Origin: Arcobacteraceae bacterium
Lineage (GTDB): Bacteria > Campylobacterota > Campylobacteria > Campylobacterales > Arcobacteraceae
NCBI GenBank assembly: GCA_048268245.1
Contig: JBLWVX010000001.1
Coordinates: 128,001 to 192,000, forward strand
DNA length: 64,000 nucleotides
Direction of reading: 5' to 3'
In this document: positions 1 through 64,000 of the stretch, in pieces
How positions within the stretch are numbered: position 1 is the first letter of the stretch
How the letters are laid out: every line of letters begins with the position of its first letter
Translations under genes and position numbers: made by a program
The notes under the pieces: model-generated
Seen by the model: only the letters and a program-made list of their open reading frames with translations
Database searches by the model: none
Told to the model about the DNA's origin: nothing

Positions 1-2
1 AA

Positions 3-374
3 AAATATAATGATACTTATGGACATCAAAAAGGAGATGAAGCTTTAAAAAAAGTGGCAAAAGCTTTAAAAAGTTCATGTAAAAGAGGTGGAGATTATTC
101 TTTTAGACTAGGAGGAGAAGAATTTGGTGTTTTATTTATAAGTGAAAATACCCAAGGTTCAGAAACCTTTGCAAATAATTTTTTAAAAGAAGTTGAAACA
201 TTAAATATAGAGCATAAAGAAAGTTTAGTATCAAAAAATATCACTGTCTCAATTGGCTTAGTTACGAAACAAGCTAATACACTTAAAAATGAAGACGAAT
301 TATACAAACTAGCTGATGATGCTTTATATGAAGCAAAAGAAAATGGAAAGAATCAAGTAGTAGTAAAAGAGTAA
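3..374 (+). CDS. GGDEF diguanylate cyclase domain protein, 3' part (truncated by window start)
   Basis: Frame is open from position 3: KYNDTYGHQKGDEAL...FRLGGEEF...TVSIG...ADDALYEAKENGKN, all canonical GGDEF motifs. Confidence 0.93.
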   Translation, partial: KYNDTYGHQKGDEALKKVAKALKSSCKRGGDYSFRLGGEEFGVLFISENTQGSETFANNFLKEVETLNIEHKESLVSKNITVSIGLVTKQANTLKNEDELYKLADDALYEAKENGKNQVVVKE

Positions 375-384
375 ACTCTTATTA

Positions 385-1623
385 CTACTTATTTAAATGT
401 CCAGATAAATATCCACTAGAAAAAGACCATTGAAGGTTATATCCTCCACATGGTCCATCTAAATCCATAACTTCACCACAAAAATATAAACCTTCAACTA
501 TTTTACTTTGCATAGTATTTGGATTTATCTCTTTTAGGCTCACGCCACCTCTTGTAATCATAGCTTTTTTAAAACCAACTGAGTCTGTAACTGTAAATGG
601 TGTATTTGCAACAATCTTTACTAAATCATTTCTTGTTTGTCCATCTTGATCTTTGAACTTTTTATCAAGATTTGCACCAACTTGTATACATAATTCTTTA
701 GATACAGAAAGAGGAAGCAAAGAACCTAAAAGCTCAACCACATTTGCATCAGGTTTTAAAGAAGCCTGCTTTTTTAAGTGCTGAAAAATCTCATCTTCAC
801 TTTTACCTTTAACCATATTTATTAAAAGTGGAACTTCTTTATATTTTTCAAGTAAAGGAGTAATTTCCCTTGAAAAATCTAAAATTACTGGTCCTCTTAA
901 ACCTTTTGATGTAAAAATTAAATCTCCTACAGCTTTTAACTTTTTAGCTTTTTTTAAATCAATTCGCACAATTGCTTTTGCAATAGTATCAGCTGTACAG
1001 TTTGCTACCCAAGTCTCTTTTGTATATACAGGAAGCATTGCCGGATATAAATCAGTTACTTTATGTCCTACTTCCTTTGCAAACTCATAACCATCACCAT
1101 TAGCTCCAAGCATAGGAAAACCAAGTCCTCCTGTTGCAACTATTACATGTGGTGATTCAAAGTTTCCTTTTTGAGTTTGAACTCCTGTGATTTTTGTGTT
1201 ATCACATAAAAGTCTATCTACTTTACAATCACATAAAACTTCTATTTCTAATCTTTCTAACTCTTTTTGTAAAGCATTTATAATTGTAGATGAGTTGTGA
1301 GTAACAGGAAAAATTCTAAATCCATCTTTTGTATCTGTTTGAACTCCTATACTTGAAAAAAACTCTCTTAAATCATTTTTATCAAGCATATTAATAGCTG
1401 TCATCATAAACTTACCATTTTTTCCAAAAGAGTTCATGAAATCCTCTTTACTTAAAGTATTAGTAAGGTTACATTTTCCTCCACCAGTTGCTTTTAGTTT
1501 TGCTCCAAGTGAACTTAGCTTTTCTAAAAGTAAAACATCAAATCCTAATTTTTTTGCAGTTATTGCTGCAATCATTCCAGCTCCGCCAGAACCAACTACT
1601 ATTACATCATATTGTTTTTTCAT
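385..1623 (-). CDS. HI0933/BaiN-family NAD(P)/FAD-dependent oxidoreductase
   Basis: VVGSGGAG FAD-binding motif, GGGKCNLTN, VATGG, ITRGGV, GEVMDLDGPCGGYNLQWSFSSG. Confidence 0.92.
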   Translation of the reverse strand: MKKQYDVIVVGSGGAGMIAAITAKKLGFDVLLLEKLSSLGAKLKATGGGKCNLTNTLSKEDFMNSFGKNGKFMMTAINMLDKNDLREFFSSIGVQTDTKDGFRIFPVTHNSSTIINALQKELERLEIEVLCDCKVDRLLCDNTKITGVQTQKGNFESPHVIVATGGLGFPMLGANGDGYEFAKEVGHKVTDLYPAMLPVYTKETWVANCTADTIAKAIVRIDLKKAKKLKAVGDLIFTSKGLRGPVILDFSREITPLLEKYKEVPLLINMVKGKSEDEIFQHLKKQASLKPDANVVELLGSLLPLSVSKELCIQVGANLDKKFKDQDGQTRNDLVKIVANTPFTVTDSVGFKKAMITRGGVSLKEINPNTMQSKIVEGLYFCGEVMDLDGPCGGYNLQWSFSSGYLSGHLNK

Positions 1624-1671
1624 GGCGTAATCATAACCAAAGATTGTTGAAAAGTTTGATATACTTTCATC

Positions 1672-2679
1672 ATGAAAATTAGAGTTGGAACATTTAACCT
1701 ATTCCAGTTTGTAGAACCCCCTTACAGCTGGTATGAAAAAAAAGATAAATTTACACAAGAACAATGGATTGAAAAAAAAGCTTGGATAAAAGAACAAATC
1801 ACCCTAATGAACTGTGATGTTATTGGCTTTCAAGAAGTATTTTCCCAAGAAGCTTTAAAAGACTTATGTAAAGAGTTAGGGTTTGAATACTTTGTAACAG
1901 TTGACACACCAAAAGTTCATGAAAAAAATGAATTAATTTATGTAAGTACTACAGTTGCCCTTGCTTCAAAACACCCAATATCAAATATCAAAACTGTAAA
2001 AAAACATACTCCAAGTTTAAAAAAACATCACTTTAAAAGTGATTTTAAATTTGCTAGAACTCCTATAAAAGCTGATATTACACTTCCAAATGAACAAGAT
2101 ATTACAATATATGTTTGTCATTTAAAATCAAATAGAGAAAATGAATTTGAATATATTTTTAAAGAAGAGCATACTTTAGAACAAAAAAATGAGCAGGTTC
2201 AAAAAGCTTTAAAACAAAATTTTAGTAAATCTTTAAAACAAAGACTTTGTGAAGCTTCATCACTATTTTTTGATATGAAAAAATTAAAAGATAAACCTTA
2301 TATTTTAGTTTGTGATTTAAATGATAGATTACACTCTATTACTATAGATGCTCTATCAAACAATAAATACCATGATGAAAATAGAAAAGAAACACTTATC
2401 TTAAAAGATGCATATTATGAACATGAAAGGAAAATATATAATCCTCACCCTGAACAAAAAGAGATAAAAAGAGAAGCTACAAGCTATTTTGTTGGAAAAG
2501 GAAATGTTTTAGATTTTATTTTTATAAGTAATGCTTTTAGTAAAAAAAATAAAAATTCCATTGCAAATGTAGAAAACTATGAAATATTTAATAAACATAT
2601 TGAAGAAAACCATGATGGCTCAATATTAAAAAGCGACCATGCTCAAGTAGTTTGTCAATTAAATTTCAAAAAAAATTGA
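1672..2679 (+). CDS. Endonuclease/exonuclease/phosphatase (EEP) family protein
   Basis: GTFNL, DVIGFQEV, HLKS, CDLND, LDFIFIS and C-terminal SDHA motifs. Confidence 0.88.
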   Translation: MKIRVGTFNLFQFVEPPYSWYEKKDKFTQEQWIEKKAWIKEQITLMNCDVIGFQEVFSQEALKDLCKELGFEYFVTVDTPKVHEKNELIYVSTTVALASKHPISNIKTVKKHTPSLKKHHFKSDFKFARTPIKADITLPNEQDITIYVCHLKSNRENEFEYIFKEEHTLEQKNEQVQKALKQNFSKSLKQRLCEASSLFFDMKKLKDKPYILVCDLNDRLHSITIDALSNNKYHDENRKETLILKDAYYEHERKIYNPHPEQKEIKREATSYFVGKGNVLDFIFISNAFSKKNKNSIANVENYEIFNKHIEENHDGSILKSDHAQVVCQLNFKKN

Positions 2680-2731
2680 CATTTATATAAAAATACACTT
2701 TTTATACATGAATTCTCATTATAATACTTTA

Positions 2732-2845
2732 AGAAATAAATTAAACCCATTAATTTATTTCTAGAGTAGGCAGTAGTATTTGCTTCCTTAAAACTCCTCC
2801 TTATTCAAAAAAGAGAAAAGTTTTGTGCTTACTTTTCTCTTTTTT
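2732..2845 (+). ncRNA. Candidate intergenic small RNA with anti-SD motif
   Basis: TATAAT at 2720-2725, 5' hairpin 2732-2762, CTCCTCCTT at 2794-2802, terminator hairpin plus T-tract 2807-2845; no ORF. Confidence 0.5.
2807..2845. terminator. Bidirectional intrinsic terminator between convergent EEP gene/sRNA and mfd
   Basis: AAAAAAGAGAAAAGT-loop-ACTTTTCTCTTTTTT inverted repeat. Confidence 0.8.
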
Positions 2846-2903
2846 CATTAACTAACAATTTTTTCCTATTAAAACATACAAACATAACATATTATATATT
2901 TTC

Positions 2904-5891
2904 TTACTTTCGTAAATACTTTAAAGTAGTTGCTATGATATCATCATCGTCTTTTGATGGAGATTTTATAGTCTCTTTTGAATCATCATCTTTTACAAAT
3001 ATTATATTCATTTCATAAGATGAAATAGTTTTAATTTTCTTAGATAAACTTAATATCTTTATCATAATAAGCTCTAAAAACTGTTTTGTAGGAAGGTCTG
3101 GTTTACCAAATCTATCTTCCATTTCTTCTTCAATTGCATAAACTGCTTCTTTATCATGACATTTAGAAAGTCTTCTATAAAGCTCTAACCTTACTCTATC
3201 TTCTGTAATATACTCATCTGATAAGTAAGCGGAAATAGCAAGTTTTATATCAACTGTTTTATTTTCTTCTTTTGTTTCACCACTTAAACTAGCAAGAGCT
3301 TCTTCTAACATCTTAAGATATAAGCCATACCCTATTTGCTTGATATGACCACTTTGAGCTTCACCTATGATATTTCCACCACCTCTTATTTCTAAGTCTT
3401 GATGAGCAAGAGCTGTACCACTTCCTAAATATGAGTTTGATTCTAAAGCAACAAGTCTTTTTACTGCATCATTTGTGATTTGTTTTTTATCTTCAACCAC
3501 ATAATAACAGAAACCTTCCTTATCACTTCTACCAACTCTTCCTCTTAACTGATGTAAATCAGCAATACCGAATCTATCAGCTCCATCAATAATAATAGAG
3601 TTTGCATTTGGTAAATGAAGACCTGATTCCACAATAGATGTAGCAAGTAAAATATCAAACTCTTTGTTTTCAAAAGCATCAATAATCTTTTCAGCTTGTG
3701 CAGGTTTTATCTTAGAGTGAATAACTTCAACTTTGATATTTGGAATAATCTCTTCAATATCACCTTTTTTAGCTTCAATTGAAGCAATGTTATTATGAAC
3801 ATAGAAAAGCTGTCCACCTCTTCTTTTTTCTCTTAAGATTATCTCTTTTATAAGCTTATCACTGTACTCTTTTACATAAGTTCTAACCCCTAATCTCTCA
3901 CTTGGAGGAGTAAGTAAAGCACTCATACCTTTAAGTTTTGATAAGGCAAGATTTAAAGTTCTTGGAATTGGAGTAGCACTCATTGAGAAAATATGAACAT
4001 CTTCTCTTAAAGCTTTTAATTTCTCTTTTTGTTTTACACCAAATTTATGCTCTTCATCAATAACAACTAAAGCTAAATCATTTGTTTTAACACCAAGTAA
4101 TGAGTGAGTTCCCACAACTAGTTTAATCTCACCTGACTCAAGTCCTTTTTTGATATGATTTTTTTCTTTAGTTGTAGTTTTCCCATCCAACTTAGCCATA
4201 GCAAAACCATACTGCTCAAATCTTTTTTTCATTCCATGGAAATGTTGTGTAGCAAGTAGTGTTGTAGGACAGACAAATAATGCTTGTTTTCCATCTAAGA
4301 TAACGGCTAAAAGTGCATTCATTGCAACTTCTGTTTTACCAAAACCAACATCACCTGACAAAAGTCTATCCATAACTCTACCACTGCTTAAATCAGTAAA
4401 AATATCTCTCACTGCTTTAGCTTGATCTTTTGTATATTCAAAGCCTGCATTTTTTTGGAAATCAAGTAAAGCTTGTTTATCAGTATTTATTTTAACACCA
4501 TTTATAAGCTCTCTTGCAGCTGCAATTTTGATAATATCATTTGCAATTGCAAATAGTTTGTCTTTTACTTTATCTTTAAGTTTAGCAAAACTTCCTTTTC
4601 CAAGCTTATCAACAGTTGCATAAGAGCTTCCATCAGCTATATATCTATCAATTAAATCAATATTTTCAACAGGAATTAAAAGCTTATCATCCCCTGCATA
4701 CATAACAATAACAAAGTCTCGTTTAGCTCCCATAACTGTAACAGGCTCTATACCTTTGTATTGACCAATACCGTGTTTTTCATGAACAACAAAATCATTT
4801 TCCTGAAGTTCATCAAGTACAAGTTTTACTCTTTTCTTTCTTCTTGTTTTTATCTCTTTGTTTAAAGATATAATAATTTCATCATCACCAATAATATTTA
4901 AGATATATGGTTCAATAATATAGTTAATATTTGTATCACTAAGTTCTAAATCAAAAGCTTTTACTTTAGCTTCTGATGAAGAGATAATATTCACTTTTTT
5001 ATCTTTATGAAAAGAGATAAACTCTTTTATATTTGCAGGAGCTATTTCTTGGTATGTTTTTGCTTTATAGATTTGAGGGGTTGCTAAAAACTTGTCTTTA
5101 TTTAATCTTTTTTCTTCAAATACATAAACTTCATCTAACTCTTCTAAAGCTTCTTGTGTGATGAAGCTATTCATATTTTGAGGTAGATACTCACCTAAAT
5201 CATTTAAATACCAAAAACCTAGTGAGTGAATATCTTTTACAAAAGTATCAGATTCTACACTTTGAACTTGTTCATTTATTCCCTCAAAAGTCTCTTCATC
5301 AAGGGCTAAAAAAGCAGGTGTGATTGTAAAGTTTTCAATCTCTTCTTTAAAAGATTTTTGATCTTCAATATCAAACTTTCTTATACTTTCAACTTCATCA
5401 TCGAAAAAAGAGACTCTATATCCAAACTCACTTCCTAAAGGACAAATATCTAAAATATCACCTCTTATAGAAACTTCTGCTTCTGAAGTTACAATATCTA
5501 CAAAATAGTAACCCCAATTGTAAAGTTTTGATTTTAATTCTTCAAGATTTATAGTGTCAGCAAAAGCTATTTCATAGTTATCAAAACATTTTGCTTTTGG
5601 CATAGCATATGATATAGTTCTAATGGGGGAGATTAAAATTTTGTTTTGTTTTTTGTAGTTATAAAAACCATTTAAAGCTCTTGTAATATCTTGTAACTCT
5701 TCACTAAATGAAAGTAAGTCATCTCCAAAATTAGCTCTAAAATCAGATAAGACAAAAGGAGTAAATCCTAAGTAAGAGACAATATCATTTGCTATTTGAG
5801 CTTGTTTATCATCATTTACAATTAAAAGTTCACACTCTTTTAATCTTTTTTCATCTTTTAAATTTTTTAAGAATTCGTAAATACTTTTCAC
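2904..5891 (-). CDS. mfd: Transcription-repair coupling factor (short Campylobacterota type)
   Basis: CarD/TRCF domain (VVHEKHGIGQY), GDVGFGKT, DEEHKFG, SATPIPRTL, QLRGRVGR, DLEIRGGGN; GTG start. Confidence 0.97.
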   Translation of the reverse strand: MKSIYEFLKNLKDEKRLKECELLIVNDDKQAQIANDIVSYLGFTPFVLSDFRANFGDDLLSFSEELQDITRALNGFYNYKKQNKILISPIRTISYAMPKAKCFDNYEIAFADTINLEELKSKLYNWGYYFVDIVTSEAEVSIRGDILDICPLGSEFGYRVSFFDDEVESIRKFDIEDQKSFKEEIENFTITPAFLALDEETFEGINEQVQSVESDTFVKDIHSLGFWYLNDLGEYLPQNMNSFITQEALEELDEVYVFEEKRLNKDKFLATPQIYKAKTYQEIAPANIKEFISFHKDKKVNIISSSEAKVKAFDLELSDTNINYIIEPYILNIIGDDEIIISLNKEIKTRRKKRVKLVLDELQENDFVVHEKHGIGQYKGIEPVTVMGAKRDFVIVMYAGDDKLLIPVENIDLIDRYIADGSSYATVDKLGKGSFAKLKDKVKDKLFAIANDIIKIAAARELINGVKINTDKQALLDFQKNAGFEYTKDQAKAVRDIFTDLSSGRVMDRLLSGDVGFGKTEVAMNALLAVILDGKQALFVCPTTLLATQHFHGMKKRFEQYGFAMAKLDGKTTTKEKNHIKKGLESGEIKLVVGTHSLLGVKTNDLALVVIDEEHKFGVKQKEKLKALREDVHIFSMSATPIPRTLNLALSKLKGMSALLTPPSERLGVRTYVKEYSDKLIKEIILREKRRGGQLFYVHNNIASIEAKKGDIEEIIPNIKVEVIHSKIKPAQAEKIIDAFENKEFDILLATSIVESGLHLPNANSIIIDGADRFGIADLHQLRGRVGRSDKEGFCYYVVEDKKQITNDAVKRLVALESNSYLGSGTALAHQDLEIRGGGNIIGEAQSGHIKQIGYGLYLKMLEEALASLSGETKEENKTVDIKLAISAYLSDEYITEDRVRLELYRRLSKCHDKEAVYAIEEEMEDRFGKPDLPTKQFLELIMIKILSLSKKIKTISSYEMNIIFVKDDDSKETIKSPSKDDDDIIATTLKYLRK

Positions 5892-6202
5892 TATTTTTCT
5901 TCTTTTAACTCTTCAAAAAAACCAGTTTCTTTATCAAAATAGTGGGGTGGATAAGGTGTTTCATTTAATAAAAATACTAAATTTGCATTTTCAAAACCTG
6001 CTTTTTGAAGACCTTCTTTAAAAATCTCTAAAATAAAAGCTTTTGTTGTAACTAATGTTGTAGTAGAAAATGAAGTATAAACATGTTTTTCACCTTCAAC
6101 TGCTTTAAAACTCTTTCTTTTTAAGAACTTTTCTAACTTCTCTTCATCTTGAAGTCCACCAACATCAAGTAAAACTAATACATCAATTTGCTCTTGAGCC
6201 AT
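5891..6202 (-). CDS. Hypothetical protein, translationally coupled to mfd
   Basis: 103-aa ORF with AAGGAAA RBS; stop overlaps the mfd start. Confidence 0.75.
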   Translation of the reverse strand: MAQEQIDVLVLLDVGGLQDEEKLEKFLKRKSFKAVEGEKHVYTSFSTTTLVTTKAFILEIFKEGLQKAGFENANLVFLLNETPYPPHYFDKETGFFEELKEEK

Positions 6203-6347
6203 AAATTTTCCTTTTTGCTTTTTCTTAGTGCGTATTGTATTTAAAATATCATTAATTTGGAATTTTAAAGAATTTATTAAAAAATAATCTTCTATCTATG
6301 TAGTACCTACTATTTTAGTTATAATATAATTTTAAGGAGTAATAAAT

Positions 6348-7607
6348 ATGAAACGTAGGGATTTTATAAAAAAAAGTGCAACTGCTACTACAGCTATATT
6401 AGGTTTTCCTGCAATTTTAAGTGCAAAAAACAAATATCCAACAATAAAAGTATTAGGTACTCATGTTACTTTACAAGAACAAATAAGATTAAGAGCGCAA
6501 AAAGAATTAAAAATTAATATTGAGTTTTTTCCAGGAGGAAGTGCTGAGGTTCTAACAAAAGCTATTGCTGATCCAAGTTCATTTGATTTATATGAACAGT
6601 GGTCAAATAGTACAAGACTTCTTTGGAATTCAGGAAGTATTCAAGCTATAGATACAAAAAAGTTAACCTATTGGAATGAAATAAATAGTTTAGCTAAAAC
6701 AGGTAAAATCACTCCTTCTTCTACTATTGCACCAGGTGATTCTCCAAATAAGATTTTATATATTCAAAATGATAAAACTTTAGGTTCAACTCCTAGTGAA
6801 CAAATCTCTTTTATGCCCTATGTACATAATGTAGATTCATTTGGCTATAACTCAAATATCATTAAACAAGGTACTCCTTACGAAAGTGAGAGTTGGGGAT
6901 GGTTGCTTGATAAAAAGTATAATGGAAAAGTAGCTATTGTAAATGAACCATCTATTGGATTATTTGACTTAATACTAGCTACAAAGGCTCAAGGTTTAGT
7001 TGATTATAAAGATATAGGAAATCTTACTATTAAAGAAATTGACGCTTTATTTGATGTATTATTTGAATATAAAAAAGAAAATCATTTTAGAGGTTTTTGG
7101 AATTCTGTACCTCACTCTATTGAACTTATGAAAAATAACGAAGTGAATATACAAAGTATGTTCTCTCCAGGGGTTAGTGCTTTAAATGAAATGGGTATTC
7201 CATGTATTTATGCAGCACCTAAAGAAGGATTTAGAGCTTGGTATGGAGTTATGTGTTTATCATCTGAATCAAAAGGAGAAAAACAAGAAGCTGCTTATTC
7301 TTACATGAATTGGTGGTTATCTGGGTGGCCTGGTGCTTTTATAGCAAGACAAGGTTATTACATTTCAAACCCCCAACGATCAAAACCATTAATGAGTCAA
7401 GAAGAATGGAACTATTGGTACAAAGGGGAAAAAGCAAAAACTCATTTATATGGAACTAATGGAAAAATATCAGTGAAAAAAGGTATGCAAAGAAGTGGAG
7501 GATCTTACATAAATAGATTTAATAATATTGCCGTTTGGAATACAGTAATGCCTAACTTTGATTACACTTTATACAAATGGAATAAACTTGTTAGAAGAGC
7601 ATACTAG
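6348..7607 (+). CDS. Tat-exported PotD/PotF-like extracellular solute-binding protein
   Basis: MKRRDFIKK twin-arginine signal; ESWGWLLD, APKEGFRAW and AAYSYMNWWL typical of this SBP class; AAGGAG RBS. Confidence 0.8.
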   Translation: MKRRDFIKKSATATTAILGFPAILSAKNKYPTIKVLGTHVTLQEQIRLRAQKELKINIEFFPGGSAEVLTKAIADPSSFDLYEQWSNSTRLLWNSGSIQAIDTKKLTYWNEINSLAKTGKITPSSTIAPGDSPNKILYIQNDKTLGSTPSEQISFMPYVHNVDSFGYNSNIIKQGTPYESESWGWLLDKKYNGKVAIVNEPSIGLFDLILATKAQGLVDYKDIGNLTIKEIDALFDVLFEYKKENHFRGFWNSVPHSIELMKNNEVNIQSMFSPGVSALNEMGIPCIYAAPKEGFRAWYGVMCLSSESKGEKQEAAYSYMNWWLSGWPGAFIARQGYYISNPQRSKPLMSQEEWNYWYKGEKAKTHLYGTNGKISVKKGMQRSGGSYINRFNNIAVWNTVMPNFDYTLYKWNKLVRRAY

Positions 7608-7619
7608 ATAGGATAAAAT

Positions 7620-9500
7620 ATGATATTTAAAAATATAAAATTTCAATACAAAATCTATATAATTACCTTTATATTAATAATATTTTTTATCTTTATAACT
7701 TATATTTCAAATTTAAATAATAAACATATATTTGAAAATTTAGAAAACTTAAAAAATACTAATTATTCACTACAATCAACTTTGATTTTATTATCTGATG
7801 TTGAACATTTACAAAGGTTAATAATAGAATACACAATGTCCTCAGATAAAGGTTTAATTGAGCCAATAGAAAAATATTTTGATAAAGTTTCAAATCATTC
7901 TATACCAAATATTTCTAAAAACAATAATTTCTCTTATATCTATAAAAAGCTTTTAGATAATATAAAACAGTATAAGAAAAATTATGAGATAGCTAAAAAA
8001 CAAATACCTTTAAATTTCACTTTAAGAGAAAACTTAAGAAATAATAGTAAAAAACTAGAAAATCAACTTGAACAAATTTATAAATTTACGGAGAAAAAAG
8101 ACTCATTAATAAAAGTAATTTTAATAAGAAAAACTTCTTTAGAAATAGAACGTTCTGTTATAAGATATTTAGAAACAGATAATAGAGTACATATAAAATT
8201 TATGAAAAATAATTTTAGTATTATAGAAAATAACTTTAAGTTGTTAGAAAAATCAATCAAAATTGATAAAAAGATAATTAATCAAATATCTAATACAATT
8301 AAAGAATTCAAAAAAAATGTAAATCAAACAATTGAACATTATAGAACATATTCAATGCTTACAAAAGTAGTAATACCAGGAGATGTTTATGAGATTTATT
8401 TTTATGCAGAAAAATTAAAAACATTAACTCTTACAAAAATTGATTCTGTTCAAGAAATGATTAAATACTATTCAGAATTGAATAAGAAATTTAATTTTTA
8501 TGGAAGTATAATTTATATATCATTAGTTATATTAAGCTTTATTCTTATTATTCGTATGTTACAAAAGCCTTTAGAAGATCTTACAATAATGTTTCAAAAA
8601 CTTTCTAAAGGGGAGGATGATGTATCTATTCCTGCTTATACTTATGATGATAATATAGGTAAATTAATCCAATCAGCTGATATGTATAAACAAAGAAATA
8701 AAGAGACTAAAGAACTTTTAAAACAAACTCAAGATTACAAAAATAATCTTGAAATAAAAGTAGAAAATGAAATAAATATAAGAAGAGAACAAGAAAAAGT
8801 TTTATTACACCAAGCTAAACTAGCTTCAATGGGTGAAATGATAGGTGCAATAGCACATCAATGGAGACAACCTTTAAATGAATTAAGTATACGTATTCAA
8901 AAAATTAAATATACTTATGCAAAAGGTAAAATAGATGATGAATATATTCAAGAGTTTATTTATAAAAATAAAAAAACGATAGATTTTATGAGTAAAACTA
9001 TCGATGATTTTAGAAACTTTTTTAGAATTGATAAAGAAAAAATACAATTCAAAGTGAAAAAAGCCATTGAAGATATTATAGAAATTCAAACATCTCAACT
9101 CAAAAACTATAATATCAAAGTAGAAATTTTAGGACAAGAGTTAGTAATAAATGGATTTAAAAGAGAATTTCAACAAGTAATTGTAAATCTTCTTAGTAAT
9201 TCAAAAGATTCATTTATATCAAAACAAATCAAAGAACCTGTAATTAAAATTATCATTGATAAAAATAAAATTCTTTTCCAAGATAATGCAGGAGGTTTTT
9301 CAGAAGATATTATAGAAAGAGTTTTTGAACCTTACTTTACTACAAAAGAACAAGGTGAAGGAACTGGAATTGGTTTATATATGTGTAAGATGATTATAGA
9401 AGATAACATGAATGGAAAAATATCTGCATCAAATGAAAATGATGGTGCAGTAATTATGATTGAATTTAATAAAGAGGAAGTTAAAAATGCAACAAATTAA
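7620..9500 (+). CDS. Membrane sensor histidine kinase (periplasmic helical domain, HAMP, HisKA, HATPase)
   Basis: Two TM segments; H-box LASMGEMIGAIAHQWRQPL; DNAGG, FEPYFTTK, GTGIGL. Confidence 0.92.
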   Translation: MIFKNIKFQYKIYIITFILIIFFIFITYISNLNNKHIFENLENLKNTNYSLQSTLILLSDVEHLQRLIIEYTMSSDKGLIEPIEKYFDKVSNHSIPNISKNNNFSYIYKKLLDNIKQYKKNYEIAKKQIPLNFTLRENLRNNSKKLENQLEQIYKFTEKKDSLIKVILIRKTSLEIERSVIRYLETDNRVHIKFMKNNFSIIENNFKLLEKSIKIDKKIINQISNTIKEFKKNVNQTIEHYRTYSMLTKVVIPGDVYEIYFYAEKLKTLTLTKIDSVQEMIKYYSELNKKFNFYGSIIYISLVILSFILIIRMLQKPLEDLTIMFQKLSKGEDDVSIPAYTYDDNIGKLIQSADMYKQRNKETKELLKQTQDYKNNLEIKVENEINIRREQEKVLLHQAKLASMGEMIGAIAHQWRQPLNELSIRIQKIKYTYAKGKIDDEYIQEFIYKNKKTIDFMSKTIDDFRNFFRIDKEKIQFKVKKAIEDIIEIQTSQLKNYNIKVEILGQELVINGFKREFQQVIVNLLSNSKDSFISKQIKEPVIKIIIDKNKILFQDNAGGFSEDIIERVFEPYFTTKEQGEGTGIGLYMCKMIIEDNMNGKISASNENDGAVIMIEFNKEEVKNATN

Positions 9501-10626
9501 CTCTATATTATATGTAGAAGATGAAAAAAATGTACAAGAGGAATTAGCAGAAGTATTAGAATTTTACTGTAAAAATCTATATTTTGCAGATGATGGGAAA
9601 CAAGGATTAAAACAGTTTATACAATACAAGCCTGACATTATTATAACTGACATTAAAATGCCAATTATGGATGGAATTGAAATGTCTAAGGAAATAAAAG
9701 AGATAAATAAAGAGCAACATATTATATTCACAACTGCTTTTAGTGATATAGATTTTTTTCAAGAAGCAATTGAACTACAAGTTGATGGATATATAATAAA
9801 ACCTATTGATTTAACTCTATTAGAAAATAAAATCGAAAGTGTTATAAAAAATATAAAGTTAAAAGAAGAATTGTTTGAAAAAGAACAAATGTTATTACAA
9901 ACTTCAAAACTAGCTTCAATGGGAGAAATGATTGGTAATATTGCTCACCAATGGAAACAACCTTTATCAATAATTTCTACTTGTGCAAGTAGTCTAATAA
10001 TAGAACATGACCTTGACCAAATAAATAAAGAAAGTGTTCTTGCACGTTCTGAAAATATAATGTCTCAAACAGAGTATTTAAATAATACAATTAATGACTT
10101 TACAAATTTTTTTAAACCCAATGAACATAATAATAACTATAATGTAAAAAAGTTTTTAGATAAATGTATAGATTTAGTTCATAGTTCTTTTGAAGCAAAT
10201 ACTATTGAAACAATGAAAAAAGTAGATGATAGAATCAATTCTTATGGAGATCCAAGCCAATTAACACAAGCAATAATTAATATTTTAAATAATGCAAAAG
10301 ATGCTCTAAAAGCAGCTGAAAAACTACAAAAAAAACTTGTCTTTATAGTTACAGCAAAAGAAGATAATCATAACAATATTGAATTAATTATTAAAGATAA
10401 TGCAGGTGGTATTCCTGAAAATATAATAGAAAATGTATTTAATCCTTATTTTACTACAAAATCAAAAGATGAAGGTACAGGATTAGGTTTATATATTACT
10501 AAAACTATTATTACTAAAAAACTTAAAGGCAATATAAAAGTAGAAAATGAAGTATTTGACTTTGAAGGTATAACATACAAGGGTGCAAAATTTACTATAA
10601 CACTACCACTTGCTGTTCATAATTAG
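9487..10626 (+). CDS. Hybrid receiver-histidine kinase (REC-HisKA-HATPase)
   Basis: ILYVEDE, IITDIKMP, KP receiver motifs; AHQWKQPL H-box; GTGLGL; ATG at 9487 overlaps the upstream kinase. Confidence 0.92.
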   Translation: MQQINSILYVEDEKNVQEELAEVLEFYCKNLYFADDGKQGLKQFIQYKPDIIITDIKMPIMDGIEMSKEIKEINKEQHIIFTTAFSDIDFFQEAIELQVDGYIIKPIDLTLLENKIESVIKNIKLKEELFEKEQMLLQTSKLASMGEMIGNIAHQWKQPLSIISTCASSLIIEHDLDQINKESVLARSENIMSQTEYLNNTINDFTNFFKPNEHNNNYNVKKFLDKCIDLVHSSFEANTIETMKKVDDRINSYGDPSQLTQAIINILNNAKDALKAAEKLQKKLVFIVTAKEDNHNNIELIIKDNAGGIPENIIENVFNPYFTTKSKDEGTGLGLYITKTIITKKLKGNIKVENEVFDFEGITYKGAKFTITLPLAVHN

Positions 10627-10648
10627 CAAGTGGTATAAAATAGTATTT

Positions 10649-11353
10649 TTATAAAAAAGTAGAAAGTAAACCAATTAATCCACCAAAAACAGCACCCCAA
10701 ACAACTAACCATCCTAGATGTTCTCTTATGATTTTTTGAATCATTTCTTTTACCATTTTAGGTGTTAATTCATCTAATCTTTTATTTACAATTGAACTTA
10801 ATTTATTGTAAATATCATCACTTAAATCATCTGATTTTAAAGCCTCATTTAAAACAGCTTGAAAAGAATCACTTTTTGAAATATCAACTATTGAACTTCT
10901 TAGTTTTTTTGTAAAAGGTTCTTTTAGAGGCTCTAAAGCTTGCTCTCCTCCAAACATTCCAAGCATTCCACCAAAAGATGACTCCATAACTGCACTTTTT
11001 AGTGAGTCATAAGCAGGTGTAAAATCTGTTTTATTTAAAATCTTTTCAAAATCAACAGTGTTTTTAGCACTATTTACCTCATCTTCAAAAAATCTTTTTA
11101 GATGTTCTTTTGTAAAGAACTGATTCATAAGTAAATCATGAATTGACTTTTTAAATTGTGAAAATTTATTTTCAATAACACCCGAACCATAAAGATATGG
11201 AACTTTTTCAAAAAGCATATGAATTGCAAGTGTATTTGTAAGTGAACCACTTAAAGCAAAAAGTCCTATTGTAAAAATAGTGTCATAGCCATTTGAATAA
11301 CCATAAGCCATAAGTAACAAAGCAGCTAAATTTGTAATATCAGATTTATTCAT
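10649..11353 (-). CDS. DUF445 family membrane protein
   Basis: TNTLAIHMLFEKVP...GSGVI N-terminus and HLGWLVVWGAVFGGLIG C-terminus. Confidence 0.85.
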   Translation of the reverse strand: MNKSDITNLAALLLMAYGYSNGYDTIFTIGLFALSGSLTNTLAIHMLFEKVPYLYGSGVIENKFSQFKKSIHDLLMNQFFTKEHLKRFFEDEVNSAKNTVDFEKILNKTDFTPAYDSLKSAVMESSFGGMLGMFGGEQALEPLKEPFTKKLRSSIVDISKSDSFQAVLNEALKSDDLSDDIYNKLSSIVNKRLDELTPKMVKEMIQKIIREHLGWLVVWGAVFGGLIGLLSTFL

Positions 11354-11420
11354 TTGTAAAATCCCCCTAATTAAAAGGGGATTTTAACATAAGTTTTGTA
11401 AGAAAAGTTTTTAAGCAGTT

Positions 11421-14400
11421 TTATTTTATTTCATAAATAGCAGTAGAACCACTTACTTCATAAGCAACCATAAGTAATGCACTTCCAGTTGGACTATTTT
11501 CAGCTTTTACAAACTTCATACCCTCTGGTGAAATATTTTCATTTTTATTTGATTTAATATATTTAACAAATTTAGAGTTTTGAGCATCTGTAATATCATA
11601 GATTACAATTGCATTTTGTCTTTCTAACCCAACAAAAGCATATGTTCTATCATTTACTTCACCAACAGCTAAAGCTTCTGGTTCAACTCCTTTATTACCA
11701 CTTCTTCTATCTTTTTCTCCATCATCTTGATTAAATAAATTTGGCATAAATTTTGCAGTTAATTTTGATAATTCATTTTTACTATCAAATACTAAAGTAC
11801 CTTCTTCATCCCAAATAGAGAATGATCTAGCACCAAAAGTATATAACTTTTCATAATCACCTGAACTATTTTTACCTAATTCATTATTCACTTTTAAATC
11901 ATTTTCATTTTCATAAGCAAATGCAATTGAAGAGTCTAAAGATAATTTACTAATCTTTGTTTCATTTGCATAGTCACCATACTCTCTTCCATCACCCTCA
12001 TTTGCTGTTACTAAATATGTTTTTGAACCTATCTTATAAGAAGCTATTGAATCTGGTTGATACATACCATATAAACCTTTATAAGTTTTAAGCATTGGAA
12101 TACCTTCTTCTTCAATATCTATAGCATTCTCTTCTTTTGAATGGTCTTTAAATCCTAAAGCAACAACTGAGTCAATCTTTTTAGAAGTAATATCAACAAT
12201 AGCTAATGCATTGTTTTCTTGAAGAATTACATAAGCTTTATTTCCTGAAACAGTTACATATTCAGGTTCTAAGTCTAAAGAAGCATCAACACCATCTTTT
12301 AATACTACATCACTTGGAATTTCAATACCATCAAAAGTTAAATCAGTATATGAGTAGTTACTGTTAACCTCAATTATTCCTACTGAACCTTTTGGATCAT
12401 ATGAGTAGTCACTATTTGGCTCACCCTCATTTGCTACAATGATTTTTGAACCATCTTCATTAAATGTAACCATATCTGGTAAATATCCAACCTCTATAGT
12501 CTTCATATGTGTTCCATTTGTATCAAATACAACAACAAAACCTTTCATTTGTTTTGATGAATCCTGTGAATCTACTTTTTCAACTGCTACTGCAACTTTT
12601 CCATTTGCTACTGCAACTGAGTTTACACTATTTCCGTAAGTTGATAAGTTAACTGATTTATAAGATGTTAAACTCATAGTTGTTTTATCTTTATCATAAA
12701 AAACTGTATTAATATCTAAAGCATTATTAGCTCCATTTGTAGTAAACATTCTATTTGTATCACTATCAAAAGCTACAATCTCGCTTCCACCTTCTATTGA
12801 AGTTTCTAATACAGCAAGCTTTTCAAAAGAGTTTAACTTTGGTGTTTCTTTTAACTCATCTAAGTTTTTAAATGGTCCTATATATCCAATAGTTGATTCT
12901 TTTTGAGCAAGAGTAGAAGATTGAGACTTCATAGGGTGTTGTGTTACAACAGATAAATATCCATATCCATTTGCTAAATTACTATACCAAAATGGTGAAG
13001 TCGTTTCAGAATCAAGAGGAGTTGTAAATGTTCTAGTTAACTCTTTAGTTTTAACATTATAAGCCCAAACAACATTATTCTCATGTTTACCTGTATCTTC
13101 ACCAATCATTAGAATGTCAGAGTTCTCTAAGAAAGTAACATTGTCAGGATTTGAAATACCATTTATGTCACAACTATTATTTGCATAAACAGAACCACTA
13201 TCATAAGTAGTTGGTATTCCACTTATTACTGCATTCATGTTTTTTACTACATACTCAGAGTCAATTGTAGTATCAGCAGTATCTTTTGCTGTTTGAGTAT
13301 TTACATCTAAAGAGTAAACAGCCCCACATTGATTATATGCTACTTTAATATCATTATTTCCACCAATGTCATATTTTGTGTTAGTTGTTCCACTTTTTTT
13401 ATTATCTTCCATTCCTCTTTCAACTGAACTCATTGATACATATAATTTTCCTGAGTTTTTATCAAAAGTAATACCCTCTTCTTTTCTAAACTCAGTTGTA
13501 GCTCCCATATAAGCAGCGTATCTTCTAGACTCTAATCTTGAAGCAGCTTTTTGCATTCCTTCTTTTAGGTTTAAACACTCAAACCCAACACTTGTATTAG
13601 TTGCAGTATAACCTGTAGGACAAGTACCATCACTATTTCCAGCTACTGTATCAAAAATATCTGAGAATTTAATTGCATCATTTGTTGCAATATTTCCATC
13701 TTTATCTAAATATTCTCTAATTTCACTATCTGTTGCATGACCTAAGTTAACCCATGTAATATCAGCTTCGCCAGCACCAACTCCAACTTGTGAAGTCTGA
13801 TTCCACTTAGCAGCATATAATGTACCTGCACTTAAATCTTTTGCTTTATCAGCAACAAACATAAATAGTCCAACATTTGTTCCATCATCTGATAAATATA
13901 CAGTTTTATTATCAGGCATTACATATGCTAACTCATGCGACATTCTTCCCATTGAGTAGTGTTTTGTATATTCTGGTTTACCATCTTTGATTTTTACTTC
14001 TGGATTCCAACCATAGTAGTATGGTGACATTTTAGTAGCATCACCTTTCCAGAATTTTGCAACCTCATCATAATACTTATTCCCTGTTAATCCAGTATTT
14101 GAATCGGCACCTTGCTCCACAGCTTTAGCATCTGGTTCATACTCTTCTGAACCTAAGTGAGATTCCCAAGGTGTTTTTTGACCTGCACAGTGAACAAAGC
14201 CACCAAATTCATCTTTTTGAGAGATAAACTTCATACTATTTTCTTTTGGACTTAATTCACCAGTTTGCTCATTTTGCTCTAACTCTACCATGTACATAGA
14301 GCCAACTTGACACTCAAACTGAGATACCATATATAAATTTCCATCTTTATTTAAAAATGATGTATAATCAAGTCCCGAACCAACTCCACTATTTGTACCA

Positions 14401-15185
14401 TTACAAATATATGGTGAACCATCATCTATAGCTCCTCTACTAAAAGTAATTACATCATCCATATAATCTTTTGATAAACCAAATACTTCACCATTATTAC
14501 TATCACCAGTAGCCATAATTGTTTTATATGAAATATTTTGAGTTTTACCATTTATTACAACTTCTGAAGATGCTTGTCTAGTTGTTTTAGTAGCATCAGT
14601 TGTAGGTGTTTGTATTTCTTTGAATTTTACATCTACTTTATTTGCAAACTTTTTACTTACATCAATCTTGATTTTTTTGATTTTTTCTTTTATATCTGCA
14701 TCATCTAATTTCTCAGATAGTTTATCAATAGATGAAAAATCTAAAGCAGAAGAAGAACTTCCTTCGATATCTTCAGGTAATTCAAAAGTTTCTGGAAGGT
14801 TATTTATATCATAATCAATTCCAGTTTTTTTACTCATTTTTGCAATAATAAATGCAGATAAGGCTGCACTTGAAACATTTTCATTTTGCTCAGCAATTGC
14901 AGCAATTGTAAGTTTTGAGCTAGGAGTTGCTTTTAATTCTTTTCCACCTATCACAAACTTACAAGTTTCACCCTCATTATATTTGTATTCCCCATTACTA
15001 TTTGTAGTACCATTAGTATCTCCACATGTATAATCGATATTTGCTAAATTTGGATTTAGATTCAATGTTCCTGTCGAACTTTGTGAATTGGATGTTTGTG
15101 AATAAGAACTTCCACATCCTATAAAAGTAATTGAAGCTAAAATAGCTGAAGCAACAAAACTCATTCTCAAATAATTTCTTTTCAT
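11421..15185 (-). CDS. phoX: Lipoprotein: PhoX (DUF839) alkaline phosphatase fused to choice-of-anchor-I beta-propeller
   Basis: Lipobox FIG-C24; PhoX motifs HCAG..TPWESHLGSEEY, GRMSHE, YLSDDG, FRKEEG, NPDN, IGED; C-terminal VANEGEP, EPEY, LQENNA, YQPD, ANEGDGR, KGVEPE, GLER, SPEG motifs. Confidence 0.85.
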   Translation of the reverse strand: MKRNYLRMSFVASAILASITFIGCGSSYSQTSNSQSSTGTLNLNPNLANIDYTCGDTNGTTNSNGEYKYNEGETCKFVIGGKELKATPSSKLTIAAIAEQNENVSSAALSAFIIAKMSKKTGIDYDINNLPETFELPEDIEGSSSSALDFSSIDKLSEKLDDADIKEKIKKIKIDVSKKFANKVDVKFKEIQTPTTDATKTTRQASSEVVINGKTQNISYKTIMATGDSNNGEVFGLSKDYMDDVITFSRGAIDDGSPYICNGTNSGVGSGLDYTSFLNKDGNLYMVSQFECQVGSMYMVELEQNEQTGELSPKENSMKFISQKDEFGGFVHCAGQKTPWESHLGSEEYEPDAKAVEQGADSNTGLTGNKYYDEVAKFWKGDATKMSPYYYGWNPEVKIKDGKPEYTKHYSMGRMSHELAYVMPDNKTVYLSDDGTNVGLFMFVADKAKDLSAGTLYAAKWNQTSQVGVGAGEADITWVNLGHATDSEIREYLDKDGNIATNDAIKFSDIFDTVAGNSDGTCPTGYTATNTSVGFECLNLKEGMQKAASRLESRRYAAYMGATTEFRKEEGITFDKNSGKLYVSMSSVERGMEDNKKSGTTNTKYDIGGNNDIKVAYNQCGAVYSLDVNTQTAKDTADTTIDSEYVVKNMNAVISGIPTTYDSGSVYANNSCDINGISNPDNVTFLENSDILMIGEDTGKHENNVVWAYNVKTKELTRTFTTPLDSETTSPFWYSNLANGYGYLSVVTQHPMKSQSSTLAQKESTIGYIGPFKNLDELKETPKLNSFEKLAVLETSIEGGSEIVAFDSDTNRMFTTNGANNALDINTVFYDKDKTTMSLTSYKSVNLSTYGNSVNSVAVANGKVAVAVEKVDSQDSSKQMKGFVVVFDTNGTHMKTIEVGYLPDMVTFNEDGSKIIVANEGEPNSDYSYDPKGSVGIIEVNSNYSYTDLTFDGIEIPSDVVLKDGVDASLDLEPEYVTVSGNKAYVILQENNALAIVDITSKKIDSVVALGFKDHSKEENAIDIEEEGIPMLKTYKGLYGMYQPDSIASYKIGSKTYLVTANEGDGREYGDYANETKISKLSLDSSIAFAYENENDLKVNNELGKNSSGDYEKLYTFGARSFSIWDEEGTLVFDSKNELSKLTAKFMPNLFNQDDGEKDRRSGNKGVEPEALAVGEVNDRTYAFVGLERQNAIVIYDITDAQNSKFVKYIKSNKNENISPEGMKFVKAENSPTGSALLMVAYEVSGSTAIYEIK

Positions 15186-15237
15186 AATTTTCCTTTATTA
15201 TACATAATATGTAAACTTTCATGTTATTTGTGCGGAA

Positions 15238-15270
15238 ATTTTAATAAAGAAAAATTACAAGAAAGTTACA
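15238..15270 (-). promoter_or_regulatory. phoX promoter with pho-box-like direct repeat
   Basis: Minus strand: TGTAA-N6-TGTAA (plus-strand TTACA at 15266 and 15255), then -10 TAAAAT at 15238-15243. Confidence 0.65.
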
Positions 15271-15358
15271 AAAAAACAATGGTTACCAAGAAGGTTAAAG
15301 CTTTAAAGAAATTATCTTATCTTAGATAGTTCTTTCTTTTTTAAAGCTTAAATAGATT

Positions 15359-15673
15359 TTATTTAAACAATTTTACATAATTATGTTCAGGAGTCTTTCG
15401 TAAGAAAAAAACAAGCTTAAAGGGCTTCTTTTCAAGCTTTACGAAAGAGTGTTTCTTTAAAAATGGGTATCTCTTAGTAACCATGATTTTATCATTTTCA
15501 TCTAGTATATTATAGTTATATAAACCACATTTATTTTTACTGTTACTTTTACAAATAACTTTTGCTTTTTGTGTATTTATATCATAAGAAACATCTAAAT
15601 TTATTGTATAACTAACAGGATGAGCGATACCAAAACTAAATAAAAAACTCAATATTAATAAAACTTTATTCAC
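15359..15673 (-). CDS. Small secreted hypothetical protein (predicted mature N-terminal His)
   Basis: Signal peptide ending ...GIA|HPVSY; overlaps the DUF1007 stop. Confidence 0.7.
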   Translation of the reverse strand: MNKVLLILSFLFSFGIAHPVSYTINLDVSYDINTQKAKVICKSNSKNKCGLYNYNILDENDKIMVTKRYPFLKKHSFVKLEKKPFKLVFFLRKTPEHNYVKLFK

Positions 15674-16151
15674 TTGAAACTCCTAAACAAAAATCATACT
15701 CGCTTTTTTGAACATCCAATTTAGTATGAGAACTAACTTCATTTAATTTATATGCCATATAAATTTTCTCATCCATTGTACACATTGTAAACACTTCATC
15801 TAGTTTTATATCAATATCAAAAGTAAGAGAAACTCTTCGTTTCTCAAACTTAACATCAATGTTAGAAGGGTTTATTTTGTACTCTTCATTATCAGCTAAG
15901 AATATATTATAGTTATTATTCTCAAGTGTTTTAAAATGTACCTTTATAAACTCTTCTTTTTCATTTAAGTCAAATTTTTTATTAGAGTTTTTATCAAAAT
16001 CAAAAAGTAAAACCCTTGAATTAAGCTTATCAAACAACCATTCATTTTTTATTTTTCCATCTTCAAAAAAGATATTTGAATCTATAAAAAAATGAGGGTG
16101 TGCCTTTAAACTAACAGTAGCTATAAATAAAATAACTAAAATCTTTTTCAT
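15666..16151 (-). CDS. DUF1007 family periplasmic protein
   Basis: Signal peptide, then A|HPHFFID, W.FD.LNS and a DxDxN loop; adjacent to NicO/RcnA-like gene as is usual for DUF1007. Confidence 0.8.
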   Translation of the reverse strand: MKKILVILFIATVSLKAHPHFFIDSNIFFEDGKIKNEWLFDKLNSRVLLFDFDKNSNKKFDLNEKEEFIKVHFKTLENNNYNIFLADNEEYKINPSNIDVKFEKRRVSLTFDIDIKLDEVFTMCTMDEKIYMAYKLNEVSSHTKLDVQKSEYDFCLGVSSE

Positions 16152-16879
16152 ACTAATAAAAATACTCCTAATCCTAATAATAAAACAATTGCCCCGTAAG
16201 TTAAAATATTCATAAACATCTTGTAGCTATTAAACTTTTTATTTTTAACCTGAGTAGCAAGTATAGCTGCTAATGAAATAGTAAGACCCATACCAATACT
16301 CATAGTTATAGCACTTAGAATACCTAAGTTTATATACCCTAGAATCATTGAAAATAGTACTATTGTCATAACTCCTGGGCAAGGTACTATTCCTATTGAT
16401 AAACTAACAGCAAAAAGATTTTTATTCTTTAACTTTTGAGTTTTTTCTTCTTCATTTCTGTCTTTAATTACTTCATATAATAAATACAAAGCAATTAAGA
16501 TTATAAATACAGCAGAAACCTTATACATATTGGCATTTATCTCTTGAAAATGTTTTGTAACTGACCTTTGAAAAAAAAGATATAAGACCCCAGTTATTAA
16601 AAGGGCTGATACTGTATGAATAATTGAAGTTAAAAAACCTGCTTTAAAAGCCTCTTTTATTTTTGCTTCTTTTGCCAAAAAGTAACTAGCAATTACCATC
16701 TTACCATGACCTGGTCCTAAAGCATGAACTAAACCATAAAGAAATGACACAAATAAAATAGAGAAAAAAATCATACTTTCACCACTTTCTAGCCTATCAA
16801 AATAATCAGAAATCAGTAGGTTTAACTCTTGTTGTTTTGAAACTATAAAACTTAAAAAACTTGCATAAAACTCTATCAT
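16148..16879 (-). CDS. NicO/RcnA-like nickel/cobalt transporter family membrane protein
   Basis: YGLVHALGPGHGK, HTVSA, GIVPCPG, MSIGMGLT motifs; multiple TM helices. Confidence 0.88.
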   Translation of the reverse strand: MIEFYASFLSFIVSKQQELNLLISDYFDRLESGESMIFFSILFVSFLYGLVHALGPGHGKMVIASYFLAKEAKIKEAFKAGFLTSIIHTVSALLITGVLYLFFQRSVTKHFQEINANMYKVSAVFIILIALYLLYEVIKDRNEEEKTQKLKNKNLFAVSLSIGIVPCPGVMTIVLFSMILGYINLGILSAITMSIGMGLTISLAAILATQVKNKKFNSYKMFMNILTYGAIVLLLGLGVFLLV

Positions 16880-18624
16880 TTTTGAACCTTTTGTAAATGT
16901 GTCATTTGAGCATCTTTTATTTTTTTATGAACATTTTTTGTAGGTTTAATATGAGTGTCTCTACCATAAATATAACTTTGTTCATCAACTATTACTTTAT
17001 ATGCTTTATTTAATTTTAGAGCTCTTTGTTTACTTGGTATTATAAGATGAGTGATATCTTCTTTTAATTTTTCTATTTCATTCTTTTTTAATTTCCAATT
17101 TTGTTTTAAAACAAGTTCAGGATTTTCTAGTTTAGATATCAAATCTCTTTCAATATTTTCACTATCTTTTTCCCACTCTTTTACAAAAAACTTATTTATT
17201 ACTTCTTCATTGGATCTAAACTCATCTCCTGAACTATTTAACCTTAAATATCTAACATATTCAGTTTGTCCATCATCTAAAACTCTATCTTTTACACCTT
17301 TTAAATTTTTTTGACTCCAATGATACCAACCATATGACATATCTACTCCTTCAAACTTCCTTTGAAATACAAAAGTAGAATCAGCAGTTGCTCCTATATT
17401 ACTATGACACCCCATACAAAAAAGTGTCTCCTCATATGTTTGAGGTCTTAACTCACCTTTTTTATCTTCAATAAACCCTTGATATAACCAACCTCTTTTA
17501 TTACTTAATCCAGTTTCCATATTTCCTAAATATACATCAACTCTTTCTGGGAAATCATGTTTTTCTTTTATTTCTGCATAACCTAGATTTAAAAGTTGAG
17601 TATAGTTATTCCAGTGATGTTTCTTTGCATATCTAAACTCTTTTATTCTTGATGCCATTTGTACTTCATTATTTTTAATATCTAAATATCTTACAGTATG
17701 AGCAAACTCAGTACCAATAGGATATAAACCAGGTGCAATATTTTGCTTTCCATCTTCTAAAAGCTTTTTTGCTTCTCCTACATAAGACATAGAAAAATCT
17801 TTTAACTTTCTTGTTTTCAAATCATATTTAGGTGTCATCCAGTTAAAAACAACTGTTGTTGCTAAATCTAATTTATTATTTTGGTTTAAATCAACTCCAT
17901 ATTTTCTTTCATCTACTTCTTTAATCAAAATATCTTTTTGTTTTATTAAAGATTCAATTACAGCTAAATTTATAGAATATAACTCTTTATCAAATACGCC
18001 TTTTTCATTTAAATAAAAACTCTTAGAAAGTCTAATCAACACATCATCAAAACTTCCATTTGTAGGCCAAAAAGTTCCTAAAAAAGGATAGTATGCAAAA
18101 GCCCTCCAGCCTGTATATTCACCTTTTTTATCTATATCAAAGCCATCTTTATCAAAAGAAAAAGCTACATCTGGTATGTAACCATCCCATTTACCATTGT
18201 TATTAAAATCCCAAGATTTTGAAATATTTTCAAGTTTATCTTTTAAAATTACTTTTCCAAATTCATTTTTATAATTGTCCTTTTTTACATAAGCTAATAT
18301 TTCTTCATCAGAAATATTTTTTATTTCATTAGTTCTATCTTTAAAAAGATTAGTCCATGGGTTTTTAAAAGCAGAAGATGGAAAATCATATGCTTCTTGT
18401 AAATCTGCATCTTCTAAAGTAAAATTAGGTTCTTTATTTTTTGTATGACAGCTAAAACAGGGATTATGTAAAATATTTTCATTCAAAGCATTTACTGTTT
18501 TTGTATAACATTGACTTGAAATATATGCTGTTTTATTATATAAACTTTTACTTTTTAAATCTTGTGCAAAACTATAATTTGCAAATAAAAATAGAGTTGT
18601 AAAAAGTATATTTTTCTTATTCAT
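16876..18624 (-). CDS. Uncharacterised secreted protein with two CxxCH motifs (putative diheme c-type cytochrome)
   Basis: Sec signal; PCFSCH and FCMGCH; DFNNNG and DLNQNN Ca-loop-like motifs. Confidence 0.7.
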   Translation of the reverse strand: MNKKNILFTTLFLFANYSFAQDLKSKSLYNKTAYISSQCYTKTVNALNENILHNPCFSCHTKNKEPNFTLEDADLQEAYDFPSSAFKNPWTNLFKDRTNEIKNISDEEILAYVKKDNYKNEFGKVILKDKLENISKSWDFNNNGKWDGYIPDVAFSFDKDGFDIDKKGEYTGWRAFAYYPFLGTFWPTNGSFDDVLIRLSKSFYLNEKGVFDKELYSINLAVIESLIKQKDILIKEVDERKYGVDLNQNNKLDLATTVVFNWMTPKYDLKTRKLKDFSMSYVGEAKKLLEDGKQNIAPGLYPIGTEFAHTVRYLDIKNNEVQMASRIKEFRYAKKHHWNNYTQLLNLGYAEIKEKHDFPERVDVYLGNMETGLSNKRGWLYQGFIEDKKGELRPQTYEETLFCMGCHSNIGATADSTFVFQRKFEGVDMSYGWYHWSQKNLKGVKDRVLDDGQTEYVRYLRLNSSGDEFRSNEEVINKFFVKEWEKDSENIERDLISKLENPELVLKQNWKLKKNEIEKLKEDITHLIIPSKQRALKLNKAYKVIVDEQSYIYGRDTHIKPTKNVHKKIKDAQMTHLQKVQK

Positions 18625-18650
18625 TATTTGTCCTCATCTAAAATTTTGTG

Positions 18651-18746
18651 ATTATAAAGAGATAAAATTACAATTTAGTAACAATTTTATTTATGGTCAC
18701 TAAAAAAGGTTACTGTTACCTTTTTGTAATCAAAGAAAACTACAAT
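18651..18746. promoter_or_regulatory. Divergent promoters, each with a pho-box-like 11-bp direct repeat
   Basis: Minus strand: -10 TATAAT 18651-18656, boxes at 18668 and 18679. Plus strand: TGTTA 18714, TGTAA 18725, -10 TACAAT 18741-18746. Confidence 0.65.
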
Positions 18747-18763
18747 TACATCAAGGAGAATAT

Positions 18764-20476
18764 ATGATTGATGTACAAAAAGAAATAGAAAAAAAGTTTC
18801 CAAATATAAATAAAAAACAGAACTTTTTGAAAAAGTCTTTATTTAAAATAGCTAGAAAGATAGTACATGAAGACTCTATAAACCAATTTTTATCACAAAA
18901 TTCCCACTTAAAAGGTTTTGAGTTTGTAGATGCTGTTTTAGACTATTTTGACTTTGACTATACTGTTTCAAGTAATGACTTGCAAAATATTCCTAGTTCA
19001 GGAAAAGTTGTGATTATTGCGAACCATCCTTTAGGTGGCTTAGATGCTTTATGTTTACTTAGATTAATCTCACAAGTAAGAAAAGATGTAAAAATTGTAG
19101 CAAATGATTTTCTAGTTGGATTTGAAGCTTTAAACTCACTTTTGATTCCAATAGATAACTATAAAATTAGACAATCAAAAAAAGATATTAAAAATATCTA
19201 TGAAGCACTAAACAATGAGGAAGCAATTATTATCTTCCCAGCAGGTGAAGTAAGCCGAGCTACTTCAAAAGGAATAAAAGATCCCGTTTGGAATAAAGGT
19301 TTTTTAAACTTTGCACAAAATACAGGAGCTTCTATACTTCCTATATATTTAGATGCAAAGAATTCTAAGACTTTTTATACAGTATCTGTTTTAAATAAAA
19401 CCTTTTCAACATTACTTTTATCAAATGAAATGTTTAAAAAGAAATCAAAAAGAATTAATATTAAAATTGGAGAGATTATTCCAAATGAGAATATCTTACC
19501 AAAAGGTATAAATAAAAAGTTTTTAGTAAACATTTATAGAAAACATTTATATGCATTAAAAAAAGGAAAAAAATCTTTTTTTCAAACACAATCAGCAATT
19601 GCCCATCCACAAAGAAGAGCAGATATATTATCAGAGCTTAAAAATTCACAATTAATTGGTGAAACAAAAGATGGTAAAGAAATATATCTTTATGATTATA
19701 CAGAAGACTCTGTAGTACTAAAAGAACTTGGAAGATTAAGAGAAATATCTTTTAGAAAAGTTGGTGAGGGTATCAATAAAAAAAGAGATACAGACAAGTT
19801 TGACATATATTATCAACACATTATTTTATGGGATAAAAATGATTTAGAAATAGTTGGCTCTTATAGAATTGGCAATTCTGATTTTATCTATAAAAATATT
19901 GGAGTTAAAGGTTTTTATTCAAACAAACTATTTGATTTTAATGAAGATATGACTCCTTATTTAAAAAATTCACTTGAACTCGGAAGAAGTTTTGTTCAGC
20001 CTAAATATTGGGGGACAAGAGCTTTAGATTACCTATGGTATGGAATTGGAGCTTATCTTAAGAAAAACCCACATATAAAATATATGTTTGGACCTGTATC
20101 AATGAGTGCATCTTTTCCAAAAGCTGCAAAAGATATGATGGTTTATTACTATTCCCATTACTTTAAAACAAAAGCCAATTTAGTAACTGCTAAAACTCCG
20201 TACCAATATGCAAATAGTATAAATGAAGTAAAAGAAATTTTTAACCTAGAAGATAAAAAAGCAGATTTCAAATTTTTAAAATCAACACTTTCAAATATGA
20301 ACTGTGCTGTACCAACACTTTATAAACAGTATTCAGATATTACAGAAGAGGGTGGTGTTAAATTTTGTGATTTCAATATTGACCCTGAGTTTGCAGATTG
20401 TGTAGATGGATTTATCTTAGTTGAAGTTGACAAGATAAAAGAAAGCGCTAGAAAAAGATATATAGATAAGGATTAG
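18764..20476 (+). CDS. olsF: Bifunctional acyltransferase (PlsC-like + OlsB-like GNAT), OlsF-type ornithine lipid synthase
   Basis: N-terminal IIANHPLGGLD...IFPAGEVS acyltransferase; C-terminal LGRLREISFRKVGEG, DxDKFD, VGSYR, ELGRSFV, PTLYKQY, FNIDPEF GNAT. Confidence 0.75.
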   Translation: MIDVQKEIEKKFPNINKKQNFLKKSLFKIARKIVHEDSINQFLSQNSHLKGFEFVDAVLDYFDFDYTVSSNDLQNIPSSGKVVIIANHPLGGLDALCLLRLISQVRKDVKIVANDFLVGFEALNSLLIPIDNYKIRQSKKDIKNIYEALNNEEAIIIFPAGEVSRATSKGIKDPVWNKGFLNFAQNTGASILPIYLDAKNSKTFYTVSVLNKTFSTLLLSNEMFKKKSKRINIKIGEIIPNENILPKGINKKFLVNIYRKHLYALKKGKKSFFQTQSAIAHPQRRADILSELKNSQLIGETKDGKEIYLYDYTEDSVVLKELGRLREISFRKVGEGINKKRDTDKFDIYYQHIILWDKNDLEIVGSYRIGNSDFIYKNIGVKGFYSNKLFDFNEDMTPYLKNSLELGRSFVQPKYWGTRALDYLWYGIGAYLKKNPHIKYMFGPVSMSASFPKAAKDMMVYYYSHYFKTKANLVTAKTPYQYANSINEVKEIFNLEDKKADFKFLKSTLSNMNCAVPTLYKQYSDITEEGGVKFCDFNIDPEFADCVDGFILVEVDKIKESARKRYIDKD

Positions 20477-20490
20477 TCCTTATCTATATA
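20459..20490. terminator. Hairpin between convergent olsF-like and Kef genes
   Basis: TATAGATAAGGA-TTAG-TCCTTATCTATA perfect inverted repeat. Confidence 0.65.
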
Positions 20491-20493
20491 AAA

Positions 20494-22107
20494 TTAATCC
20501 AATCTACAATACATAACTTCATCAACAACTGATTTAGCTATTTGATCAGTTTCTACAATAATATGCTCTAAGTGTAAACCTTCAAGTAGTTTTTTATCTT
20601 GTTCACTTGTAACAGTTATAATAGTTTTCGCATTATGAGTTAACTCATCTACAGCATGACATATAAGCTGCAAGGCTTCTGGGTTATTAACAGCAACAAT
20701 AACAGCTGAAGCTTTTTTAATATTTACAGAGTTTAAGATGTGTCTATGAGCAGCATTTCCAAATACAATTGGCTCACCTCTTTGCTCACCTAACTGATAA
20801 AACTTCATATTATGCTCAATTACAACATAATCTTGTCCTAACATTTTTAATTCTTTTACAATTGATTGTCCAAATCTTCCATATCCAAGAACTACAACGT
20901 GATTTTTCTTATCTTCATCTACATGGTGAGTAGAGTTAATCATCATAACATCATCAGGTACAAGTTTAGCTGCAGCTCTTGATAAATTCTTTAGAATAAT
21001 TGGTGTTAAAACCATAGATATTACAATAGTAACAATTAACACTTGAGAATATGTAGGATCTATTAAATCTTTACTTCTTGCAAGTTCTAAGATTGCAAGT
21101 GAAAACTCACCAATTTGAATTAAAGATAATGCTGTTTTAAATGCAACTCTTTTATTATCTTCAAACTTTACAATTGTATAAATAATTGCATACTTTACTC
21201 CCATTAAAAGAGGAAGTAAAAGAAGAATTATCCAAATATACTCAGCAATAACTGTAAAGTTAATTTGCATACCAACTGTAATAAAGAATACACCTAATAA
21301 AATATTTCTAAATGGTATTAAATCAGCTTCAACTTGATGTTTAAATTTTGTCTCACTAATCATCATACCTGCAACAAATGCCCCAAGAGAATATGTAAAC
21401 CCAAAATAGTGAGCCATATAAGATGAACCAATTGCAAGTAAAAGTACTGAACCTACAAAAAGTTCATCAGTTTTAGTTTTAGAAACAATTGTTAAGAATG
21501 GTTCAAGTAAATACTTTCCTGAAACATAAAGTAATGTTAATAAAATAAACGCAGCAACTAATGTCTCAAATATCATATAACCTACACTTTTATCATCTCC
21601 CATAGTAAAGAAAGAAATCATTAAAAGAATAGGAATTACAGCGATATCTTGCATAATTAAAATACCTAAAACTCTTCTACCATGAGGTCTATTTATTTCT
21701 TTTGTTTCATTAAAAGTTTTAAGTACAATGGCTGTTGAGGACAAGGCAAGTGCAGCACCTATAATAACAGATGTTTCAGTTGGAAGTCCAATTGCAAAAT
21801 AACATACTAAAAATACAAAGGTAGCAGTAACTAAAATTTGTAAACTACCTGTTACAAATACTTCCCTTTTCATCTTTTTTAGATGCTCTATGGAAAACTC
21901 TAATCCAATAGTAAACATTAAAAAAACAACACCAAATTCAGCTATTTCTTTTAATGTATAGTTATTTACAGCATCATGTAATTCAAAAGCATATGCTATA
22001 ATTGTTCCTGTAAAAATATACCCAATAATAGTAGGTAAGTGAAACTTTTTTAGGATTAAATTTACAATTAATGCAATTGCAATTGTTGAGACAATAATCC
22101 CTAACAT
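20494..22107 (-). CDS. CPA2 cation:proton antiporter (KefB/KefC-like) with TrkA-N domain
   Basis: AEFGVVFLMFTIGLEFS, ALSSTAIV, QDIAVIP, LGAFVAG, QIGEF; C-terminal VVLGYGRFG. Confidence 0.92.
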   Translation of the reverse strand: MLGIIVSTIAIALIVNLILKKFHLPTIIGYIFTGTIIAYAFELHDAVNNYTLKEIAEFGVVFLMFTIGLEFSIEHLKKMKREVFVTGSLQILVTATFVFLVCYFAIGLPTETSVIIGAALALSSTAIVLKTFNETKEINRPHGRRVLGILIMQDIAVIPILLMISFFTMGDDKSVGYMIFETLVAAFILLTLLYVSGKYLLEPFLTIVSKTKTDELFVGSVLLLAIGSSYMAHYFGFTYSLGAFVAGMMISETKFKHQVEADLIPFRNILLGVFFITVGMQINFTVIAEYIWIILLLLPLLMGVKYAIIYTIVKFEDNKRVAFKTALSLIQIGEFSLAILELARSKDLIDPTYSQVLIVTIVISMVLTPIILKNLSRAAAKLVPDDVMMINSTHHVDEDKKNHVVVLGYGRFGQSIVKELKMLGQDYVVIEHNMKFYQLGEQRGEPIVFGNAAHRHILNSVNIKKASAVIVAVNNPEALQLICHAVDELTHNAKTIITVTSEQDKKLLEGLHLEHIIVETDQIAKSVVDEVMYCRLD

Positions 22108-22119
22108 CAATATTCTCCT

Positions 22120-24234
22120 TTATTTATAGTGCATCTGCTTATAGCCTTCAAGCCTTTTTTTGTAAGCAGAGTTTAGCATGGGGTTTTTTGAATCTAAAAA
22201 ATCAATAGCTAAACACTCTTGATTTCCTCGACCAATTCTTCCTAAATATTGGACAAGTCTACCATAATATGAAATTGGTGTAGCAAACATTATCGTATTT
22301 AGGTGAGGAAAATCTATTCCCTCTCCAAAATAAGAAGTTGTTGCTAAAATTAAAGATGATTCTCTAACCTTATTCATATTTTCAACTTGCTCTTTTTTAT
22401 TCATACTTCCATGAATACTCACATACTCTATTTTTTCTTCAAATAAAAGATTTTCCAAAATATTTATATGCTCAATTCTATCTGTTAGAATTAAAATCTT
22501 TCTAGATATATTATCTTTTATTTGCTGAATTATTAAGTTATTTCTAGCTTCATCAATACAAAGTTCATTAATTATAGTTGCATAATTATCAGCTTCACTT
22601 GTAAATTCAGTTCTTATTATCTTTAGCTTATTAGTATGAGTTCTTTTCTTTTTATACTCATATGCAACTTCACCTAATTGTTGAAATAAAATAGGTTGTA
22701 ATCCATCTTTTCTATTTGGAGTTGCACTTAAACCTAGAATATATTTTCCCTTGAAATTTTTAATAATTTGCTCAAAAGTAACTGCTGGAATATGATGGCA
22801 TTCATCAACTATCACAAAAGAGTATTTGTTGATAATCTCAGGAGCATTTTTTAAACTTTGCATTGTTGCAATATCAATTATTCCATTTAATTTATTTTTT
22901 CCTTTACCTAAGTAACCTACATCTTTTTTATTGTAATCAAAGTAATCAACAAATCTTTCAATCCACTGGTTTAAAAGCATATTTTTATTTACAACTATCA
23001 TTGTACTAACAGCTCTTTGTTCAAACATCTTAGCACCAATCAATGTTTTCCCAAAACCAGGAGGAGCTACACAAATAGAAAAATCTGTTTTTAAAATCTG
23101 TTTTATTGCTTCATCTTGTTCAGGTCTTAAAGTAAATTTCACTTTTTTTGTATGTATTTGCTCAAAGTGTCTTTTATCATCAATGGTAAACTTAACACCA
23201 TTTTCATTAAAAAAATCACATACTTTTGTTTTAAGCCCTCTTGGAAGCATAAGATGATTCTCATCTTCTTCAAAACCTTGAATAACCCTTGGAGTATTAT
23301 ATAAGGGCTTTCTAAGACTTAATAAGACTTTGATTTGAGGGTTCTCAAAAGAAGCAAAGGATTTAAGCTTATTTATTAATGACTTTGATAAATTTGCAGT
23401 TGGAATATAAATAAAATCAAATAAAACCATCTCTATCATATCAAGTGGAAAATCAATATTTCCAAAATCTTTTTCATCATTTGCAGAACTGCTTACTTGA
23501 GAAAACTTATAAATAGTCTCTTTATTTATTTTTGAGACATTATTTAAAACCATCCATTGGTCTTCATAAATCTTATTTGTATTAGTATCAATAAAAACAG
23601 TTTTATTCTTTTTTCTATAATTTAAATGTAGTGGTAACTCTATACTATTTCCAAGACTAGCTTTTGTAGCAAACTCTTTATTTGGATAAAGTTTTGCAGA
23701 AATATTTGCTTTTTTCATTACAAACTTACCAAAATTGTGTACTATTTTAGAACTAACTGGCTCCTCAAAAAAAATCCATGCAATTAAACTATTATAAGAG
23801 TTCAACTCATAATATGCTCTAATATTTAAAGAGTTTAAAGCAATTTGCAATTTAAATTTATCTTCATCAAGTATTTCAAAAGCTATAAATTTTGAATTAT
23901 TATTTGAGTCAATACAATAAGTTGCTAAGTGAACTAAACCTCTTAAATGTGACTCTATGTCATGATTTGTAATAGGAAGGAAATCTTCCCCTTTGAAAGT
24001 TTGAGTTACAGGATAAAAGCCTTGTTTATTTCCATCTTTACTAATCCATTTTTTTGCATAAATATCACTTCTTGCAAGAAATAGAGATTTAAAAATCTCT
24101 ATCTTTTCATCTTTTGTAAAGTTTTTCTTTAACTTAGCTTCTTCTTGTATTTGAAACTCTAAGGCTTTAATCTCCTCTTCTATTTGTTTCTTTTGAGAAT
24201 AAAGTGCTTCTAGTTTTATCTTAAGATTTTTCAT
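22120..24234 (-). CDS. SF2 (ResIII/DEAD-like) helicase with N-terminal degenerate TOTE-type primase domain
   Basis: APPGFGKT, DECHH, GLSATP.RKDG, GEGIDFP, QYLGRIGR; N-terminal F.SLF..R.D.YA, AWIFF, GNSIELPL, ASFENP.. Confidence 0.82.
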   Translation of the reverse strand: MKNLKIKLEALYSQKKQIEEEIKALEFQIQEEAKLKKNFTKDEKIEIFKSLFLARSDIYAKKWISKDGNKQGFYPVTQTFKGEDFLPITNHDIESHLRGLVHLATYCIDSNNNSKFIAFEILDEDKFKLQIALNSLNIRAYYELNSYNSLIAWIFFEEPVSSKIVHNFGKFVMKKANISAKLYPNKEFATKASLGNSIELPLHLNYRKKNKTVFIDTNTNKIYEDQWMVLNNVSKINKETIYKFSQVSSSANDEKDFGNIDFPLDMIEMVLFDFIYIPTANLSKSLINKLKSFASFENPQIKVLLSLRKPLYNTPRVIQGFEEDENHLMLPRGLKTKVCDFFNENGVKFTIDDKRHFEQIHTKKVKFTLRPEQDEAIKQILKTDFSICVAPPGFGKTLIGAKMFEQRAVSTMIVVNKNMLLNQWIERFVDYFDYNKKDVGYLGKGKNKLNGIIDIATMQSLKNAPEIINKYSFVIVDECHHIPAVTFEQIIKNFKGKYILGLSATPNRKDGLQPILFQQLGEVAYEYKKKRTHTNKLKIIRTEFTSEADNYATIINELCIDEARNNLIIQQIKDNISRKILILTDRIEHINILENLLFEEKIEYVSIHGSMNKKEQVENMNKVRESSLILATTSYFGEGIDFPHLNTIMFATPISYYGRLVQYLGRIGRGNQECLAIDFLDSKNPMLNSAYKKRLEGYKQMHYK

Positions 24235-24658
24235 GAGCAATTGCGGATGGACCAACTACAATATTATTGATTTTTTGTTCAATCTCATTATATCTACTTT
24301 TTAGCTCAGAATTTTTTCGAATTCCTCTTCCTTCAAATTTTCCCTTAGGGTCAATTATAAGTTCGTTATATCGCATTTCACCTATAACTCTACCCTCTTC
24401 TAAAATCTGAACTTCATTACAATCAATTTTACCATCAAAAAGGCCATTTACTACTAGATTATTAGCTTTTATATCGCCAATAACCTCACCTTCTGTTCCA
24501 ATTGATATAACATCAGCTTCTAAAATAACACCTTCAAACTTTCCATCAATATGTACAGTACCTTTTGTACTAATACCACCTATTATACAAGTGCCTGCAG
24601 CAACTACTGTTGCTCCATTTGATGTTGATCTCTTATTAGACTTATTAAAGACTCCCAT
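24221..24658 (-). CDS. ccmA: Bactofilin (CcmA-like polymer-forming cytoskeletal protein)
   Basis: Beta-helix repeats IDGKFEG..., GEVIGDI, VNGLFDGKI; downstream of an M23 peptidase as in Helicobacter/Campylobacter. Confidence 0.88.
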   Translation of the reverse strand: MGVFNKSNKRSTSNGATVVAAGTCIIGGISTKGTVHIDGKFEGVILEADVISIGTEGEVIGDIKANNLVVNGLFDGKIDCNEVQILEEGRVIGEMRYNELIIDPKGKFEGRGIRKNSELKSRYNEIEQKINNIVVGPSAIAHEKS

Positions 24659-25506
24659 TGCACTCTCCTCTCATTTTTAAAGATGTAATCATAATTGTTT
24701 AAGTTCCATTTGATAAACTTTTTCGGATTTAAAACTTTGTTCGCATATCTTACTTCATAGTGTAAGTGAGGTCCCGAACTTCGACCTGAGTTTCCACTAA
24801 GACCAACAATTTCACCTTTTTTTACAACTTGACCTACTTTAACCATAGTTTTATTTAAATGAGCAAATACCGTTTTAAAGCCAAAGTTATGACTTATTCT
24901 AATAACTCTACCATAAGAGCCTATATTTCTTGATTGTACATATTCTATAACACCATCAGCAGTAGCTCTAACTGGTGTTTTTTTATTTGCTGGTATATCT
25001 AAACCTCTATGAAATTGCCTTTTTTTAGTTATTGGATGAATTCGATAACCAAAACCCGAAGAAGTTGTAATTTTATCTAAAGGTTTTCCATTTGGAATAA
25101 CTCTTAAAGTATATCTTTTTTTATTGATATTCATAGCTTCAAGAGTTTTTTTAGTAATCTCTTCTGTTGTAGCATCTTTATCAACACCAATGATAGTATG
25201 AATTTCATCAAGTTTTGAACTTAACTCATCAATATCTTTTATTTTACTTTTTATTTGCATTGAATAAAATTTATTTTGAGCTACTAGTTTTTCCTCTTTT
25301 TGAATTAAAACTTTTAATTCATTTTCTTTATCTTTTCTAACTTCATCTACTTCATTGCTCAAATAAGATATAAAAGCAAAACTTCCTGCAATTATAACTA
25401 ACACACCTATAATAACAAATAAAAGTATTTTCTTTATAAACTGATGTAAATTATAGGACTTTGTACCTTTTATATCTGAAACAGTAATTATTAATCTATT
25501 TTTCAT
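24604..25506 (-). CDS. M23 family peptidoglycan endopeptidase (Csd1-like)
   Basis: HRGLD (HxxxD), SGNSGRSSGPHLHYEVR (HxH); N-terminal TM and coiled coil. Confidence 0.92.
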   Translation of the reverse strand: MKNRLIITVSDIKGTKSYNLHQFIKKILLFVIIGVLVIIAGSFAFISYLSNEVDEVRKDKENELKVLIQKEEKLVAQNKFYSMQIKSKIKDIDELSSKLDEIHTIIGVDKDATTEEITKKTLEAMNINKKRYTLRVIPNGKPLDKITTSSGFGYRIHPITKKRQFHRGLDIPANKKTPVRATADGVIEYVQSRNIGSYGRVIRISHNFGFKTVFAHLNKTMVKVGQVVKKGEIVGLSGNSGRSSGPHLHYEVRYANKVLNPKKFIKWNLNNYDYIFKNERRVQWESLISLIRDQHQMEQQ

Positions 25507-26665
25507 TAAAACCAATCATTGATAAAAATTTCTCTACAACTAAGAAAGAACCAAATACTAAATACTCTTCATTATCGTTTATTTCTATATTCGGAATAAT
25601 TATTATATTTAAATCTTTTATAATTTTCAATAAGTTATTTTTTTCGACCATTCTATTATCATCAATATCTATTATAATTATTTTTTTAATTATAGGTTTT
25701 AAAATTTTTAAAACTTCTTCATAATCTTTATCAGCATAAGAATTATAGATTAAAGTGATTTTTTTATTTTTAAACTCTTCTTTTATAACCCTAGCTGCAA
25801 GGGGATTATGACCAACATCAACTGTAATATTTGAAGCTACTTTTTGACATCTCCCAAAAAGTTTCACATCATCAAATAAAGATAAATCAATATCTATTTG
25901 TAACTCTTCTAAACACTTTATAACTAAATGTAAATTTCTTTTTAAATATGATGCGAAGCTCTCTTTTAAATTATATTTGTTGAATTCTTCAACAAACTCT
26001 ATAGTTATATCTTTATTTCTTTCATCTTTTATTTGCTTTTTAACTTCAAAAGCGCTTTGTTTTACACTATCATGAATTTGATAACCAACTAGCATTTTAG
26101 TATCAACTGAACGCATTTTTGTAATAGCTATTTTCTCAACAGTATTACCTAAAAAACTTTGATGGTCTAAATCAATAGTAGTAATCAAAGATAAATCATT
26201 TGGCACTACATTTGTAGCATCAAACTCTCCTCCAAGTCCAGCTTCTAATACTAAATAATCCATATCTTTTGATAGATAAATAGCAAGTAATGTTGTATAT
26301 TCAAAATAAGTAAGTTTTGAAAGCAGTTCTAAATCATATATTTCTTGTAAAAACCTATGAGCTTTAGTTAGTTCTTTATCACTTACATCACTTCCATTTA
26401 TCCAAATTCGCTCATTAAACTTTATGATATGAGGTGAGCTGTAATGTAGTGTTTTATAATTCTTTTTGTATAGATAGTGAGATAAAAACCTTCCTGTACT
26501 TCCTTTTCCATTTGTTCCTACAATATGTATTACAAAAGGAAGTTTTATTTTTTGGCTTAAAATATCCCAAGAAGTTTTTACTGTACTAAAATCAATTTTG
26601 TCATAATAAAGAGTTTTGTATTTCAAAAACTCTTCAAGGTTAGCTTTTTTTAAATCTGTAGTCAT
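25496..26665 (-). CDS. folC: Folylpolyglutamate synthase/dihydrofolate synthase
   Basis: HIVGTNGKGS, SPHI..FNERI, TYFE, LEAGLGGEFDATN, DVGHNP. Confidence 0.95.
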   Translation of the reverse strand: MTTDLKKANLEEFLKYKTLYYDKIDFSTVKTSWDILSQKIKLPFVIHIVGTNGKGSTGRFLSHYLYKKNYKTLHYSSPHIIKFNERIWINGSDVSDKELTKAHRFLQEIYDLELLSKLTYFEYTTLLAIYLSKDMDYLVLEAGLGGEFDATNVVPNDLSLITTIDLDHQSFLGNTVEKIAITKMRSVDTKMLVGYQIHDSVKQSAFEVKKQIKDERNKDITIEFVEEFNKYNLKESFASYLKRNLHLVIKCLEELQIDIDLSLFDDVKLFGRCQKVASNITVDVGHNPLAARVIKEEFKNKKITLIYNSYADKDYEEVLKILKPIIKKIIIIDIDDNRMVEKNNLLKIIKDLNIIIIPNIEINDNEEYLVFGSFLVVEKFLSMIGFNEK

Positions 26666-26670
26666 AAAAA

Positions 26671-27207
26671 CTACTTATCAAAAGAGTGTACTGCTAACTT
26701 TGATAAAAACTCATCTAAAGCATCATTTGCAGCACTTTTAATAGCTTCAAATCTTTTTGTATCTGTAATAGTTGTACCATCATCAATAGAGAAGTTATGT
26801 TCCCCTTCTAAAGAAATGTTTTTTACTTGTTCATTTACTTTATTGTATTGAATATTAAGTGTAACAAGGGCTCTATAAAGCTTGTTGTACCCTTCTTTAT
26901 CATACTGTAACTCTTGCATATTAACTGAACCAATTTTTATTTTCATAATAGTATCAGCTAAAGCTTCATCATAAACTAAATTTGTATTTAACTTTTGAAG
27001 TAATACTTGATTTAGAGAATCTTTGATAATTACAGCATTTCTAGGGTCTTTTAAATCTACAAATAACTTTACAAAAACCTTTTGACCTAACTCTTTTTTA
27101 GCATAATATGTTGAGGGTTTGTATCCACATCCATTTAAAATAAAAGATGTTGATAATAAAGTGAAAAGTACGAATAGTACTTTCCTTACATTATTCATAC
27201 TTTTCAT
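26671..27207 (-). CDS. lptE: LptE-like LPS-assembly lipoprotein
   Basis: Lipobox LNG-C-GYKP; conserved position directly downstream of leuS. Confidence 0.78.
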   Translation of the reverse strand: MKSMNNVRKVLFVLFTLLSTSFILNGCGYKPSTYYAKKELGQKVFVKLFVDLKDPRNAVIIKDSLNQVLLQKLNTNLVYDEALADTIMKIKIGSVNMQELQYDKEGYNKLYRALVTLNIQYNKVNEQVKNISLEGEHNFSIDDGTTITDTKRFEAIKSAANDALDEFLSKLAVHSFDK

Positions 27208-27213
27208 TATTCT

Positions 27214-29679
27214 TTATCCCTTTATAACTAAGTTTACTAATTTATTTGGTACTACAATCTCTTTGATTATATCTTTACCTTCAAGCCATTTAGAAGCAAC
27301 TTCTTTTGCTTGAGCTAAGATATCCTCTTTTGAAGTATCAGGTGTTACTTCAATTTCTGCTCTTTTCTTACCATTGATTGTAACAGCAAGTGCAATAGAA
27401 TCTAAAGCAAATACTTCTTCTTTTACTTCTAAAGAGTTATTGAAGTTTTCTCTTTTAAATAAGCCGTTTGCTAAATCCCAACAAGCATGAGGGATAACAG
27501 GCTCTAAAATATTTGTAAGAATATAATATCCTTCTGCCCATACAGCTTCATTTTTTTGTGCTTGAAGTGCATTCATAGCTTCCATTGAAGCTGCAATTAA
27601 AGTATTGAAAGCATAAGTTTTTTCAAATACATCATTTGATTTTTGAAGTGCCTCATATACTTTTCTTCTAGCTTCTTTTTCTTCTTTTGATAAAGATGAG
27701 TGGTCAATATTTTTAAACTCTTCAATACCTTTAGCAGTTACATTAGAAGCTCTTTCATAGAACTTTTTGATAAATTTGAAAGAACCTTCAACAGCAGAAT
27801 CATTCCACTCAAGCTCTTTTGTAGGAGGTGCAGCAAATAAAATAAACATTCTAGCTGTATCAGCTCCATATTTTTCTACAATTAAATCAGGATCTACTAC
27901 ATTACCTTTAGATTTTGACATTTTAGCACCATCTTTAAGTACCATACCTTGAGTAAGTAATCTTTTAAATGGTTCTCTTGAGTTTGTAAATCCTAAATCA
28001 TTTAATACTTTTGTAAAGAATCTTGCATATAAAAGGTGTAAAATTGCATGTTCAATTCCACCAATATACTGATCAACATCCATCCAATAATCAGAATCAG
28101 CTTTAGAAATACCTTCTTCATTCCATGATTTTGGATTTGTTGCATATCTTAAGAAATACCAAGAAGATTGTACAAATGTATCTAAAGTATCAGTTTCTCT
28201 TACTGCTGGTTTTCCACAACAAGGACAAGTTGTATGTTTCCACGTTGGATGTGTATCAAGTGGGTTTCCTTCACCTGTAATTTCAACATCTTCAGGTAAA
28301 GCAATTGGTAAGTTTTCTGATTTTTCAGGAACTAATCCACAGTCATCACAGTGAACAAAAGGAATTGGTGCTCCCCAATATCTCTGTCTTGAAACTCCCC
28401 AATCTCTAAGTTTATAATTTACTTTTTTACTACCAATTGAGTTTTGTTCAAAGTGGTAAATAATAGCTTTTTTAGCTTTTGTATTTTTAAGACCTGTAAA
28501 GCTTTCAGAATTTATAAGTTCACCCTCACCTGTAAAGGCTTCTGATGGTTTTTCAATAAGACCTTCACTTCCTATAATAACTTGTTTGATAGGTAAGTCA
28601 TACTGACTTGCAAACTCAAAGTCTCTTTGGTCATGAGCTGGTACTGCCATAACTGCACCACCACCATAAGAAGCTAATACAAAGTTAGCAACCCATACAG
28701 GAATATTTTCACCTGTTAATGGATGAATTACATCTATCTCTAAAGAAACACCTTCTTTATCTTGAGTAGCTCTATCTCTTTCACTTACTTTTTGCATTGC
28801 TTTAATAGCATTGATTTTATTATCAGGAAGTAATTTATTGTCAACTATATATTTTACAATTGGGTGTTCAGGTGCTAAAGCTGAGTATGAAACTCCGTAA
28901 ATAGTATCTGGTCTAGTTGTAAATACAGAGTATTTTTTAAATTGTCTATCAAGTTTATATCTAGAATCTTTTGATAGTTCAAATTCAAACTCTAAACCTT
29001 CACTTCTACCAATCCAGTTTTCTTGCATAGTTAAAACTTGAGAAGGCCAAGTATCTTCTAAAGAAGATAAATCATCAAGTAACTCTTGAGCATATTTAGT
29101 AATACCTACATAATATCCAGGCATCTCTTTTTGAACAACTTCAGTTCCACATCTCCAACAACAACCCTCTTCTAGTTGTTCATTTGCCAGAACTGTTAAG
29201 TCATGAGGACACCAGTTTACTGTAGTAGACTTTCTATATAAAAGTCCTTCTTCAAACATCTTGATAATAAACTCTTGTTCCCATCTTGTGTATAATTCAT
29301 CAGATGTAGCAAACTCTCTTGTTTCACTAAAAGATAATCCAAGTGCTCTAAGTTCATCTCTCATGTAATCAATATTTTCATAAGTCCATTTCTTTGGGTG
29401 AAGCTTATGTTTAATAGCTGCATTTTCTGCTGGCATACCAAAACTATCCCATCCAATTGGATGTAAAACATTATAGTTTTCTTTTCTGTAAAATCTAGCA
29501 AATGCATCACCTAGACAGTAATTTCTTACGTGTCCCATGTGGATTCTACCACTTGGGTATGGAAACATACTTAAGATATATTTTTTGTCTTTTGTTTGCT
29601 CATCACTTGGTTCAAATGATTTATTTTCTGACCAAAAATTTTGCCACTTTTGCTCTACTTGTTTTGAATTATACTCCAT
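27214..29679 (-). CDS. leuS: Leucine--tRNA ligase
   Basis: [29 protein letters not shown]. Confidence 0.98.
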
Positions 29680-30023
29680 TAAAAGTCGTCCTTCTCTTGA
29701 ATTTTTGCACTCTCAATTAAAGCTAAAGCTATTGAGAAAACATTTGCTACTACTGCACCAATTGCAAGTGAAATAGCAAGTGGTAAGTCGTGCATGAAAG
29801 TTAATACCATAAATGCTGGAATTAGGTGTAAGTCAGCAACTAATGAACTTGCCAACAACTCTGCTGCAAGTAGATTTCTAACCCCAATTTTTAGAATCGT
29901 TGATATTACATTTACTCCTGCTGCTATGAATAATGCAATTGCATTTGGCTCATATAAGAAGCCAGCAGTTGTAGTAAGTGACATTAGTGAAAAGAAAATA
30001 TAAGTTACTTTACCCCAATCCAT
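29679..30023 (-). CDS. DUF6394 family membrane protein
   Basis: [24 protein letters not shown]; conserved upstream of leuS in Campylobacterota. Confidence 0.78.
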
Positions 30024-30114
30024 TTTTATCCTTTTATAGTTTCTACTATTTTAATTTTAAGCAAATATAGTATCTAAAAAAAGGTAAAAAATGGCTTTGG
30101 TAAAGCTTTTTAAG

Positions 30115-30591
30115 TTATTTTAAAAACTTGTGTTTTAAGCCTTTAAACATCTGTACTAAAAGATAAAGCATAATTATTTTTATAAATATCTGAACTACTG
30201 TATATGCTGTAAACCCATTTATTTCATACTCAAAAGGATTTATAATATTGCGAAATAAAAGATTAAAAGTCATATCATTTGTTATAATAAAATAAGTAAT
30301 AAGTGCAACATACATAGCTAAAAAGTAAAACTGATTTTTTTGCATTTCAATAATACTATAAACAAAATGCCATACAAAAAAAGACACAAAAACAGCTATT
30401 AAAAGCTCTTTGAAAACACCATCTTGAATATGAATAACATAAGTTCTTGAATAATCCAAAAATTTATACTCAATTATAGAAGATATAATCTCAAATATAA
30501 AAATCCAAGTAAGAGCTAAAAACCAATCTGTACCATGTTTTGAAGTAAATTCATTAAATTGATACAAAAATCCTTGTTTGCTTTTTTCCAT
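30115..30591 (-). CDS. Hypothetical membrane protein (about 4 TM)
   Basis: 158-aa hydrophobic ORF with GGAG RBS. Confidence 0.7.
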   Translation of the reverse strand: MEKSKQGFLYQFNEFTSKHGTDWFLALTWIFIFEIISSIIEYKFLDYSRTYVIHIQDGVFKELLIAVFVSFFVWHFVYSIIEMQKNQFYFLAMYVALITYFIITNDMTFNLLFRNIINPFEYEINGFTAYTVVQIFIKIIMLYLLVQMFKGLKHKFLK

Positions 30592-30692
30592 AATTAACTC
30601 CGGTTAATAATATATAAATATTTCAATAGTATTTTATATAAAATAAGTTTAAAGCCCAATATCATGGGCTTCGTGACTTTTGATATTATTGA

Positions 30693-31934
30693 CTATTTTC
30701 TTCTTGTGTTTTGTCTTATAGAGATAATAAACTGGTAGATTAAAAAAGCAATAATAATTTTAAAAAGCAATTCAGTAAATGTAAGTTTATCTGCACTAGT
30801 CATAATAGAAAATGGATTAATATTTGTTGCAAAATCATCTAAAGGTGATTTGTCTAAGGATTTCATAAAAATAAAATAGAATCCATAAAAAAGTAAGAAC
30901 ATATATTTTTCAATTTTTGCATAAAGAAAAGGAATTAAACAAAAGACTACGTTTATATCAAAAGATAAATTAACTTTAAAAACAGTAAGTAGCATTCCAA
31001 AAAGTATAATCCAACCTAAAGATAAAGTCCAATCTTGAGAATGATTTGAAGCTAAGCCATGGGTTTTAAAAACAAGCCATTCAAAAAAGTTTTTTGAAGG
31101 TTTTAATTCTTCTTCTCTTTTTTGCATTTCAATTGCATAAAATTTATTTGCTTCAATGATATTGTTTTGCTGTTCAAAAGAGTCTTTTATAATTCTTGCA
31201 GTTTCACGATTTTTAATATTTACATTAATTTTTAAAAAGTTTGATTGTCCTTCAAAAACTGTATTAGATAAATCTAATTCATCTTTAGAATGGAATAATA
31301 AAAAGTTCACATTTCCTATAAAATTTGTTTCACGAAAATCAACTGTTGAACAAAATCTTGATTGAAAAAAAGAACAATTTTTAGAAAATTTTGTAAACTG
31401 AAAGTCTGAATAGTTTTTAATCGTAAGAGAACTTAATACTACATCCTCTTTAAAAACAACGCTATTACAATTTATTTCACTAATCTCATCGCTTCCAATA
31501 AATGATAATTTTTTTGAGAAAATTCCACTTAAATCTATTGATTTATTATCAAATTGACAGGAATTAACAAATTTAAATTCACTATCTATATCTTCAGAGA
31601 AACTAACTCCTTCATAAAAAAAACAATTATCTAGAAAGAAGCAATTTTCTGTATGATAATTACAAAAACTAAAGGTATCATAAAAATAACATTGTTTAAA
31701 AAAAAACTTTCTATTTTCAAATTCTTCTAATAAATTAAAAGTTTCATAAAAATGAAACTCTTTTATCTCACCATCTTCTGAATTATGACAATAATTTAAA
31801 AACTCTTCATTAAACTTTTGCTTTTTAGTTTCTTTTTCTTCATCATTAAGTTTTTTCCAATCACTTTTCTCACAATGTAATATACATTTTCCATTTTCAT
31901 ATTCATCTAATTTACAATCTTTTACATTACACAT
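30693..31934 (-). CDS. Pentapeptide-repeat-like protein with C-terminal membrane domain
   Basis: N-terminal C..C...CILH; periodic F-x-x-(C/T)-x-F repeats; ETARIIK..., SNHSQDW, several C-terminal TM segments. Confidence 0.75.
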   Translation of the reverse strand: MCNVKDCKLDEYENGKCILHCEKSDWKKLNDEEKETKKQKFNEEFLNYCHNSEDGEIKEFHFYETFNLLEEFENRKFFFKQCYFYDTFSFCNYHTENCFFLDNCFFYEGVSFSEDIDSEFKFVNSCQFDNKSIDLSGIFSKKLSFIGSDEISEINCNSVVFKEDVVLSSLTIKNYSDFQFTKFSKNCSFFQSRFCSTVDFRETNFIGNVNFLLFHSKDELDLSNTVFEGQSNFLKINVNIKNRETARIIKDSFEQQNNIIEANKFYAIEMQKREEELKPSKNFFEWLVFKTHGLASNHSQDWTLSLGWIILFGMLLTVFKVNLSFDINVVFCLIPFLYAKIEKYMFLLFYGFYFIFMKSLDKSPLDDFATNINPFSIMTSADKLTFTELLFKIIIAFLIYQFIISIRQNTRRK

Positions 31935-31993
31935 TTTTTTACTTTCATATTTAAATAATTAGTTATATTTTATCTTTTTACTCTTATTAGTAG

Positions 31994-32410
31994 TTTTCTT
32001 TATATTCTTTTTTTAGAAAAAAGAAACAAAAAATCGTGAGCAGTGTTTCTAAATAGCTAAAAAATATATCGAAATTCTAAAATTTGAAAACTCGGCTCGT
32101 TCCTCACCTCAGACAGTTCAAATTTCTTTACGAATTTAGATAGATTTTTCTTAACACTATTTTCAAAATGCTCACACTTTAGTTTTAACATCCCTATACT
32201 CAATGAGATATAGAAAGTTAGCGAATAAAAAAAGTATCGCTTTGGATTTTTAGGATAAGATTTTGTGATTGATGAGCGTAAAGAAATTTAAACTATTTGA
32301 GCGACAGCGAGTTTTTAAATTTTAGCGAAGAGTGAGCAAAATCCCCAAAAGTACAACTGGCGATTCGATTTCTTTTTCCTAGTTTTTCTTATAAAAGAAA
32401 AAGTAGAAAG
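31994..32410. repeat. Non-coding palindromic element: two long hairpins whose cores are inverted copies (REPIN/MITE-like)
   Basis: Hairpin 1 GTGAGCA 32036...TGCTCAC 32175; hairpin 2 ATCGC 32236...GCGAT 32365; cores at about 32080-32132 and 32277-32322 are reverse complements with few changes. Confidence 0.7.
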
Positions 32411-32536
32411 CATCCTTACAAACAAATATAAAAAAAGTAAGGAAAAACTTCCTTTAAATTACAAGTTTTCAAAAACTAAAAAGAAAACCCCAATTTCCAA
32501 ACAAAAACAAAATAAGCTATTATAAACAACATATAA

Positions 32537-33508
32537 CTAATTAAATTCATGCTCTTTTCCTTTCACATCTTTTCTTCTATTTTGAACTAAAGCACATACT
32601 TTAAAGGCTGCTGTTTCAATACTGTCATATTGAGCTTTACTTATATGATGTACTCTTTTATCTTCTACAATATTTTCTTTCATATGATATTCATCAATAA
32701 TCTGTTTTACTTTTTTATTTGAGTTTAAAATAGCAATATGCTCTACTTTTAAACTAAGAGCTGTTTCTATATACTCTTTATTTGAGTTTGCGTTTATCAC
32801 AACTACTGCATTAAACTCTTTTTCTTTTAGTTTATATGCACTCTCATATGAATCAAGGATTAGAAGTTCATCAGCTAGTTTATAGTTTTTAAAGATTTTC
32901 CTTCTTATATCACAAACTATTGTGTGCCATCCAAGATAATTTGATACTTTCACTAACTCTTCACTTTGCTTTGATACTCCAAATATAAAAAGTTTTAAAG
33001 GAGTTTCTATTCTTTGATAAAATAGATTTTTATTTTTATCAAAATGGTTATCTTTTTCATCAAAATTTGGGAAAAAACAATAAGCATTTTTATATTTAAG
33101 TGACCTAACTAAAGTGTTGTTTATTCCACTTTGTACATTTTGTAAAGCTTGTCCTATACATCCATAATCATCTTCATTGTAAAAAGGCTCAATCCAACAC
33201 TTCACATAACTATCATTTAAAAAGTCTTTTTCCCAAGTATGAACAACGTTACTTTCACTTTTTAAATCGAAGATTATATATCTTCCTTCTTTTTGTTTTA
33301 GTACATCATCAACTAAAATTAAAATATAGTTTTCTAATCTCTTTAGATTATCAAAACCTATAGTTTCAAAGTCACTGTTTACAAACATTGAGTATTCACT
33401 TTTTTGATGTGTACTATTTTTGTAATCTAAGATATTGATACAAACTATGTCTTTTCTATTTTGTTTTGACTTTTGTAAAAATTTTATATATTGTTTGTTG
33501 CTAAACAT
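32537..33508 (-). CDS. Divergent XdhC/CoxF-like protein
   Basis: C-terminal P.KLFIFGVS....LVKVSNYLGWHTIVCDIR resembles the XdhC Rossmann domain; the N-terminal XdhC/CoxI motifs are eroded. Confidence 0.6.
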   Translation of the reverse strand: MFSNKQYIKFLQKSKQNRKDIVCINILDYKNSTHQKSEYSMFVNSDFETIGFDNLKRLENYILILVDDVLKQKEGRYIIFDLKSESNVVHTWEKDFLNDSYVKCWIEPFYNEDDYGCIGQALQNVQSGINNTLVRSLKYKNAYCFFPNFDEKDNHFDKNKNLFYQRIETPLKLFIFGVSKQSEELVKVSNYLGWHTIVCDIRRKIFKNYKLADELLILDSYESAYKLKEKEFNAVVVINANSNKEYIETALSLKVEHIAILNSNKKVKQIIDEYHMKENIVEDKRVHHISKAQYDSIETAAFKVCALVQNRRKDVKGKEHEFN

Positions 33509-33538
33509 TTTATAATTACCCTATTTATTTTCTTAGTA

Positions 33539-33592
33539 ATTATAAAATAAGTTTATAGCTTTGTTATAGCCCATAAATAGCTTTAATGTAGC
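33539..33592 (-). promoter_or_regulatory. Promoter with four 11-bp-periodic TAGC boxes
   Basis: Plus-strand TAGC at 33556, 33567, 33578, 33589; minus-strand -10 TATAAT at 33539-33544. Confidence 0.7.
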
Positions 33593-33597
33593 CATAA

Positions 33598-33629
33598 AAA
33601 AAGGGAAGAGTAAAAACTCTTCCCTTTTT
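33598..33629 (-). terminator. Intrinsic terminator of the yajC-secDF operon
   Basis: AAAAAGGGAAGAGT-AAAA-ACTCTTCCCTTTTT. Confidence 0.85.
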
Positions 33630-33649
33630 AAAATCAAAACCAAACTATA

Positions 33650-34618
33650 CTAAACTGTACCTTGCTCGTACATAGCTCTTAATTTATCTTTTTCTTTTTG
33701 TTTTTTTAATTTTTCTGCTTCTTTAGCTCTAAAATCATTTATTGAGAACTTTAACTGAACTAAGAAAGATGCAGCAATAAATATAGATGAATAAGTACCA
33801 ACTACTACACCAATAAGCATTGTAAATGCGAATCCATTGATAATTTCTCCACCAAATAAGTATAAAGTGATAACAACAAAGAATGTTGTTAATGAAGTAA
33901 GAGTTGTTCTTGAAAGTGTTCTACTTACTGACTCATTTACAACCTTATCAAGAACTGTTTCTTTAGATGTTTGTACACCCTCTCTAATTCTATCAAATAC
34001 AATAATGGTATCATTTAGTGAATAACCAAGAATTGTAAGAATTGCTGCTAAGATGTCTAAGTTTACCTCTACACCCACAAGTGCAATAGCTCCTAATGCA
34101 ATAGTAACATCATGTGCTAATGCTAAAATAGAAGCTACAGCAAATCTCCACTCAAATCTGAATGATACATATATTAAGATAACAATAAGAGATAAGCCTA
34201 AAGCCATTAAACCTTTTTCTCTTAATTCATTACCTACTTTAGGTCCAACCATGTCAACTCTTCTTACTTCAAAGTTTCCAGTTGAATCTAAGATTTTATG
34301 CATCTCATCACCAATATCATTTGCTAAGTTAGAAGAAGTACCTGTAATTCTAATCACTACTTCTTGAGGACTACCAAACTCAGTAATAGATGAACCTTTA
34401 TATTTAGTTTCATTTAATACATTTCTGATTTTATCAATAGGAGCTTTTTGCTCATATTGAACTTGAACTAAAGTACCACCAGCAAAGTCAATACCAAAAT
34501 TAAGCCCTTTAGTAAATAGTATTACAAGTGAAGCAATAACAAGAATTGAAGAAATCCCTAAAAAAGGAAGTCTTTTAGCCATAAAATTATGTATTTTATC
34601 TGATTTAAAAAATTCCAT
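33650..34618 (-). CDS. secF: Protein translocase subunit SecF
   Basis: GIDFAGG, VGPKVG.EL, GYSLNDTIIVFDRIRE. Confidence 0.97.
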   Translation of the reverse strand: MEFFKSDKIHNFMAKRLPFLGISSILVIASLVILFTKGLNFGIDFAGGTLVQVQYEQKAPIDKIRNVLNETKYKGSSITEFGSPQEVVIRITGTSSNLANDIGDEMHKILDSTGNFEVRRVDMVGPKVGNELREKGLMALGLSLIVILIYVSFRFEWRFAVASILALAHDVTIALGAIALVGVEVNLDILAAILTILGYSLNDTIIVFDRIREGVQTSKETVLDKVVNESVSRTLSRTTLTSLTTFFVVITLYLFGGEIINGFAFTMLIGVVVGTYSSIFIAASFLVQLKFSINDFRAKEAEKLKKQKEKDKLRAMYEQGTV

Positions 34619-36183
34619 TATTTAACTCCAAACCATTTTTTTAAGTCTTTATCTTTTGAGATTTTATTAGCTAAGGCTTCATAAATACCATGTGTACCTA
34701 AAATAGCTGTTAACATTGAAGCTAAAATACCAATAGAAATAGTAATAGCAAATCCTTTAATAGGACCTGTACCATAAGCATATAAGATTACAGCAACTAA
34801 TAAAGTAGTAATATTTGCATCTAAAATAGCTCTCATTGCATTTGCATAACCATCTTCAATTGCTTTAGCTACTGATACACCTTGTTTTAATAGTTCTCTA
34901 ATTCTTTCACCAATAATTACATTGGCATCAACTGCCATACCTACAGTTAATACAATACCTGCCATACCAGGAAGAGTAAGAGTTGCTCCAAACATCGCCA
35001 TTACTGAAATGATAATAAATATATTTGTTACAAGTGCAATATTAGCAATAATACCAGCTCTTCTATAGTAAACAATCATAAAAATAAATACGATTATAAA
35101 ACCAGAAACTAATGCAATAGTTGAAGCTTTAATAGAATCAGCACCTAAAGATGGGCCAACACTTCTTTTTTCAAGTAATTTTACAGTTGCAGGTAAAGCA
35201 CCACTTCTTAAAGCAATAGCTACATTCCCCGCTTCTTGAACAGTAAAACCACCAGAAATTTGACCACTTCCTCCACCAATTCTTTCTCTAATATTCGGAG
35301 CTGAATAAACTTTTCCATCTAAAACAACAGCTAATCTTTTTCCTACATTTTTACCTGTAAAATCACCAAAAATTCTAGCTCCACTTGAATTAAGTGTGAA
35401 ATTAATAATTGCTTGATTAGATTGATCGAAAGCAACTTGTGCGTCTATTACTTGGCTACCATTTAAAATTGGTATTTCTTTTACTAGATATTTAACAGCT
35501 GCATTTTTAGTATCTTCTAAAATAATATCACCATATTCAGCTGCTTGTGCATCACTCATAGTATATACTTGATCTGCTCTTTGTTCATCAACTGCCATAA
35601 GTTCTAAGTTTGCAGGTTTTGAGATAAGTTCTCTTGCCGCTTTTTCATCTTCTGCTGTTTTAATACCTGGTAACTGAACAACAATATCAGTAGCACCTTG
35701 TCTTACAACAGTAGGCTCTGCTAATCCAAACTGGTCAAGTCTATTTCTAATAGTTTCTACTGCTTGAGATACTGATAAGTCTTTTGTTCTTTCAATTTCT
35801 TCACTTGTTAGTTTTACAGTATAATCTGTATTTACTTTTGAAATTTGTAAACCTTTTATTTTGGCTAACATTTCATCCATTCTCGGTAGTTCATCAGGGT
35901 CTAAAACTGTAAATTTAACAGATTCAGTATCAAGAGATAAGCCATCAATTAATAAATCTTCATCTTCTGCAAAGTATTTAATTGATGTTGCAATTGTTTT
36001 TATTTTTGATGTTACTGCTTCATGTGTATTAACACCTAAAAGCATGTGCAATCCACCTTGTAAATCAAGTCCTAATGAGATTTTTTTACCGCTGTCTGTT
36101 TGCATAAGTGAAGGAATTGAAAAAACAACACCAAAAATAATACTTAAAGCAAATATAATAAGTCTATAATTAAAGATTTTCAA
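34618..36183 (-). CDS. secD: Protein translocase subunit SecD
   Basis: LGLDLQGG, RNRLDQFGLAEP, LRSGALPA, VGPSLG, GMAVDANV. Confidence 0.97.
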   Translation of the reverse strand: MKIFNYRLIIFALSIIFGVVFSIPSLMQTDSGKKISLGLDLQGGLHMLLGVNTHEAVTSKIKTIATSIKYFAEDEDLLIDGLSLDTESVKFTVLDPDELPRMDEMLAKIKGLQISKVNTDYTVKLTSEEIERTKDLSVSQAVETIRNRLDQFGLAEPTVVRQGATDIVVQLPGIKTAEDEKAARELISKPANLELMAVDEQRADQVYTMSDAQAAEYGDIILEDTKNAAVKYLVKEIPILNGSQVIDAQVAFDQSNQAIINFTLNSSGARIFGDFTGKNVGKRLAVVLDGKVYSAPNIRERIGGGSGQISGGFTVQEAGNVAIALRSGALPATVKLLEKRSVGPSLGADSIKASTIALVSGFIIVFIFMIVYYRRAGIIANIALVTNIFIIISVMAMFGATLTLPGMAGIVLTVGMAVDANVIIGERIRELLKQGVSVAKAIEDGYANAMRAILDANITTLLVAVILYAYGTGPIKGFAITISIGILASMLTAILGTHGIYEALANKISKDKDLKKWFGVK

Positions 36184-36260
36184 TCTTAATCCTTAGTAAG
36201 GTTTTTTTGATTTTAAAGATAAAACATGTAAGAAACTTACATGTCTTAAAAAAAAGATTT

Positions 36261-36536
36261 TTAGTCTTCTATAAGTTTAGCTACGAACTCTCTGATTAAT
36301 TTCATTTCAGTTCCATCGCTATTTTTTACTACAAAGTAGTCATCTTCTACTTTAGTAACTTCTACCATTAAGCCTCCATTTGTTACAATCTTATCACCTT
36401 TTTTAAGATTATTAACCATTTCCTTATGCTGTTTAGCTTGTTTTTGTTGTGGTCTTATAATCAAAAAGTAAAAAATTGCAAATAATGCAACAAGGGGTAG
36501 TAATGAGCTTATTAAATCAGCACTTGAACCTTCCAT
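36261..36536 (-). CDS. yajC: Preprotein translocase subunit YajC
   Basis: FYFLIIRPQQK, LKKGDKIVTNGG; upstream of secD. Confidence 0.96.
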   Translation of the reverse strand: MEGSSADLISSLLPLVALFAIFYFLIIRPQQKQAKQHKEMVNNLKKGDKIVTNGGLMVEVTKVEDDYFVVKNSDGTEMKLIREFVAKLIED

Positions 36537-36564
36537 CAAAATTCCTTTTCAAAAGTAGTTTAGT

Positions 36565-37797
36565 ATGTTTTTAGTAAAACGCGATAATTCTAACAAAAAC
36601 TTTATAATAAAAGGCTTCATTACGTCCATATTATTGAGCGCTTTTATATACTTAAGTCATTTTAATATTGAATATTTACTTTTAAATACAGTTTTAGGGC
36701 TTTTAGCTATTTATTTTTTAGTTACAATTCCTAGAAAATCACTTTTTATTACAGGTTTTACAACAGGTATATTTTGGTTTTATTGGATTGGTATATCCCT
36801 CAAATACTATGAGCTTACATACTTAATACCAGTGCTTTTGATTGGTATTGGGATAGTATATGGTTTATTATTTTTACTATTAGGACTAATAAATAATATA
36901 ATTTATAGAGTAATTGCCATATTTGTATTTACTTTTATTGCACCATTTGGTTTTAATTGGATGAAATTTGAACTTTTATTTGTAGATTCATATTTTAGTA
37001 CTACAAAAGAGAGTTTTGCATTAATTTTAGCTGCTGCTTTTATGGTTTCACAACTAAAAAGATTAAAATTTTTAGCTTTAATCCCACTTTTTATTGCTTA
37101 TCAATCTCCACAAGGAGAAATAATTGATAATCCTAATCTTGATATTCATTTAACACAATTTAATATTCCTCAAGATATAAAGTGGAAAAAAGAGAATAGA
37201 AATAAGCTAATAAATAAAAATTTAGATGAAATAGATAAAGCAATATCTTTAAATAAAGACCTTATAGTTTTACCTGAGACTTCAATACCAACGATTTTAA
37301 ACAAGCAAAAAGATTTATTTGATTATCTAAAAGAAAAGTCTTATGAAATTACTATTTTTACAGGTGGTTTATACCTAGAGAATCAAAAAATCTATAATGC
37401 AACATATCTTTTCTCAAAAGGAGAAGTGCAAATAGCAAAAAAGGTGGTATTAGTTCCTTTTGGAGAAGAAATACCACTTCCAAAGTTCTTTGTTGATTTA
37501 ATCAATAATACTTTTTATGGTGGAGCTTCAGACTATGCAAAAGCTTCAATACCAACTGATCTTATAATAGGTGATACAAAAATAAGAAATGCTATTTGCT
37601 ATGAAGCAACAACAGATAAGATATTTGAAAATTTAGCTGATACAAAATACATGATAGCTATCTCAAACAATGCTTGGTTTACACCATCTATTGAACCAAC
37701 ACTTCAAAAATTACTTATGAAATACTATTCTAAAAAGTATGGAGTAACTATCTTTCATGTTGTAAATGGAAGCCAAAATTATATTATAAGACCATGA
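36565..37797 (+). CDS. lnt: Apolipoprotein N-acyltransferase
   Basis: Nitrilase triad motifs VLPET, K.VLVPFGE, ICYE; SNNAWF; N-terminal TM segments. Confidence 0.93.
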   Translation: MFLVKRDNSNKNFIIKGFITSILLSAFIYLSHFNIEYLLLNTVLGLLAIYFLVTIPRKSLFITGFTTGIFWFYWIGISLKYYELTYLIPVLLIGIGIVYGLLFLLLGLINNIIYRVIAIFVFTFIAPFGFNWMKFELLFVDSYFSTTKESFALILAAAFMVSQLKRLKFLALIPLFIAYQSPQGEIIDNPNLDIHLTQFNIPQDIKWKKENRNKLINKNLDEIDKAISLNKDLIVLPETSIPTILNKQKDLFDYLKEKSYEITIFTGGLYLENQKIYNATYLFSKGEVQIAKKVVLVPFGEEIPLPKFFVDLINNTFYGGASDYAKASIPTDLIIGDTKIRNAICYEATTDKIFENLADTKYMIAISNNAWFTPSIEPTLQKLLMKYYSKKYGVTIFHVVNGSQNYIIRP

Positions 37798-37810
37798 TTT
37801 AAATAAAAGA

Positions 37811-39214
37811 TTAAAGATATTTTTCTTTAATCTTTTCTAAAATTTTCTCTTTTTCTAGATTCTCATCTATTTGTAAATCCATAGTATAATCCAAAATTCT
37901 TTTAAACTCTTTTGAGGGTTTTAGTCCTAAAGCTATTAAATCTCTTCCTTGAACTAAAGGTTTTAAAGCTTCATTTTCTATATTTAACTCTTTAGCTTTT
38001 TCTAAAAGCCAAGAAGTAGCTTTTGGACACTTCTCCTTATCTTTTATATCTCTTCCTAAACAATCAGCTAAACATACTAAACATAAATCTTCAATGTTTA
38101 CTTTTAATGATAACCTTTTTACAGCTTTTAATGATGATTCTGCAAGATATAATTGAAAAGGAGCTAAATGGTTCTTCACTAGTGGTGTAATTAAATCTAT
38201 GAACTTTTTTTCATTAGTAAGTCTTGATAAAAAACTAATAGTTGGCTCTATACCTAAAGCTTCGTGTTTATGAGAAGTTACTCTTCCCTCATCTGTAATT
38301 TGAGTACAAAATGGCTTTCCTAAATCATGACAAAGTATCGCATAAAATAGATATAATTTTCTGTATTCATCTTCTATATTAGATTCTTCTAAAATTTTAG
38401 CTAACTCATCTACAGTCATTAATGTATGAATCCACACGTCACCCTCTGGATGATACTCATTATCTTGTATACATCCCTTTAAAGCTTCTAGTTCTGGAAA
38501 ATGTTTTAGACAACCCAAACTATCTAAAAGCTCTAGTCCAATTGAAGGCTTTGAAGATTTTAAAAATAGTTTTTTAAACTCTTCATAGACTCTTTCTTTA
38601 GGTAACTCTTCTAAATCACCTCTTTGAACCATTTGTTTACATAGTTGTGAACTCTTTTTATCTAAGCTTAAATCAAACCTAGCACAAAACTGAATAGCCC
38701 TATATACTCTTAATGGATCTTCAATAAAAGTGTCATCTTTAATATGTCTTAGAACTTTATTTTCTAAATCTTTTATTCCATTGTTTGGGTCTATTAATCT
38801 TTTTTCAAAAAAATCATAGGCAATTGAGTTTATAGTAAAATCTCTTCTTAAACTAGCTTTATCATATTTTAAATTTTTATCATTAGTAACTTCAAAACCT
38901 CTATGTCCAGAAGCTACTTTTTTCTCTATCCTTGCAAGTGCAAAGTCAAAATCATATGAATCAATTTTTAAAGTTAGTACTCCAAAAGATTTACCAACTT
39001 GCTTTATATTTCCAAAACGCTTTAGTATTAACTCTACGTCATTTAAAGTTTCAATACCAAAAAGTTCTACATCATAATCTTTACAGGGAATTTCTAAAAG
39101 GGAGTCTCTAACACAACCACCAACAAGAAGAGGCTTTATATTCTCTTCTTGTAGGGCTATAAGAATTTGTTTTAATACCTTAGGTATATTAATCGTTGTT
39201 GTAGTGGTGAACAT
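37811..39214 (-). CDS. cca: CCA tRNA nucleotidyltransferase with HD domain
   Basis: VGGCVRD..DYD, RRDFTINS, EDPLRVYRA, YHPEGDVWIH, CHDLGK; ATG at 39214 preferred (short overlap with mscS). Confidence 0.9.
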   Translation of the reverse strand: MFTTTTTINIPKVLKQILIALQEENIKPLLVGGCVRDSLLEIPCKDYDVELFGIETLNDVELILKRFGNIKQVGKSFGVLTLKIDSYDFDFALARIEKKVASGHRGFEVTNDKNLKYDKASLRRDFTINSIAYDFFEKRLIDPNNGIKDLENKVLRHIKDDTFIEDPLRVYRAIQFCARFDLSLDKKSSQLCKQMVQRGDLEELPKERVYEEFKKLFLKSSKPSIGLELLDSLGCLKHFPELEALKGCIQDNEYHPEGDVWIHTLMTVDELAKILEESNIEDEYRKLYLFYAILCHDLGKPFCTQITDEGRVTSHKHEALGIEPTISFLSRLTNEKKFIDLITPLVKNHLAPFQLYLAESSLKAVKRLSLKVNIEDLCLVCLADCLGRDIKDKEKCPKATSWLLEKAKELNIENEALKPLVQGRDLIALGLKPSKEFKRILDYTMDLQIDENLEKEKILEKIKEKYL

Positions 39215-40037
39215 CTTGTTGTGGATAAGGAATAGAAATTCCTTCTTCATCAAATCTTAATTTAACAGTTTCTGTTAAATCAAATTTAACTGCCCAGTAA
39301 TCAGGTGTTTTAACCCACGCTCTAACTACAAAGTTTACAGAAGAGTCAGCAAGTTCTGAAACAGCAACTGTTACACCTTTGTCTAATAAAACTTTTTCAT
39401 TTGATTTGATAATGTCATTTAAAACATTTTTTGCTTTTTTAATATCATCATCATAACCAATACCTACAACTAAATCAACTCTTCTTGTATCATGAGCATT
39501 TACATTTGTGATAGAATCACTTGTAATAGCACCATTTGGAACAATAATACTTTGATTATCAGGAGTTGTAAATACTGAATTAAAAATTCCAACTTCTGTT
39601 ACAGTTCCAGATACACCAGCAGCACTTACAAAATCACCAACTCTAAAAGGCTTGAATAAAATAATCATAACACCTGATGCGAAGTTTCCTAAAGAGTCTT
39701 TTAATGCAAGACCAATAGCTAAACCAGCTGCACCTAAGATTGCTAAGAATGAAGTTGTTTCAACACCAACTTCAGATAATGCTGTTAAAATAACAACAAT
39801 CATTAAAACATAGTAAACGATATTTTCTAAAAACTTAACTAAAGTTTCATCCATACCCTTTACTTTTCTTAATAGTTTGCCTAAAACTGCTGTAATTCTA
39901 TTTACAAACCATTTACCAATTACAAAAATTAATATAGCCATTAGTAATGAGAAAGCGTAAGAACCTACAATTTCTACAATATTATCTGGAAGATATGAAC
40001 TAAATTTATCAGCTATTTCATTTACTTTGTTTTCCAA
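39189..40037 (-). CDS. mscS: Small-conductance mechanosensitive channel
   Basis: GAAGLAIGLAL...NFASG..I...KPFRVGD, IPYPQ. Confidence 0.93.
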   Translation of the reverse strand: MENKVNEIADKFSSYLPDNIVEIVGSYAFSLLMAILIFVIGKWFVNRITAVLGKLLRKVKGMDETLVKFLENIVYYVLMIVVILTALSEVGVETTSFLAILGAAGLAIGLALKDSLGNFASGVMIILFKPFRVGDFVSAAGVSGTVTEVGIFNSVFTTPDNQSIIVPNGAITSDSITNVNAHDTRRVDLVVGIGYDDDIKKAKNVLNDIIKSNEKVLLDKGVTVAVSELADSSVNFVVRAWVKTPDYWAVKFDLTETVKLRFDEEGISIPYPQQDVHHYNND

Positions 40038-40087
40038 ATTGTTCCTTTAAATAATTTATGAAATTATAACATAAATAAGTTTAAAAA

Positions 40088-41794
40088 TTATTCTATAATT
40101 TCTAAAAGTTGTGAAACAGCATTTTCTATTTCAACTTCTGTTTTTTCTAAAGTTTTTCTATTAACAAGTTCTACTTTACCTTCTTTTAGTTTCTTTCCAA
40201 TTACAATTGCATAAGGGAAACCAATAAGCTCAAAATCACCCATTTTGAAACCAAATCTAGCATTTTTTCTATCATCTAAAATAGTATCAATTCCATTTGC
40301 TTTTAACTCTTCATAGATTTTCTCACCTACTTCAAGTTCTTCTTCTTTTTTAGCATTTGAAACAATTACATCAACTAAAAATGGTGCAGTCTCTTTAGTC
40401 CAGATACAACCTTTTTCATCATGATTTTGTTCAATTACAGCTGCAACTAATCTTGAAACACCAATACCATAACATCCCATTTCAAAAGCTTGAGCTTTAC
40501 CATTTGCATCTAAGAACTTAGCATCCATAGCTTCACTATACTTAGAACCTAACTGGAATATATGCCCAGCTTCAATCCCTTTTGTATACTCTAATCTTCC
40601 ACCACAACAAGAACAAGTATCTCCTTCTTGAACAGCTACTAAATCATCAAAAGTTAAACCTTCCATAGAAGTTAAATCTACACCTTTATAATGGTAGTTT
40701 TCTTCATTTGCTCCACAAACAAGGTTATTATCTTCTTTTAATTCATTGTCGATTATAACTTGAATATTTTCTGGAAGTCCAACTATTCCACAGTAACCAG
40801 CAACTAAACCAGCTTTTTCTAAATCTTCATCATTAGCATCTTCTAACTCTAAAGCACCAACTGCATTACAAGCTTTTGTTTCTTCAAGTTCATCTACACC
40901 TCTTACAAAGAAAAGTACTACTTCTGTTCTATCTTCATAAACTGCTTTTTTCATTACAGCTTTCATAGAATAATAAGCATCTGCATTTAAAAATTCACTT
41001 ACTTCTTCAATAGTTTTACAATTAGGAGTTTCAACTTTCTCAAGAGCAATAGTTTCTAATGCTTCCTTTTTATTTGGCTTTCTAACTGCTGCTTCAATAT
41101 TTGCACCATATTCACAATCAGGACAAACAACTATAGTATCTTCACCTGAGTTTGCTAATACATGGAACTCTTTTGAACCACTTCCACCAATAGCACCACT
41201 ATCAGCTTCAACAACTCTAAAATCTAAACCTAATCTATTATAAACATTTTTATATGTTTCTTCCATAAGATTAAATTCTCTTACTAAATCCTCTTTTGAA
41301 GCATGGAAAGAGTAAGCATCTTTCATCAAGAATTCTCTACCTCTCATAAGACCAAATCTTGGTCTTGCTTCATCTCTAAATTTAGTATTTATTTGATATA
41401 AATTTACAGGTAAATCTTTGTAAGAAGTAATTCTATTTTTTATCATATTTACAACAGCTTCTTCATTTGTAGGAGATAAAACATAATCAGCATTTTTTCT
41501 ATCTTTGAACTTTAAAAGTTCATTACCCATAGTAGCTGATCTTCCTGATTCATCCCAGTAAGATAAAGGTGTTACAAAACCAAACTGAACTTCATTTGCT
41601 CCACTTTTATCCATTTCTTCTTTTACAACTGCTCTTATTTTTTCTAAAACAATTTTTCCAAGAGGCATAAAGTCATAAATACCAGCACCTGTTTGAGCTA
41701 CAAAAGCACCTCTTACTAAATATTGGTGAGATGCTAAAGTTGCATCTTTTGGAGCTTCTTTTGTTGTTGGAATAAACATATTACTAAATTTCAT
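40088..41794 (-). CDS. proS: Proline--tRNA ligase
   Basis: [30 protein letters not shown], editing insertion, [10 protein letters not shown]. Confidence 0.98.
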
Positions 41795-41811
41795 TAACTG
41801 TTCCCTATCTT

Positions 41812-43107
41812 TTATTTTTTATCTAAATGTTCACATTTAAAACTATCAAATACTTCTGAATCATTATTTAATCCAAACATATTTTGAATTGTTCCTACTA
41901 CTACATCACACTCCATATTTCTAGAAATATCTTTTAACTGTTTTGAAGGAGTGTGTAAATACTCAGTAATTACTGTTTGACAAAGTTTTCTAATATTCTC
42001 TTCATCTTCTGGATTAATAAAACCTTTTTTAATGGCATTATCAACTTTTTTATTAATTACTTCATTCCCTTTTAAATAAAGGTTTTTAATAATTGGTTCT
42101 ATCTCTAATGATTTTAACCAATCAAAAAATTCAATAGACATTTTACTTACAATTGAGTATGCAGTTTTTGCTTGTTCAGCTCTTAAACTCATATTTTCAT
42201 TTACAATATCTTGTAAATCATCAACAGCATAAATCTCTAAATTTGACATTTCAATATCATCAATATCTCTTGGTACTGCTATATCAAACCAATATCGTTC
42301 ATATGATGTAGGACTTACAATATCTTCTGTTATAATAGGATATGGGGCAGCTGTTGCTGTAACCATTACCTTTGTTTCTTTTAAAAGTTGTGAAAGCTGT
42401 GAATAGTCTTGAACATCAATATTTGCATCAAAAGTATCTGCTAATATTTGAGCTTTTTTCTTATCTCTACTTGTTAAAATAACATCAAATCCTGAAGAAA
42501 TTAAGTGTTTTATTGTAAGTTCACTCATCTCCCCTGCACCAATAACTAAAGCTTTAACACCACTAGTATCACCTACAAGCTCTTTTGCTTTTGCAACTGC
42601 TGTTGAAGCAACTGATACAGAACCTGTTCCTAAACTTGTGGCATTTCTAACTGCTGCTGCACATTTAAAAGCAAAATGCATCGCTCTAGTTACATTTGAA
42701 GAACAGTACTGTTTTGATTGAGAAAATCTAAAAGCATCTTTTAATTGACCTACAATTTGTGTTTCACCAATTACTAAAGAATCTAAAGCAGAAGCAACAG
42801 AGAAAAGGTGATGTATTGCACCATTATTATCATAGATATCTGCTCTATCATATAATTCATCAAAATCTAAAGAAGAGTATTTTGCAAGTTTTGAAAGAAT
42901 ATCTTTTGAACTTCCATTAATATTTGAAGACCTTGTAATAATCTCAACCCTATTACATGTAGATAAAACTACTGCTTCTTTAGTGTTTTCATAATCTAAA
43001 AGTGATCTTAAAAATCTATCTTTATCTTCATCACTTCCAAAAGCTAGTTTTTCTCTCATAGAAATATCAGTGTTTTTATGGGAAAAACTAATTATTAAAT
43101 AACTCAT
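41812..43107 (-). CDS. hemA: Glutamyl-tRNA reductase
   Basis: [33 protein letters not shown]. Confidence 0.97.
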
Positions 43108-44007
43108 CTAAAACTCTCTTTCAATCATCGCTTTCATTATAAAAATAAGTGTTTCGCTATCTTTTTCATCTTTTACAGCTTCAATAGCTTCATTACCTAA
43201 ATCTTTAGCTAATTTTATAGAGTCAGCAAGAGCATTTGTTTCTTCCATCATCTGCTTTATCCAAGAACTCTCTTCGTGTGTTAACTCTTTTTTGTATAAT
43301 GACTCTAACTTTGACTTATCTTCTAATCTCTCATGAAGTAATAAATAAGGAATAGTAACCTTACCTTCAACAAAATCAAGCATTGCAGGCTTTCCTAAAG
43401 TATCACTATCTTGTGTAATATCTAAAATATCATCTATCATTTGAAAAGCAAGACCAAGGTTTTTACCATATAAAGCATAATTTTCTTTTGGAAGTCCTGC
43501 TAAAATAGCTGCACTTTTTGCACTAGCTTCTATTAAAGAAGCCGTTTTTTTATAAATCATGTCATTATATTTTTCATATGAAGAGTTAAAACTATTTGTT
43601 AAATCTACATCTAACATTTCACCAATACTTAAAAGCGTAACTGCACTTGAAACAGTATGAGCTATTTCATGTGGCATTGAAGTTAGTTCTGTAAAGCCTT
43701 TTGAATATAAAATATCTCCAAACATAATAGATGTTTTATTATCATATAGAGCATTTACAGAAGGTTGACCTCTTCTAGTATCAGCTTCATCAATCACATC
43801 ATCATGTAAAAGTGATGCTGCATGAATCATCTCAATTATTGCACATAGTTTAACTGACTGTTCAGTAACTCCTGCAATTTTTAAAACTAGTTTAGATCTT
43901 AACATCTTTCCCGTTGCTAATTTATCTAAAAGAACTAAACTCTTTTCATCATTACACTCTTTTACAAATGTTTTTATTTGATCTTTAACTTGTTGTAACT
44001 CTTCCAC
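43108..44007 (-). CDS. ispB: Polyprenyl (octaprenyl) diphosphate synthase
   Basis: GKMLR, HAASLLHDDVIDEADTRRG, KTASL, FQMIDDILD. Confidence 0.9.
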   Translation of the reverse strand: MEELQQVKDQIKTFVKECNDEKSLVLLDKLATGKMLRSKLVLKIAGVTEQSVKLCAIIEMIHAASLLHDDVIDEADTRRGQPSVNALYDNKTSIMFGDILYSKGFTELTSMPHEIAHTVSSAVTLLSIGEMLDVDLTNSFNSSYEKYNDMIYKKTASLIEASAKSAAILAGLPKENYALYGKNLGLAFQMIDDILDITQDSDTLGKPAMLDFVEGKVTIPYLLLHERLEDKSKLESLYKKELTHEESSWIKQMMEETNALADSIKLAKDLGNEAIEAVKDEKDSETLIFIMKAMIEREF

Positions 44008-44017
44008 AAATATTACC

Positions 44018-44320
44018 TTATGAGTCTAATCTACAAATGATCTCACCTGTAAATTCTACATAAAGACCTTTTTTCATAGCTTCTAACTCTTTTTCATTAT
44101 TCATTTTAAACTCTTTGATCTCTTCATTAATATCAAAGTTTTCATCTTTTCCTTGAGATAACATCATCTCTAAAGCTGCTATTTTTTCAACAATTTTATC
44201 CCATTCTTCTTCTACGATATCTTGTGAAGCTTCTCTACTTACATCAAAAAATTTTGATTTTGGACTTCCCATAAAAATATCATCTTCGTCTTCTGTAAAC
44301 CATTCACCGAACATTGACAT
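44018..44320 (-). CDS. DUF2018 family protein
   Basis: DDIFMGSPKSKFFD motif; conserved upstream of ispB-hemA-proS in Campylobacterota. Confidence 0.75.
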   Translation of the reverse strand: MSMFGEWFTEDEDDIFMGSPKSKFFDVSREASQDIVEEEWDKIVEKIAALEMMLSQGKDENFDINEEIKEFKMNNEKELEAMKKGLYVEFTGEIICRLDS

Positions 44321-44344
44321 ATTATTTCCTTTTATTTCTTTTTA

Positions 44345-45637
44345 TTAATTTTTAATTCTAACTCTAACAGATTCTGCGTGTGCTGTTAAACCTTCTGTAT
44401 CAGCAAGTAATGCACAAGCTTCACCTAACTCGTCAATTGCATTTTTTGAGAAGTTAATAATAGAGCTTTTTTTCATAAAGTTTTCTACATTTAAAGGACT
44501 GTAGAATTTAGCCGTACTTCCTGTAGGAAGAGTATGATTTGGTCCTGCTATATAATCACCAATTGGTTCAGGAGTATTCTCACCTAAGAAAATTGCACCT
44601 GCATGCTTAATATATGGTAATAATTCAAATGCGTTTTTTGTCATAACTTCTAAGTGTTCAGGAGCTATTTCATTCATAAGTTCTAAGGCTTCTTCCATTG
44701 TCGAAGTTACAATAATTGCACCTCTATCTTCAATTGATTTTCTAGCTATTTCTTCTCTACTTAAAGTTTTTAAGTAGTTTTCAACTTCAACAGATGTTTC
44801 ATTTGCAATATTTTCATCAGTTGTAATCATAATAGAACTAGCCATTTCATCATGCTCTGCTTGAGATAATAAATCAATTGCTAAATATTTAGGTTTTGCA
44901 GTTTCATCAGCTAAAATCCCAATTTCAGAAGGTCCCGCAATCATATCAATATTTACTTCACCAAAAACTAACTTTTTAGCAGTAGCAACAAAAATATTCC
45001 CAGGCCCTGTAATAACATCTACTTTTGGAATAGTAGCAGTTCCATAAGCCATTGCAGCAACAGCAGAAGCTCCACCTACTTTATAAGCTTTTGAAATACC
45101 ACATAAGTGACAAGCTGCAAGTAATAATTCATTTACTTCATTATCAGGAGTTGGAGTACATACAACAATCTCTTCAACACCTGCAACTATTGCAGGAACT
45201 GCGTTCATTAAAAGTGAGCTTGGATATGCAGCTTTTCCACCAGGGATATAAAGGCCTGCTCTATCAACTGCACTTACTTTTTGACCTAAAATAGTTCCAT
45301 TTGATTCAAAATCTAACCATGATTTAGGAAGTTGCTTTTCATGATAAGCTTTGATTCTGTCATATGCTGTATGTAATGCAGCTTTTAATTTATCATCAAT
45401 GCTATCATAAGCTTTTTTCATCTCATCTTGAGAAATCATTAAGTCAGAATCTTCTTTTACTTCCCACTTATCAAACTTCTCAATATGTCTTTTTAAAGCT
45501 TCATTTCCCTCTTCAATAATCTCATCAATAATTCCTGTAACTATTGAAGATACGCCTTTAATATCACTTTTTGCTCTAGCTAGTATCCCATCAAACTCTT
45601 CTTTAAAGTTTGAGTCTTTTGTATTTATAATTTTCAT
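44345..45637 (-). CDS. hisD: Histidinol dehydrogenase
   Basis: GLYIPGG.AAYPSS, GPGN.FV, DMIAGPSE, SQAEHD, APEHL, GDY.AGPNHTLPT. Confidence 0.98.
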   Translation of the reverse strand: MKIINTKDSNFKEEFDGILARAKSDIKGVSSIVTGIIDEIIEEGNEALKRHIEKFDKWEVKEDSDLMISQDEMKKAYDSIDDKLKAALHTAYDRIKAYHEKQLPKSWLDFESNGTILGQKVSAVDRAGLYIPGGKAAYPSSLLMNAVPAIVAGVEEIVVCTPTPDNEVNELLLAACHLCGISKAYKVGGASAVAAMAYGTATIPKVDVITGPGNIFVATAKKLVFGEVNIDMIAGPSEIGILADETAKPKYLAIDLLSQAEHDEMASSIMITTDENIANETSVEVENYLKTLSREEIARKSIEDRGAIIVTSTMEEALELMNEIAPEHLEVMTKNAFELLPYIKHAGAIFLGENTPEPIGDYIAGPNHTLPTGSTAKFYSPLNVENFMKKSSIINFSKNAIDELGEACALLADTEGLTAHAESVRVRIKN

Positions 45638-46146
45638 TAAATTTGTCCTAATATCTCTTCTACAATATTTTCTAAAGGCTTTTTCTCAACATCTACAACG
45701 ATATCAGCAACTTCTTCGTACTGAGGTACTCTTGAATCGTAAAGCTTTGTTGCTTCATCTAAATTTTGTAGTAGTGGTCTTTTTTTAAGTTTATTAGCAG
45801 CATTTGGAGCAGTATTTATTCTGTCTAAAATCCCTTGAAATGAAGATTTCAAATAAACTACTGTACCAATATTTTTAATATTCTCTTGCTTATAAAAGCC
45901 ACCACCAGTTGAAATAATAGTGTTATTCACACTTTGCTCTAACCATAATGCAGTTTTCTTTTCTAATGCTCTAAAGTATGGCTCTCCCTCTTGGGCAAAA
46001 ATCTTTTTAATTTTTCTATTTTCCATACTCTCAATCAAGTCATCTGTATCAATAGCAAACATATCCGAAGATTTAACTAATCCTCTTGCTACTGTACCCT
46101 TACCAACACCCATAAAACCTATTAATATAATATTCTTCTTTTTCAT
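45637..46146 (-). CDS. aroK: Shikimate kinase
   Basis: LIGFMGVGKGT, DTD, GE.YFR..E, STGGG, RPLL. Confidence 0.95.
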   Translation of the reverse strand: MKKKNIILIGFMGVGKGTVARGLVKSSDMFAIDTDDLIESMENRKIKKIFAQEGEPYFRALEKKTALWLEQSVNNTIISTGGGFYKQENIKNIGTVVYLKSSFQGILDRINTAPNAANKLKKRPLLQNLDEATKLYDSRVPQYEEVADIVVDVEKKPLENIVEEILGQI

Positions 46147-46180
46147 AGTCAAAGATTATATCTAAAAGTTTGTAATTTTC

Positions 46181-48100
46181 TCATAAAGAAAAATTCTTTA
46201 AGATTGTTAGTTTAAAACATGCACCTTTATAGCTCACATCTTTATATTTAAAGCTTTCATTTAAAGCTTCAATATCACCCTTTGCAAATCGTTTTAAAAT
46301 CTGTCTTGACATGTAAAGTCCAATACCTGTACCGTTAGATTTTTCTTTTGTTGTAAAGTGTGATTTAAATATATCTTTTATAATTTCTTGAGGAATTCCT
46401 GAAGCATTATCTTTTATTTTTATAACTACATTCTCATTTTCTTGTTTTGCTTGAACAAAAATATATCTTTTTTCTATACCTTTTCTTTCAAACTCATCTT
46501 TTGCATTATTGAAAATATTTATTATTACTTGTAAAAGTTCATTTTCATATCCAGAAACTTGAATATCATCAATATCTTTGATAATTTCAATACCTTTATT
46601 TTTAAAATGAACACCTAAAAGTTTTTCAACTTTTACAAATAGTTCCTCAACTGTAAAATTTACATATTGTTTGTTTGGATTAAAAAAATCTTTAAAATCA
46701 TCAATTGTGTTAGATAAATACTCTACTGTATGAATAATATTTTCCATACTTTCATCTATTTCTTTTTTATCAATTGAACTAAACTCATTTTTAAATTTTA
46801 AACCTGAGGATTGTGTTGTGATTGCATTTAAAGGTTGTCTCCATTGATGAGCAATATTACCTATCATTTCACCCATTGCTGCCATTTTTGCTTGTTGAGA
46901 TAAAATTAAATCTTTTTCATTATTTTTATTGATTTGGCTGATTAACTCTTTTTTATGTTTCAGAAATTTTAATCTTAATTGTCTTGATAAAAAAAGTGAA
47001 ATTAAAATAAAAATAGAACTTAATAAAATTCCAAATATAAGAATAGTATATAAGCCATCTTGTTTTCTAAGTTTGGCTTCTCTCTCAATATTTTCTAAAT
47101 TTGATTCTAATTCATCCATATAAAAACCAGTTCCAACTGCCCACTGCCAATAATCAAAACCTTTTACATATGTAGTTTTTTTATAACTTTTACCTGTTTT
47201 TGGTTTTACTGTAGAGTTATAGTTTAAATAACCATCACCATTTTTTGCAGTTTTTATTATCTCTTTTGTAATATAAAAAGAGTTGCTATCTTTTAAATCA
47301 AGTCTATTTAAACCTACATAGTTTTTATTTATATGAGATAAATAATTACCTTTATAATCAATTACAAATACATAGTTTTTATTAGTGTAATTTATTTTTT
47401 GAATATAATCTAAAATCTTTTTCTTTAAAGTTTTTTCAAAATCATCCACATACTCACCAGTACCAATAAACCAATCATAAGGTTTAAACTTATAATTGTA
47501 AGTGATTTTTTTAAACTGTATATCAAAAATTTTTGGCTTATTCCAATATAGCTCATAAAAGAACTCATCACTTTTACTTAAACCTTTTAAGATATCTTTA
47601 GAAATAAAGTTTCCTCTTTTATCTTGAAATTCTAAAAGACTTTTTCCCTCAAGTTCAGGCTTCAATGGATGTAAAATATTCACAGCATTTAAATTATATA
47701 TATAAAAATATCCTCTTCCTTTATTGAAAGTGTGTTTTCTTAAAGCATCTTTTATTTTTGTTACTATCTGTTCTTTTGTATGAGTGTCTTTATATTTGTT
47801 ATAGATATGCATCATAATTCTATGAGCTTGTTGCACTTCTTTTTTAAGACTTTTTTTTAAGTTTTCTGTACTACTTAGCTTTTCATAGTTTATGTATTCA
47901 TAAACTATATCCACTTGATTTTTTATATCTTGTTTACTTTTTTCAATAAAACGCTCTTTTAATTTTTTTATGTCTTCTTTGTTTTGAGCATCTTTTTCTA
48001 AAAAATACAAGTAGCTAACTATTGTAATTAAAACAATTACAATTAATGTTGGTGCATATTTTATTAAATTTAGTATATTTTTTTCACTTGTTTGTAACAT
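46181..48100 (-). CDS. Cache-domain membrane sensor histidine kinase
   Basis: Two Cache-like repeats (GYFYIY..HP..PELEGK; W.(I/V)GTG.Y.D), AHQWRQPL H-box, GTGIGL. Confidence 0.9.
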   Translation of the reverse strand: MLQTSEKNILNLIKYAPTLIVIVLITIVSYLYFLEKDAQNKEDIKKLKERFIEKSKQDIKNQVDIVYEYINYEKLSSTENLKKSLKKEVQQAHRIMMHIYNKYKDTHTKEQIVTKIKDALRKHTFNKGRGYFYIYNLNAVNILHPLKPELEGKSLLEFQDKRGNFISKDILKGLSKSDEFFYELYWNKPKIFDIQFKKITYNYKFKPYDWFIGTGEYVDDFEKTLKKKILDYIQKINYTNKNYVFVIDYKGNYLSHINKNYVGLNRLDLKDSNSFYITKEIIKTAKNGDGYLNYNSTVKPKTGKSYKKTTYVKGFDYWQWAVGTGFYMDELESNLENIEREAKLRKQDGLYTILIFGILLSSIFILISLFLSRQLRLKFLKHKKELISQINKNNEKDLILSQQAKMAAMGEMIGNIAHQWRQPLNAITTQSSGLKFKNEFSSIDKKEIDESMENIIHTVEYLSNTIDDFKDFFNPNKQYVNFTVEELFVKVEKLLGVHFKNKGIEIIKDIDDIQVSGYENELLQVIINIFNNAKDEFERKGIEKRYIFVQAKQENENVVIKIKDNASGIPQEIIKDIFKSHFTTKEKSNGTGIGLYMSRQILKRFAKGDIEALNESFKYKDVSYKGACFKLTILKNFSL

Positions 48101-48121
48101 GAAAACATTTTAACATAAGTT

Positions 48122-48982
48122 TCATAACTCTTTGTACTTGTTTTTATACCTTTGTAGCATTGATTCATTTCCTATTAATCCACCTTGGTGAATATAAAGG
48201 TAATTATTATATGCTTTATTATCATTATTTATATATCTTTCAAAAAGCTTCATTCCTAAAGAATCGTATAATAGGTCAAACTTTATGTTTGTCTGTTTTA
48301 AAAGCTCTAAATAAATTTCATAAAATTCTTTGTATAACTTTCCAAAATGATATTTCTTTACTTTTGGCAGAATTGCTGGATGATTAGATTTTTCTAATTC
48401 AAAAAATTGTTTTTTTAAATACTCTTCATCTCCTACACATGCACAAGTGATTACTTCATAAGGTAAGTACTTTTGTAAATATAATGCTGTTGTTCCTGTA
48501 CCACTTGGTAAAAATACCTTTAGGTTTTCTATACTATTTTCTTTGGCCCAAAGTTTTATCTCTTCTGCAAGGATTTTTAAGCCAAATTGAGCTTCTTTTA
48601 AAGCTCCCCCTTCTTTTATAAATAATTCATCATCATTAAAACTTTCTGGTATTTCTTTTTCATAAATATTCATACCATTTTTAAGAGCATACTTATAGTT
48701 TCCAACAGGATTATCTTTTAAAAAAGAAGCAATATGATCTACATAATAATCAAACTCTAAGCCTTTTAATTTTGATAAAACGGATAAAGAGTACATTGCA
48801 TTTGATTGAGCAGAGCCGTGGGATACTATTTTTTTTATGCCTGTTAAATCTTTTTGTAAAAAATAGTAAAATTTTCTTGCTTTATTTCCAGAAAAATCTT
48901 TATGGAGTAAGTCATCTCTTTTTATATAAAAACTATTATTGTTGTATTTGATTTTTTCAATTGGAGAGTTTGTATATTTCAT
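48122..48982 (-). CDS. PLP-dependent ACC deaminase / D-cysteine desulfhydrase family protein
   Basis: IKRDDL...SGNKARK, HGSAQSN, PSGTGTT, HQGG; ATG at 48982 preferred. Confidence 0.85.
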   Translation of the reverse strand: MKYTNSPIEKIKYNNNSFYIKRDDLLHKDFSGNKARKFYYFLQKDLTGIKKIVSHGSAQSNAMYSLSVLSKLKGLEFDYYVDHIASFLKDNPVGNYKYALKNGMNIYEKEIPESFNDDELFIKEGGALKEAQFGLKILAEEIKLWAKENSIENLKVFLPSGTGTTALYLQKYLPYEVITCACVGDEEYLKKQFFELEKSNHPAILPKVKKYHFGKLYKEFYEIYLELLKQTNIKFDLLYDSLGMKLFERYINNDNKAYNNYLYIHQGGLIGNESMLQRYKNKYKEL

Positions 48983-49049
48983 TTTAAAATTGTACCATTT
49001 ATTAATAAAATTTATGTACAATAACAAAAAAACTTACAAGAGGATAAAC

Positions 49050-49520
49050 ATGGATATACTTTTTTATATACAAAAAGGTGGTCTTATTGTCTATATACTA
49101 ATAGCTTTAAATATTATTGGATTTACTATAATTCTATGGAAACTATTTACCCTTCCAAGAAAAAATGCCATGATAAAAAAAATAGATGCTAAACTAGATA
49201 AAAACTCTACAAATTCAGTTTTTTCACAAATAGAGTACGAAGTAAAAAAACTAGAAAGTGGGCTTACATATATAAAAAATATTGCAACTATTGCACCCCT
49301 TTTAGGATTACTTGGAACTGTAATTGGAGTTTATCAATCTTTTGATGTAATCACAAAAAATGGCTTAGGTGATCCTAGTGTTTTCTCAAATGGTATTTCA
49401 ATAGCTTTAATTACAACAATTGCAGGTTTAATCGTAGCAATACCTCATCATATTGCTTACAATCATTTTATCTCACAAATTGACTCTATTGAGTTAAAAG
49501 CAAAAAGTACAATTAAATAG
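49050..49520 (+). CDS. exbB: MotA/TolQ/ExbB proton channel protein
   Basis: IAPLLGLLGTVIG, GIS.ALITTIAGL.VAIP; GAGGA RBS before ATG 49050. Confidence 0.88.
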   Translation: MDILFYIQKGGLIVYILIALNIIGFTIILWKLFTLPRKNAMIKKIDAKLDKNSTNSVFSQIEYEVKKLESGLTYIKNIATIAPLLGLLGTVIGVYQSFDVITKNGLGDPSVFSNGISIALITTIAGLIVAIPHHIAYNHFISQIDSIELKAKSTIK

Positions 49521-49521
49521 T

Positions 49522-49917
49522 ATGAAAAGAAGAGAACCTTTAGGTTTAGACTTAACCCCAATCATAGATGTAGTTTTTATACTACTTTTATTTTTTATAG
49601 TAAGTTCTGTATTTAAAAAAGATGAACTGGCTTTGATACTTGATTTGCCAAACTCAAATGCTAAAGAGTTAAAAGTAGATGAAGAACAAGTTTTTATAGA
49701 ACTTAGTTCAAATAAACTTGCAATAAAAGGAATAGAAGTATCTTTTCAATCACTAGAAGATAATCTAAAAGCTATTGAAAATAAACATAAAGCTGTATTA
49801 GTTAGAATTGATAAAAAAGTTGAATATCAACGAGTTGTGAAAGTTTTAGATTTACTTCAAAAATATGATTTAACAAATCTAGCACTTGTTACAAGTCAAG
49901 AAGAAAAAAAGGATTAA
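49522..49917 (+). CDS. exbD: ExbD/TolR biopolymer transport protein
   Basis: DLTPIIDVVFILLLFFIV, RIDK.V.Y..VV.VLD. Confidence 0.9.
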   Translation: MKRREPLGLDLTPIIDVVFILLLFFIVSSVFKKDELALILDLPNSNAKELKVDEEQVFIELSSNKLAIKGIEVSFQSLEDNLKAIENKHKAVLVRIDKKVEYQRVVKVLDLLQKYDLTNLALVTSQEEKKD

Positions 49918-50297
49918 TTTCCCTCTTCTTCTTTTTTTAATTGCTCATACTCTTCATCTGTAAAAATTCTAGACTTAGTTATAAACTGATAACCCATATC
50001 TATTTCAAGAGAAAAAGAGTTACCAAAAGCTGATTTTTCTTCTCTTACATCAATTGTAATAAAAGAGTGTCTAAAATATTCGAATTGGTCTTTATCTATA
50101 AAAAACTCACATCCACATATTTCACCAAGCTTTACATTTCTACTTGGCACATAAAAATCATCTTTTGCATAACACATAGGAGCTGTTCCATCACAACAAC
50201 CACCACTTTGGTTAAATACTAATTCACCATGTTCTTCTTGAAGTTTTTTGATTACGTCACAAGCTTCTTTTGTAACGTCTACTCTTTTTATTGCCAT
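49914..50297 (-). CDS. DUF779 family protein
   Basis: HG.LVFNQSGGCCDGTAPMCY, FSLE; usual partner of AldB-type aldehyde dehydrogenases. Confidence 0.92.
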   Translation of the reverse strand: MAIKRVDVTKEACDVIKKLQEEHGELVFNQSGGCCDGTAPMCYAKDDFYVPSRNVKLGEICGCEFFIDKDQFEYFRHSFITIDVREEKSAFGNSFSLEIDMGYQFITKSRIFTDEEYEQLKKEEEGN

Positions 50298-50322
50298 AAT
50301 TTATCCTTTTTATATATAAAAC

Positions 50323-50365
50323 AAAAAAGGTACAGAAGGAAAAGGGAGAGAGAACCTTCTGTACC
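50323..50365 (-). terminator. Terminator after aldB with 15-nt C/U-rich loop
   Basis: Minus strand: GGTACAGAAGG-TTCTCTCTCCCTTTT-CCTTCTGTACC-TTTTTT. Confidence 0.8.
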
Positions 50366-50400
50366 ACAATAAGGGGTTTAATTAAGTTTAAAACTATCTA

Positions 50401-51897
50401 TTAAAAGAATCCTAAAGCATCTTTGCTGTAAGAAGTTAAGATATTTTTAGTGTGTCTGTAAGAGTTTAACATCATCATGTGAGTTTCTCTACCGATACCT
50501 GATTTTTTGTATCCACCAAATGATGCATGTGATGGGTATAAGTGGTAACAATTCACCCATACTCTACCAGCTTCAATTCCTCTTGAGAATTTATGTAATT
50601 GGTGAGCATCTCTTGACCATACACCTGAACCTAATCCGTAGATAGTGTCATTTGCGATTTCTAATGCTTCTTCTTCAGTTTTAAATGTAGTTACAGATAA
50701 TACAGGTCCAAAGATTTCTTCTTGGAAGATTCTCATTTTATTGTGACCTTTGAAGATTGTTGGTTGAATATAGAATCCATTTGGATATTTTTCAGACTCT
50801 AAGATATCTCCACCAATTAAACACTCAGCACCCTCTTCTTTACCAATTTTAATGTACTCAGTAATTTTCTCTTTTTGGCTTAATGAACATTGGGCACCCA
50901 TCATGTTTTCAGTATCTAAAGGATCACCTAATTTAATAGCTTTAACTCTCTCTAATACTCTTGCCATAAATGGCTCATAGATATCTTCATGGATTAATGC
51001 TCTTGATGGACAAGTACAAACTTCACCAGAGTTAAATGCGAATAATACTAAACCTTCAATTGCTTTATCAAAGAACTCATCATCAGCATCCATAATTGAA
51101 GGCATAAAGATATTTGGAGATTTACCACCTAATTCTAATGTTGATGGAATAATGTTTTCAGTTGCATATTGCATAATTAACTGACCAGTTGTAGTTTCAC
51201 CTGTAAATCCAACTTTTTTGATGTCTGGGTGAGTTGATAAGTGTTTACCAATTTTTCCACCTGCACCATTAATAATGTTGATTGTACCTGCTGGTAATAC
51301 CTCTGCAATTGTTTCCATTAATACTAAGATTGACATTGGAGTAGCTGATGCTGGTTTCATAACTACACAGTTACCTGCTGCTAATGCAGGAGCTAATTTC
51401 CAAGCTGCCATTAATAATGGGAAGTTCCAAGGAATAATTTGAGCTACAACTCCGTATGGCTCATATACTTCTTGAGAAATAGTGTTTTCATCTAAATCTG
51501 AAACAGTTCCAGACTCAGCTCTAATTACAGATGCAAAGTATCTGAAGTGATCTACAACTAAAGGAACATCAGCATTTAATGTTTCTCTAATAGTTTTACC
51601 ATTATCTAAAGTTTCAGCAATTGCTAATGCTTCTAAGTTACCTTCAATAGCATCTGCTATTTTGTTTAATAAATTACTTCTTTCTACTACAGAAGTATGC
51701 TTAAATGATTCAAAAGCTTTCATAGCAGCTGCAACTGCTGCATCAACATCTTCTTCATTTGATCTAGGAATTCTTGTTAAAGTTTCTCCATCTACAGGTG
51801 AAATATTTTCAAAATACTCTCCACTTTTTGGAGCAAGCCATTCTCCACCAATAAAGTTCTCATATTGAGCTTTGTACTGCGGTTTACTATAAATCAT
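50401..51897 (-). CDS. aldB: NAD-dependent aldehyde dehydrogenase (AldB/ExaC/AcoD type)
   Basis: IIPWNFP, FTGETTTG, TLELGGKSPN, GEVCTCPSR, QEEIFGPV, FGGYKKSGIGRETH. Confidence 0.92.
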   Translation of the reverse strand: MIYSKPQYKAQYENFIGGEWLAPKSGEYFENISPVDGETLTRIPRSNEEDVDAAVAAAMKAFESFKHTSVVERSNLLNKIADAIEGNLEALAIAETLDNGKTIRETLNADVPLVVDHFRYFASVIRAESGTVSDLDENTISQEVYEPYGVVAQIIPWNFPLLMAAWKLAPALAAGNCVVMKPASATPMSILVLMETIAEVLPAGTINIINGAGGKIGKHLSTHPDIKKVGFTGETTTGQLIMQYATENIIPSTLELGGKSPNIFMPSIMDADDEFFDKAIEGLVLFAFNSGEVCTCPSRALIHEDIYEPFMARVLERVKAIKLGDPLDTENMMGAQCSLSQKEKITEYIKIGKEEGAECLIGGDILESEKYPNGFYIQPTIFKGHNKMRIFQEEIFGPVLSVTTFKTEEEALEIANDTIYGLGSGVWSRDAHQLHKFSRGIEAGRVWVNCYHLYPSHASFGGYKKSGIGRETHMMMLNSYRHTKNILTSYSKDALGFF

Positions 51898-51970
51898 TTT
51901 TCATCCTTTTTATTATTTTAATTATTTTGAGAAAATTATTTGCTATGCCATAATTTTTCTGCTTGATGAA

Positions 51971-52024
51971 AGTTTACACGAGAAATATAGCGTGAATTTA
52001 GCCTAAGTATAGCCTGAATATAGC
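51971..52024 (-). promoter_or_regulatory. aldB promoter with four 11-bp-periodic TAGC boxes
   Basis: Plus-strand TAGC at 51988, 51999, 52010, 52021; minus-strand -10 TAAACT at 51971-51976. Confidence 0.75.
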
Positions 52025-52116
52025 AATGTAGTTTTTTGACACAAAATCCCTAAAAATGGTGCTTTTATTACCTTTTTTTTCTTTGTTTTTTTTGATTTAT
52101 TTGCTACAATTTTTTT

Positions 52117-54033
52117 ATGAAAACATATAACTATACAATTAAAGACGAATCTTTAGAACTGTTAATAGACTTTGACACTTTAAAAAAAGAAAAAAACATA
52201 TTAATACAAATTTTTTGTGGTCAATCAAAAGAAATTATGAAAACTATTCTAAATAAATTGAAAAAAGAACTTCCTCAAGCAATTTGTATTGGCTCATCTA
52301 CTGATGGAGAGATAGACAATGCAAATATTTCTACAAAAAGAACAGTAATATCTATATCAGTATTTGAAAAAACTCAATTAAAAGTAGCCTATGTACAAAA
52401 TGACAACTCTTATATAAATGGTCAAAAACTAGCAAAGCAGTTATGTAATGAAGATACAAAACTACTTATTACATTTACTGATGGTGAAACTACAAATGGG
52501 GAAGAGTTTTTAAAAGGTATAAGCTCTATTAATAGTAAAGTAGTTGTAAGTGGTGGAATGGCAGCAGATAATGCAACCTTTAAAGAAACATTTATTTTAT
52601 GTCAAGATAAGATTATTACAAAAGGTGCAGTTGCTGTATCTCTTAACTCTAAAGATTTAAAAATTTGTAATGCTTATAACTTTAACTGGTCACCAATAGG
52701 AATAGATCATGAAATAGAAGAAGTTAAAGATAATAGGGTTTATAAAATCTCAGGATTAACACCTTTAGACTTTTATGAAAAATATTTAGGTGAATATGTT
52801 GCAAAAGCCTTACCTGCAACAGGAATAGAGTTTCCTTTAATTGTACAAAAGAATGGAATGCCACTAGCTAGAGCTGTAATTCAAAAACATAGTGATGGAA
52901 GCTTAAGTTTTGCAGGTAATTTAAATAAAGGGGATATTGTAAAGTTAGGCTTTGGTAATGTTGAGCTTATAATGAACAACCCTTTACAATCTTTATTTAA
53001 TAAGTGTTCAGTAACAGGTGTTGAGTCATTTTTTATCTATACTTGTATGGCAAGAAGAAGATATATTCCTGATTTAATTGATATTGAAATTAAGCCATTT
53101 TCAGAAATTGCAAATACATCAGGATTTTTTACATATGGAGAGTTTTATCATAATGATGGGCACAATGAGTTATTAAACCAAACATTAACAGTTGTTGGAC
53201 TTAGTGAAAATAGTGAAATAACTTATGAAGAAAAAGAAGAAGTAGAAGAAAAAAATGACAATGATGATATAAGTGAACAAGCAAGAAGCTTACAAGCTTT
53301 AACACATCTAATTGAACAATCTTCAAAAGATTATAGTAATCAATCTAAGAAGTTAGAAGAAGGAAATAGATACGCTCAAAATTTGCTTGAGTCACAAAAA
53401 CAGTTTTTAAAATATACAATTCATGAAACAAATACTCCCCTTTCAATTATTATGGGGAATATTGACATGTATGAAATTGAGCATGGAAAAAACAAATATT
53501 TATCTAATATTGAAGTTGCTATGAAAAATGTTTTTAGTATTTACGATGATTTAAGTTACTTAGTAAAAAAAGATCATGTAAATAAAGCAACACATGAAAT
53601 AAACTTAGTTGATTTTGTAAGAAGTAGAATTGAGTTTTTTACTCAAACTGCCCTAAAATTTAAATCAACACTAAATTTTATTCATAATATTGATGAAATA
53701 AATATAAGTTTCAATGAGATTAAACTTCAAAGAATAGTTGATAACAATCTTACAAATGCAATTAAATATACATTACCAAATGAAACTATATATGTAAAGC
53801 TTATATATAGAAATAATGAGTGTGACTTTATAATTGAGAGTCGTTCAGTTCAAATACTAGAACCTCAAAAGATTTTTGAAGAGTATTATCGAGAAGAAGA
53901 ATCAAAAGATGGTTTTGGACTTGGACTAAATCTTGTAAAAAGAATTTGTAGTGAAGAAAATGTTGGAATAAAACTAGAGTCTGGTGAAAACTGGGCTTCA
54001 TTTACTTATACATTTAAAGGAATTGAAAAATGA
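52117..54033 (+). CDS. Cytoplasmic FIST-domain sensor histidine kinase
   Basis: FIST motifs IGSSTDGEI, SGGMAAD, WSPIG, EFPL, YTCMARR, GFFTYGEF...LLNQT; H-box HETNTPL, NAIKY, GFGLGL; no TM segment. Confidence 0.9.
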   Translation: MKTYNYTIKDESLELLIDFDTLKKEKNILIQIFCGQSKEIMKTILNKLKKELPQAICIGSSTDGEIDNANISTKRTVISISVFEKTQLKVAYVQNDNSYINGQKLAKQLCNEDTKLLITFTDGETTNGEEFLKGISSINSKVVVSGGMAADNATFKETFILCQDKIITKGAVAVSLNSKDLKICNAYNFNWSPIGIDHEIEEVKDNRVYKISGLTPLDFYEKYLGEYVAKALPATGIEFPLIVQKNGMPLARAVIQKHSDGSLSFAGNLNKGDIVKLGFGNVELIMNNPLQSLFNKCSVTGVESFFIYTCMARRRYIPDLIDIEIKPFSEIANTSGFFTYGEFYHNDGHNELLNQTLTVVGLSENSEITYEEKEEVEEKNDNDDISEQARSLQALTHLIEQSSKDYSNQSKKLEEGNRYAQNLLESQKQFLKYTIHETNTPLSIIMGNIDMYEIEHGKNKYLSNIEVAMKNVFSIYDDLSYLVKKDHVNKATHEINLVDFVRSRIEFFTQTALKFKSTLNFIHNIDEINISFNEIKLQRIVDNNLTNAIKYTLPNETIYVKLIYRNNECDFIIESRSVQILEPQKIFEEYYREEESKDGFGLGLNLVKRICSEENVGIKLESGENWASFTYTFKGIEK

Positions 54034-54689
54034 AAATATTACTTTTAGAAGATGATATTATGTTAAATGAGATGATTACAGAATATTTAACTTCAACTGG
54101 TCATTCTATTACTAATACAACAAAAGGTGACGAGTGTCTAAATATTTTAGAAGAAGAAAAGTTTGATTTATTAATACTTGATATAAATGTACCAAATATT
54201 GATGGATTAACTGTTTTAGAGCAATTACATGAAAAGAAAAGAATGATACCAACTATATTTATATCAGCACTTATTGATATTGAAGATATTGATAGAGCCT
54301 TTAATATAGGTTGTCATGATTATCTAAAAAAACCTTTTCACTTAAGAGAGCTAACACTTAGAATAAATAAAATTCTAAAAACAAATATTGCTCCACAAAA
54401 ACATAAAAGGTTATCAAAAAACTATAGTTTTGATGCAGAGACTATGACTTTATATTTTAATAATGAGCCTCATATCTTACCTAAAAGACAACTTCAAATT
54501 ATTGAATTACTAGCTCATAATAGAAGCTTAGTTGTACAATACGATATGTTTAGAACCTATGTTTGGAATGATGATTTTATAGACAATGCGACAATTAGAG
54601 CAGAAGTAAATAGAGTAAAAAAAGTTTTAAAAGAAGACTTTATTAAAAATATTAGAGGAAGTGGTTATATGGTTGAAAGACCAAACTAA
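54030..54689 (+). CDS. OmpR/PhoB-family response regulator
   Basis: LLEDD, LDINVP, DYLKKPF; winged-helix C-terminus IKNIRGSGY; overlaps the kinase stop. Confidence 0.93.
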   Translation: MKILLLEDDIMLNEMITEYLTSTGHSITNTTKGDECLNILEEEKFDLLILDINVPNIDGLTVLEQLHEKKRMIPTIFISALIDIEDIDRAFNIGCHDYLKKPFHLRELTLRINKILKTNIAPQKHKRLSKNYSFDAETMTLYFNNEPHILPKRQLQIIELLAHNRSLVVQYDMFRTYVWNDDFIDNATIRAEVNRVKKVLKEDFIKNIRGSGYMVERPN

Positions 54690-54698
54690 CCCTTACTT

Positions 54699-55568
54699 CT
54701 AAAACTTAATAGATACATAAAAGCTTAAATCAAACTCATTATCATCACTTAGAAAGTTGTTTTTTCTATACTCCACATAAGATGGTTTTGTTGTTGTTTC
54801 AAACTCACTTCTAGGTAACCATTCATGATAAACCCAATGAATAAACTTTAAAACATCCCCATGTACTCCTTGCAAATCAAATCTAGCATAAACTCCATCA
54901 GCTATTTTAAAGTCAGGAAGTCTATCACTTTTTACCTCTTCCTTTGTTTCAAGACAAGCAATATATTGACAATCATTTAAAGGAGTTATTGAAGGGTTAT
55001 CATGAAAAAGCGCAATCTCTTTATACTCTTTTATATCATTTGATAATCTCCAAACTTGCATTTTCTGCCACGCTTGTTTTATATTTATGTTATAACCCCT
55101 ATTTCTAATATAGTATGCTTTTCTAAAAGGCATCTTTACAATGGTTGGTGTTATTTCATTAAAATTAGCTTTTGACTCCATGGCTTTGGGTGACTGTTGT
55201 AAAATATTGTTAGAGTATTCTTTATATCCACCCTTTTTCCATTGTTTTGGAGTCATTTCAAATCTCTCTTTAAAAGTTTTAATAAAAGATGATTGAGAGG
55301 AGTATCCACACTCATTTGCAATTTCAGATATTGTTGAATATTTATTTGTAAGAAGTAAATTAGATGCTTTTTGTAATCTAATAGATTTGATACTCTCATA
55401 AATATTTTTTCCAAATGCTTCTTTGAATATTCTATGCATATGAAATTTACTAATATCTAAATCAATACTAAGCTCTTCTATATCGATGTTTGTTTCAATA
55501 TGAGTATAAATATAAAACATTATATCATTGGCTATTTTTGTTCTTTTTTGTAGTGTCTCTTTTTTCAT
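54699..55568 (-). CDS. AraC-family regulator with C-terminal GyrI-like domain
   Basis: SKFHMHRIFK..FG, IA.ECGYSSQSSF..FK..F..TP; HDNPSITP...CQY.AC, IY.EWLP.S-like; ATG at 55568. Confidence 0.9.
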   Translation of the reverse strand: MKKETLQKRTKIANDIMFYIYTHIETNIDIEELSIDLDISKFHMHRIFKEAFGKNIYESIKSIRLQKASNLLLTNKYSTISEIANECGYSSQSSFIKTFKERFEMTPKQWKKGGYKEYSNNILQQSPKAMESKANFNEITPTIVKMPFRKAYYIRNRGYNINIKQAWQKMQVWRLSNDIKEYKEIALFHDNPSITPLNDCQYIACLETKEEVKSDRLPDFKIADGVYARFDLQGVHGDVLKFIHWVYHEWLPRSEFETTTKPSYVEYRKNNFLSDDNEFDLSFYVSIKF

Positions 55569-55708
55569 AAGATAGATTATAGCACAAATAAAATATAAAA
55601 GTAGCACTAACAAACAATTTTAACAGCACTTAAAAAGAAGAATTATTTCTGAATTTTTCATACAATAACTACAATTCAAATATAAGTAAGTATTTTAGGA
55701 AGAAAATT

Positions 55709-56365
55709 ATGGACTTAAATAAACAAATGAATTTAGTTTTGCAACAATGTGAATCTATTAATTTACAAAAATTAAAATTAGATACACTACTAATTATTGT
55801 TCATCATCTACTAAGTGATTATAAAAAAATGCAATTACCAAAAGATGAAAAAGAAACAAAGTTTATTCATGACAATGTAAAAAATCTAAAAAATTATTTA
55901 GACAATAATATTGTAACAAGTGAAACACTTTCATATGTTTTCCAGAACCAAAATAAGTCTTCAACACTTAAAAAAATATCAACTAATTTAGAACCAATGA
56001 GGGCTTATTATAAATTCCTAACCTCAATCTTTTCTTCCCAACTAAAGAAGGGTTCGTATTGGATTCCTGAACTACTTGCTTTTAGTTTGATTTACAGTTA
56101 TAAAAAAGAGTTCGAAAAATCTTTTTGTTCATATACGTTCATTGAAAGCTTCCCTATTGAAAAGATACTAAATATCTACAATGAAAACAATATAGCAGTA
56201 AAGAAAAATATATCTCAAAAAGAGAATATTCCAACTTGGAAAGTTAAGACAAGTTTGGATGAGATGTATGATTTATCTGAATATATGATAAAAAAGTATC
56301 TGACATACAATTTCAAAATAAATACAAAAAGAGTTTCAAAAACTAGAAAAAAAAGAAGAAGATAG
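55709..56365 (+). CDS. Hypothetical protein
   Basis: 218-aa ORF with AGGA RBS; basic C-terminal tail; no recognised motif. Confidence 0.7.
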   Translation: MDLNKQMNLVLQQCESINLQKLKLDTLLIIVHHLLSDYKKMQLPKDEKETKFIHDNVKNLKNYLDNNIVTSETLSYVFQNQNKSSTLKKISTNLEPMRAYYKFLTSIFSSQLKKGSYWIPELLAFSLIYSYKKEFEKSFCSYTFIESFPIEKILNIYNENNIAVKKNISQKENIPTWKVKTSLDEMYDLSEYMIKKYLTYNFKINTKRVSKTRKKRRR

Positions 56366-56376
56366 ATTTAAATCTA

Positions 56377-57510
56377 TCAAGCTTCTAAAAATGAAATAGA
56401 ATTTTTTCTATTTCTGTAAAAAATCTTTTGATCGCTATAAGTTATACTATCTTGGATTTTTTGCGTAACAACTGCATGGTCAGGTGATTTAGAACACACA
56501 GGATCTGCAGCATTCATCTCTCCTGTTAGAGCAAAGGCTTGGCATCTGCAACCGCCAAAGTCTTTGTCTCTTTCATCACAAGTACGACAAGGCTCTTTCA
56601 TCCAACTATCACCTCTAAAATAATTAAAGGCTTTTGAATCATACCATACTTCTTTTACAGAGTTTTCTTTTACATTTGGAAAATCTAAAGGTAAAGTATT
56701 TGCTGTATTACATGGAAGTGCAACCCCATCAGGATTGATAGTTAAAAAAGTAGTACCCCATCCATTCATACAAGCTTTTGGTCTATCAGCAAAATAATCA
56801 GGTACAACTAAAAATACTTTCATAGCATCATCTTTTTGTCTATACTCATTTACTTTTGCTTTTGCTTCATCTAATTGCTCTTTTGAAGGAAGCAATGCAT
56901 TTATATTTTTTAATGCCCAACCATAATATTGAATATTTGCAATTTCTAAATAATTTGCCCCAAGAGTTTCAGCAAATTCAATAATCTGCCCTACTTGATG
57001 AATATTTTGTCTAGTAATACAAGTATTAACTATAAGTTGAAGTCCTGCTTCTTTTACTTCTTTAGCAAAAGCAATTTTTTCTTTATATGAATTTTTATTG
57101 TTAGTAATTAAAGTCATAGTATTTTCATCATGAGATTGAATACCTAACTGTACTGTTTTAAGGCCTGCATCTTTTAGTTTTTTTACTATTCCTTTTGGAG
57201 CACCAACACCTGATGTGATTAAATTAGTATAAAACTTTAAATCATTTGCTTTTTGAACTATATCAACTATATCTTTATTTAATAAAGGCTCTCCACCTGA
57301 AATACCAAGTTGAACAGCACCAAGTTCTCTAACCTCATCCATTACTCTAAACCAATCATCTTTGCTCATAGCATCTTTTGTATTTACAAAATCAAGTTGA
57401 TTATAACAATATGAACACTCTAAAGGACACTTATGAGTTAATTCTAAAAGTACCCATAAAGGGGGCTTTATATCTAGTTTCTCATTATTGTTTTTATCAT
57501 TAATCGACAT
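56377..57510 (-). CDS. pqqE: PqqA peptide cyclase (radical SAM/SPASM)
   Basis: ELTHKCPLECSYC (CxxxCxxC), SGGEPL, KACMNGWG, MKEPCRTC...DFGGCRCQA. Confidence 0.96.
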   Translation of the reverse strand: MSINDKNNNEKLDIKPPLWVLLELTHKCPLECSYCYNQLDFVNTKDAMSKDDWFRVMDEVRELGAVQLGISGGEPLLNKDIVDIVQKANDLKFYTNLITSGVGAPKGIVKKLKDAGLKTVQLGIQSHDENTMTLITNNKNSYKEKIAFAKEVKEAGLQLIVNTCITRQNIHQVGQIIEFAETLGANYLEIANIQYYGWALKNINALLPSKEQLDEAKAKVNEYRQKDDAMKVFLVVPDYFADRPKACMNGWGTTFLTINPDGVALPCNTANTLPLDFPNVKENSVKEVWYDSKAFNYFRGDSWMKEPCRTCDERDKDFGGCRCQAFALTGEMNAADPVCSKSPDHAVVTQKIQDSITYSDQKIFYRNRKNSISFLEA

Positions 57511-57769
57511 ACTGCACCCACTTTCTTTCAAATGCTTCATTAAAAAACGCTTCTATATCTTTTTCTAAACCAGACATTTCAAACTTTTTTTCTAAAGTTT
57601 CTACTATCTCATTAAAACTTTTTGTTCCATCACACTGGTTCATAATTTCACCAGCACTTTGATTTAACTGAACCATACCTTCAGGATACAATAATACAAA
57701 ACAGTCTTGTGCTTTTTCAAATTGTAATTGAAAGTGATTATTCACTACAATTAATTTTTCTTTGTGCAT
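57500..57769 (-). CDS. pqqD: PqqA-binding peptide chaperone
   Basis: [18 protein letters not shown]...CDG. Confidence 0.95.
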
Positions 57770-58496
57770 CTTCTACCCCTTCTATATTAAAGTATGGAGG
57801 TTGTTTTAATTCATATGCTAGATATAAAGCATCACACATAGTCCATAAAATATCTAATTTAAATTGTAATATTTCACAAGCTTTACTTTGTAGTTCAACT
57901 GTATTAAACTCTTCTAAAGTTAATGATAATCCATGTTGGACATCTCTTCTTGCTTCACTTAATCTTTTTTGGAAATATCTTAAACCTTTTGGTTCAATCC
58001 AAGGATAATTATCAGGCCAAGTATTAAGTCTTTGTTGATGAATTTCAGGAGCAAACATCTCAGTTAAAGATGACATTGCAGCCTCTTTCCAAGGTCTTTG
58101 TTTTGCAAAATTTATATATGCTTCAACTGCAAACTTAACAGATGGTAAAACATATTTATGAGAAATTAAGTCCTGCTTATTTAATCCAACAGCTTCACCT
58201 AATTCAAGCCAAGCTTCAATTCCTCCACCAACACTATCATGGTCAATAATTCTATCTATCCACTTTCTTCTATCTTCTAAAGGAGGATTATTTGACATGA
58301 TTGCAGCATCTTTAATAGGAATTGCTGTTTGATAATAAAATCTATTTGCTACCCATCCTTGAATCTCTTCTTTTGTACATTCACCTTTATACATTCTAAT
58401 ATGAAATGGATGATGTATATGATACATCTTACCCATAGCTCTTAATTTTTGTTCAAACTCATCTTTTGAAAGTAATTGGTCAATTTTTTTAGTCAT
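57738..58496 (-). CDS. pqqC: Pyrroloquinoline-quinone synthase
   Basis: [41 protein letters not shown]. Confidence 0.96.
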
Positions 58497-58512
58497 AATA
58501 TTCTCTCCTTTA

Positions 58513-59430
58513 TTATATTTCTATACTCATACCATCATAAGAAACTTCAATTCCATGTGAAATAAGCTCCTTATACTCATCACTACTCTCATCTAAGATA
58601 GGATTTGTATTATTTATATGAATTAGTATTTTTCTTGGTTTTTCTAAACTATCTAAAACTTTGATAAGTCCCTCTTCTCCACTTAATGGAATATGTCCCA
58701 TATCAGTTCCAAGCTTATTTGAAAAGTTTCCTTTTATCATTTCATCATTTGTCCATAATGTTCCTTCTATTAAAAGAACATCTGCATTTCTCATTTCTTC
58801 AAATACATGGTCTTCCATAACACCAAGTCCAGGTAAATAAAATAGTCTTTTTCCTGTATTTTTATTTACAACAGTTATTCCTATATTATCACCCTTTCTA
58901 GGTTTATCTCTATACTCTGAGTATGGAGGTGCATTTGAAATTAATGCATGGGCATAAAACTCATAACTAGGCATTACAGGAATTTCAAATTTTGTAGTTG
59001 AATCTGGTAAGATTTCATGCCAGGCAGTTCCTCCACCATCCCAATGTTTTAGCATTTTCATAGTAGGAAATGATGTGTTTAATTCTTCATTTACTTCTTT
59101 TGTACAGTAAATTTGATGAGGACATCCCTCTCTTAACATAAGTAGACCTGTTGTATGGTCAATTTGTGCATCATTGAAAACAATAGCTTTTATTTTTGTT
59201 TCTCTTTTTTTAGTTGGGTGTAAAAAAGGGGAATTATGAATTTGCTCTAAAATATCTGGTGAAGTGTTAAATAAAACCCAGTTTTCACCATCTTCACTTA
59301 TAGTAATAGAACTTTGTGTTCTTCTTTTAATAGTTTCTTTACCTTCTCTGTAACCCTTACAGTTATCACAGTTACAGTTAAACTGAGGAAGTCCTCCTCC
59401 TGCACCTGATCCTAAAACTTCTATTCTCAT
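58513..59430 (-). CDS. pqqB: PQQ biosynthesis protein B
   Basis: [45 protein letters not shown]. Confidence 0.96.
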
Positions 59431-59443
59431 AATCTTCCCTTAA

Positions 59444-59488
59444 CTCTTTTTATAATTAAGTCTATTTTAGACTTAATTATAAAAAGAG
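59444..59488. repeat. Perfect 21-bp inverted repeat upstream of the pqqB RBS
   Basis: CTCTTTTTATAATTAAGTCTA-TTT-TAGACTTAATTATAAAAAGAG. Confidence 0.85.
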
Positions 59489-59513
59489 CAAACTAGCCGA
59501 AACTAGTTTACTC
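59481..59513 (-). terminator. Intrinsic terminator between pqqA and pqqB
   Basis: Minus strand: GAGTAAACTAG-TTTCGG-CTAGTTTGCTC-TTTTT. Confidence 0.8.
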
Positions 59514-59523
59514 AAATTAGGTT

Positions 59524-59598
59524 CTACTCGTTACAAATATACATTGTTACTTCAAAACCAAATCTATTATCTACAAACATAGGTGTTTCCCATTTCAT
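59524..59598 (-). CDS. pqqA: PQQ precursor peptide PqqA (MKWETPMFVDNRFGFEVTMYICNE); not in ORF track
   Basis: Manual translation gives 24 aa with W..P...D.R.GFEVTMY (E-x-x-x-Y); AAGGAGG RBS upstream; directly before pqqB. Confidence 0.97.
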   Translation of the reverse strand: MKWETPMFVDNRFGFEVTMYICNE

Positions 59599-59634
59599 AA
59601 CAATTACCTCCTTTGTAAGATTTTTGTGTTCAAA

Positions 59635-61425
59635 CTACTTATGTAATTTGAACACGTGTACTGAACCACCTTGGTTTAAAAGCTTAACAGCTTTTGCAAC
59701 TTCACCACCCCATAAAGGAACGGCTCCACCCCAACCAGATACTACAGCAATATATTGCTCACCATTTTGCTCCCAAGTAATAGGAGAAGAAACGATTCCA
59801 GATCCAACATTAAATGAGTATAACTCTTTACCCGTTTCATCATCTAATGCTAAAAGTTTACCTTCTGGATTACCTGTAATTACTAAACCACCAGCAGTAG
59901 TTAAAACTCCACCCCATAATGGTGCTTTGTTTTTATAAATCCACTTAATTTTTCCAGTTACAGGATCAACAGCTTTGATAGCACCAATGTGATCTTCGTA
60001 AATAGGTTTAATAGTAAATCCAGCACCTAAGTATGCTGCACCTTTTTTATAAGAAACAGGTTGATTCCAAATATCCATTCCCCACTCATTTGCAGGAACA
60101 TAGAATAATCCAGTTTTTTGTGAGTATGCCATTGGATTCCAGTTTTTCCCACCTAAGAATGAAGGTACTGAGAATACAGATTTACCTTTTTTCCCATTTA
60201 CAGGAGCTCCAGGTCTATTATCTTCATTTACTATAGGTCTACCATTTTCATCAATTCCTTTAGCCCATGTGATTTTATCAACAAAAGGAGTAGATCTGAT
60301 GTATTTACCATTAACTCTATCTAAAACATAGAAGAATCCATTTTTATCAGCAGTAGCACCGGCTTTTACAACATTTCCATTTTCATCTTTGTAATCAAAT
60401 GGTATAAATTCAGCCATACCATCGTAATCCCATCCATCATTTGGAGTAGTTTGGTAATGCCATACAACTTTACCAGTATCAGGATTTACAGCAACTCTTG
60501 AAGCAGTGTATAAGTTATCACCTTTTCTTAAGTGAGAATTCCAAGGTGCAGGGTTTCCAGTTGGAACATAAATTAAGTCTGTTTCAGGATCGTAAGTTAC
60601 ACCATTCCATGGAGCACCACCACCATGTTTCCAAGTATCACCTTCCCAAGTAGCATTTAAAGTACCAGTAATACCATTTTCTTTACCATTTAAGTATCCC
60701 ATATGTCCTTCAACCATTGGTCTAGTCCATATTAATTTACCTGTATTTGGGTTTCTAGCCTCTACTTTACCAACAACACCAAATTCACCACCAGATACAC
60801 CAGTAATTAACATATCTTTTACGATAAGCGGAGCAGCTGTAAATGAGTACCCATCTTTATACTTAGCAATTCTTTTTTTCCATTTAACTTTACCAGTCTT
60901 TCTATCAAGAGCAACTAGTTTTGCATCAAGTGTTCCAAAAATAACTAAATCACCATATAATGCAGCACCTCTGTTAATAACATCACAACAAGGTAAAATT
61001 GCATCAGGAAGTCTTGCATCATATTGCCATAACTCTTCACCAGTTAAAATATCAATAGCAAAAAGTCTAGAGTAAGAAGCAGTTACATACATAACTCCAT
61101 CTTTAACTACAGGTTGAGACTCTTGTCCTCTTTGTTTTTCCCCACCAAAACTAAAGTTCCATACTGGAACTAAATCTTTAATTGTGTCTTTGTTGATTTG
61201 AGTTAATGTTGAGTATCTTTGACCTTTTGGTCCTAAACCATAACTAACTACATCACCAGGTGTTTTTGCATCATTTACGATTTCATCATATGTAACTGGT
61301 GCAAATGATGGTTTTGTAACTTTTGTTATGCTATTATTTTCTGTGTTGCTAGACATAGCACATCCACTAATTAGTGCAGCTAGTGTAACGGCAACTGCAC
61401 TAGTTAGCAATCTATTCTTATTCAT
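59635..61425 (-). CDS. pedH: Type I PQQ-dependent alcohol dehydrogenase, lanthanide-dependent PedH/ExaF type, predicted lipoprotein
   Basis: Vicinal C146-C147 (PCCDVINRG), E214 (SGGEFG), [10 protein letters not shown]333-Y-D335-[12 protein letters not shown]; lipobox ISG-C22. Confidence 0.88.
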
Positions 61426-61477
61426 CTTCTCTCCTTCTTAATTTTGATAACAAACCTGAAAAATTTGTCTGAAAAGA

Positions 61478-61509
61478 AGTATACATAAGAAATATAGCCT
61501 CAGTTTAGC
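61478..61509 (-). promoter_or_regulatory. pedH-like promoter with two TAGC boxes
   Basis: Plus-strand TAGC at 61495 and 61506; minus-strand -10 TATACT at 61478-61483; closely resembles the aldB promoter. Confidence 0.72.
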
Positions 61510-62287
61510 TATGATTTACTTTTTTAGATTTAAAACCTACAAAGGCCATTATTAGGGTTATTACTAAAGAAATTAGCACAATTATTAAAGAGTTTGCATC
61601 AATTTTTAGATATAAAGTAAATCTTATAGACTCAACTATATAAGTAAATGGATTATAAGATGATATATTAAATAAAATAAGTGATGAATCTTTTATTTTC
61701 CATAAAGGATATAAGGCACTACTTAAGAAGAACATCGGAAAAATCACAAAGTTCATTACTGTAGCAAAGTTCTCTAACTGTTTAATTACAGAAGAAATAA
61801 ACAGTGCAAATGCATTTAGTATTATTGAAGAAATCATAATAATTGGAATTGTTGCTAAAATAGCTAAAAAAGATATATCAACCCCATAAACTTTTGCAAT
61901 GAGTAAAAAAGTTACCGCTTGTATTGTAGATACAATTGCTGTTGCAAACATCTTACAAAAAAGTAAATAGTTTCTATTGATATAAGAAGATAGTAAAATT
62001 TTCATACTTCCCATTTCTCTATCAAATATCATAGTAAGACTACTTTGCATACCATTGAAAAGTAAAACCATTCCAACAAGTCCTGGGACTATGTATGTTT
62101 CATAAGTGATATATGTTTCATATGGAGGAATAATAGCTAAACCTAAAGCCGTTTTAAAACCCACTGAGAAAATAAATAACCATAATAAAGGTCGCACTAG
62201 AGCTGAAAAAAATCTACTTTTTTGTTTTACAAATCGAATTAACTCTTTATAGATAATTCCTTTCATACAATTTATATAAATATTCAT
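61505..62287 (-). CDS. ABC-2 type permease of the PQQ-ADH-associated transporter (PedC-like)
   Basis: SALVRPLLWL..F..GF...LG..I.PPYETYITYE.YIVPGL..M.LLFNGMQSSL.M..DREMGSM, FPMFFLSSALYPLW. Confidence 0.87.
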   Translation of the reverse strand: MNIYINCMKGIIYKELIRFVKQKSRFFSALVRPLLWLFIFSVGFKTALGLAIIPPYETYITYETYIVPGLVGMVLLFNGMQSSLTMIFDREMGSMKILLSSYINRNYLLFCKMFATAIVSTIQAVTFLLIAKVYGVDISFLAILATIPIIMISSIILNAFALFISSVIKQLENFATVMNFVIFPMFFLSSALYPLWKIKDSSLILFNISSYNPFTYIVESIRFTLYLKIDANSLIIVLISLVITLIMAFVGFKSKKVNHS

Positions 62288-62290
62288 CTT

Positions 62291-63013
62291 TTACCTTACT
62301 ATTTGATTGAATGTATCAACCAAGTTATCTTTTTCATACTTTTTAACAATATCTTTTACAATTCCAGACTCTACTATCTCACCTTTTTTAATAAATGATA
62401 TATCATCATCTTCTTTTACTTCATCAAAAAGATGTGTAATCCATAAAACACTTAAGTTTTCTCTTTTTACTAAATCTCTAACATAATCTAAAATATCAAA
62501 TCTACTTTTTAAATCAAGCCCAACTGTAGGCTCATCTAAAAGTAATAGCTTTGGTTTATTTATCAAAGCTCTCAAAATTTCAACTCTTCTTCTATGACCA
62601 CCATTTAATTTTCTAGCAGTAATATCTAGTGAATCCTGTAATTCAAGCCTTACTATTTCATTTTCTACAGATTTTATAGTATCTTTAAAACCTAAACCTT
62701 TAAGTGAACCATAATAATAAAGATTTTGTCGTACGGTTAAATCTAAATCCAAAGTTGGTTCTTGAAAAACAATACCTATATCTTTTAAGGATTTTGAATA
62801 ATTTTTTATTGAGTGTTGATTTATATTTATAGTTCCAACTTCAAGTTTTAGAAGTCTAGTAATTAGTGAGAATACTGTAGATTTTCCAGCTCCATTTAGT
62901 CCTAGCAGAACAGAAAAACTGCCCTGCTTTATACTAAAAGATATATTATTTAATACCTTTTTAGATCCATAAGAAAAATCTACATCTTTTAATTCTAAGA
63001 TATTTTTTTCCAT
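62291..63013 (-). CDS. ABC transporter ATP-binding protein (PedB-like)
   Basis: GLNGAGKST, VFQEPTLDLDL, LNGGHRRRVEI.RAL, LLDEPTVGLD. Confidence 0.9.
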   Translation of the reverse strand: MEKNILELKDVDFSYGSKKVLNNISFSIKQGSFSVLLGLNGAGKSTVFSLITRLLKLEVGTININQHSIKNYSKSLKDIGIVFQEPTLDLDLTVRQNLYYYGSLKGLGFKDTIKSVENEIVRLELQDSLDITARKLNGGHRRRVEILRALINKPKLLLLDEPTVGLDLKSRFDILDYVRDLVKRENLSVLWITHLFDEVKEDDDISFIKKGEIVESGIVKDIVKKYEKDNLVDTFNQIVR

Positions 63014-63015
63014 GA

Positions 63016-63975
63016 TTATTTACTTGGGATTACTGCTAAGCCCCAAGGGTATCTTCCAACTTGAATAGTTTTCTTAACTTTTAAAGATTCTACATCAATA
63101 ACAGAAACATCACCACTTACACCATTTGTAGTATAAAGTTTCTTTTCATTATTTGCAAAATCAAGCATCCAAACTCTACTTCCAACTAATAAGTATTTGA
63201 TTACTTTATATGTCTTTGCATCAATTACAGCTACATGATTTGCAGGTCCTAAACCAACAAAAGCATATTTACCATCACTTGTTAATTTAATACCAACTGG
63301 TTGAATTAAATCTTTAAAGATTCCAGGAATTTTAAAAGAAATCTTTGAAAGTGGCTCTTTAGTTTTTGTATCTATAACCATTACAGTTCCACCAATTTCA
63401 CTTGATGCCCAAATTTTATCACCACTTTTTGTAAATTCAATATGTCTTGGTCTTTGATCTACTAAAGTATTATGAACAATCTTTTTAGTTTTTGTATCAA
63501 TCCAATGTAAAAAGTTTGATGTTTCTGATGTATTAATAGCTATTGATCCATCTGGACTTACAGCCATACCCTCAGGCTCAATACCAACTTCTATTTGAGC
63601 AACTACATCTTTTTTTTGAACATCTACAACTGTTACAATTCCATCATCTTCATTTGATATGTAAAGTTCTTTACCATCTGGATGTAAAGCAAATTGTTCT
63701 GGATCTTCACCTGATGGAAGGCTATATAAAATTTCACCAGTTTTTGTATCCATAGCTTGAACTGTATCATCATCACTTGCACAAATATATAGTTTTGAAT
63801 AATCTTTTGTAAGTAGAATTCCTCTAGGTCTTTGACCAACCTCATAAGTTTTTATAACTTTATCTGTGTTTGAATCTATAACAGTAATAGTATTATCTTT
63901 CTCATTTGAAACAAAAATAGTATCTGCTAGTAAACTTGTTGATAATAATGCAGATGCTAATAATAATCTCTTCAT
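63016..63975 (-). CDS. YVTN beta-propeller protein, PQQ-dependent catabolism associated (PedA2-like)
   Basis: Signal peptide; VSNEKDNT, VGQRPRG, LPSGEDPE, VGIEPEGMAVSPDG, VGRYPWG repeats. Confidence 0.87.
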   Translation of the reverse strand: MKRLLLASALLSTSLLADTIFVSNEKDNTITVIDSNTDKVIKTYEVGQRPRGILLTKDYSKLYICASDDDTVQAMDTKTGEILYSLPSGEDPEQFALHPDGKELYISNEDDGIVTVVDVQKKDVVAQIEVGIEPEGMAVSPDGSIAINTSETSNFLHWIDTKTKKIVHNTLVDQRPRHIEFTKSGDKIWASSEIGGTVMVIDTKTKEPLSKISFKIPGIFKDLIQPVGIKLTSDGKYAFVGLGPANHVAVIDAKTYKVIKYLLVGSRVWMLDFANNEKKLYTTNGVSGDVSVIDVESLKVKKTIQVGRYPWGLAVIPSK

Positions 63976-64000
63976 AATAACTTCTCCTAAATTTTAGTTG

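Follow-up and report, generated by a model that had tools for sequence, protein, structure and literature searches.

Promoters around an alcohol-oxidation cluster of an Arcobacteraceae bacterium share a periodic box and are probable targets of one FIST-kinase/OmpR-type two-component system

About ten promoters (at least nine) around an alcohol/aldehyde-oxidation cluster of an Arcobacteraceae genome share a repeated box that keeps a constant distance to the promoter core; most probably they are the targets of a single two-component system, composed of a FIST kinase and an OmpR-type regulator acting as a class II activator. Three of them, those of aldB, of a PedH-like PQQ alcohol dehydrogenase (PQQ-ADH) gene and of an xdhC-like gene, lie in the window, that is, the whole stretch of 64,000 nucleotides that was analyzed (Table 1). 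A preliminary description had linked these three genes through TAGC boxes upstream of a -10 hexamer; the linkage stands, while the number was too low, as at least nine promoters are involved. Each of the box and -10 coordinates was confirmed on re-check, the exact 11-bp period and the constant 17-bp plus-strand offset hold at all three promoters, and the close alignment reported for the aldB and pedH-like promoters is reflected in 33-nt strings (at 51970 and 61477) that match in 27/33 positions. On the plus strand the offset between the first box and the -10 is 17; read in gene sense this equals 15 nt, counting from the proximal G to the -10's first base, and we use the latter throughout.

In this genome the arrangement GCTAWA-N5-GCTATA, followed by TAnnnT exactly 15 nt past the proximal G, is found at nine promoters, whose consensus is GCTAAAyTCAgGCTATAA-N9-TAnAnT. 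The period of the GCTA boxes is exactly 11 bp at every site. Six promoters thus add to the three of the window: five lie just outside it, in the remainder of the ped-like cluster, and one is upstream of an unlinked flavin oxidoreductase gene. Most promoters have two boxes, and those of aldB and the xdhC-like gene have four; the proximal box is GCTATA in 9/9 matrix sites, and distal boxes are either GCTAAA or GCTATA. The distal box of PQQ-ADH abuts the stop codon of the ABC-2 permease gene, and the boxed promoter of the pedCBA-like set to which this permease belongs is found 30-61 nt past the window end (C1:192005-192036). At the C12 site, the boxes are retained within the genus and the -10 offset is not.

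Table 1. Coordinates of the promoter elements and genes of the window
Feature	Position	Strand	Basis or remark
XdhC-like gene	32537..33508	-	weak XdhC_C: Pfam 31.1 bits vs cutoff 29.7; NCBIfam XdhC_rel_AOR 36.8 vs 350
xdhC-like -10 hexamer TATAAT	33539..33544	-	offset 15
xdhC-like promoter boxes, four GCTA	33556, 33567, 33578, 33589 (33556..33592)	-	directly after secF terminator
DUF779 gene, paired with aldB	49914-50297	-	Pfam
aldB, ExaC-like NAD aldehyde dehydrogenase	50401-51897	-	Pfam; NCBIfam ExaC 828.6 bits vs cutoff 900
aldB -10 hexamer TAAACT	51971..51976	-	15 nt past G of proximal box
aldB promoter boxes, four GCTA, 11-bp period	51988, 51999, 52010, 52021 (51988..52024)	-	sequence
Extended -10 TGCTACAAT of kinase/regulator operon	52101..52109	+	7 nt upstream of ATG
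Sensor histidine kinase: FIST_N, FIST_C, HisKA, HATPase	52117..54033	+	Pfam
OmpR/PhoB-family response regulator, proposed box binder	54030..54689	+	Response_reg 89.8 bits, Trans_reg_C 39.5 bits
pqqB, C, D, E, after PQQ-ADH	56377-59430	-	Pfam
PedH-like PQQ alcohol dehydrogenase	59635-61425	-	Pfam; TIGR03075 783 bits
PQQ-ADH -10 hexamer TATACT	61478..61483	-	offset 15
PQQ-ADH promoter boxes, two GCTA	61495, 61506 (61495..61509)	-	sequence
ABC-2 permease, ABC ATPase, PQQ-associated beta-propeller genes (pedCBA-like)	61505..63975	-	Pfam; TIGR03866 502 bits

Chance is ruled out as the origin of this shared architecture, which lies far beyond it. The pattern GCTAWA-N5-GCTATA, which had been derived from these very sites, occurs 4 times in the window, a count that not one of 100 dinucleotide shuffles attained (0.01 +/- 0.10 occurrences). 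Over the whole genome, GCTA-N7-GCTA is found 48 times, versus 6-30 times for the nine other spacers of the same codon phase, and N7 is the sole enriched spacer in its phase class. TAnnnT lies at offset 15 in 15/44 promoter-proximal pairs, versus 0-6 at each of 24 other offsets, and at this offset from 2.3% of the genome's 16377 GCTA words. When a matrix of 20 nt derived from 9 sites was scanned over the 2.68 Mb genome, 13 matches scored at least 19 bits, all of them members of the promoter set plus two further candidates, and the best score below these was 17.5 bits. The motif is restricted to these promoters. The xdhC-like site has the lowest score of the set (19.2 bits), its inner letters deviating from the consensus. 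Nine of the genome's 11 strict matches fall within a 36-kb segment that surrounds the regulator gene (C1:161.5-197.2 kb).

The gene content of the region is that of a coherent ped-like system (ExaC-like, TIGR03075, TIGR03863, TIGR03866, and PedF TIGR04494). An extra Asp two residues past the catalytic Asp (D-x-D) is the mark of lanthanide-type, PedH/XoxF-like PQQ alcohol dehydrogenases. The closest solved structure to the enzyme encoded here is 6zcw (850 bits, as compared with 711 bits for 1flg), which we take to be PedH, 1flg being presumably the calcium enzyme; the motif reads WDYDG here, WDFDG in 6zcw and WDFSG in 1flg, and by this criterion PQQ-ADH looks lanthanide-type. Next to aldB, the kinase and regulator genes overlap by 4 nt, and the pair is retained in the 8/8 relatives examined. 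The kinase is predicted to be soluble (top Kyte-Doolittle 19-residue window 1.11, with no transmembrane segment seen), and a Pfam scan saw neither a receiver nor an Hpt domain in it. The regulator has its acceptor Asp in LLILD51, an LKKP motif and a winged-helix domain; it was rejected as a PhoB equivalog (95 bits vs cutoff 296), and two paralogous OmpR-type regulators, 64% and 56% identical to it, are encoded in the genome. The exact 9-mer of the extended -10 of the pair is present in 23/27 rows (the window and 26 relatives), and as the ATG follows only 7 nt later, the kinase/regulator mRNA may be leaderless.

Conservation places aldB at the center of the system. In 8/8 relatives, belonging to 8 genera, the aldB-DUF779 pair adjoins the kinase/regulator pair, and the boxes are found upstream of aldB with a -10 likewise at offset 15, while the PQQ cluster is absent from the 25-35 kb examined around the pair in four of these eight; the aldB-DUF779 pair is the universal core target of the proposed regulon. 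The four aldB boxes are retained in 23 distinct aldB promoters from relatives (the third box is GCTT in some), where the GCT of the four boxes and the -10 (TAgAaT, at the same offset) form a constant footprint among variable spacer letters. A boxed site also precedes the PQQ-ADH ortholog in G021, G022, G010 and G024, and four boxes with other spacer letters precede a gene 33-41% identical to the xdhC-like gene in G022 and G057, both of another genus.

The boxes follow the regulator across the family. Among 121 family genomes, which are kin and so not independent, the pattern with its -10 was found in 54/59 genomes having the regulator ortholog and in 8/62 lacking it, the ortholog cut-off (E <= 1e-100, about 72% identity) having been chosen after a gap in the scores was seen; the two remaining cells hold 5 genomes with the regulator alone and 54 with neither. 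In all five genomes with the regulator and no strict match, a relaxed site lies no more than about 2.1 kb from the regulator gene. In genus g10, 2/12 genomes have the regulator, and those two alone have the pattern. Eight genomes without the ortholog have at least one match, and the inner letters of the five listed matches are AATGCTAT or ATTGCTAT. These inner letters resemble those of a paralog's motif. G086 has 4 pattern matches beside a regulator-like stretch bearing 6 in-frame stops.

As the boxes track the adjacent two-component regulator through evolution, they most likely define the regulon of that regulator, and the control by the protein at 54030-54689 that the preliminary description had put forward is supported by clustering, by the 8/8 relatives, by co-occurrence in the 121 genomes and by genus g10. 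The data establish the motif, its geometry, its confinement to these promoters, its conservation and its co-occurrence with the regulator; binding, activation rather than repression, transcription starts and the signal are our inference. The FIST kinase would phosphorylate the regulator, which would bind head-to-tail as dimers on the GCTAWA direct repeats, 11 bp apart. Assuming that the -10 hexamer occupies -12 to -7, the boxes would stand at about -38 and -27 and fill the position of a missing -35, so that the regulator would act as a pho-box-like (class II) activator, aiding RNA polymerase at promoters that have a -10 alone. The predicted output is periplasmic alcohol oxidation and cytoplasmic aldehyde oxidation, with as putative members aldB-DUF779, the PedH-like PQQ-ADH together with the pqq genes, the pedABC-like and a second ABC transporter, a 138-aa protein, the PQQ-system binding protein, cytochrome c550 PedF with its operon, the unlinked flavin oxidoreductase and the xdhC-like gene. 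A literature search found no published description of this regulon, which agrees with its having been called undescribed: what is new is the regulon itself, and its build is of a conventional, known kind.

Other readings of the boxes were considered. They could be general to the AT-rich promoters of Campylobacterota, or the three promoters could resemble each other by chance: periodic upstream signals and a weak -35 are attributed to promoters in this phylum, a point touched on in PMC7755780. We hold this to be extremely improbable, because the genome-wide counts already contradict it (about 11 matching places in 2.68 Mb, when shuffles yield 0.01 per window), and so does the family, where a reversed control pattern is found in 0/121 genomes and the pattern is absent from 54/62 genomes without the regulator. 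The boxes could instead be true operators bound by another protein, either the AraC/GyrI-like regulator (54699-55613), whose gene is next to the regulator gene in this genome as well as in G022, G010 and G004, or one of the paralogous OmpR-type regulators, to which their identity with the regulator lends some weight. The AraC-type gene, however, is absent from the regions examined in 5/8 of the box-bearing relatives (G021, G024, G007, G019, G017). As for the paralogs, promoters near the one of 56% identity do have GCTA repeats placed at the 15-nt offset from a -10, but the flanks differ (TGCTAC-N5-ATGCTAT); G005, which has both paralog types and lacks the ortholog, has no pattern match; and the paralog type of 63-68% identity is not among the matches listed for G022 and G024, where sites are retained (xdhC-like in G022, oxidoreductase in G024). 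Another binder is on these grounds very unlikely. At least one paralog nevertheless seems to use GCTA repeats at the 15-nt offset, and there may therefore be cross-talk with paralogous regulators at such repeats.

It is also unlikely, though somewhat less so, that the adjacent regulator binds the boxes as a repressor that occludes the -35 region until relieved by the signal. The sites do overlap the RNA polymerase contact region (about -38 to -21), and there are OmpR-family proteins that act as repressors at such positions. Against this, the -35 letters of the consensus match TTGACA at no more than 3/6 positions with spacers of 16-18 bp, so that the promoters look activator-dependent; a repressor would not require the constant phase and distance of 15 nt that every member keeps; and for the same arrangement the PceP study argues in favor of activation (PMC7755780).

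As to the inducing signal, our guess is a product that alcohol or aldehyde metabolism yields in the cytoplasm. That the FIST domain of the kinase itself is the cytoplasmic sensor of this metabolism, responding for instance to acetaldehyde or to the resulting redox state, is a tentative and rather doubtful proposal. In Pseudomonas, NosP-NahK proteins (PA1975-PA1976; PP_2663-PedS1) are encoded within ped clusters, and according to PMC12997753 they likewise bring together a FIST-type sensor module and a soluble histidine kinase inside an alcohol-oxidation cluster; they differ in being separate proteins, with a hybrid kinase that signals to HptB and Rsm and a link to nitric oxide and biofilm (PMC12997753), whereas the FIST module here forms one protein with a plain HisKA/HATPase kinase, which has a DNA-binding partner of its own. 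The kinase was rejected as a NosP with a NahK-type hybrid kinase, given its weak full-length likeness to the NosP model (63.2 bits vs cutoff 450), the fusion, and the lack of receiver and Hpt domains. If FIST did sense alcohol metabolism, the fusion would be a 'Rosetta stone' for the separate pairs PP_2663-PedS1 and PA1975-PA1976, and the FIST proteins of Pseudomonas ped clusters would report alcohol oxidation and not nitric oxide alone. This would also be the first FIST kinase with an output defined well enough (the aldB promoter as read-out, and a compact regulon) for identification of a FIST ligand.

The proposed regulon resembles known systems in different respects. In the E. coli pho box, two 11-bp direct repeats at a fixed short distance from the -10 replace the -35 and are bound head-to-tail by a dimer of PhoB, of the OmpR/PhoB family, which activates transcription. 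The 11-bp direct repeats and the fixed distance to the -10 are found here as well, and the replaced -35, the head-to-tail dimer and activation are predicted here, whereas the word (CTGTCAT as compared with GCTAWA), the signal and the regulon differ. The Pseudomonas ped/exa system has homologous parts (PQQ-ADH, PedF, PedABC-type components, the PQQ-system binding protein, an ExaC/PedI-like enzyme and pqq genes) but another type of control: its regulators are ErbR/AgmR (PedR1), PedS2/PedR2 and YiaY/PP_2683 (PMC12997753; PMC6115532), with LuxR-type activators embedded in a hybrid-kinase cascade of several levels in place of one classical kinase and an OmpR-type regulator, and no LuxR/GerE domain was found among the 37 scanned proteins of our region. 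The closest precedent is the PceS/PceP regulon of Sulfurospirillum (PMC7755780). There, PceS is a membrane kinase of seven helices, unlike the soluble FIST kinase, the process is tetrachloroethene respiration rather than alcohol/aldehyde oxidation, and the outer repeats (N17) are counted as the bound pair, whereas here adjacent GCTAWA boxes are the conserved unit. PceP belongs to the same phylum and to the OmpR family. As seen by EMSA, it binds CTATA repeats (consensus CTATW) separated by six bases; they overlap the -35 at several promoters of one gene region, and activation is proposed (PMC7755780). Compared with that description, the boxes reported here have the same CTATW word, at the same 11-bp period and over the predicted -35 position.

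Listing and aligning all pairs of GCTA boxes, the direct repeats of 11-bp period, revealed a single family, GCTAAAyTCAgGCTATAA-N9-TAnAnT, at nine promoters of this genome. The preliminary description had proposed a shared architecture for the promoters of aldB, PQQ-ADH (pedH-like) and the xdhC-like gene; this is borne out, as all three belong to the nine-promoter family, and the box and -10 coordinates assigned to them were all right. The aldB and PQQ-ADH strings said to align closely (at 51970 and 61477) are identical at 27 of 33 positions, and the fixed '17 bp' of the plus strand becomes 15 nt in gene sense, counted from the G of the final box to where the -10 begins (hereafter offset 15). 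Rfam gave no match in the whole window, and the repeats are therefore not part of a known RNA.

Promoters, candidate sites and related loci (C, contig of this genome; L, fetched region; promoter sequences in gene sense)
Feature	Position	Strand	Sequence or associated genes
aldB promoter		minus	...GCTAtattcagGCTAtacttagGCTAaattcacGCTAtatttctcgtgTAAACT (5' part omitted)
PQQ-ADH promoter		minus	GCTAaactgagGCTAtatttcttatgTATACT
xdhC-like promoter		minus	GCTAcattaaaGCTAtttatggGCTAtaacaaaGCTAtaaacttatttTATAAT
beta-propeller/ABC operon promoter	C1:192005-192036		just past the window, which the operon's gene ends at 63975
Divergent promoter pair	C1:192.6 kb		138-aa protein; PQQ-system binding protein and DUF302 gene
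Divergent promoter pair, side 1	C1:197.2 kb		NMT1-type ABC transporter and DUF411 gene
Divergent promoter pair, side 2	C1:197.2 kb		cytochrome c550 PedF and SBP_bac_3, SoxYZ and metallo-beta-lactamase-fold proteins
PedF operon	C1:197251-200183 (L001 7251-10183)		next SBP_bac_3, SoxY-SoxZ fusion, metallo-beta-lactamase-fold protein
Unlinked boxed promoter	C9		Pyr_redox_2 (flavin oxidoreductase) gene, C9:46460-47665
Candidate site	C12:37184		precedes Pyr_redox_3 gene
Candidate site	C10:73904		one mismatch (GACTA), TATTAT at offset 15; precedes 113-aa FeS_assembly_P protein
TGCTAC-N5-ATGCTAT family sites	L080 (C1:33001-51000) 4125, 9074, 16311; C2:12375; C3:91440		
Paralogous FIST kinase (635 aa) and regulator, complete pair	C3:95816-98385 (L081 6816-9385)	minus	

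Two observations concern the surroundings of these promoters. A sulfur-carrier protein, the SoxY-SoxZ fusion, is unexpected company inside an alcohol-oxidation operon, and the divergent ABC operon at C1:197.2 kb ends with the DUF411 gene, whose product is metal-binding-like. The 600 bp downstream of the xdhC-like gene (31935-32536) contain no ORF of at least 60 aa (one of 48 aa is present) and no Rfam match.

The motif stands out clearly from chance. In the genome (2.68 Mb in 57 contigs, 28% G+C, with the window at C1:128001-192000), GCTA-N7-GCTA is found at 48 places, both strands counted, and the nine other spacers of the same codon phase at 6 to 30 each. TAnnnT lies at offset 15 in 15 of 44 promoter-proximal pairs, compared with 0 to 6 at each of 24 other offsets and with a background of 2.3% for any GCTA in the genome. 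The stricter GCTAWA-N5-GCTATA, a pattern derived from the sites themselves, is present four times in the window when shuffles predict 0.01. Genome-wide it has 11 matches (reversed control: 0), nine of them inside 36 kb, a stretch that also includes the kinase and regulator genes; the paired boxes are thus very unlikely to be a generic promoter feature.

When a matrix was built from the nine promoter sites, 13 matches scored at least 19 bits, namely the nine sites, extra aldB box pairs and the candidates at C12:37184 and C10:73904; the next-best match scored 17.5 bits. At C12:37184 the boxes are kept in two relatives (G001 and G003) and the -10 offset is not, and its membership in the regulon is uncertain; C10:73904 is only a candidate. 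Four stray strict matches in relatives (G010 C1:363550, G007 C8:112185, G003 C1:242086 and G017 C1:2665277) were taken as chance because the offset or the downstream gene is missing.

Close relatives of the kinase (52117-54033) are found in Arcobacter, Aliarcobacter and Poseidonibacter. At 26 of the 28 loci found with the kinase, aldB has four boxes before it and, with the offset unchanged, a -10 that mostly reads TAGAAT; the kinases of the two loci devoid of the site are only 41% and 52% identical. Among 23 distinct aldB promoter sequences, conservation is highest in the -10 and in the GCT columns of all boxes, while the spacers vary. Sites before aldB were present in all eight relatives taken from eight genera: in four (G021, G022, G010 and G024) they also precede PQQ-ADH, transporter, binding-protein and cytochrome genes, and in the other four (G007, G019, G017 and G004; 25-35 kb fetched) only aldB-DUF779 adjoins the kinase/regulator pair. 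As the boxes persist in these latter genomes, aldB is the core target.

The position of the xdhC-like gene is always directly after secF. Its promoter shows four boxes plus TATAAT at offset 15 in G001 and G003, and likewise in another genus (G022 and G057); the protein of that genus shares just 33-41% identity, and the letters of the spacers are different. In G002, of the same genus as this genome, the four-box promoter after secF is kept (C12:308001-316000, L040, site 4919) and the xdhC-like gene is gone; about 320 nt further on, the next gene of the strand is an ORF of 575 aa. A different contig carries the nearest xdhC-like gene, which is 34% identical. For the Pyr_redox_2 ortholog, canonical sites are present in G002, G024, G119, G123 and G130, that is, in four genera when this genome is included. 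The cluster of G022 (C1:355001-375000, L018) contains two PQQ-ADH genes, 53% and 75% identical to that of the window, each with its own boxed promoter (sites 14167 and 18667 of L018); possibly one encodes a calcium and the other a lanthanide enzyme, both answering to a single regulator. Finally, an ORF of 659 aa with no homolog in this genome follows a canonical site in one genus (G113, L083 2621; G072, L086 2251) and looks like a lineage-specific member.

The OmpR-type regulator encoded at 54030-54689, whose acceptor Asp is present, had been put forward as the plausible controller, and its distribution supports this proposal. Among 121 genomes of the family, this one included, an ortholog was found in 59 at E <= 1e-100, a threshold picked after the scores were seen, and GCTAWA-N5-GCTATA-N9-TAnnnT in 62 (reversed control: 0 of 121). 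Both were present in 54 genomes, the regulator only in five, the pattern only in eight and neither in 54; this table is descriptive, with no statistical test, because the genomes are kin and the threshold followed inspection of the scores. In each of the five regulator-only genomes, a relaxed site lies no more than about 2.1 kb from the regulator gene. Seven of the eight pattern-only genomes have a single match, and in the five of these seven matches that were listed the inner letters resemble those of a paralog; G086, the remaining genome, has four matches, one of them adjoining a regulator-like stretch. That stretch (C15:393250-395979) holds six in-frame stops (five TGA, one TAA), with intact boxed promoters nearby; the regulator is decaying there, or the assembly contains errors. 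Within a single genus, g10, the regulator occurs in two of 12 genomes, and these two are also the ones with the pattern.

Other proteins might bind the boxes, though this is unlikely. The neighboring AraC/GyrI gene was rejected, being absent from the fetched regions of five of eight relatives that keep the boxes. Further rivals are the paralogous OmpR-type regulators of this genome, one paired with a second FIST kinase on C3 (64% identical) and one with an sCache kinase at C1:34.8-37.0 kb (56% identical); yet G005, which has both paralogs and lacks the ortholog, has no pattern match. The DUF4212-SSF and pta promoters beside the sCache pair carry a different word, TGCTAC-N5-ATGCTAT, with a -10 at the 15-nt offset, and a like pair of boxes precedes the DUF485-SSF (ActP-like) gene. 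Four sites of this second family (L080 4125, L080 16311, C2:12375 and C3:91440) have the -10 at that offset, and the set would seem to be a paralog's regulon for the uptake of carboxylates or acetate. Because paralog-linked promoters combine a different word with the same offset, the 15-nt geometry would seem to be a property of the regulator subfamily, with flanking letters giving specificity. The surroundings of the C3 pair include, at a distance of about 4-5 kb, an AraC-type gene together with an MFS_4 gene that has a GCTA-repeat site before it.

With the regulator at 54030-54689 retained as the proposed binder, a mechanism can be outlined. Setting the -10 at -12 to -7 places boxes at -38 and -27, and for aldB and the xdhC-like gene also at -49 and -60. 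No more than three of six letters of the consensus site agree with TTGACA at the -35 position. The pho box has the same design, and the promoter design is conventional. The phosphorylated regulator would bind the boxes as head-to-tail dimers and activate transcription. The kinase has FIST_N, FIST_C, HisKA and HATPase domains and no hydrophobic segment; as it is soluble, its signal would be cytoplasmic, and since aldB is the universal target, our guess is an aldehyde-related cue. The kinase/regulator operon itself has no boxes in its own orientation. It is preceded by TGCTACAAT at 52101 (+), an exact 9-mer kept in 23 of 27 rows and followed up to the ATG by a T run with no Shine-Dalgarno (52101-52116, +); its conservation only 7 nt before the kinase ATG suggests a leaderless mRNA from an extended -10 promoter.

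The aldB product is ExaC-like, and PQQ-ADH is closest to 6zcw, which we take to be PedH, and has the D-x-D arrangement, a mark of lanthanide-type PQQ dehydrogenases. No published description of the circuit was found in the part of the literature covered on Arcobacter PQQ, ethanol or lanthanide use or on FIST kinases, and a new regulon of conventional kind is well supported. Arcobacteraceae (Arcobacter, Aliarcobacter, Poseidonibacter) thereby gain a defined regulatory circuit for alcohol oxidation that depends on PQQ and probably on lanthanides, with predicted members that annotation alone would miss (the flavin oxidoreductase of four genera, the xdhC-like gene, the 138-aa protein and the second ABC transporter), and FIST, a poorly understood sensor domain, is linked to a simple testable output.

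Among known systems, PceP of Sulfurospirillum binds, by EMSA, CTATA repeats that are separated by six positions and overlie the -35, according to PMC7755780; the likeness lies in this repeat arrangement, which here is read from sequence. The structural genes match those of the Pseudomonas ped/exa cluster, whose regulators, according to PMC12997753, are LuxR-type, whereas the one proposed here is OmpR-type. The same paper describes a NosP-like FIST protein, PP_2663, co-cistronic with a soluble kinase: FIST is a separate protein there and is fused to the kinase here, and the circuit is in its construction quite unlike the LuxR-type cascades of Pseudomonas.

Follow-up and report, generated by a model that had tools for sequence, protein, structure and literature searches.

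A probable lanthanide-type PQQ alcohol oxidation system in two modules, long resident in an Arcobacteraceae chromosome

A window of 64,000 nucleotides from an Arcobacteraceae bacterium (the whole stretch of DNA analyzed) carries part of a gene cluster that is most probably explained as a chromosomal two-module system of the ped/exa type, long resident in its host, for the periplasmic oxidation of ethanol and probably of other short alcohols (Table 1). In Pseudomonas the system is well known; in the phylum Campylobacterota it appears undescribed, and here it is wired to a different regulator. A PQQ-dependent alcohol dehydrogenase (ADH) pathway of the following form is very probably encoded. Ethanol would be oxidized in the periplasm at the lanthanide-PQQ site of a lipoprotein-anchored, PedH-like ADH, the cofactor would come from the organism's own pqqABCDE pathway, and the metal could be supplied by the PedA1-A2-B-C (Lut-type) transporter, which has been linked to the uptake of lanthanides in Pseudomonas and Methylorubrum. 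Electrons would pass from the ADH to the cytochrome c550 PedF and on to a cbb3 oxidase, whereas acetaldehyde would enter the cell, where ExaC would convert it to acetate and NADH in the cytoplasm; activation of the acetate would be possible via AckA. The PedG-like protein, the SoxYZ-like carrier and the metallohydrolase may act as accessory proteins, and a phosphorylated OmpR-type regulator would bind a shared 18-nt box at all transcription units.

Table 1. Features of the cluster. Positions with two dots refer to the window; those with a hyphen lie past it and are given in L002 numbering (adding 63000 gives the window-equivalent position).
Feature	Position	Strand	Evidence or remark
exbB-exbD	48939..49917	+	PF01618, PF02472; conserved left flank
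DUF779 protein, 3' of exaC	49914..50297	-	PF05610 125 bits
ExaC-like NAD-dependent aldehyde dehydrogenase	50401..51897	-	PF00171 519 bits; NF050026 (ExaC) 828.6 bits
Two tandem box copies 5' of exaC	51985..52024	-	four 7-mers, 11-bp phase
FIST_N-FIST_C-HisKA-HATPase sensor kinase	52117..54033	+	PF08495, PF10442, PF00512, PF02518
OmpR/PhoB-family response regulator	54030..54689	+	PF00072, PF00486
AraC-family regulator, GyrI-like effector domain	54699..55613	-	PF12833, PF06445
Orphan 218-aa ORF, basic C-terminus	55709..56365	+	
pqqE, radical SAM/SPASM enzyme	56377..57540	-	TIGR02109 478.7 bits (cut-off 381)
pqqD	57500..57769	-	TIGR03859 99 bits (cut-off 46)
pqqC	57738..58496	-	TIGR02111 331 bits (cut-off 240)
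pqqB	58513..59430	-	TIGR02108 377.6 bits (cut-off 245)
Terminator-like hairpin (inverted repeat I10)	59486..59513	-	12 pairs and T-run; directly 3' of pqqA
pqqA, 24-aa precursor peptide	59524..59598	-	E-V-T-M-Y (E-x3-Y) motif
PedH-like PQQ-ADH, lanthanide type	59635..61425	-	TIGR03075 783 bits (cut-off 480)
Box 5' of ADH	61492..61509	-	67 nt from ATG; TATACT 8 nt further
PedC-type ABC-2 permease	61505..62287	-	TIGR03861 344 bits (cut-off 241)
PedB-like ABC ATPase	62291..63013	-	TIGR03864 282.6 bits (just below cut-off 302.25)
PedA2/LutB-type YVTN beta-propeller, exported	63016..63975	-	TIGR03866 502 bits (cut-off 287)
LutC-like unk138	1152-1568	-	
PedA1 binding protein	1697-2845	+	
DUF302	2845-3300	+	
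DUF411	3297-3695	-	
ABC importer	3692-6116	-	
Cytochrome c550 PedF	6251-6664	+	206 bits (cut-off 122); one CxxCH
PedG-like protein	6668-7534	+	
SoxYZ-like carrier	7544-8281	+	
Metallohydrolase	8278-9183	+	
pepA paralogue	9185-10609	-	

Each gene named in the original prediction was found where it had been placed, and the co-orientation claimed from the propeller to pqqE was borne out, profile search and ORFs putting the YVTN propeller, ABC ATPase, ABC-2 permease, PQQ-ADH, pqqABCDE, aldehyde dehydrogenase and DUF779 genes all on the minus strand. The cluster had also been called self-contained, which it is not: PedA1, PedF, the PedG-like protein, the SoxYZ-like carrier and the metallohydrolase sit outside the window, 0.7 to 8.2 kb beyond its end. 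A cytochrome c550 and a substrate-binding protein (SBP) had been expected to the right of the window and are present there as PedF and PedA1, but no TonB-dependent receptor, the third component looked for, occurs within the cluster or along the roughly 10 kb of contig past the window; the four TonB receptors of the genome are all away from the cluster.

The cluster comprises two modules with different distributions. The first, which is the more widespread, combines exaC-DUF779 with the FIST-kinase/OmpR pair and, in the majority of genomes, also includes the AraC gene and the orphan ORF. The second extends over about 17.2 kb from pqqE, which bounds the variable PQQ part on the left, to pepA, only its first 7.6 kb being inside the window. 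This division follows from G056, of the same genus, where a single contig reads exbBD-DUF779-exaC-kinase-regulator-AraC-orphan-fba; the orphan ORF runs straight to fba, only pqqE-to-pepA is missing, and exaC, the kinase pair and AraC are retained. It also follows from a sample of 184 Arcobacteraceae genomes, in which an ExaC orthologue occurs in 114 and the PQQ part in 57. In the survey for pqq and ADH that had been proposed, the ADH and PqqC were found in the same 57 genomes. DUF779-exaC synteny is kept in five of six relatives' genomes; in the sixth, G155, the 20-kb locus (L017) stops before exaC. The exbB-exbD genes adjoin DUF779 in G055, G032, G170 and G056, even where the PQQ module is absent; they form a conserved left flank, and their membership in the alcohol system is only putative.

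As predicted, PQQ synthesis is encoded with the ADH, pqqABCDE lying directly behind it. PqqB, PqqC, PqqD and PqqE are every one above their equivalog cut-offs, and PqqA is 74-100% identical among relatives. The terminator-like hairpin behind pqqA is followed by a second, perfect 21-nt hairpin, although across the entire region terminators are no more numerous than chance would give (7 found versus 4.5 expected, sd 2.2). A pqqF gene, suggested to lie beyond 64 kb, has no above-cut-off match in a profile search of the whole genome. Regarding the aldehyde dehydrogenase, its best match is the ExaC model NF050026, yet the score stays under the cut-off of 900; the protein has neither signal peptide nor TM segment and is cytoplasmic. 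The genome encodes AckA and a ccoN (687 bits), but neither an AcsA-type synthetase nor an isocitrate lyase was found above cut-offs in it, so the organism is not predicted to grow with ethanol as its only source of carbon. The lanthanide/PQQ alcohol pathway had been considered complete, which holds for the ADH type, the PQQ genes, the transporter and PedF but not for pqqF and an adjacent TonB receptor. The linkage of a second M17 aminopeptidase to the cluster is new here.

With regard to regulation, the FIST kinase is soluble, with no TM-like segment, is encoded divergently from the aldehyde dehydrogenase, and is 67-94% identical in G055, G032, G169, G170 and G056, the last of which has no PQQ module. 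The ORF of the OmpR-type regulator overlaps the kinase stop codon and is found in all relatives' loci reaching this position. Two further genes of the window, absent from the original prediction, encode the AraC/GyrI-like regulator, present in G055, G170, G155 and G056, and the orphan 218-aa protein, 50-98% identical in the same four genomes; both are missing from the G032 and G169 loci. The orphan ORF has no Pfam or NCBIfam match and no usable atlas match.

A shared 18-nt direct-repeat box in the cluster is likewise new here. It is made of two 7-mer direct repeats in a 7-4-7 layout with an 11-bp phase, and precedes every transcription unit of the cluster, taking the place expected of a -35 element, with a -10-like hexamer 6-8 nt downstream. 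The boxes of exaC, 88 and 110 nt from the ATG, are conserved in G055, G032, G169, G170 and G056, and that of the ADH in G055 and G032. Using a pattern derived from two of the copies later found with it, nine matches with at most 3 mismatches occur genome-wide versus 2.5 expected, eight of them in the cluster, and seven versus 0.14 with at most 2 mismatches; the window contains three (0.06 expected) and L216 six (0.01 expected). Among 29 matches in the loci of eight relatives, 27 precede a cluster gene of matching orientation by <400 nt, although at most 3 mismatches yield only two matches in the G170 locus and one in the G155 locus. The presence of the box before every transcription unit points to the FIST-kinase/OmpR pair as regulator, and the phosphorylated OmpR-type protein is the somewhat favored candidate for its binder, with a signal presumably received through the FIST kinase. 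It is possible, though rather doubtful, that the AraC/GyrI-like regulator binds the box, or that one encoded elsewhere does, the kinase pair controlling something else. Direct repeats near -35 are recognized by proteins of the AraC family, too, and the AraC gene is placed between the two modules; however, the G032 and G169 loci keep the boxes and the OmpR regulator without the AraC gene and the orphan ORF, and a 7-4-7 layout with 11-bp phasing that abuts the -10 element is the classic PhoB/OmpR arrangement.

The predicted PedA2BC-like transporter was confirmed, with propeller and permease above their cut-offs and the ATPase slightly under its own. Its LutC slot holds an optional, copper-less cupredoxin-fold protein, which is new here; the unk138 family also sits in the lutC slot of a Methylobacterium genome. 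By analogy, lanthanides would be the transported substrate. That PedA1-A2-B-C is rather an exporter, an ADH maturation device or a transporter of PQQ, alcohol or aldehyde seems unlikely, even if ABC-2 permeases are usually exporters, NCBIfam labels the permease 'alcohol ABC transporter' and the same module contains a second, SBP-dependent ABC importer. The role assigned to PedA1A2BC in Pseudomonas putida is as the original prediction had it, and the evidence there is a 100-fold shift in La requirement, not direct substrate proof (PMC6839425). In contrast, the propeller goes with the lanthanide-type and not the Ca-type ADH, while both enzymes need PQQ and oxidize alcohols: it occurs in 51 of the 184 family genomes, i.e., in 50/52 with the lanthanide type, 0/5 with the Ca type only and 1/127 that are ADH-negative. 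In a Methylobacterium genome, homologous operons are also found within lut-type clusters that have a TonB receptor, which favors lanthanide import.

In characterized enzymes, an extra Asp is necessary for lanthanide use. The ADH, the single match to the PQQ-ADH family in the genome, shows C146-C147, E214, N291, D333 and D335 in the alignment, with the lanthanide signature W-D333-Y-D335. The predicted lanthanide type is supported by D335, which aligns with the PedH Asp where ExaA has Ser, and by PedH (6zcw, 850 bits) being the best PDB match, whereas the Ca-type ExaA (1flg) reaches 711 bits. The D-x-D was read in 6/6 aligned family orthologues, and Asp occupies the D335 position in 93 of 99 ADH sequences, Ser being found in three (paralogues) and three falling outside the regular expression; second-tier paralogues of the family read W-D-F-S-G in 9/9. 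According to published work, 6zcw is the lanthanide-dependent PedH with a bound praseodymium ion (PMC11996626) and the two-Asp motif is a lanthanide signature (bioRxiv 10.64898/2026.07.10.737718). While the extra Asp by itself is no proof, the ADH is likely a lanthanide-dependent enzyme, and this dependence would extend to the situation in vivo. It is improbable that calcium, or either metal, is used in vivo, with the D-x-D and the Ped transporter as inherited baggage of an organism that is not lanthanide-dependent. Such a reading would fit the lack of a receptor in or beside the cluster as outer-membrane lanthanide uptake component, and the type 2b ADH clades, in which Ca and lanthanide enzymes are said to be mixed (bioRxiv 10.64898/2026.07.10.737718). 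However, a separate Ser paralogue persists in the family, which shows the difference between Asp and Ser to be maintained; the PedA2 propeller tracks the Asp form and is missing from Ser-only genomes; and the closest solved structure is that of a lanthanide enzyme. Finally, and also new here, the ADH has a lipobox (L-I-S-G-C) and a predicted lipoprotein signal, by which it would be lipid-anchored.

As regards its age, the cluster is, judging from gene order and phylogeny, old, long resident in Arcobacteraceae and vertically inherited. The old acquisition proposed originally agrees with gene order and both flanks being conserved across genera (G055, G032, G169, G170 and G155) and with a single Campylobacterota ADH clade. 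In a quick IQ-TREE of 99 rows with SH-aLRT support only (the best 80 outside matches and 19 family sequences, namely the window's ADH, 15 orthologues and three paralogues), all 27 Campylobacterota rows fall into a single clade (SH-aLRT 99), which has four gammaproteobacterial rows as its sister (support 91) and is nested in Pseudomonadota. The cluster genes, at 24 to 36% GC in a genome of 27.9%, are as AT-rich as the host, as had been stated. The fraction of C-ending Phe/Asn/Tyr/Ile codons, proposed to be high in the aldehyde dehydrogenase and the ADH, indeed reaches 0.42 in ExaC and 0.34 in the ADH (97.6th and 94.7th percentiles of 2387 crude ORF calls; genome median 0.17), but is ordinary in the other cluster genes. 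Five ribosomal proteins, EF-Ts, trigger factor, cytochrome b and enzymes of the TCA cycle are among the 20 genes that rank highest; the index therefore follows expression-linked bias, and codon bias suggests high expression of ExaC and the ADH. A recently acquired mobile island, the sense in which the cluster's earlier designation fails, is highly implausible: although the PQQ module is in only 57/184 family genomes, varies within a genus, and has an ADH clade nested among Pseudomonadota sequences, that clade is single, the cluster GC equals the genome's, the two enzymes have host-adapted codon bias, the same chromosomal site and flanks recur in several genera, and no tRNA genes or long flanking direct repeats were found at the cluster and no integrase or transposase among the scanned ORFs.

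Among known systems, the exa cluster of P. aeruginosa (ExaA, ExaB, ExaC, pqqABCDE) similarly combines a PQQ ethanol dehydrogenase, a cytochrome c550 and an NAD-dependent aldehyde dehydrogenase with a neighboring pqq operon; unlike the present ADH, ExaA is of the Ca type with Ser at the position of D335, and a review describes P. aeruginosa as being without PedG, the SoxYZ-like carrier and the metallohydrolase (PMC12997753). The lut cluster of Methylorubrum extorquens has a homologous SBP (LutA/PedA1), exported propeller (LutB/PedA2), ATPase and permease, but no TonB receptor (LutH), LanD or lanmodulin is seen beside the transporter here, and the enzyme is an ethanol-type ADH, not XoxF. The box resembles the pho box of PhoB/OmpR-type regulators, which has two 7-bp direct repeats with 11 bp spacing at the -35 place; however, its sequence is unrelated, and the partner kinase, instead of being a membrane sensor, is soluble and carries a FIST domain. 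With P. putida KT2440's ped cluster (PedH, PedF, PedG, PP_2677, PP_2678, PedI, PedA1A2BC), the present cluster shares the PedH-type lanthanide ADH, the ExaC/PedI-type aldehyde dehydrogenase, all four transporter genes, and pedF, the pedG-like gene, the SoxYZ-like carrier and the metallohydrolase in PP_2675 to PP_2678 order. In contrast to P. putida, no Ca-type PedE exists in this Arcobacteraceae genome, and no LuxR-type PedS2/PedR2 regulators or PedD pentapeptide protein are seen, their place being taken by an OmpR-type regulator, a FIST kinase that is soluble, and the shared direct-repeat box. Further differences are that pqqABCDE is directly behind the ADH, which carries a lipobox, that a protein occupies the LutC slot, and that pedA1 and pedA2BC are divergently oriented.

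Gene calling and Pfam and NCBIfam scans bore out the gene calls, and for the greater part their reading, in the original prediction, which had placed an ethanol-to-acetate island at the right-hand end of the window. A PQQ alcohol dehydrogenase (ADH) followed by pqqABCDE, and PedA2BC-like genes for a YVTN propeller, an ABC ATPase and an ABC-2 permease, are all found on the minus strand, and an aldehyde dehydrogenase with DUF779 and a divergent FIST kinase/OmpR pair complete the predicted set. An AraC/GyrI-like regulator and an orphan ORF of 218 aa, unmentioned in that prediction, lie between the two parts. The window covers positions 128001-192000 of its contig, which continues for another 10.3 kb to the right.

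Features of the cluster and its surroundings. Coordinates without prefix are those of the window; L002 numbers the same genome past the window end (add 63000 for the window-equivalent position), L216 is the cluster locus on which boxes beyond the window were placed, and L016, L017 and L018 are loci of the family genomes G170, G155 and G043. Distances of boxes run to the ATG.
Feature	Coordinates	Strand	Evidence or remark
Double-Cache sensor kinase	46181-48100	-	left neighbourhood
Weakly PALP-like ORF	48122-49027	-	left neighbourhood
DUF779	49914-50297	-	after aldehyde dehydrogenase
Aldehyde dehydrogenase (exaC)	50401-51897	-	NF050026 (ExaC) 828.6 bits, cut-off 900
Boxes, exaC (tandem pair)	51985-52024		88 and 110 nt
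FIST-HisKA-HATPase kinase	52117-54033	+	Pfam scan; divergent from aldehyde dehydrogenase
OmpR-type regulator	54030-54689	+	divergent from aldehyde dehydrogenase
AraC/GyrI-like regulator	54699-55613	-	
Orphan ORF unk218	55709-56365	+	218 aa
pqqB, C, D, E	56377-59430	-	each above equivalog cut-off
pqqA	59524-59598	-	24-aa ORF with E-x3-Y motif
PQQ alcohol dehydrogenase	59635-61425	-	TIGR03075 783.4 bits, cut-off 480 (783.6 in genome search)
Box, ADH	61492-61509		67 nt
ABC-2 permease	61505-62287	-	TIGR03861 344 bits, cut-off 241
ABC ATPase	62291-63013	-	TIGR03864 282.6 bits, cut-off 302.25
YVTN propeller (pedA2)	63016-63975	-	TIGR03866 502 bits, cut-off 287
Box, pedA2	L216:8520-8537		44 nt
unk138	L002:1152-1568 (window-equivalent 64152-64568)	-	exported, 138 aa, no family match
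Box, unk138	L216:9111-9128		42 nt
Box, pedA1	L216:9141-9158		40 nt
PedA1-type binding protein	L002:1697-2845	+	TIGR03863 422.6 bits, cut-off 413.6
DUF302	L002:2845-3300	+	
DUF411	L002:3297-3695	-	
SBP-dependent ABC importer	L002:3692-6116	-	ATPase, permease, NMT1-like binding protein
Box, NMT1-like ABC operon	L216:13648-13665		31 nt
Box, pedF	L216:13688-13705		47 nt
Cytochrome c-550 PedF	L002:6251-6664	+	TIGR04494 206.2 bits, cut-off 122; outside window
SBP_bac_3 protein in pedG position	L002:6668-7534	+	
SoxYZ-like carrier	L002:7544-8281	+	TIGR04557
"Relay" metallohydrolase	L002:8278-9183	+	TIGR04558
pepA	L002:9185-10609 (window-equivalent 72185-73609)	-	second M17 aminopeptidase paralogue
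fba	from L002:10703	-	
Calcium-type ADH paralogue, G170	L016:16838-18706		W-D-F-S-G
Calcium-type ADH paralogue, G155	L017:7272-9152		W-D-F-S-G
Calcium-type ADH paralogue, G043	L018:9406-11286		W-D-F-S-G

The ADH passes the whole-protein cut-off of the methanol/ethanol family TIGR03075. Its vicinal cysteines C146-C147, E214 (in GGEFG), N291 (in GNP) and catalytic D333 align with 6zcw and 1flg, and an extra aspartate stands two residues past the catalytic one, the motif reading W-D333-Y-D335-G where PedH has W-D-F-D-G and ExaA W-D-F-S-G. Such a second aspartate is described as a lanthanide signature (PMC11996626; bioRxiv 10.64898/2026.07.10.737718). Among all PDB sequences the best matches are 6zcw and 6zcv (850 and 845 bits), 6ZCW being the lanthanide-dependent PedH with a bound praseodymium ion (PMC11996626), as against 711 bits for the calcium-type ExaA (1flg) and 340-354 bits for XoxF enzymes. 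By its D-x-D motif and its likeness to PedH, the ADH is assigned to the lanthanide type. A genome search finds no other member of the family, so that the window's genome has no calcium-type backup. The N-terminus carries a lipobox (L-I-S-G-C, with Cys22) and then a linker some 20 residues long, and a lipobox is found in 15 of 21 distinct Arcobacteraceae orthologues. PedH and ExaA from Pseudomonas are soluble periplasmic enzymes, whereas the present ADH has a predicted lipoprotein signal. In another family genome (G167:C15:400587-402369), the lanthanide-type ADH matches as two adjoining pieces (residues 2-351 and 351-596), which suggests a frameshifted or broken gene.

The pqqABCDE set for PQQ synthesis is complete, comprising a PqqA peptide with the E-x3-Y motif and PqqB, PqqC, PqqD and PqqE over their equivalog cut-offs (377.6 vs 245, 331 vs 240, 99 vs 46, and 478.7 vs 381 bits, respectively). 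Directly after pqqA stands a hairpin of 12 pairs with a T-run, the sole noteworthy one among the seven returned by a terminator scan in which 4.5 were expected (sd 2.2); a scan for sigma-70 promoters did not exceed chance (67 found, 78.1 expected). The pqqA transcript is known to exceed that of pqqB-E, an excess which the hairpin fits. The lack of pqqF in the window, noted in the original prediction, extends to the whole genome, where the best TIGR02110 match scores 54 bits against a cut-off of 320. The PqqF/G peptidase is found in some PQQ producers and is not universal. Since pqqF is absent, the pepA paralogue linked to the cluster becomes a candidate for PqqA processing and might, purely as a hypothesis, take the place of pqqF. 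While some PepA match occurs in 176 of the 184 family genomes, matches of at least 494 bits occur in 53/57 PQQ-positive vs 6/127 PQQ-negative genomes, near the cluster where this was checked; this split is soft because the score tiers nearly touch (494.9 vs 484.3 bits). In G056, a genome of the same genus, the paralogue is missing together with the PQQ module.

With regard to the PedA1A2BC/LutABEF-type transporter, the binding protein, the propeller and the permease are over their family cut-offs; the PedB-like ATPase scores just below that of TIGR03864, yet this is its best model by far. PedA1 has no solved relative by sequence. A cytochrome c and a binding protein were expected to the right of the window, where PedF and PedA1 are indeed encoded; a TonB receptor was to be looked for there too, and none is found near the cluster, the four receptors of the genome lying elsewhere. 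PedF passes the TIGR04494 cut-off and has one CxxCH motif, at residue 66, and a signal-like N-terminus. The genes pedF, pedG-like, SoxYZ-like and metallohydrolase follow one another as PP_2675 to PP_2678 do in P. putida (PMC12997753). The name PedG-like rests on the place after pedF and the SBP_bac_3 fold type; comparison with XoxJ/MxaJ by sequence gave no matches beyond amino-acid binding proteins of a generic kind. DUF302, DUF411 and a complete ABC importer (L002:2845-6116; window-equivalent 65845-69116) also lie within the PQQ module and carry the box described below, and NMT1-like and permease genes likewise adjoin the transporter in some distant metagenome loci. As for the wider metabolism, the genome encodes ccoN (cbb3 oxidase) and AckA, and neither an AcsA-type synthetase nor an isocitrate lyase was found over the cut-offs.

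Next to the propeller gene, unk138 encodes a protein that carries a signal peptide and matches no family in Pfam or NCBIfam; of 835 candidate proteins scored, 811 match it at E <=0.001. Among the 120 homologues listed none has a Pfam domain, and one bears the NCBI name "cupredoxin domain-containing protein". Residues D63, E67, N78, N87, E90, E100, D102 and E104 are invariant in an alignment of 23 sequences. The AlphaFold model (pLDDT 83) is a beta-sandwich, and Foldseek relates it, with a probability of 1.0, a query-normalised TM-score of 0.5-0.6 and 13-17% identity, to the cupredoxin domains found in copper nitrite reductases and in multicopper oxidases. Regarding gene context, 80 metagenome loci were considered. 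For the distant homologues among them (<65% identity), the gene directly upstream is PedA1 or PedA2 in 16 of the 37 cases that could be evaluated, and the one directly downstream is PedB or a different transporter gene in 13 of 39; at least one transporter gene lies within 2.5 kb for 13 of 26. The usual order is pedA1-pedA2-X-pedB-pedC. In a Methylobacterium genome, a homologue with 44% identity over 79 aa (E 4e-21) has LutA- and LutB-type genes on one side and the permease gene on the other, and a TonB receptor is encoded downstream. The lutC slot is situated between lutB and lutE in the published lut gene order, and deletion of lutC caused a small growth defect with La (PMC7391723). From its gene order, the unk138 family is assigned to this slot, which its homologues fill in Ped/Lut operons of several phyla. 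The family also occurs alone in unrelated contexts, with a YkuD transpeptidase neighbour in 3 of 5 such loci inspected.

Several identities can be weighed for this protein. A part common to all such transporters is rejected: all 19 family genomes that have unk138 (of 184) are PedA2-positive, but these are only 19 of the 51 PedA2-positive genomes, the protein was found in only 1/5 and 2/5 of the outside genomes tested, and 13 of 26 fully evaluable distant loci have no Ped neighbour, so that unk138 is optional rather than universal. A type-1 copper cupredoxin fits the fold, but the His/Cys/His/Met ligands are missing: the mature protein contains neither Cys nor Met, and no His is found among the conserved columns, which leaves it without a type-1 copper site. 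LanD, a 6.8-kDa three-helix bundle (PMC11551332), is dismissed by the modelled beta-sandwich.

Turning to the aldehyde dehydrogenase, its PF00171 match is clear (519 bits); being below the ExaC equivalog cut-off, it is filed as ExaC-like. No TM segment is predicted in the FIST kinase, which is therefore taken as soluble. Unk218, situated between the AraC-type regulator and pqqE, has a strongly basic C-terminus and is kept at 50-98% identity in four relatives, including one without the PQQ module; the Pfam and NCBIfam scans left it unmatched, and the atlas gave no usable hit. The double-Cache kinase and the PALP-like ORF form a conserved left neighbourhood beyond exbBD, and no link between them and the cluster was seen.

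The cluster consists of two modules, an exaC/kinase part and a PQQ part. In G056, which has no ADH, both flanks lie on one contig in the order exbB-exbD-DUF779-exaC-kinase-regulator-AraC-orphan, with fba following 57 nt on; compared with the window's genome, G056 lacks a segment of about 17.2 kb that extends from pqqE to pepA. The original prediction had called for a survey of Arcobacteraceae, in which ADH was found in 57/184 genomes (53/152 high-quality ones; 10/22 genera) and PqqC in exactly the same 57. The ExaC orthologue is present in 114/184 genomes and 16/22 genera, including 53 of the 57 with ADH, the other four being fragmented or incomplete assemblies (20 to 250 contigs, 76-94% complete). 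By ADH type, 48 of the 57 have the orthologue tier only (74-99% identity), four have both tiers and five the paralogue only (58-60%), and all nine paralogues read W-D-F-S-G, the calcium/ExaA type. Such paralogues stand beside or instead of the lanthanide-type ADH, as in G170, G155 and G043; that of G170 lies just beyond exbB, so that exbBD is enclosed by the cluster there, and that of G155 is followed by a second pqqA copy.

Lanthanide-only, calcium-only, both-type and neither-type genomes within one family amount to a natural experiment, across which the transporter strictly follows the lanthanide type. The PedA2 propeller is present in 51 genomes, namely 50 of 52 with a lanthanide-type ADH, none of the five calcium-only ones (three genera) and one of 127 without ADH; the two lanthanide-type exceptions are assemblies 76% and 78% complete, and the lone ADH-negative one is 85% complete. 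These counts come from related genomes, which are not independent samples, hence no statistic is given. In the 20-kb locus of a calcium-only genome, PedF, the calcium-type ADH and pqqA-E are found, and PedA1, PedA2, PedC and unk138 are missing. In P. putida, PedA1A2BC is described as having a role in growth at low lanthanide concentration (PMC6839425), with which the distribution of PedA2 in the family is compatible.

As to the origin of the cluster, the term island does not hold in its mobile sense: neither a tRNA gene nor long flanking repeats occur in the region, none of the scanned ORFs encodes an integrase or transposase, and the composition does not deviate, the GC of the cluster equalling the 27.9% of the genome, as AT-rich as had been predicted. 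The gene order of the whole cluster is conserved in one same-genus genome and four genomes of other genera, together with both flanks, of which the left one consists of exbBD, the PALP-like gene and the Cache kinase and the right one of pepA and fba. Among named sequences, the relatives of the ADH come from an Arcobacter sp. (97%) and then from Aliarcobacter, Arcobacter and Poseidonibacter (74-82%), the nearest outside the family being Gamma-, Alpha- and Betaproteobacteria (62-71%). In a quick IQ-TREE analysis (LG+G4, SH-aLRT support only) of 99 rows, i.e., the window's ADH, 15 family orthologues, three family paralogues as root and 80 named hits, all loci kept, the 27 lanthanide-type ADHs of Campylobacterota form one clade (support 99), sister to four gammaproteobacterial rows (support 91) inside a Gamma/Beta group (support 98). 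This is read as probably a single ancient acquisition from a proteobacterium, after which the cluster was inherited vertically and lost in some lineages, transfers within the family being possible. The predicted codon bias held for the two dehydrogenases and not for the rest: the fraction of C-ending Phe/Asn/Tyr/Ile codons, against a background of 2387 crude ORF calls with a median of 0.17, is 0.42 for ExaC (97.6th percentile) and 0.34 for the ADH (94.7th), the remaining cluster genes ranging between the 2.7th and 83rd percentile. The 20 highest-ranking ORFs include five ribosomal proteins, EF-Ts, trigger factor, aconitase, isocitrate dehydrogenase, a succinate dehydrogenase subunit and cytochrome b. 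The bias supports long residence and probable high expression of ExaC and the ADH.

A repeat search revealed an 18-nt box, GCTAAAC-TCAG-GCTATAA in the direction of transcription, whose two 7-mers stand 11 bp apart. The pattern was drawn from two copies, which match by construction. With up to three mismatches, three matches are found in the window (0.06 expected from shuffles), six in L216 (0.01 from shuffles) and nine in the whole genome (2.5 from base composition), seven of them persisting with up to two mismatches (0.14 expected). Eight of the nine belong to the cluster and point the same way as the gene downstream, and the box precedes every transcription unit of the cluster; the ninth (G000:C12:37184-37201, on another contig of the genome) stands ahead of a pyridine-nucleotide-disulfide oxidoreductase gene. 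A TAxAxT hexamer follows 6-8 nt after seven of the eight cluster boxes, the distal exaC box being followed instead by the proximal one. The box recurs at corresponding places in other genera: among relatives, 27 of 29 box matches in eight loci lie <400 nt upstream of a co-oriented cluster gene, including exaC of G056, a genome without the PQQ module, and the calcium-type ADHs of G043, G155 and G170, the loci of G170 and G155 having just two matches and one match, respectively, at up to three mismatches. The boxes are kept in the loci of G032 and G169, which have the OmpR-type regulator and are without AraC and the orphan ORF. The layout resembles that of a PhoB/OmpR box, in which the direct repeat takes the place of the -35 element. 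Given this likeness and the retention of boxes without AraC, we propose that the FIST kinase and its OmpR-type partner may control both modules through the box, which offers a directly testable handle on regulation.

In the mechanism that can be envisaged, the FIST kinase and the OmpR-type regulator would switch on exaC, the lipoprotein-anchored ADH with pqqABCDE, the Ped/Lut transporter, PedF and the accessory operons, and the LutC-like copper-less cupredoxin would, where present, partner the propeller in handling lanthanides in the periplasm. The composite of a lanthanide-obligate FIST/OmpR regulon on one 7-4-7 box, pepA in the place of PqqF and a LutC-like partner of the propeller is tentative, and we consider it rather unlikely to be right as a whole. 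If true, it would define for the first time a transcriptional circuit that governs alcohol oxidation of the lanthanide type outside Pseudomonadota, and rare-earth users would gain a phylum including food- and water-borne relatives of Arcobacter. To our knowledge, nearly all experimental support for lanthanide-dependent alcohol oxidation stems from Pseudomonadota, along with a few lineages of methylotrophs. Arcobacteraceae are common in marine and sewage habitats, and a complete PedH-type system is encoded in about 28% (52/184) of their species genomes, 48 of the 52 being without a calcium-type backup; if functional, it would place alcohol use in the family under the control of rare-earth availability.

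Searches combining Arcobacter, Arcobacteraceae or Campylobacterota with PQQ, lanthanide or ethanol found no description, as judged by titles and abstracts, in the open literature, subscription journals and genome-annotation records being outside their scope, and the main text of two lanthanide surveys makes no mention of Arcobacteraceae taxa (PMC11996626; bioRxiv 10.64898/2026.07.10.737718). In a study reporting both transcript types, PQQ-dehydrogenase transcripts were assigned mainly to Colwellia, and Arcobacter was among the taxa with aldB transcripts (PMC7284936). As a homologue of a well-known system, with almost every gene named by curated models, the cluster is not new in a categorical sense. 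What is noteworthy in comparison is its occurrence in a phylum for which such a system appears to be undescribed, its restriction to the lanthanide type, regulators unlike those of Pseudomonas, a clear shared operator ahead of every transcription unit, and the clean natural comparison afforded by genomes with lanthanide- and calcium-type enzymes.

Follow-up and report, generated by a model that had tools for sequence, protein, structure and literature searches.

The 64,000-nucleotide stretch of Arcobacteraceae DNA analysed here (the window) carries, towards its end, a string of genes on one strand in the order pedA2-pedB-pedC-pedH-pqqABCDE. The pedH place is taken by an open reading frame of 596 amino acids (59635–61425, minus strand) for a PedH/ExaF-like type I PQQ alcohol dehydrogenase, referred to below as the dehydrogenase. 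Upstream of it on the same strand lie genes for a PedC-like ABC-2 permease of the kind associated with PQQ alcohol dehydrogenases (61505–62287; TIGR03861 phenyl_ABC_PedC, 344 bits against a cut-off of 241), a PedB-like ABC ATP-binding subunit (62291–63013) and a PedA2-like YVTN beta-propeller protein (63016–63975; TIGR03866 PQQ_ABC_repeats, 502 bits against 287). For the PedB-like subunit TIGR03864 (PQQ_ABC_ATP) is by far the best family, although its 282.6 bits fall under the curated cut-off of 302. Within a distance of 3 kb, pedC stands directly upstream of the dehydrogenase gene in all 12 Campylobacterota loci compared, versus none of 68 other loci. A small exported protein encoded upstream of pedA2 matched no Pfam or NCBIfam family; its automatic Atlas label, 'copper-binding protein family', is a lead only.

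The genes for PQQ synthesis follow the dehydrogenase, all on the minus strand. The first, pqqA (59524–59598), encodes a precursor peptide of 24 residues, whose E-x-x-x-Y core reads EVTMY, and adjoins the dehydrogenase gene in 11 of the 12 Campylobacterota loci by tblastn. It is followed by pqqB (58513–59430; TIGR02108, 378 bits against 245), pqqC (57738–58496; TIGR02111, 331 against 240), pqqD (57500–57769; NF002535, 105.7 against 101, and TIGR03859, 99 against 46) and the radical SAM gene pqqE (56377–57540; TIGR02109, 479 against 381). Between pqqA and pqqB a consensus scan picked out a terminator-like hairpin on the minus strand (59486–59513) with a 12-bp stem and a T run, a possible attenuator; it is a match to a pattern, and such patterns occur at five sites in the region where 2.5 would be expected. 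The same region holds 38 sigma-70-like sites against 40 expected by chance, so that in this AT-rich DNA the promoter scan is uninformative.

Further along the window lie a gene for an ExaC-like NAD-dependent (acet)aldehyde dehydrogenase (50401–51897, minus strand; Pfam Aldedh, 519 bits), whose best family is NF050026 AcaldDHExaC at 829 bits, under the cut-off of 900, and, downstream of it, a gene for a DUF779 protein (49914–50297, minus strand; PF05610, 125 bits). On the plus strand are a FIST-domain histidine kinase (52117–54033; Pfam FIST, FIST_C and HATPase_c) and an OmpR-type response regulator (54030–54689; Response_reg and Trans_reg_C), which by their position are candidate local regulators of the cassette. 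No LuxR-type PedS2/PedR2 pair was seen near the cassette. Beyond the window the genome encodes a PedA1 (TIGR03863, 423 bits against 414), a PedF cytochrome c550 just past the border and about 9 kb off (TIGR04494, 206 against 122), a SoxYZ-like carrier and a relay metallohydrolase. PedA1A2BC is needed in Pseudomonas putida for growth at nanomolar lanthanum; when it is lost there, the lanthanum requirement shifts roughly 100-fold. Since genes of this type accompany calcium-type enzymes too, their presence here fits lanthanide use and is not specific for it. In all, the genome holds a ped/exa-type set of PedF, aldehyde dehydrogenase, PQQ synthesis and a PedA1A2BC-type transporter, the composition of the last being taken from PMC6839425.

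The reading frame of the dehydrogenase is intact, with an ATG start and no internal stops. The protein begins with basic residues and a hydrophobic stretch, followed by a lipobox, LISGC, with Cys22; the lipobox is a pattern match only, and it recurs in 26 of 45 Asp-type proteins of Arcobacteraceae. From these features the dehydrogenase is probably periplasmic and lipid-anchored. The protein scores 783 bits with TIGR03075 (NCBIfam; cut-off 480), which places it in the PQQ methanol/ethanol dehydrogenase family, and its NCBI annotation already reads, generically, PQQ-dependent methanol/ethanol family dehydrogenase. The nearest named protein is from Arcobacter sp. YIC-464, at 97% identity. In a phmmer search of the PDB the best solved structure was PedH (6zcw, 850 bits, E-value 9e-255), ahead of ExaA (1flg, 711 bits) and XoxF (6dam, 354 bits); with that E-value and the TIGR03075 score, homology to PedH is not a matter of chance. 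The predicted structure is an eight-bladed propeller (pTM 0.87; modelled free of cofactor, with residues 214–216, the ligand E214 among them, at pLDDT below 50), which Foldseek superposed on 6zcw with TM scores of 0.90/0.95, 65% identity and an rmsd of 1.7 Å; the corresponding identities were 56% to ExaA and 38% to XoxF.

A first-pass annotation of this DNA had pointed to D333 and an extra D335 in the active-site segment, to E214, the Asn of the TGNP motif and a vicinal Cys pair, and to a C-terminal half resembling PedH rather than XoxF; from these it had argued for a lanthanide-type enzyme and had proposed aligning D335 with the lanthanide-binding Asp, building a tree against calcium-type enzymes and searching the whole genome for a pedE/exaA paralogue. 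Both Asp residues are where it had put them, E214, N291 within PTGNPAPWN and C146-C147 within AILPCCDV were all located in the translation, and the C-terminal motifs are nearly letter-identical to those of PedH in the PDB alignment; the bit scores and the trees agree with that likeness.

Calcium enzymes have Ser, Thr or Ala two residues past the catalytic Asp. The dehydrogenase has Asp there, at 335, in place of the Ser or Thr typical of PedE/ExaA, and this residue sits over the extra Asp of PedH (tphdgwdfdg) and over the Ser of ExaA (tpndawdfsg). E214, N291, D333 and D335 align to chain positions 173, 255, 297 and 299 of 6zcw, which stand at a constant offset of 26 from Glu199, Asn281, Asp323 and Asp325, the Pr3+ ligands of PedH according to a review (PMC11845868); the alignment of D335 thus falls on Asp325, as the first-pass annotation had supposed. 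C146-C147 aligns with the disulfide pair of PedH and is invariant in an alignment of 42 rows. Among Arcobacteraceae, WD[YF]DG occurs in 45 of 45 Asp-type orthologues read and WDFSG in 9 of 9 Ser-type paralogues. PedE carries Ser295 at the place of the PedH Asp (PMC5487730), and the abstract of a preprint (10.1101/2020.02.25.964783) reports that function with La was lost in XoxF1 D320A and ExaF D319S.

A residue of this kind might nevertheless be ancestral baggage in a dehydrogenase that is calcium-dependent or metal-promiscuous, calcium being abundant in seawater and rare earths scarce. According to the same review (PMC11845868), PedH itself can apparently bind Ca if no rare earths are supplied during growth. 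Ca-loaded XoxF1, on the other hand, shows little or no activity according to the preprint (10.1101/2020.02.25.964783), and PedH was assayed with rare-earth metals precisely on account of its Asp (PMC5487730). Each of the 45 Arcobacteraceae orthologues read retains the complete set of four PedH ligands, which argues against calcium as the metal.

One feature of the active site does depart from PedH. At the position 28 residues after the catalytic Asp, where an Arg is otherwise conserved, the dehydrogenase has Lys361. The 21 rows of its subclade all have Lys in this column. Arg is found in PedH and ExaA, in the remaining 25 Asp-type rows of Campylobacterota, in the Ser-type rows without exception and in 62 of the 66 Asp-bearing rows from outside Campylobacterota (XoxF-like rows counted in). 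We take this Arg to be a PQQ contact in methanol and ethanol dehydrogenases, and the altered active site in this subclade could be counted in favour of a calcium enzyme. We do not, however, take K361 to define the metal type. Lys also occupies the column in the type II quinohemoprotein alcohol dehydrogenases (1KV9, 1KB0), and activity of the K361 enzyme is therefore plausible. In other respects the type II enzymes differ from the dehydrogenase, with a C-terminal haem domain, Thr at the 335 column and scores of 331–365 bits against it.

Trees were built with FastTree (131 rows) and, as a quick tree, with IQ-TREE (LG+C20 PMSF, 64 rows). As references both used congeners anchored by their PDB scores rather than the characterised PedH, ExaF and PedE proteins themselves: the Asp-type and Ser-type genes of Pseudomonas sp. 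YJ42 (PedH 1134.5 bits and ExaA 1217.9 bits, respectively) and the Asp-type gene of Methylobacterium organophilum (PedH 877 bits). Best hits are reciprocal in that the dehydrogenase scores higher with PedH than with ExaA, and a Ser-type paralogue of an Arcobacteraceae relative higher with ExaA (1014.5 bits) than with PedH (661.6 bits). With FastTree the Campylobacterota Asp-type proteins formed a clade of 46 rows (support 100), sister (98) to 37 gammaproteobacterial Asp-type rows, and a Ser clade of 17 rows (100) excluded them; the quick tree recovered the same three groups at 100, 99 and 100. In the quick tree alphaproteobacterial rows fell outside the pair of Campylobacterota and gammaproteobacterial clades, and in both trees a separate clade held the XoxF-like rows together with the presumed MxaF row. 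The dehydrogenase thus branches with the Asp-type PedH/ExaF-like proteins and apart from the calcium-type clade, as the annotation had anticipated, subject to the outcome of AU tests on two groupings that were both named after the tree had been seen: joining all Campylobacterota Asp and Ser rows was rejected (lnL lower by 352, p-AU 0.0009), whereas placing the Campylobacterota Asp clade as sister to the whole Ser clade was not (lnL -23, p-AU 0.137). Because of the latter value, gammaproteobacterial PedH is not firmly established as the sister group, and the Ser-clade sisterhood left open by the test is a point in favour of the calcium reading. So is the position of the Ser clade in the quick tree, which lies among Asp-bearing lineages with the base of the type I group unresolved, so that Asp is probably the older state. 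The argument from the ligands is independent of the sister relation. The placement of the Campylobacterota clade beside gammaproteobacterial PedH suggests that the gene was acquired laterally long ago and then spread within Arcobacteraceae and into a few Sulfurimonadaceae.

The distribution of the two enzyme types bears further on the metal. The Asp-type dehydrogenase was found in 53 of 184 Arcobacteraceae species genomes, with the Asp present in all 45 genes read from these 53 carriers, and in 7 of 353 Sulfurimonadaceae genomes. A Ser-type (ExaA-like) paralogue occurs in nine Arcobacteraceae genomes, four of which have both types, so that 49 of the 58 genomes having any such dehydrogenase hold the Asp type alone. 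In four relatives the Ser-type gene lies in or near the same cluster. A separate Ser-type gene in four relatives resembles the PedE/PedH division of labour; with calcium in the Asp type too, such a pair would be superfluous. Given this, the conserved ligands and the behaviour of the characterised enzymes, we consider a calcium-dependent or promiscuous enzyme unlikely and continue to favour a lanthanide-dependent one.

In the present genome the dehydrogenase is the sole methanol/ethanol-family PQQ dehydrogenase, as a protein search and TIGR03075 gave one match each across an assembly of 57 contigs that is 99.28% complete, although a second may be hidden in an assembly gap. The earlier remark that the window holds no calcium-type paralogue is therefore borne out and extends to the whole assembly, where the search for pedE/exaA found none. 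Because contig 14 carries a GSDH-family gene, we no longer suppose that the pqq operon serves PedH alone.

If an XoxF-like role were assigned instead, the dehydrogenase would be a methanol dehydrogenase in function, serving methylotrophy or C1 co-oxidation. 'Methanol oxidation' genes are indeed listed for one Arcobacteraceae clade in a comparative study (PMC11265409), with no enzyme named in that passage. The lanthanide-dependent methanol dehydrogenases of the XoxF type (6DAM, 6OC5, 4MAE) do share the extra Asp (WDYDG) and the general fold with the dehydrogenase, but they reach only 36–38% identity and 339–354 bits, as against 65% and 850 bits for PedH, and the XoxF-like and presumed MxaF rows stand in their own clade, to which the dehydrogenase does not belong. 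The genes near it include those for PedF and an ExaC-like acetaldehyde dehydrogenase, with none of the XoxJ or XoxG type recognised among them. Of the formaldehyde routes, two enzymes were searched for in the genome: hexulose-phosphate synthase had no match above the cut-off (best 26 bits against 200) and the formaldehyde-activating enzyme was not found. We therefore regard a methanol dehydrogenase as very unlikely and an enzyme for ethanol and higher alcohols as the better reading.

Conceivably, too, the gene yields no functional enzyme and is what is left, decaying or silent, of a transferred island; in two related genomes (G167 and G171) the match to the dehydrogenase does come in adjacent or separate pieces. 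This we consider extremely unlikely for the present genome. Against a remnant stand the intact frame, identities of 97–99% among three other carriers in the genus and 73–84% across the family, catalytic columns that are invariant across the Arcobacteraceae orthologues compared, and a complete pqq operon and transporter genes on the same strand. Nor is the composition clearly foreign, as the GC content of the cassette (0.32) lies inside the range of the window (0.23–0.33), and it accordingly gives no support for a recent transfer. A working gene remains the reading we adopt.

The closest known counterpart is PedH of Pseudomonas putida KT2440 (6ZCW/6ZCV), a lanthanide-dependent type I PQQ ethanol dehydrogenase with the same ligands and Cys-Cys pair; it, too, is found with genes for a PedA1A2BC-type transporter, for a PedF cytochrome and for an aldehyde dehydrogenase. 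The two differ in host phylum and in organisation, the dehydrogenase described here standing in one string with pedA2BC and pqqABCDE. Its signal is of the lipoprotein type where that of PedH is plain, it has Lys361 in place of Arg, and its genome lacks a PedE partner and hence the Ca/Ln switch. ExaF of Methylorubrum extorquens AM1, a lanthanide-dependent ethanol dehydrogenase, falls in the common Asp-bearing type I clade by way of its M. organophilum congener, whose gene, taken as ExaF-like, has a PedH score close to the one obtained here. The calcium-dependent ExaA (P. aeruginosa, 1FLG) and PedE share the fold, the disulfide, the Glu, the Asn and the catalytic Asp with the dehydrogenase (56% identity) but have Ser at the column of D335.

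Taken together, we think it likely that the dehydrogenase is a periplasmic, lipid-anchored quinoprotein of the PedH/ExaF type that would use a light lanthanide together with PQQ as its cofactor, a lanthanide dependence that we infer from the ligands and from homology. In the pathway we propose, the dehydrogenase would oxidise ethanol-like alcohols to aldehydes in the periplasm; the electrons would reach the respiratory chain by way of the PedF-type cytochrome c550, and the aldehyde would be oxidised by the ExaC-like dehydrogenase in a presumed second step. As the genome is without a Ser-type (calcium) paralogue, PQQ-dependent alcohol oxidation should depend on the supply of rare earths.

Most of the lanthanide-dependent enzymes characterised so far come from methylotrophs and Pseudomonas. 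The first-pass annotation was aware of no characterisation of the trait in Campylobacterota, and our search of the full-text literature agrees, in that no paper was found that ties Arcobacter or Arcobacteraceae to lanthanide-dependent dehydrogenases and no report was found for Campylobacterota, although Arcobacter sequences may already figure in the trees or supplementary data of Huang et al., 2019, and Keltjens et al., 2014. Since the enzyme family is well known, the finding extends its range and organisation and brings no new chemistry. On balance we lean slightly towards a broader reading, in which rare-earth biology would reach into Campylobacterota, many Arcobacteraceae of marine and estuarine origin and a few Sulfurimonadaceae having it as a self-contained lateral module, with pedA2BC lanthanide transporter genes, a lanthanide-type dehydrogenase and pqqABCDE in one gene string, in which periplasmic alcohol oxidation by these widespread bacteria of sulfide zones and animal hosts would be strictly lanthanide-limited, and in which the subclade would represent a biochemically distinct, lipid-anchored form of PedH that shares its Lys361 with quinohemoprotein dehydrogenases.

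Shellfish, wastewater, marine particles and oxic-sulfidic interfaces are habitats in which Arcobacteraceae abound. If the interpretation holds, about a fourth of Arcobacteraceae species would need rare earths to burn alcohols, most carriers doing so without a calcium back-up enzyme, and carbon turnover in these habitats would come under a trace-metal control. It would also account for any failures to culture these bacteria on alcohols where media are glass-free or free of lanthanides. Cultured carriers include Arcobacter sp. YIC-464, Poseidonibacter lekithochrous, Malaciobacter pacificus and Arcobacter arenosus; P. lekithochrous and M. pacificus appear to have both enzyme types. Finally, transporter, enzyme and cofactor synthesis would together offer a compact, portable cassette for study.

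The gene at 59635-61425 on the minus strand encodes a type I PQQ alcohol dehydrogenase of the PedH/ExaF-like kind. It begins with ATG and continues as a stop-free ORF of 596 aa, and we see hardly any chance that a gene with such a reading frame is a silent remnant. The first-pass annotation had placed a vicinal Cys pair, E214, an Asn, D333 and D335 in this protein, and all of these positions are correct on reading the translated ORF: C146-C147 lies within 'AILPCCDV', E214 is present, N291 sits in 'PTGNPAPWN', and both Asp residues are there. Its C-terminal half had also been read as PedH-like rather than XoxF-like, and a phmmer search against all PDB chains bears this out, with 850 and 845 bits for PedH of Pseudomonas putida (6zcw/6zcv) against 339-354 bits for XoxF entries; Ca-type ExaA (1flg) scored 711 bits, the type II quinohemoprotein 1kv9 scored 365 bits, and NCBIfam TIGR03075 matched at 783 bits (cut-off 480). 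An AlphaFold model based on 42 aligned rows (pTM 0.87, mean pLDDT 81.9), weak at residues 1-32 (the signal) and 214-216, has the same fold: its top Foldseek match is 6zcw (TM 0.90/0.95, rmsd 1.7 A, 65% identity), followed by 1flg at 56% identity and XoxF structures at 36-38%.

The Pr3+ ligands of PedH are given as Glu199, Asn281, Asp323 and Asp325 in a review (PMC11845868). Each of these numbers differs by 26 from the chain position aligned to E214, N291, D333 or D335, respectively, and all four PedH ligands are therefore matched in the window protein. In the alignments, its WDYDG is paired with WDFDG of PedH and WDFSG of ExaA, so that D335 does occupy the lanthanide-type Asp column, as first proposed. 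By analogy with established work on PedH, ExaF and XoxF (PMC5487730, preprint 10.1101/2020.02.25.964783 and the review PMC11845868), we infer that this extra Asp marks lanthanide coordination. We consider it improbable that the enzyme uses Ca or is promiscuous.

Two local peculiarities set the protein apart. The Campylobacterota Asp-type rows split into two subclades: that of the window (21 rows, including a Sulfurimonadaceae MAG) combines Lys at column 361, present in all rows, with the motif N-D-G-W-D-[YF]-D-G-[MI], whereas the other (25 rows) has H-D-G-W-D-F-D-G-V and, like PedH and ExaA, Arg at column 361. Arg is conserved at this column in PedH, ExaA and XoxF, while the type II quinohemoprotein alcohol dehydrogenases share the Lys. 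The second peculiarity is a lipoprotein-type signal, LISGC with Cys22 (61360-61425), found by lipobox pattern match. The same pattern occurs in 26 of 45 Arcobacteraceae Asp-type proteins, the window protein included, in 2/9 Ser-type proteins of the family and in 2/79 rows from other phyla, where N-termini were only roughly trimmed. PedH of Pseudomonas is not known as a lipoprotein.

The dehydrogenase gene belongs to a string of genes that all run in the same direction on the minus strand. Upstream of it lie genes for a PedA2-like YVTN propeller (63016-63975, -; TIGR03866, 502 bits, cut-off 287), a PedB-like ATPase (62291-63013, -; TIGR03864, 283 bits, under the cut-off of 302) and a PedC-like permease (61505-62287, -; TIGR03861, 344 bits, cut-off 241). 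On its other side come pqqA, of 24 codons with an E-x-x-x-Y core (59524-59598, -), a terminator-like hairpin, and pqqB, pqqC, pqqD and pqqE. Further along the window are genes for an AraC/GyrI-type regulator, a FIST histidine kinase with a response regulator, and an ExaC-like aldehyde dehydrogenase (829 bits, under the cut-off of 900) with a DUF779 gene; window genes upstream of ~46 kb are housekeeping. An ExbB/ExbD pair (48939-49917, +) adjoins the aldehyde dehydrogenase and DUF779 genes, and no TonB-dependent receptor was noticed near it. At least half of the sampled 31-mers of the cassette (56377-63975) were present in each of seven public sequencing runs from four studies, with labels that include oyster and aquatic metagenomes; one of these runs may represent the source sample.

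The 12 kb past the window's end, fetched and annotated as L002, extend this neighbourhood. Upstream of pedA2 lies a gene for a small exported protein of 138 aa with an acidic patch (L002:2152-2568, -), for which neither Pfam nor NCBIfam gave a match; in the relative G155 the same place is held by a 139-aa ORF. Look-alike clusters carry the automatic Atlas name 'copper-binding protein family', and the protein could serve the transporter by handling metal in the periplasm. Beyond it come a divergent PedA1-type binding protein (TIGR03863, 423, cut-off 414), then genes for a DUF302 protein, a DUF411 protein and a second ABC transporter, and then a plus-strand stretch (L002:7251-10183) that encodes the PedF cytochrome c550 (TIGR04494, 206, cut-off 122), a family-3 binding protein, a SoxYZ-like carrier (TIGR04557) and a 'quinoprotein relay system' metallohydrolase (TIGR04558). 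The companion set with the carrier and the relay metallohydrolase is a little-understood part of ped clusters. PedA1A2BC of P. putida comprises exactly the four protein kinds found here as PedA1, PedA2, PedB and PedC.

The absence of a Ca-type paralogue, first noted for the window, extends to the whole assembly (57 contigs, 99.28% complete): the window protein and TIGR03075 alike yield a single match, and neither search found a Ser-type paralogue. A membrane-bound PQQ dehydrogenase was not found in the genome, which does hold a GSDH-family gene (soluble PQQ sugar dehydrogenase; contig 14, 44603-45565, -), a possible second client for PQQ from the cassette. This genome has no hexulose-phosphate synthase above cut-off, nor was a formaldehyde-activating enzyme found in it, which counts against a classical methylotrophic role, and we hold a methanol-dehydrogenase role to be very improbable.

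The nearest named protein is from Arcobacter sp. YIC-464 (97%), with further named matches in Poseidonibacter, Malaciobacter, Aliarcobacter, Arcobacter arenosus and Sulfuricurvum MAGs. Matches occur in 58 of 184 Arcobacteraceae species genomes, across 10 of 22 genera. The match is close and Asp-type-like in 53 of the 58, and nine carry a second type, 58-60% identical; four have both and five the second alone, which leaves 49 with the first type alone. The motif was WD[YF]DG in 45/45 Asp-type-like genes read, this reading covering 45 of the 53 genomes; in most of the eight left out (G099, G026, G027, G142, G171, G167, G023 and G141) the match is partial or in pieces. In G167 (C15:400587-402369) the match to the gene comes in two adjacent pieces meeting at residue 351, owing either to a frameshift or to an error of assembly. 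All nine second-type genes read WDFSG, and one of their proteins scored 1014.5 bits with ExaA against 661.6 with PedH. In G155 (L042:496-8026), a Ser-type gene and a pentapeptide-repeat gene lie between pedA2 and pedB, upstream of the Asp-type gene, giving the cassette a built-in Ca/Ln pair like PedE/PedH; G156, G168 and G170 likewise have both types. A sample of 401 genomes across the phylum gave no match in the 377 that belong to 13 other families, and a full search of Sulfurimonadaceae found 73-80%-identical copies in 7/353 genomes, all seven with the Asp motif and Lys361. A MAG labelled Patescibacteria (L084) holds an Asp-type gene that has Gln in the column of the Asn ligand and is preceded by pqqB/pqqC; its presence there is likely due to mis-binning.

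Reference rows for the phylogeny came from 80 named loci and all family members of five named genomes, and labels were anchored by PDB scores of reference proteins: the Asp-type and Ser-type proteins of Pseudomonas sp. YJ42 scored 1134.5 bits with PedH and 1217.9 bits with ExaA, respectively, and the Asp-type protein of Methylobacterium organophilum 877 bits with PedH. In the 134-row table, column 335 is D in every PedH/ExaF-like row and in XoxF-like rows, S in ExaA/PedE-like rows, T in type II rows and A in one presumed MxaF row. FastTree on 131 rows (three rows, L149, L083 and L097x2, being left out as fragmentary or divergent) placed the 46 Campylobacterota Asp rows in one clade (support 100). 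The sister group (98) comprised 37 gammaproteobacterial rows, drawn from Pseudomonas and from Oceanospirillales-like and Alteromonadales-like genomes. The nine Campylobacterota paralogues formed a clade of their own (100) inside a 17-row Ser clade (100). A quick IQ-TREE tree (LG+C20+F+G4, PMSF) of 64 chosen rows gave the same groups (100, 99, 100, 99), while the type I group was unresolved at its base. In two AU tests, whose groups were both chosen after the tree was seen, a tree constrained to join all Campylobacterota rows of both types was rejected (p 0.0009, with lnL lower by 352), whereas one that united the Campylobacterota Asp clade with the whole Ser clade was not (lnL cost 23, p 0.137). 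Trees and AU outcomes together indicate that the two types in Campylobacterota have separate origins, with the window protein outside the Ser clade; the exact sister group of the Asp clade is less certain than the branch supports suggest.

Full-text searches gave no literature linking Arcobacter or Arcobacteraceae to PedH, ExaF, XoxF, PQQ dehydrogenases or rare earths, although such sequences may have been listed earlier; a comparative study (PMC11265409) refers only to 'methanol oxidation' genes, and these in a single clade. In public annotation the protein is already a PQQ-dependent methanol/ethanol family dehydrogenase. The kind of enzyme is already known, and it is the layout of the cassette that is specific to the phylum: PedC immediately precedes the dehydrogenase in 12/12 Campylobacterota loci and lies beside it, within 3 kb, in 0/68 loci of other phyla, while pqqA is inside the locus in 11/12 and pqqB downstream in 10/12, one locus stopping at a contig end. 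By analogy with the characterised systems, we think it probable that the enzyme would use a light lanthanide and PQQ to oxidise ethanol and other alcohols in the periplasm, that its electrons would go to PedF, and that the aldehyde would be oxidised by the ExaC-like enzyme.
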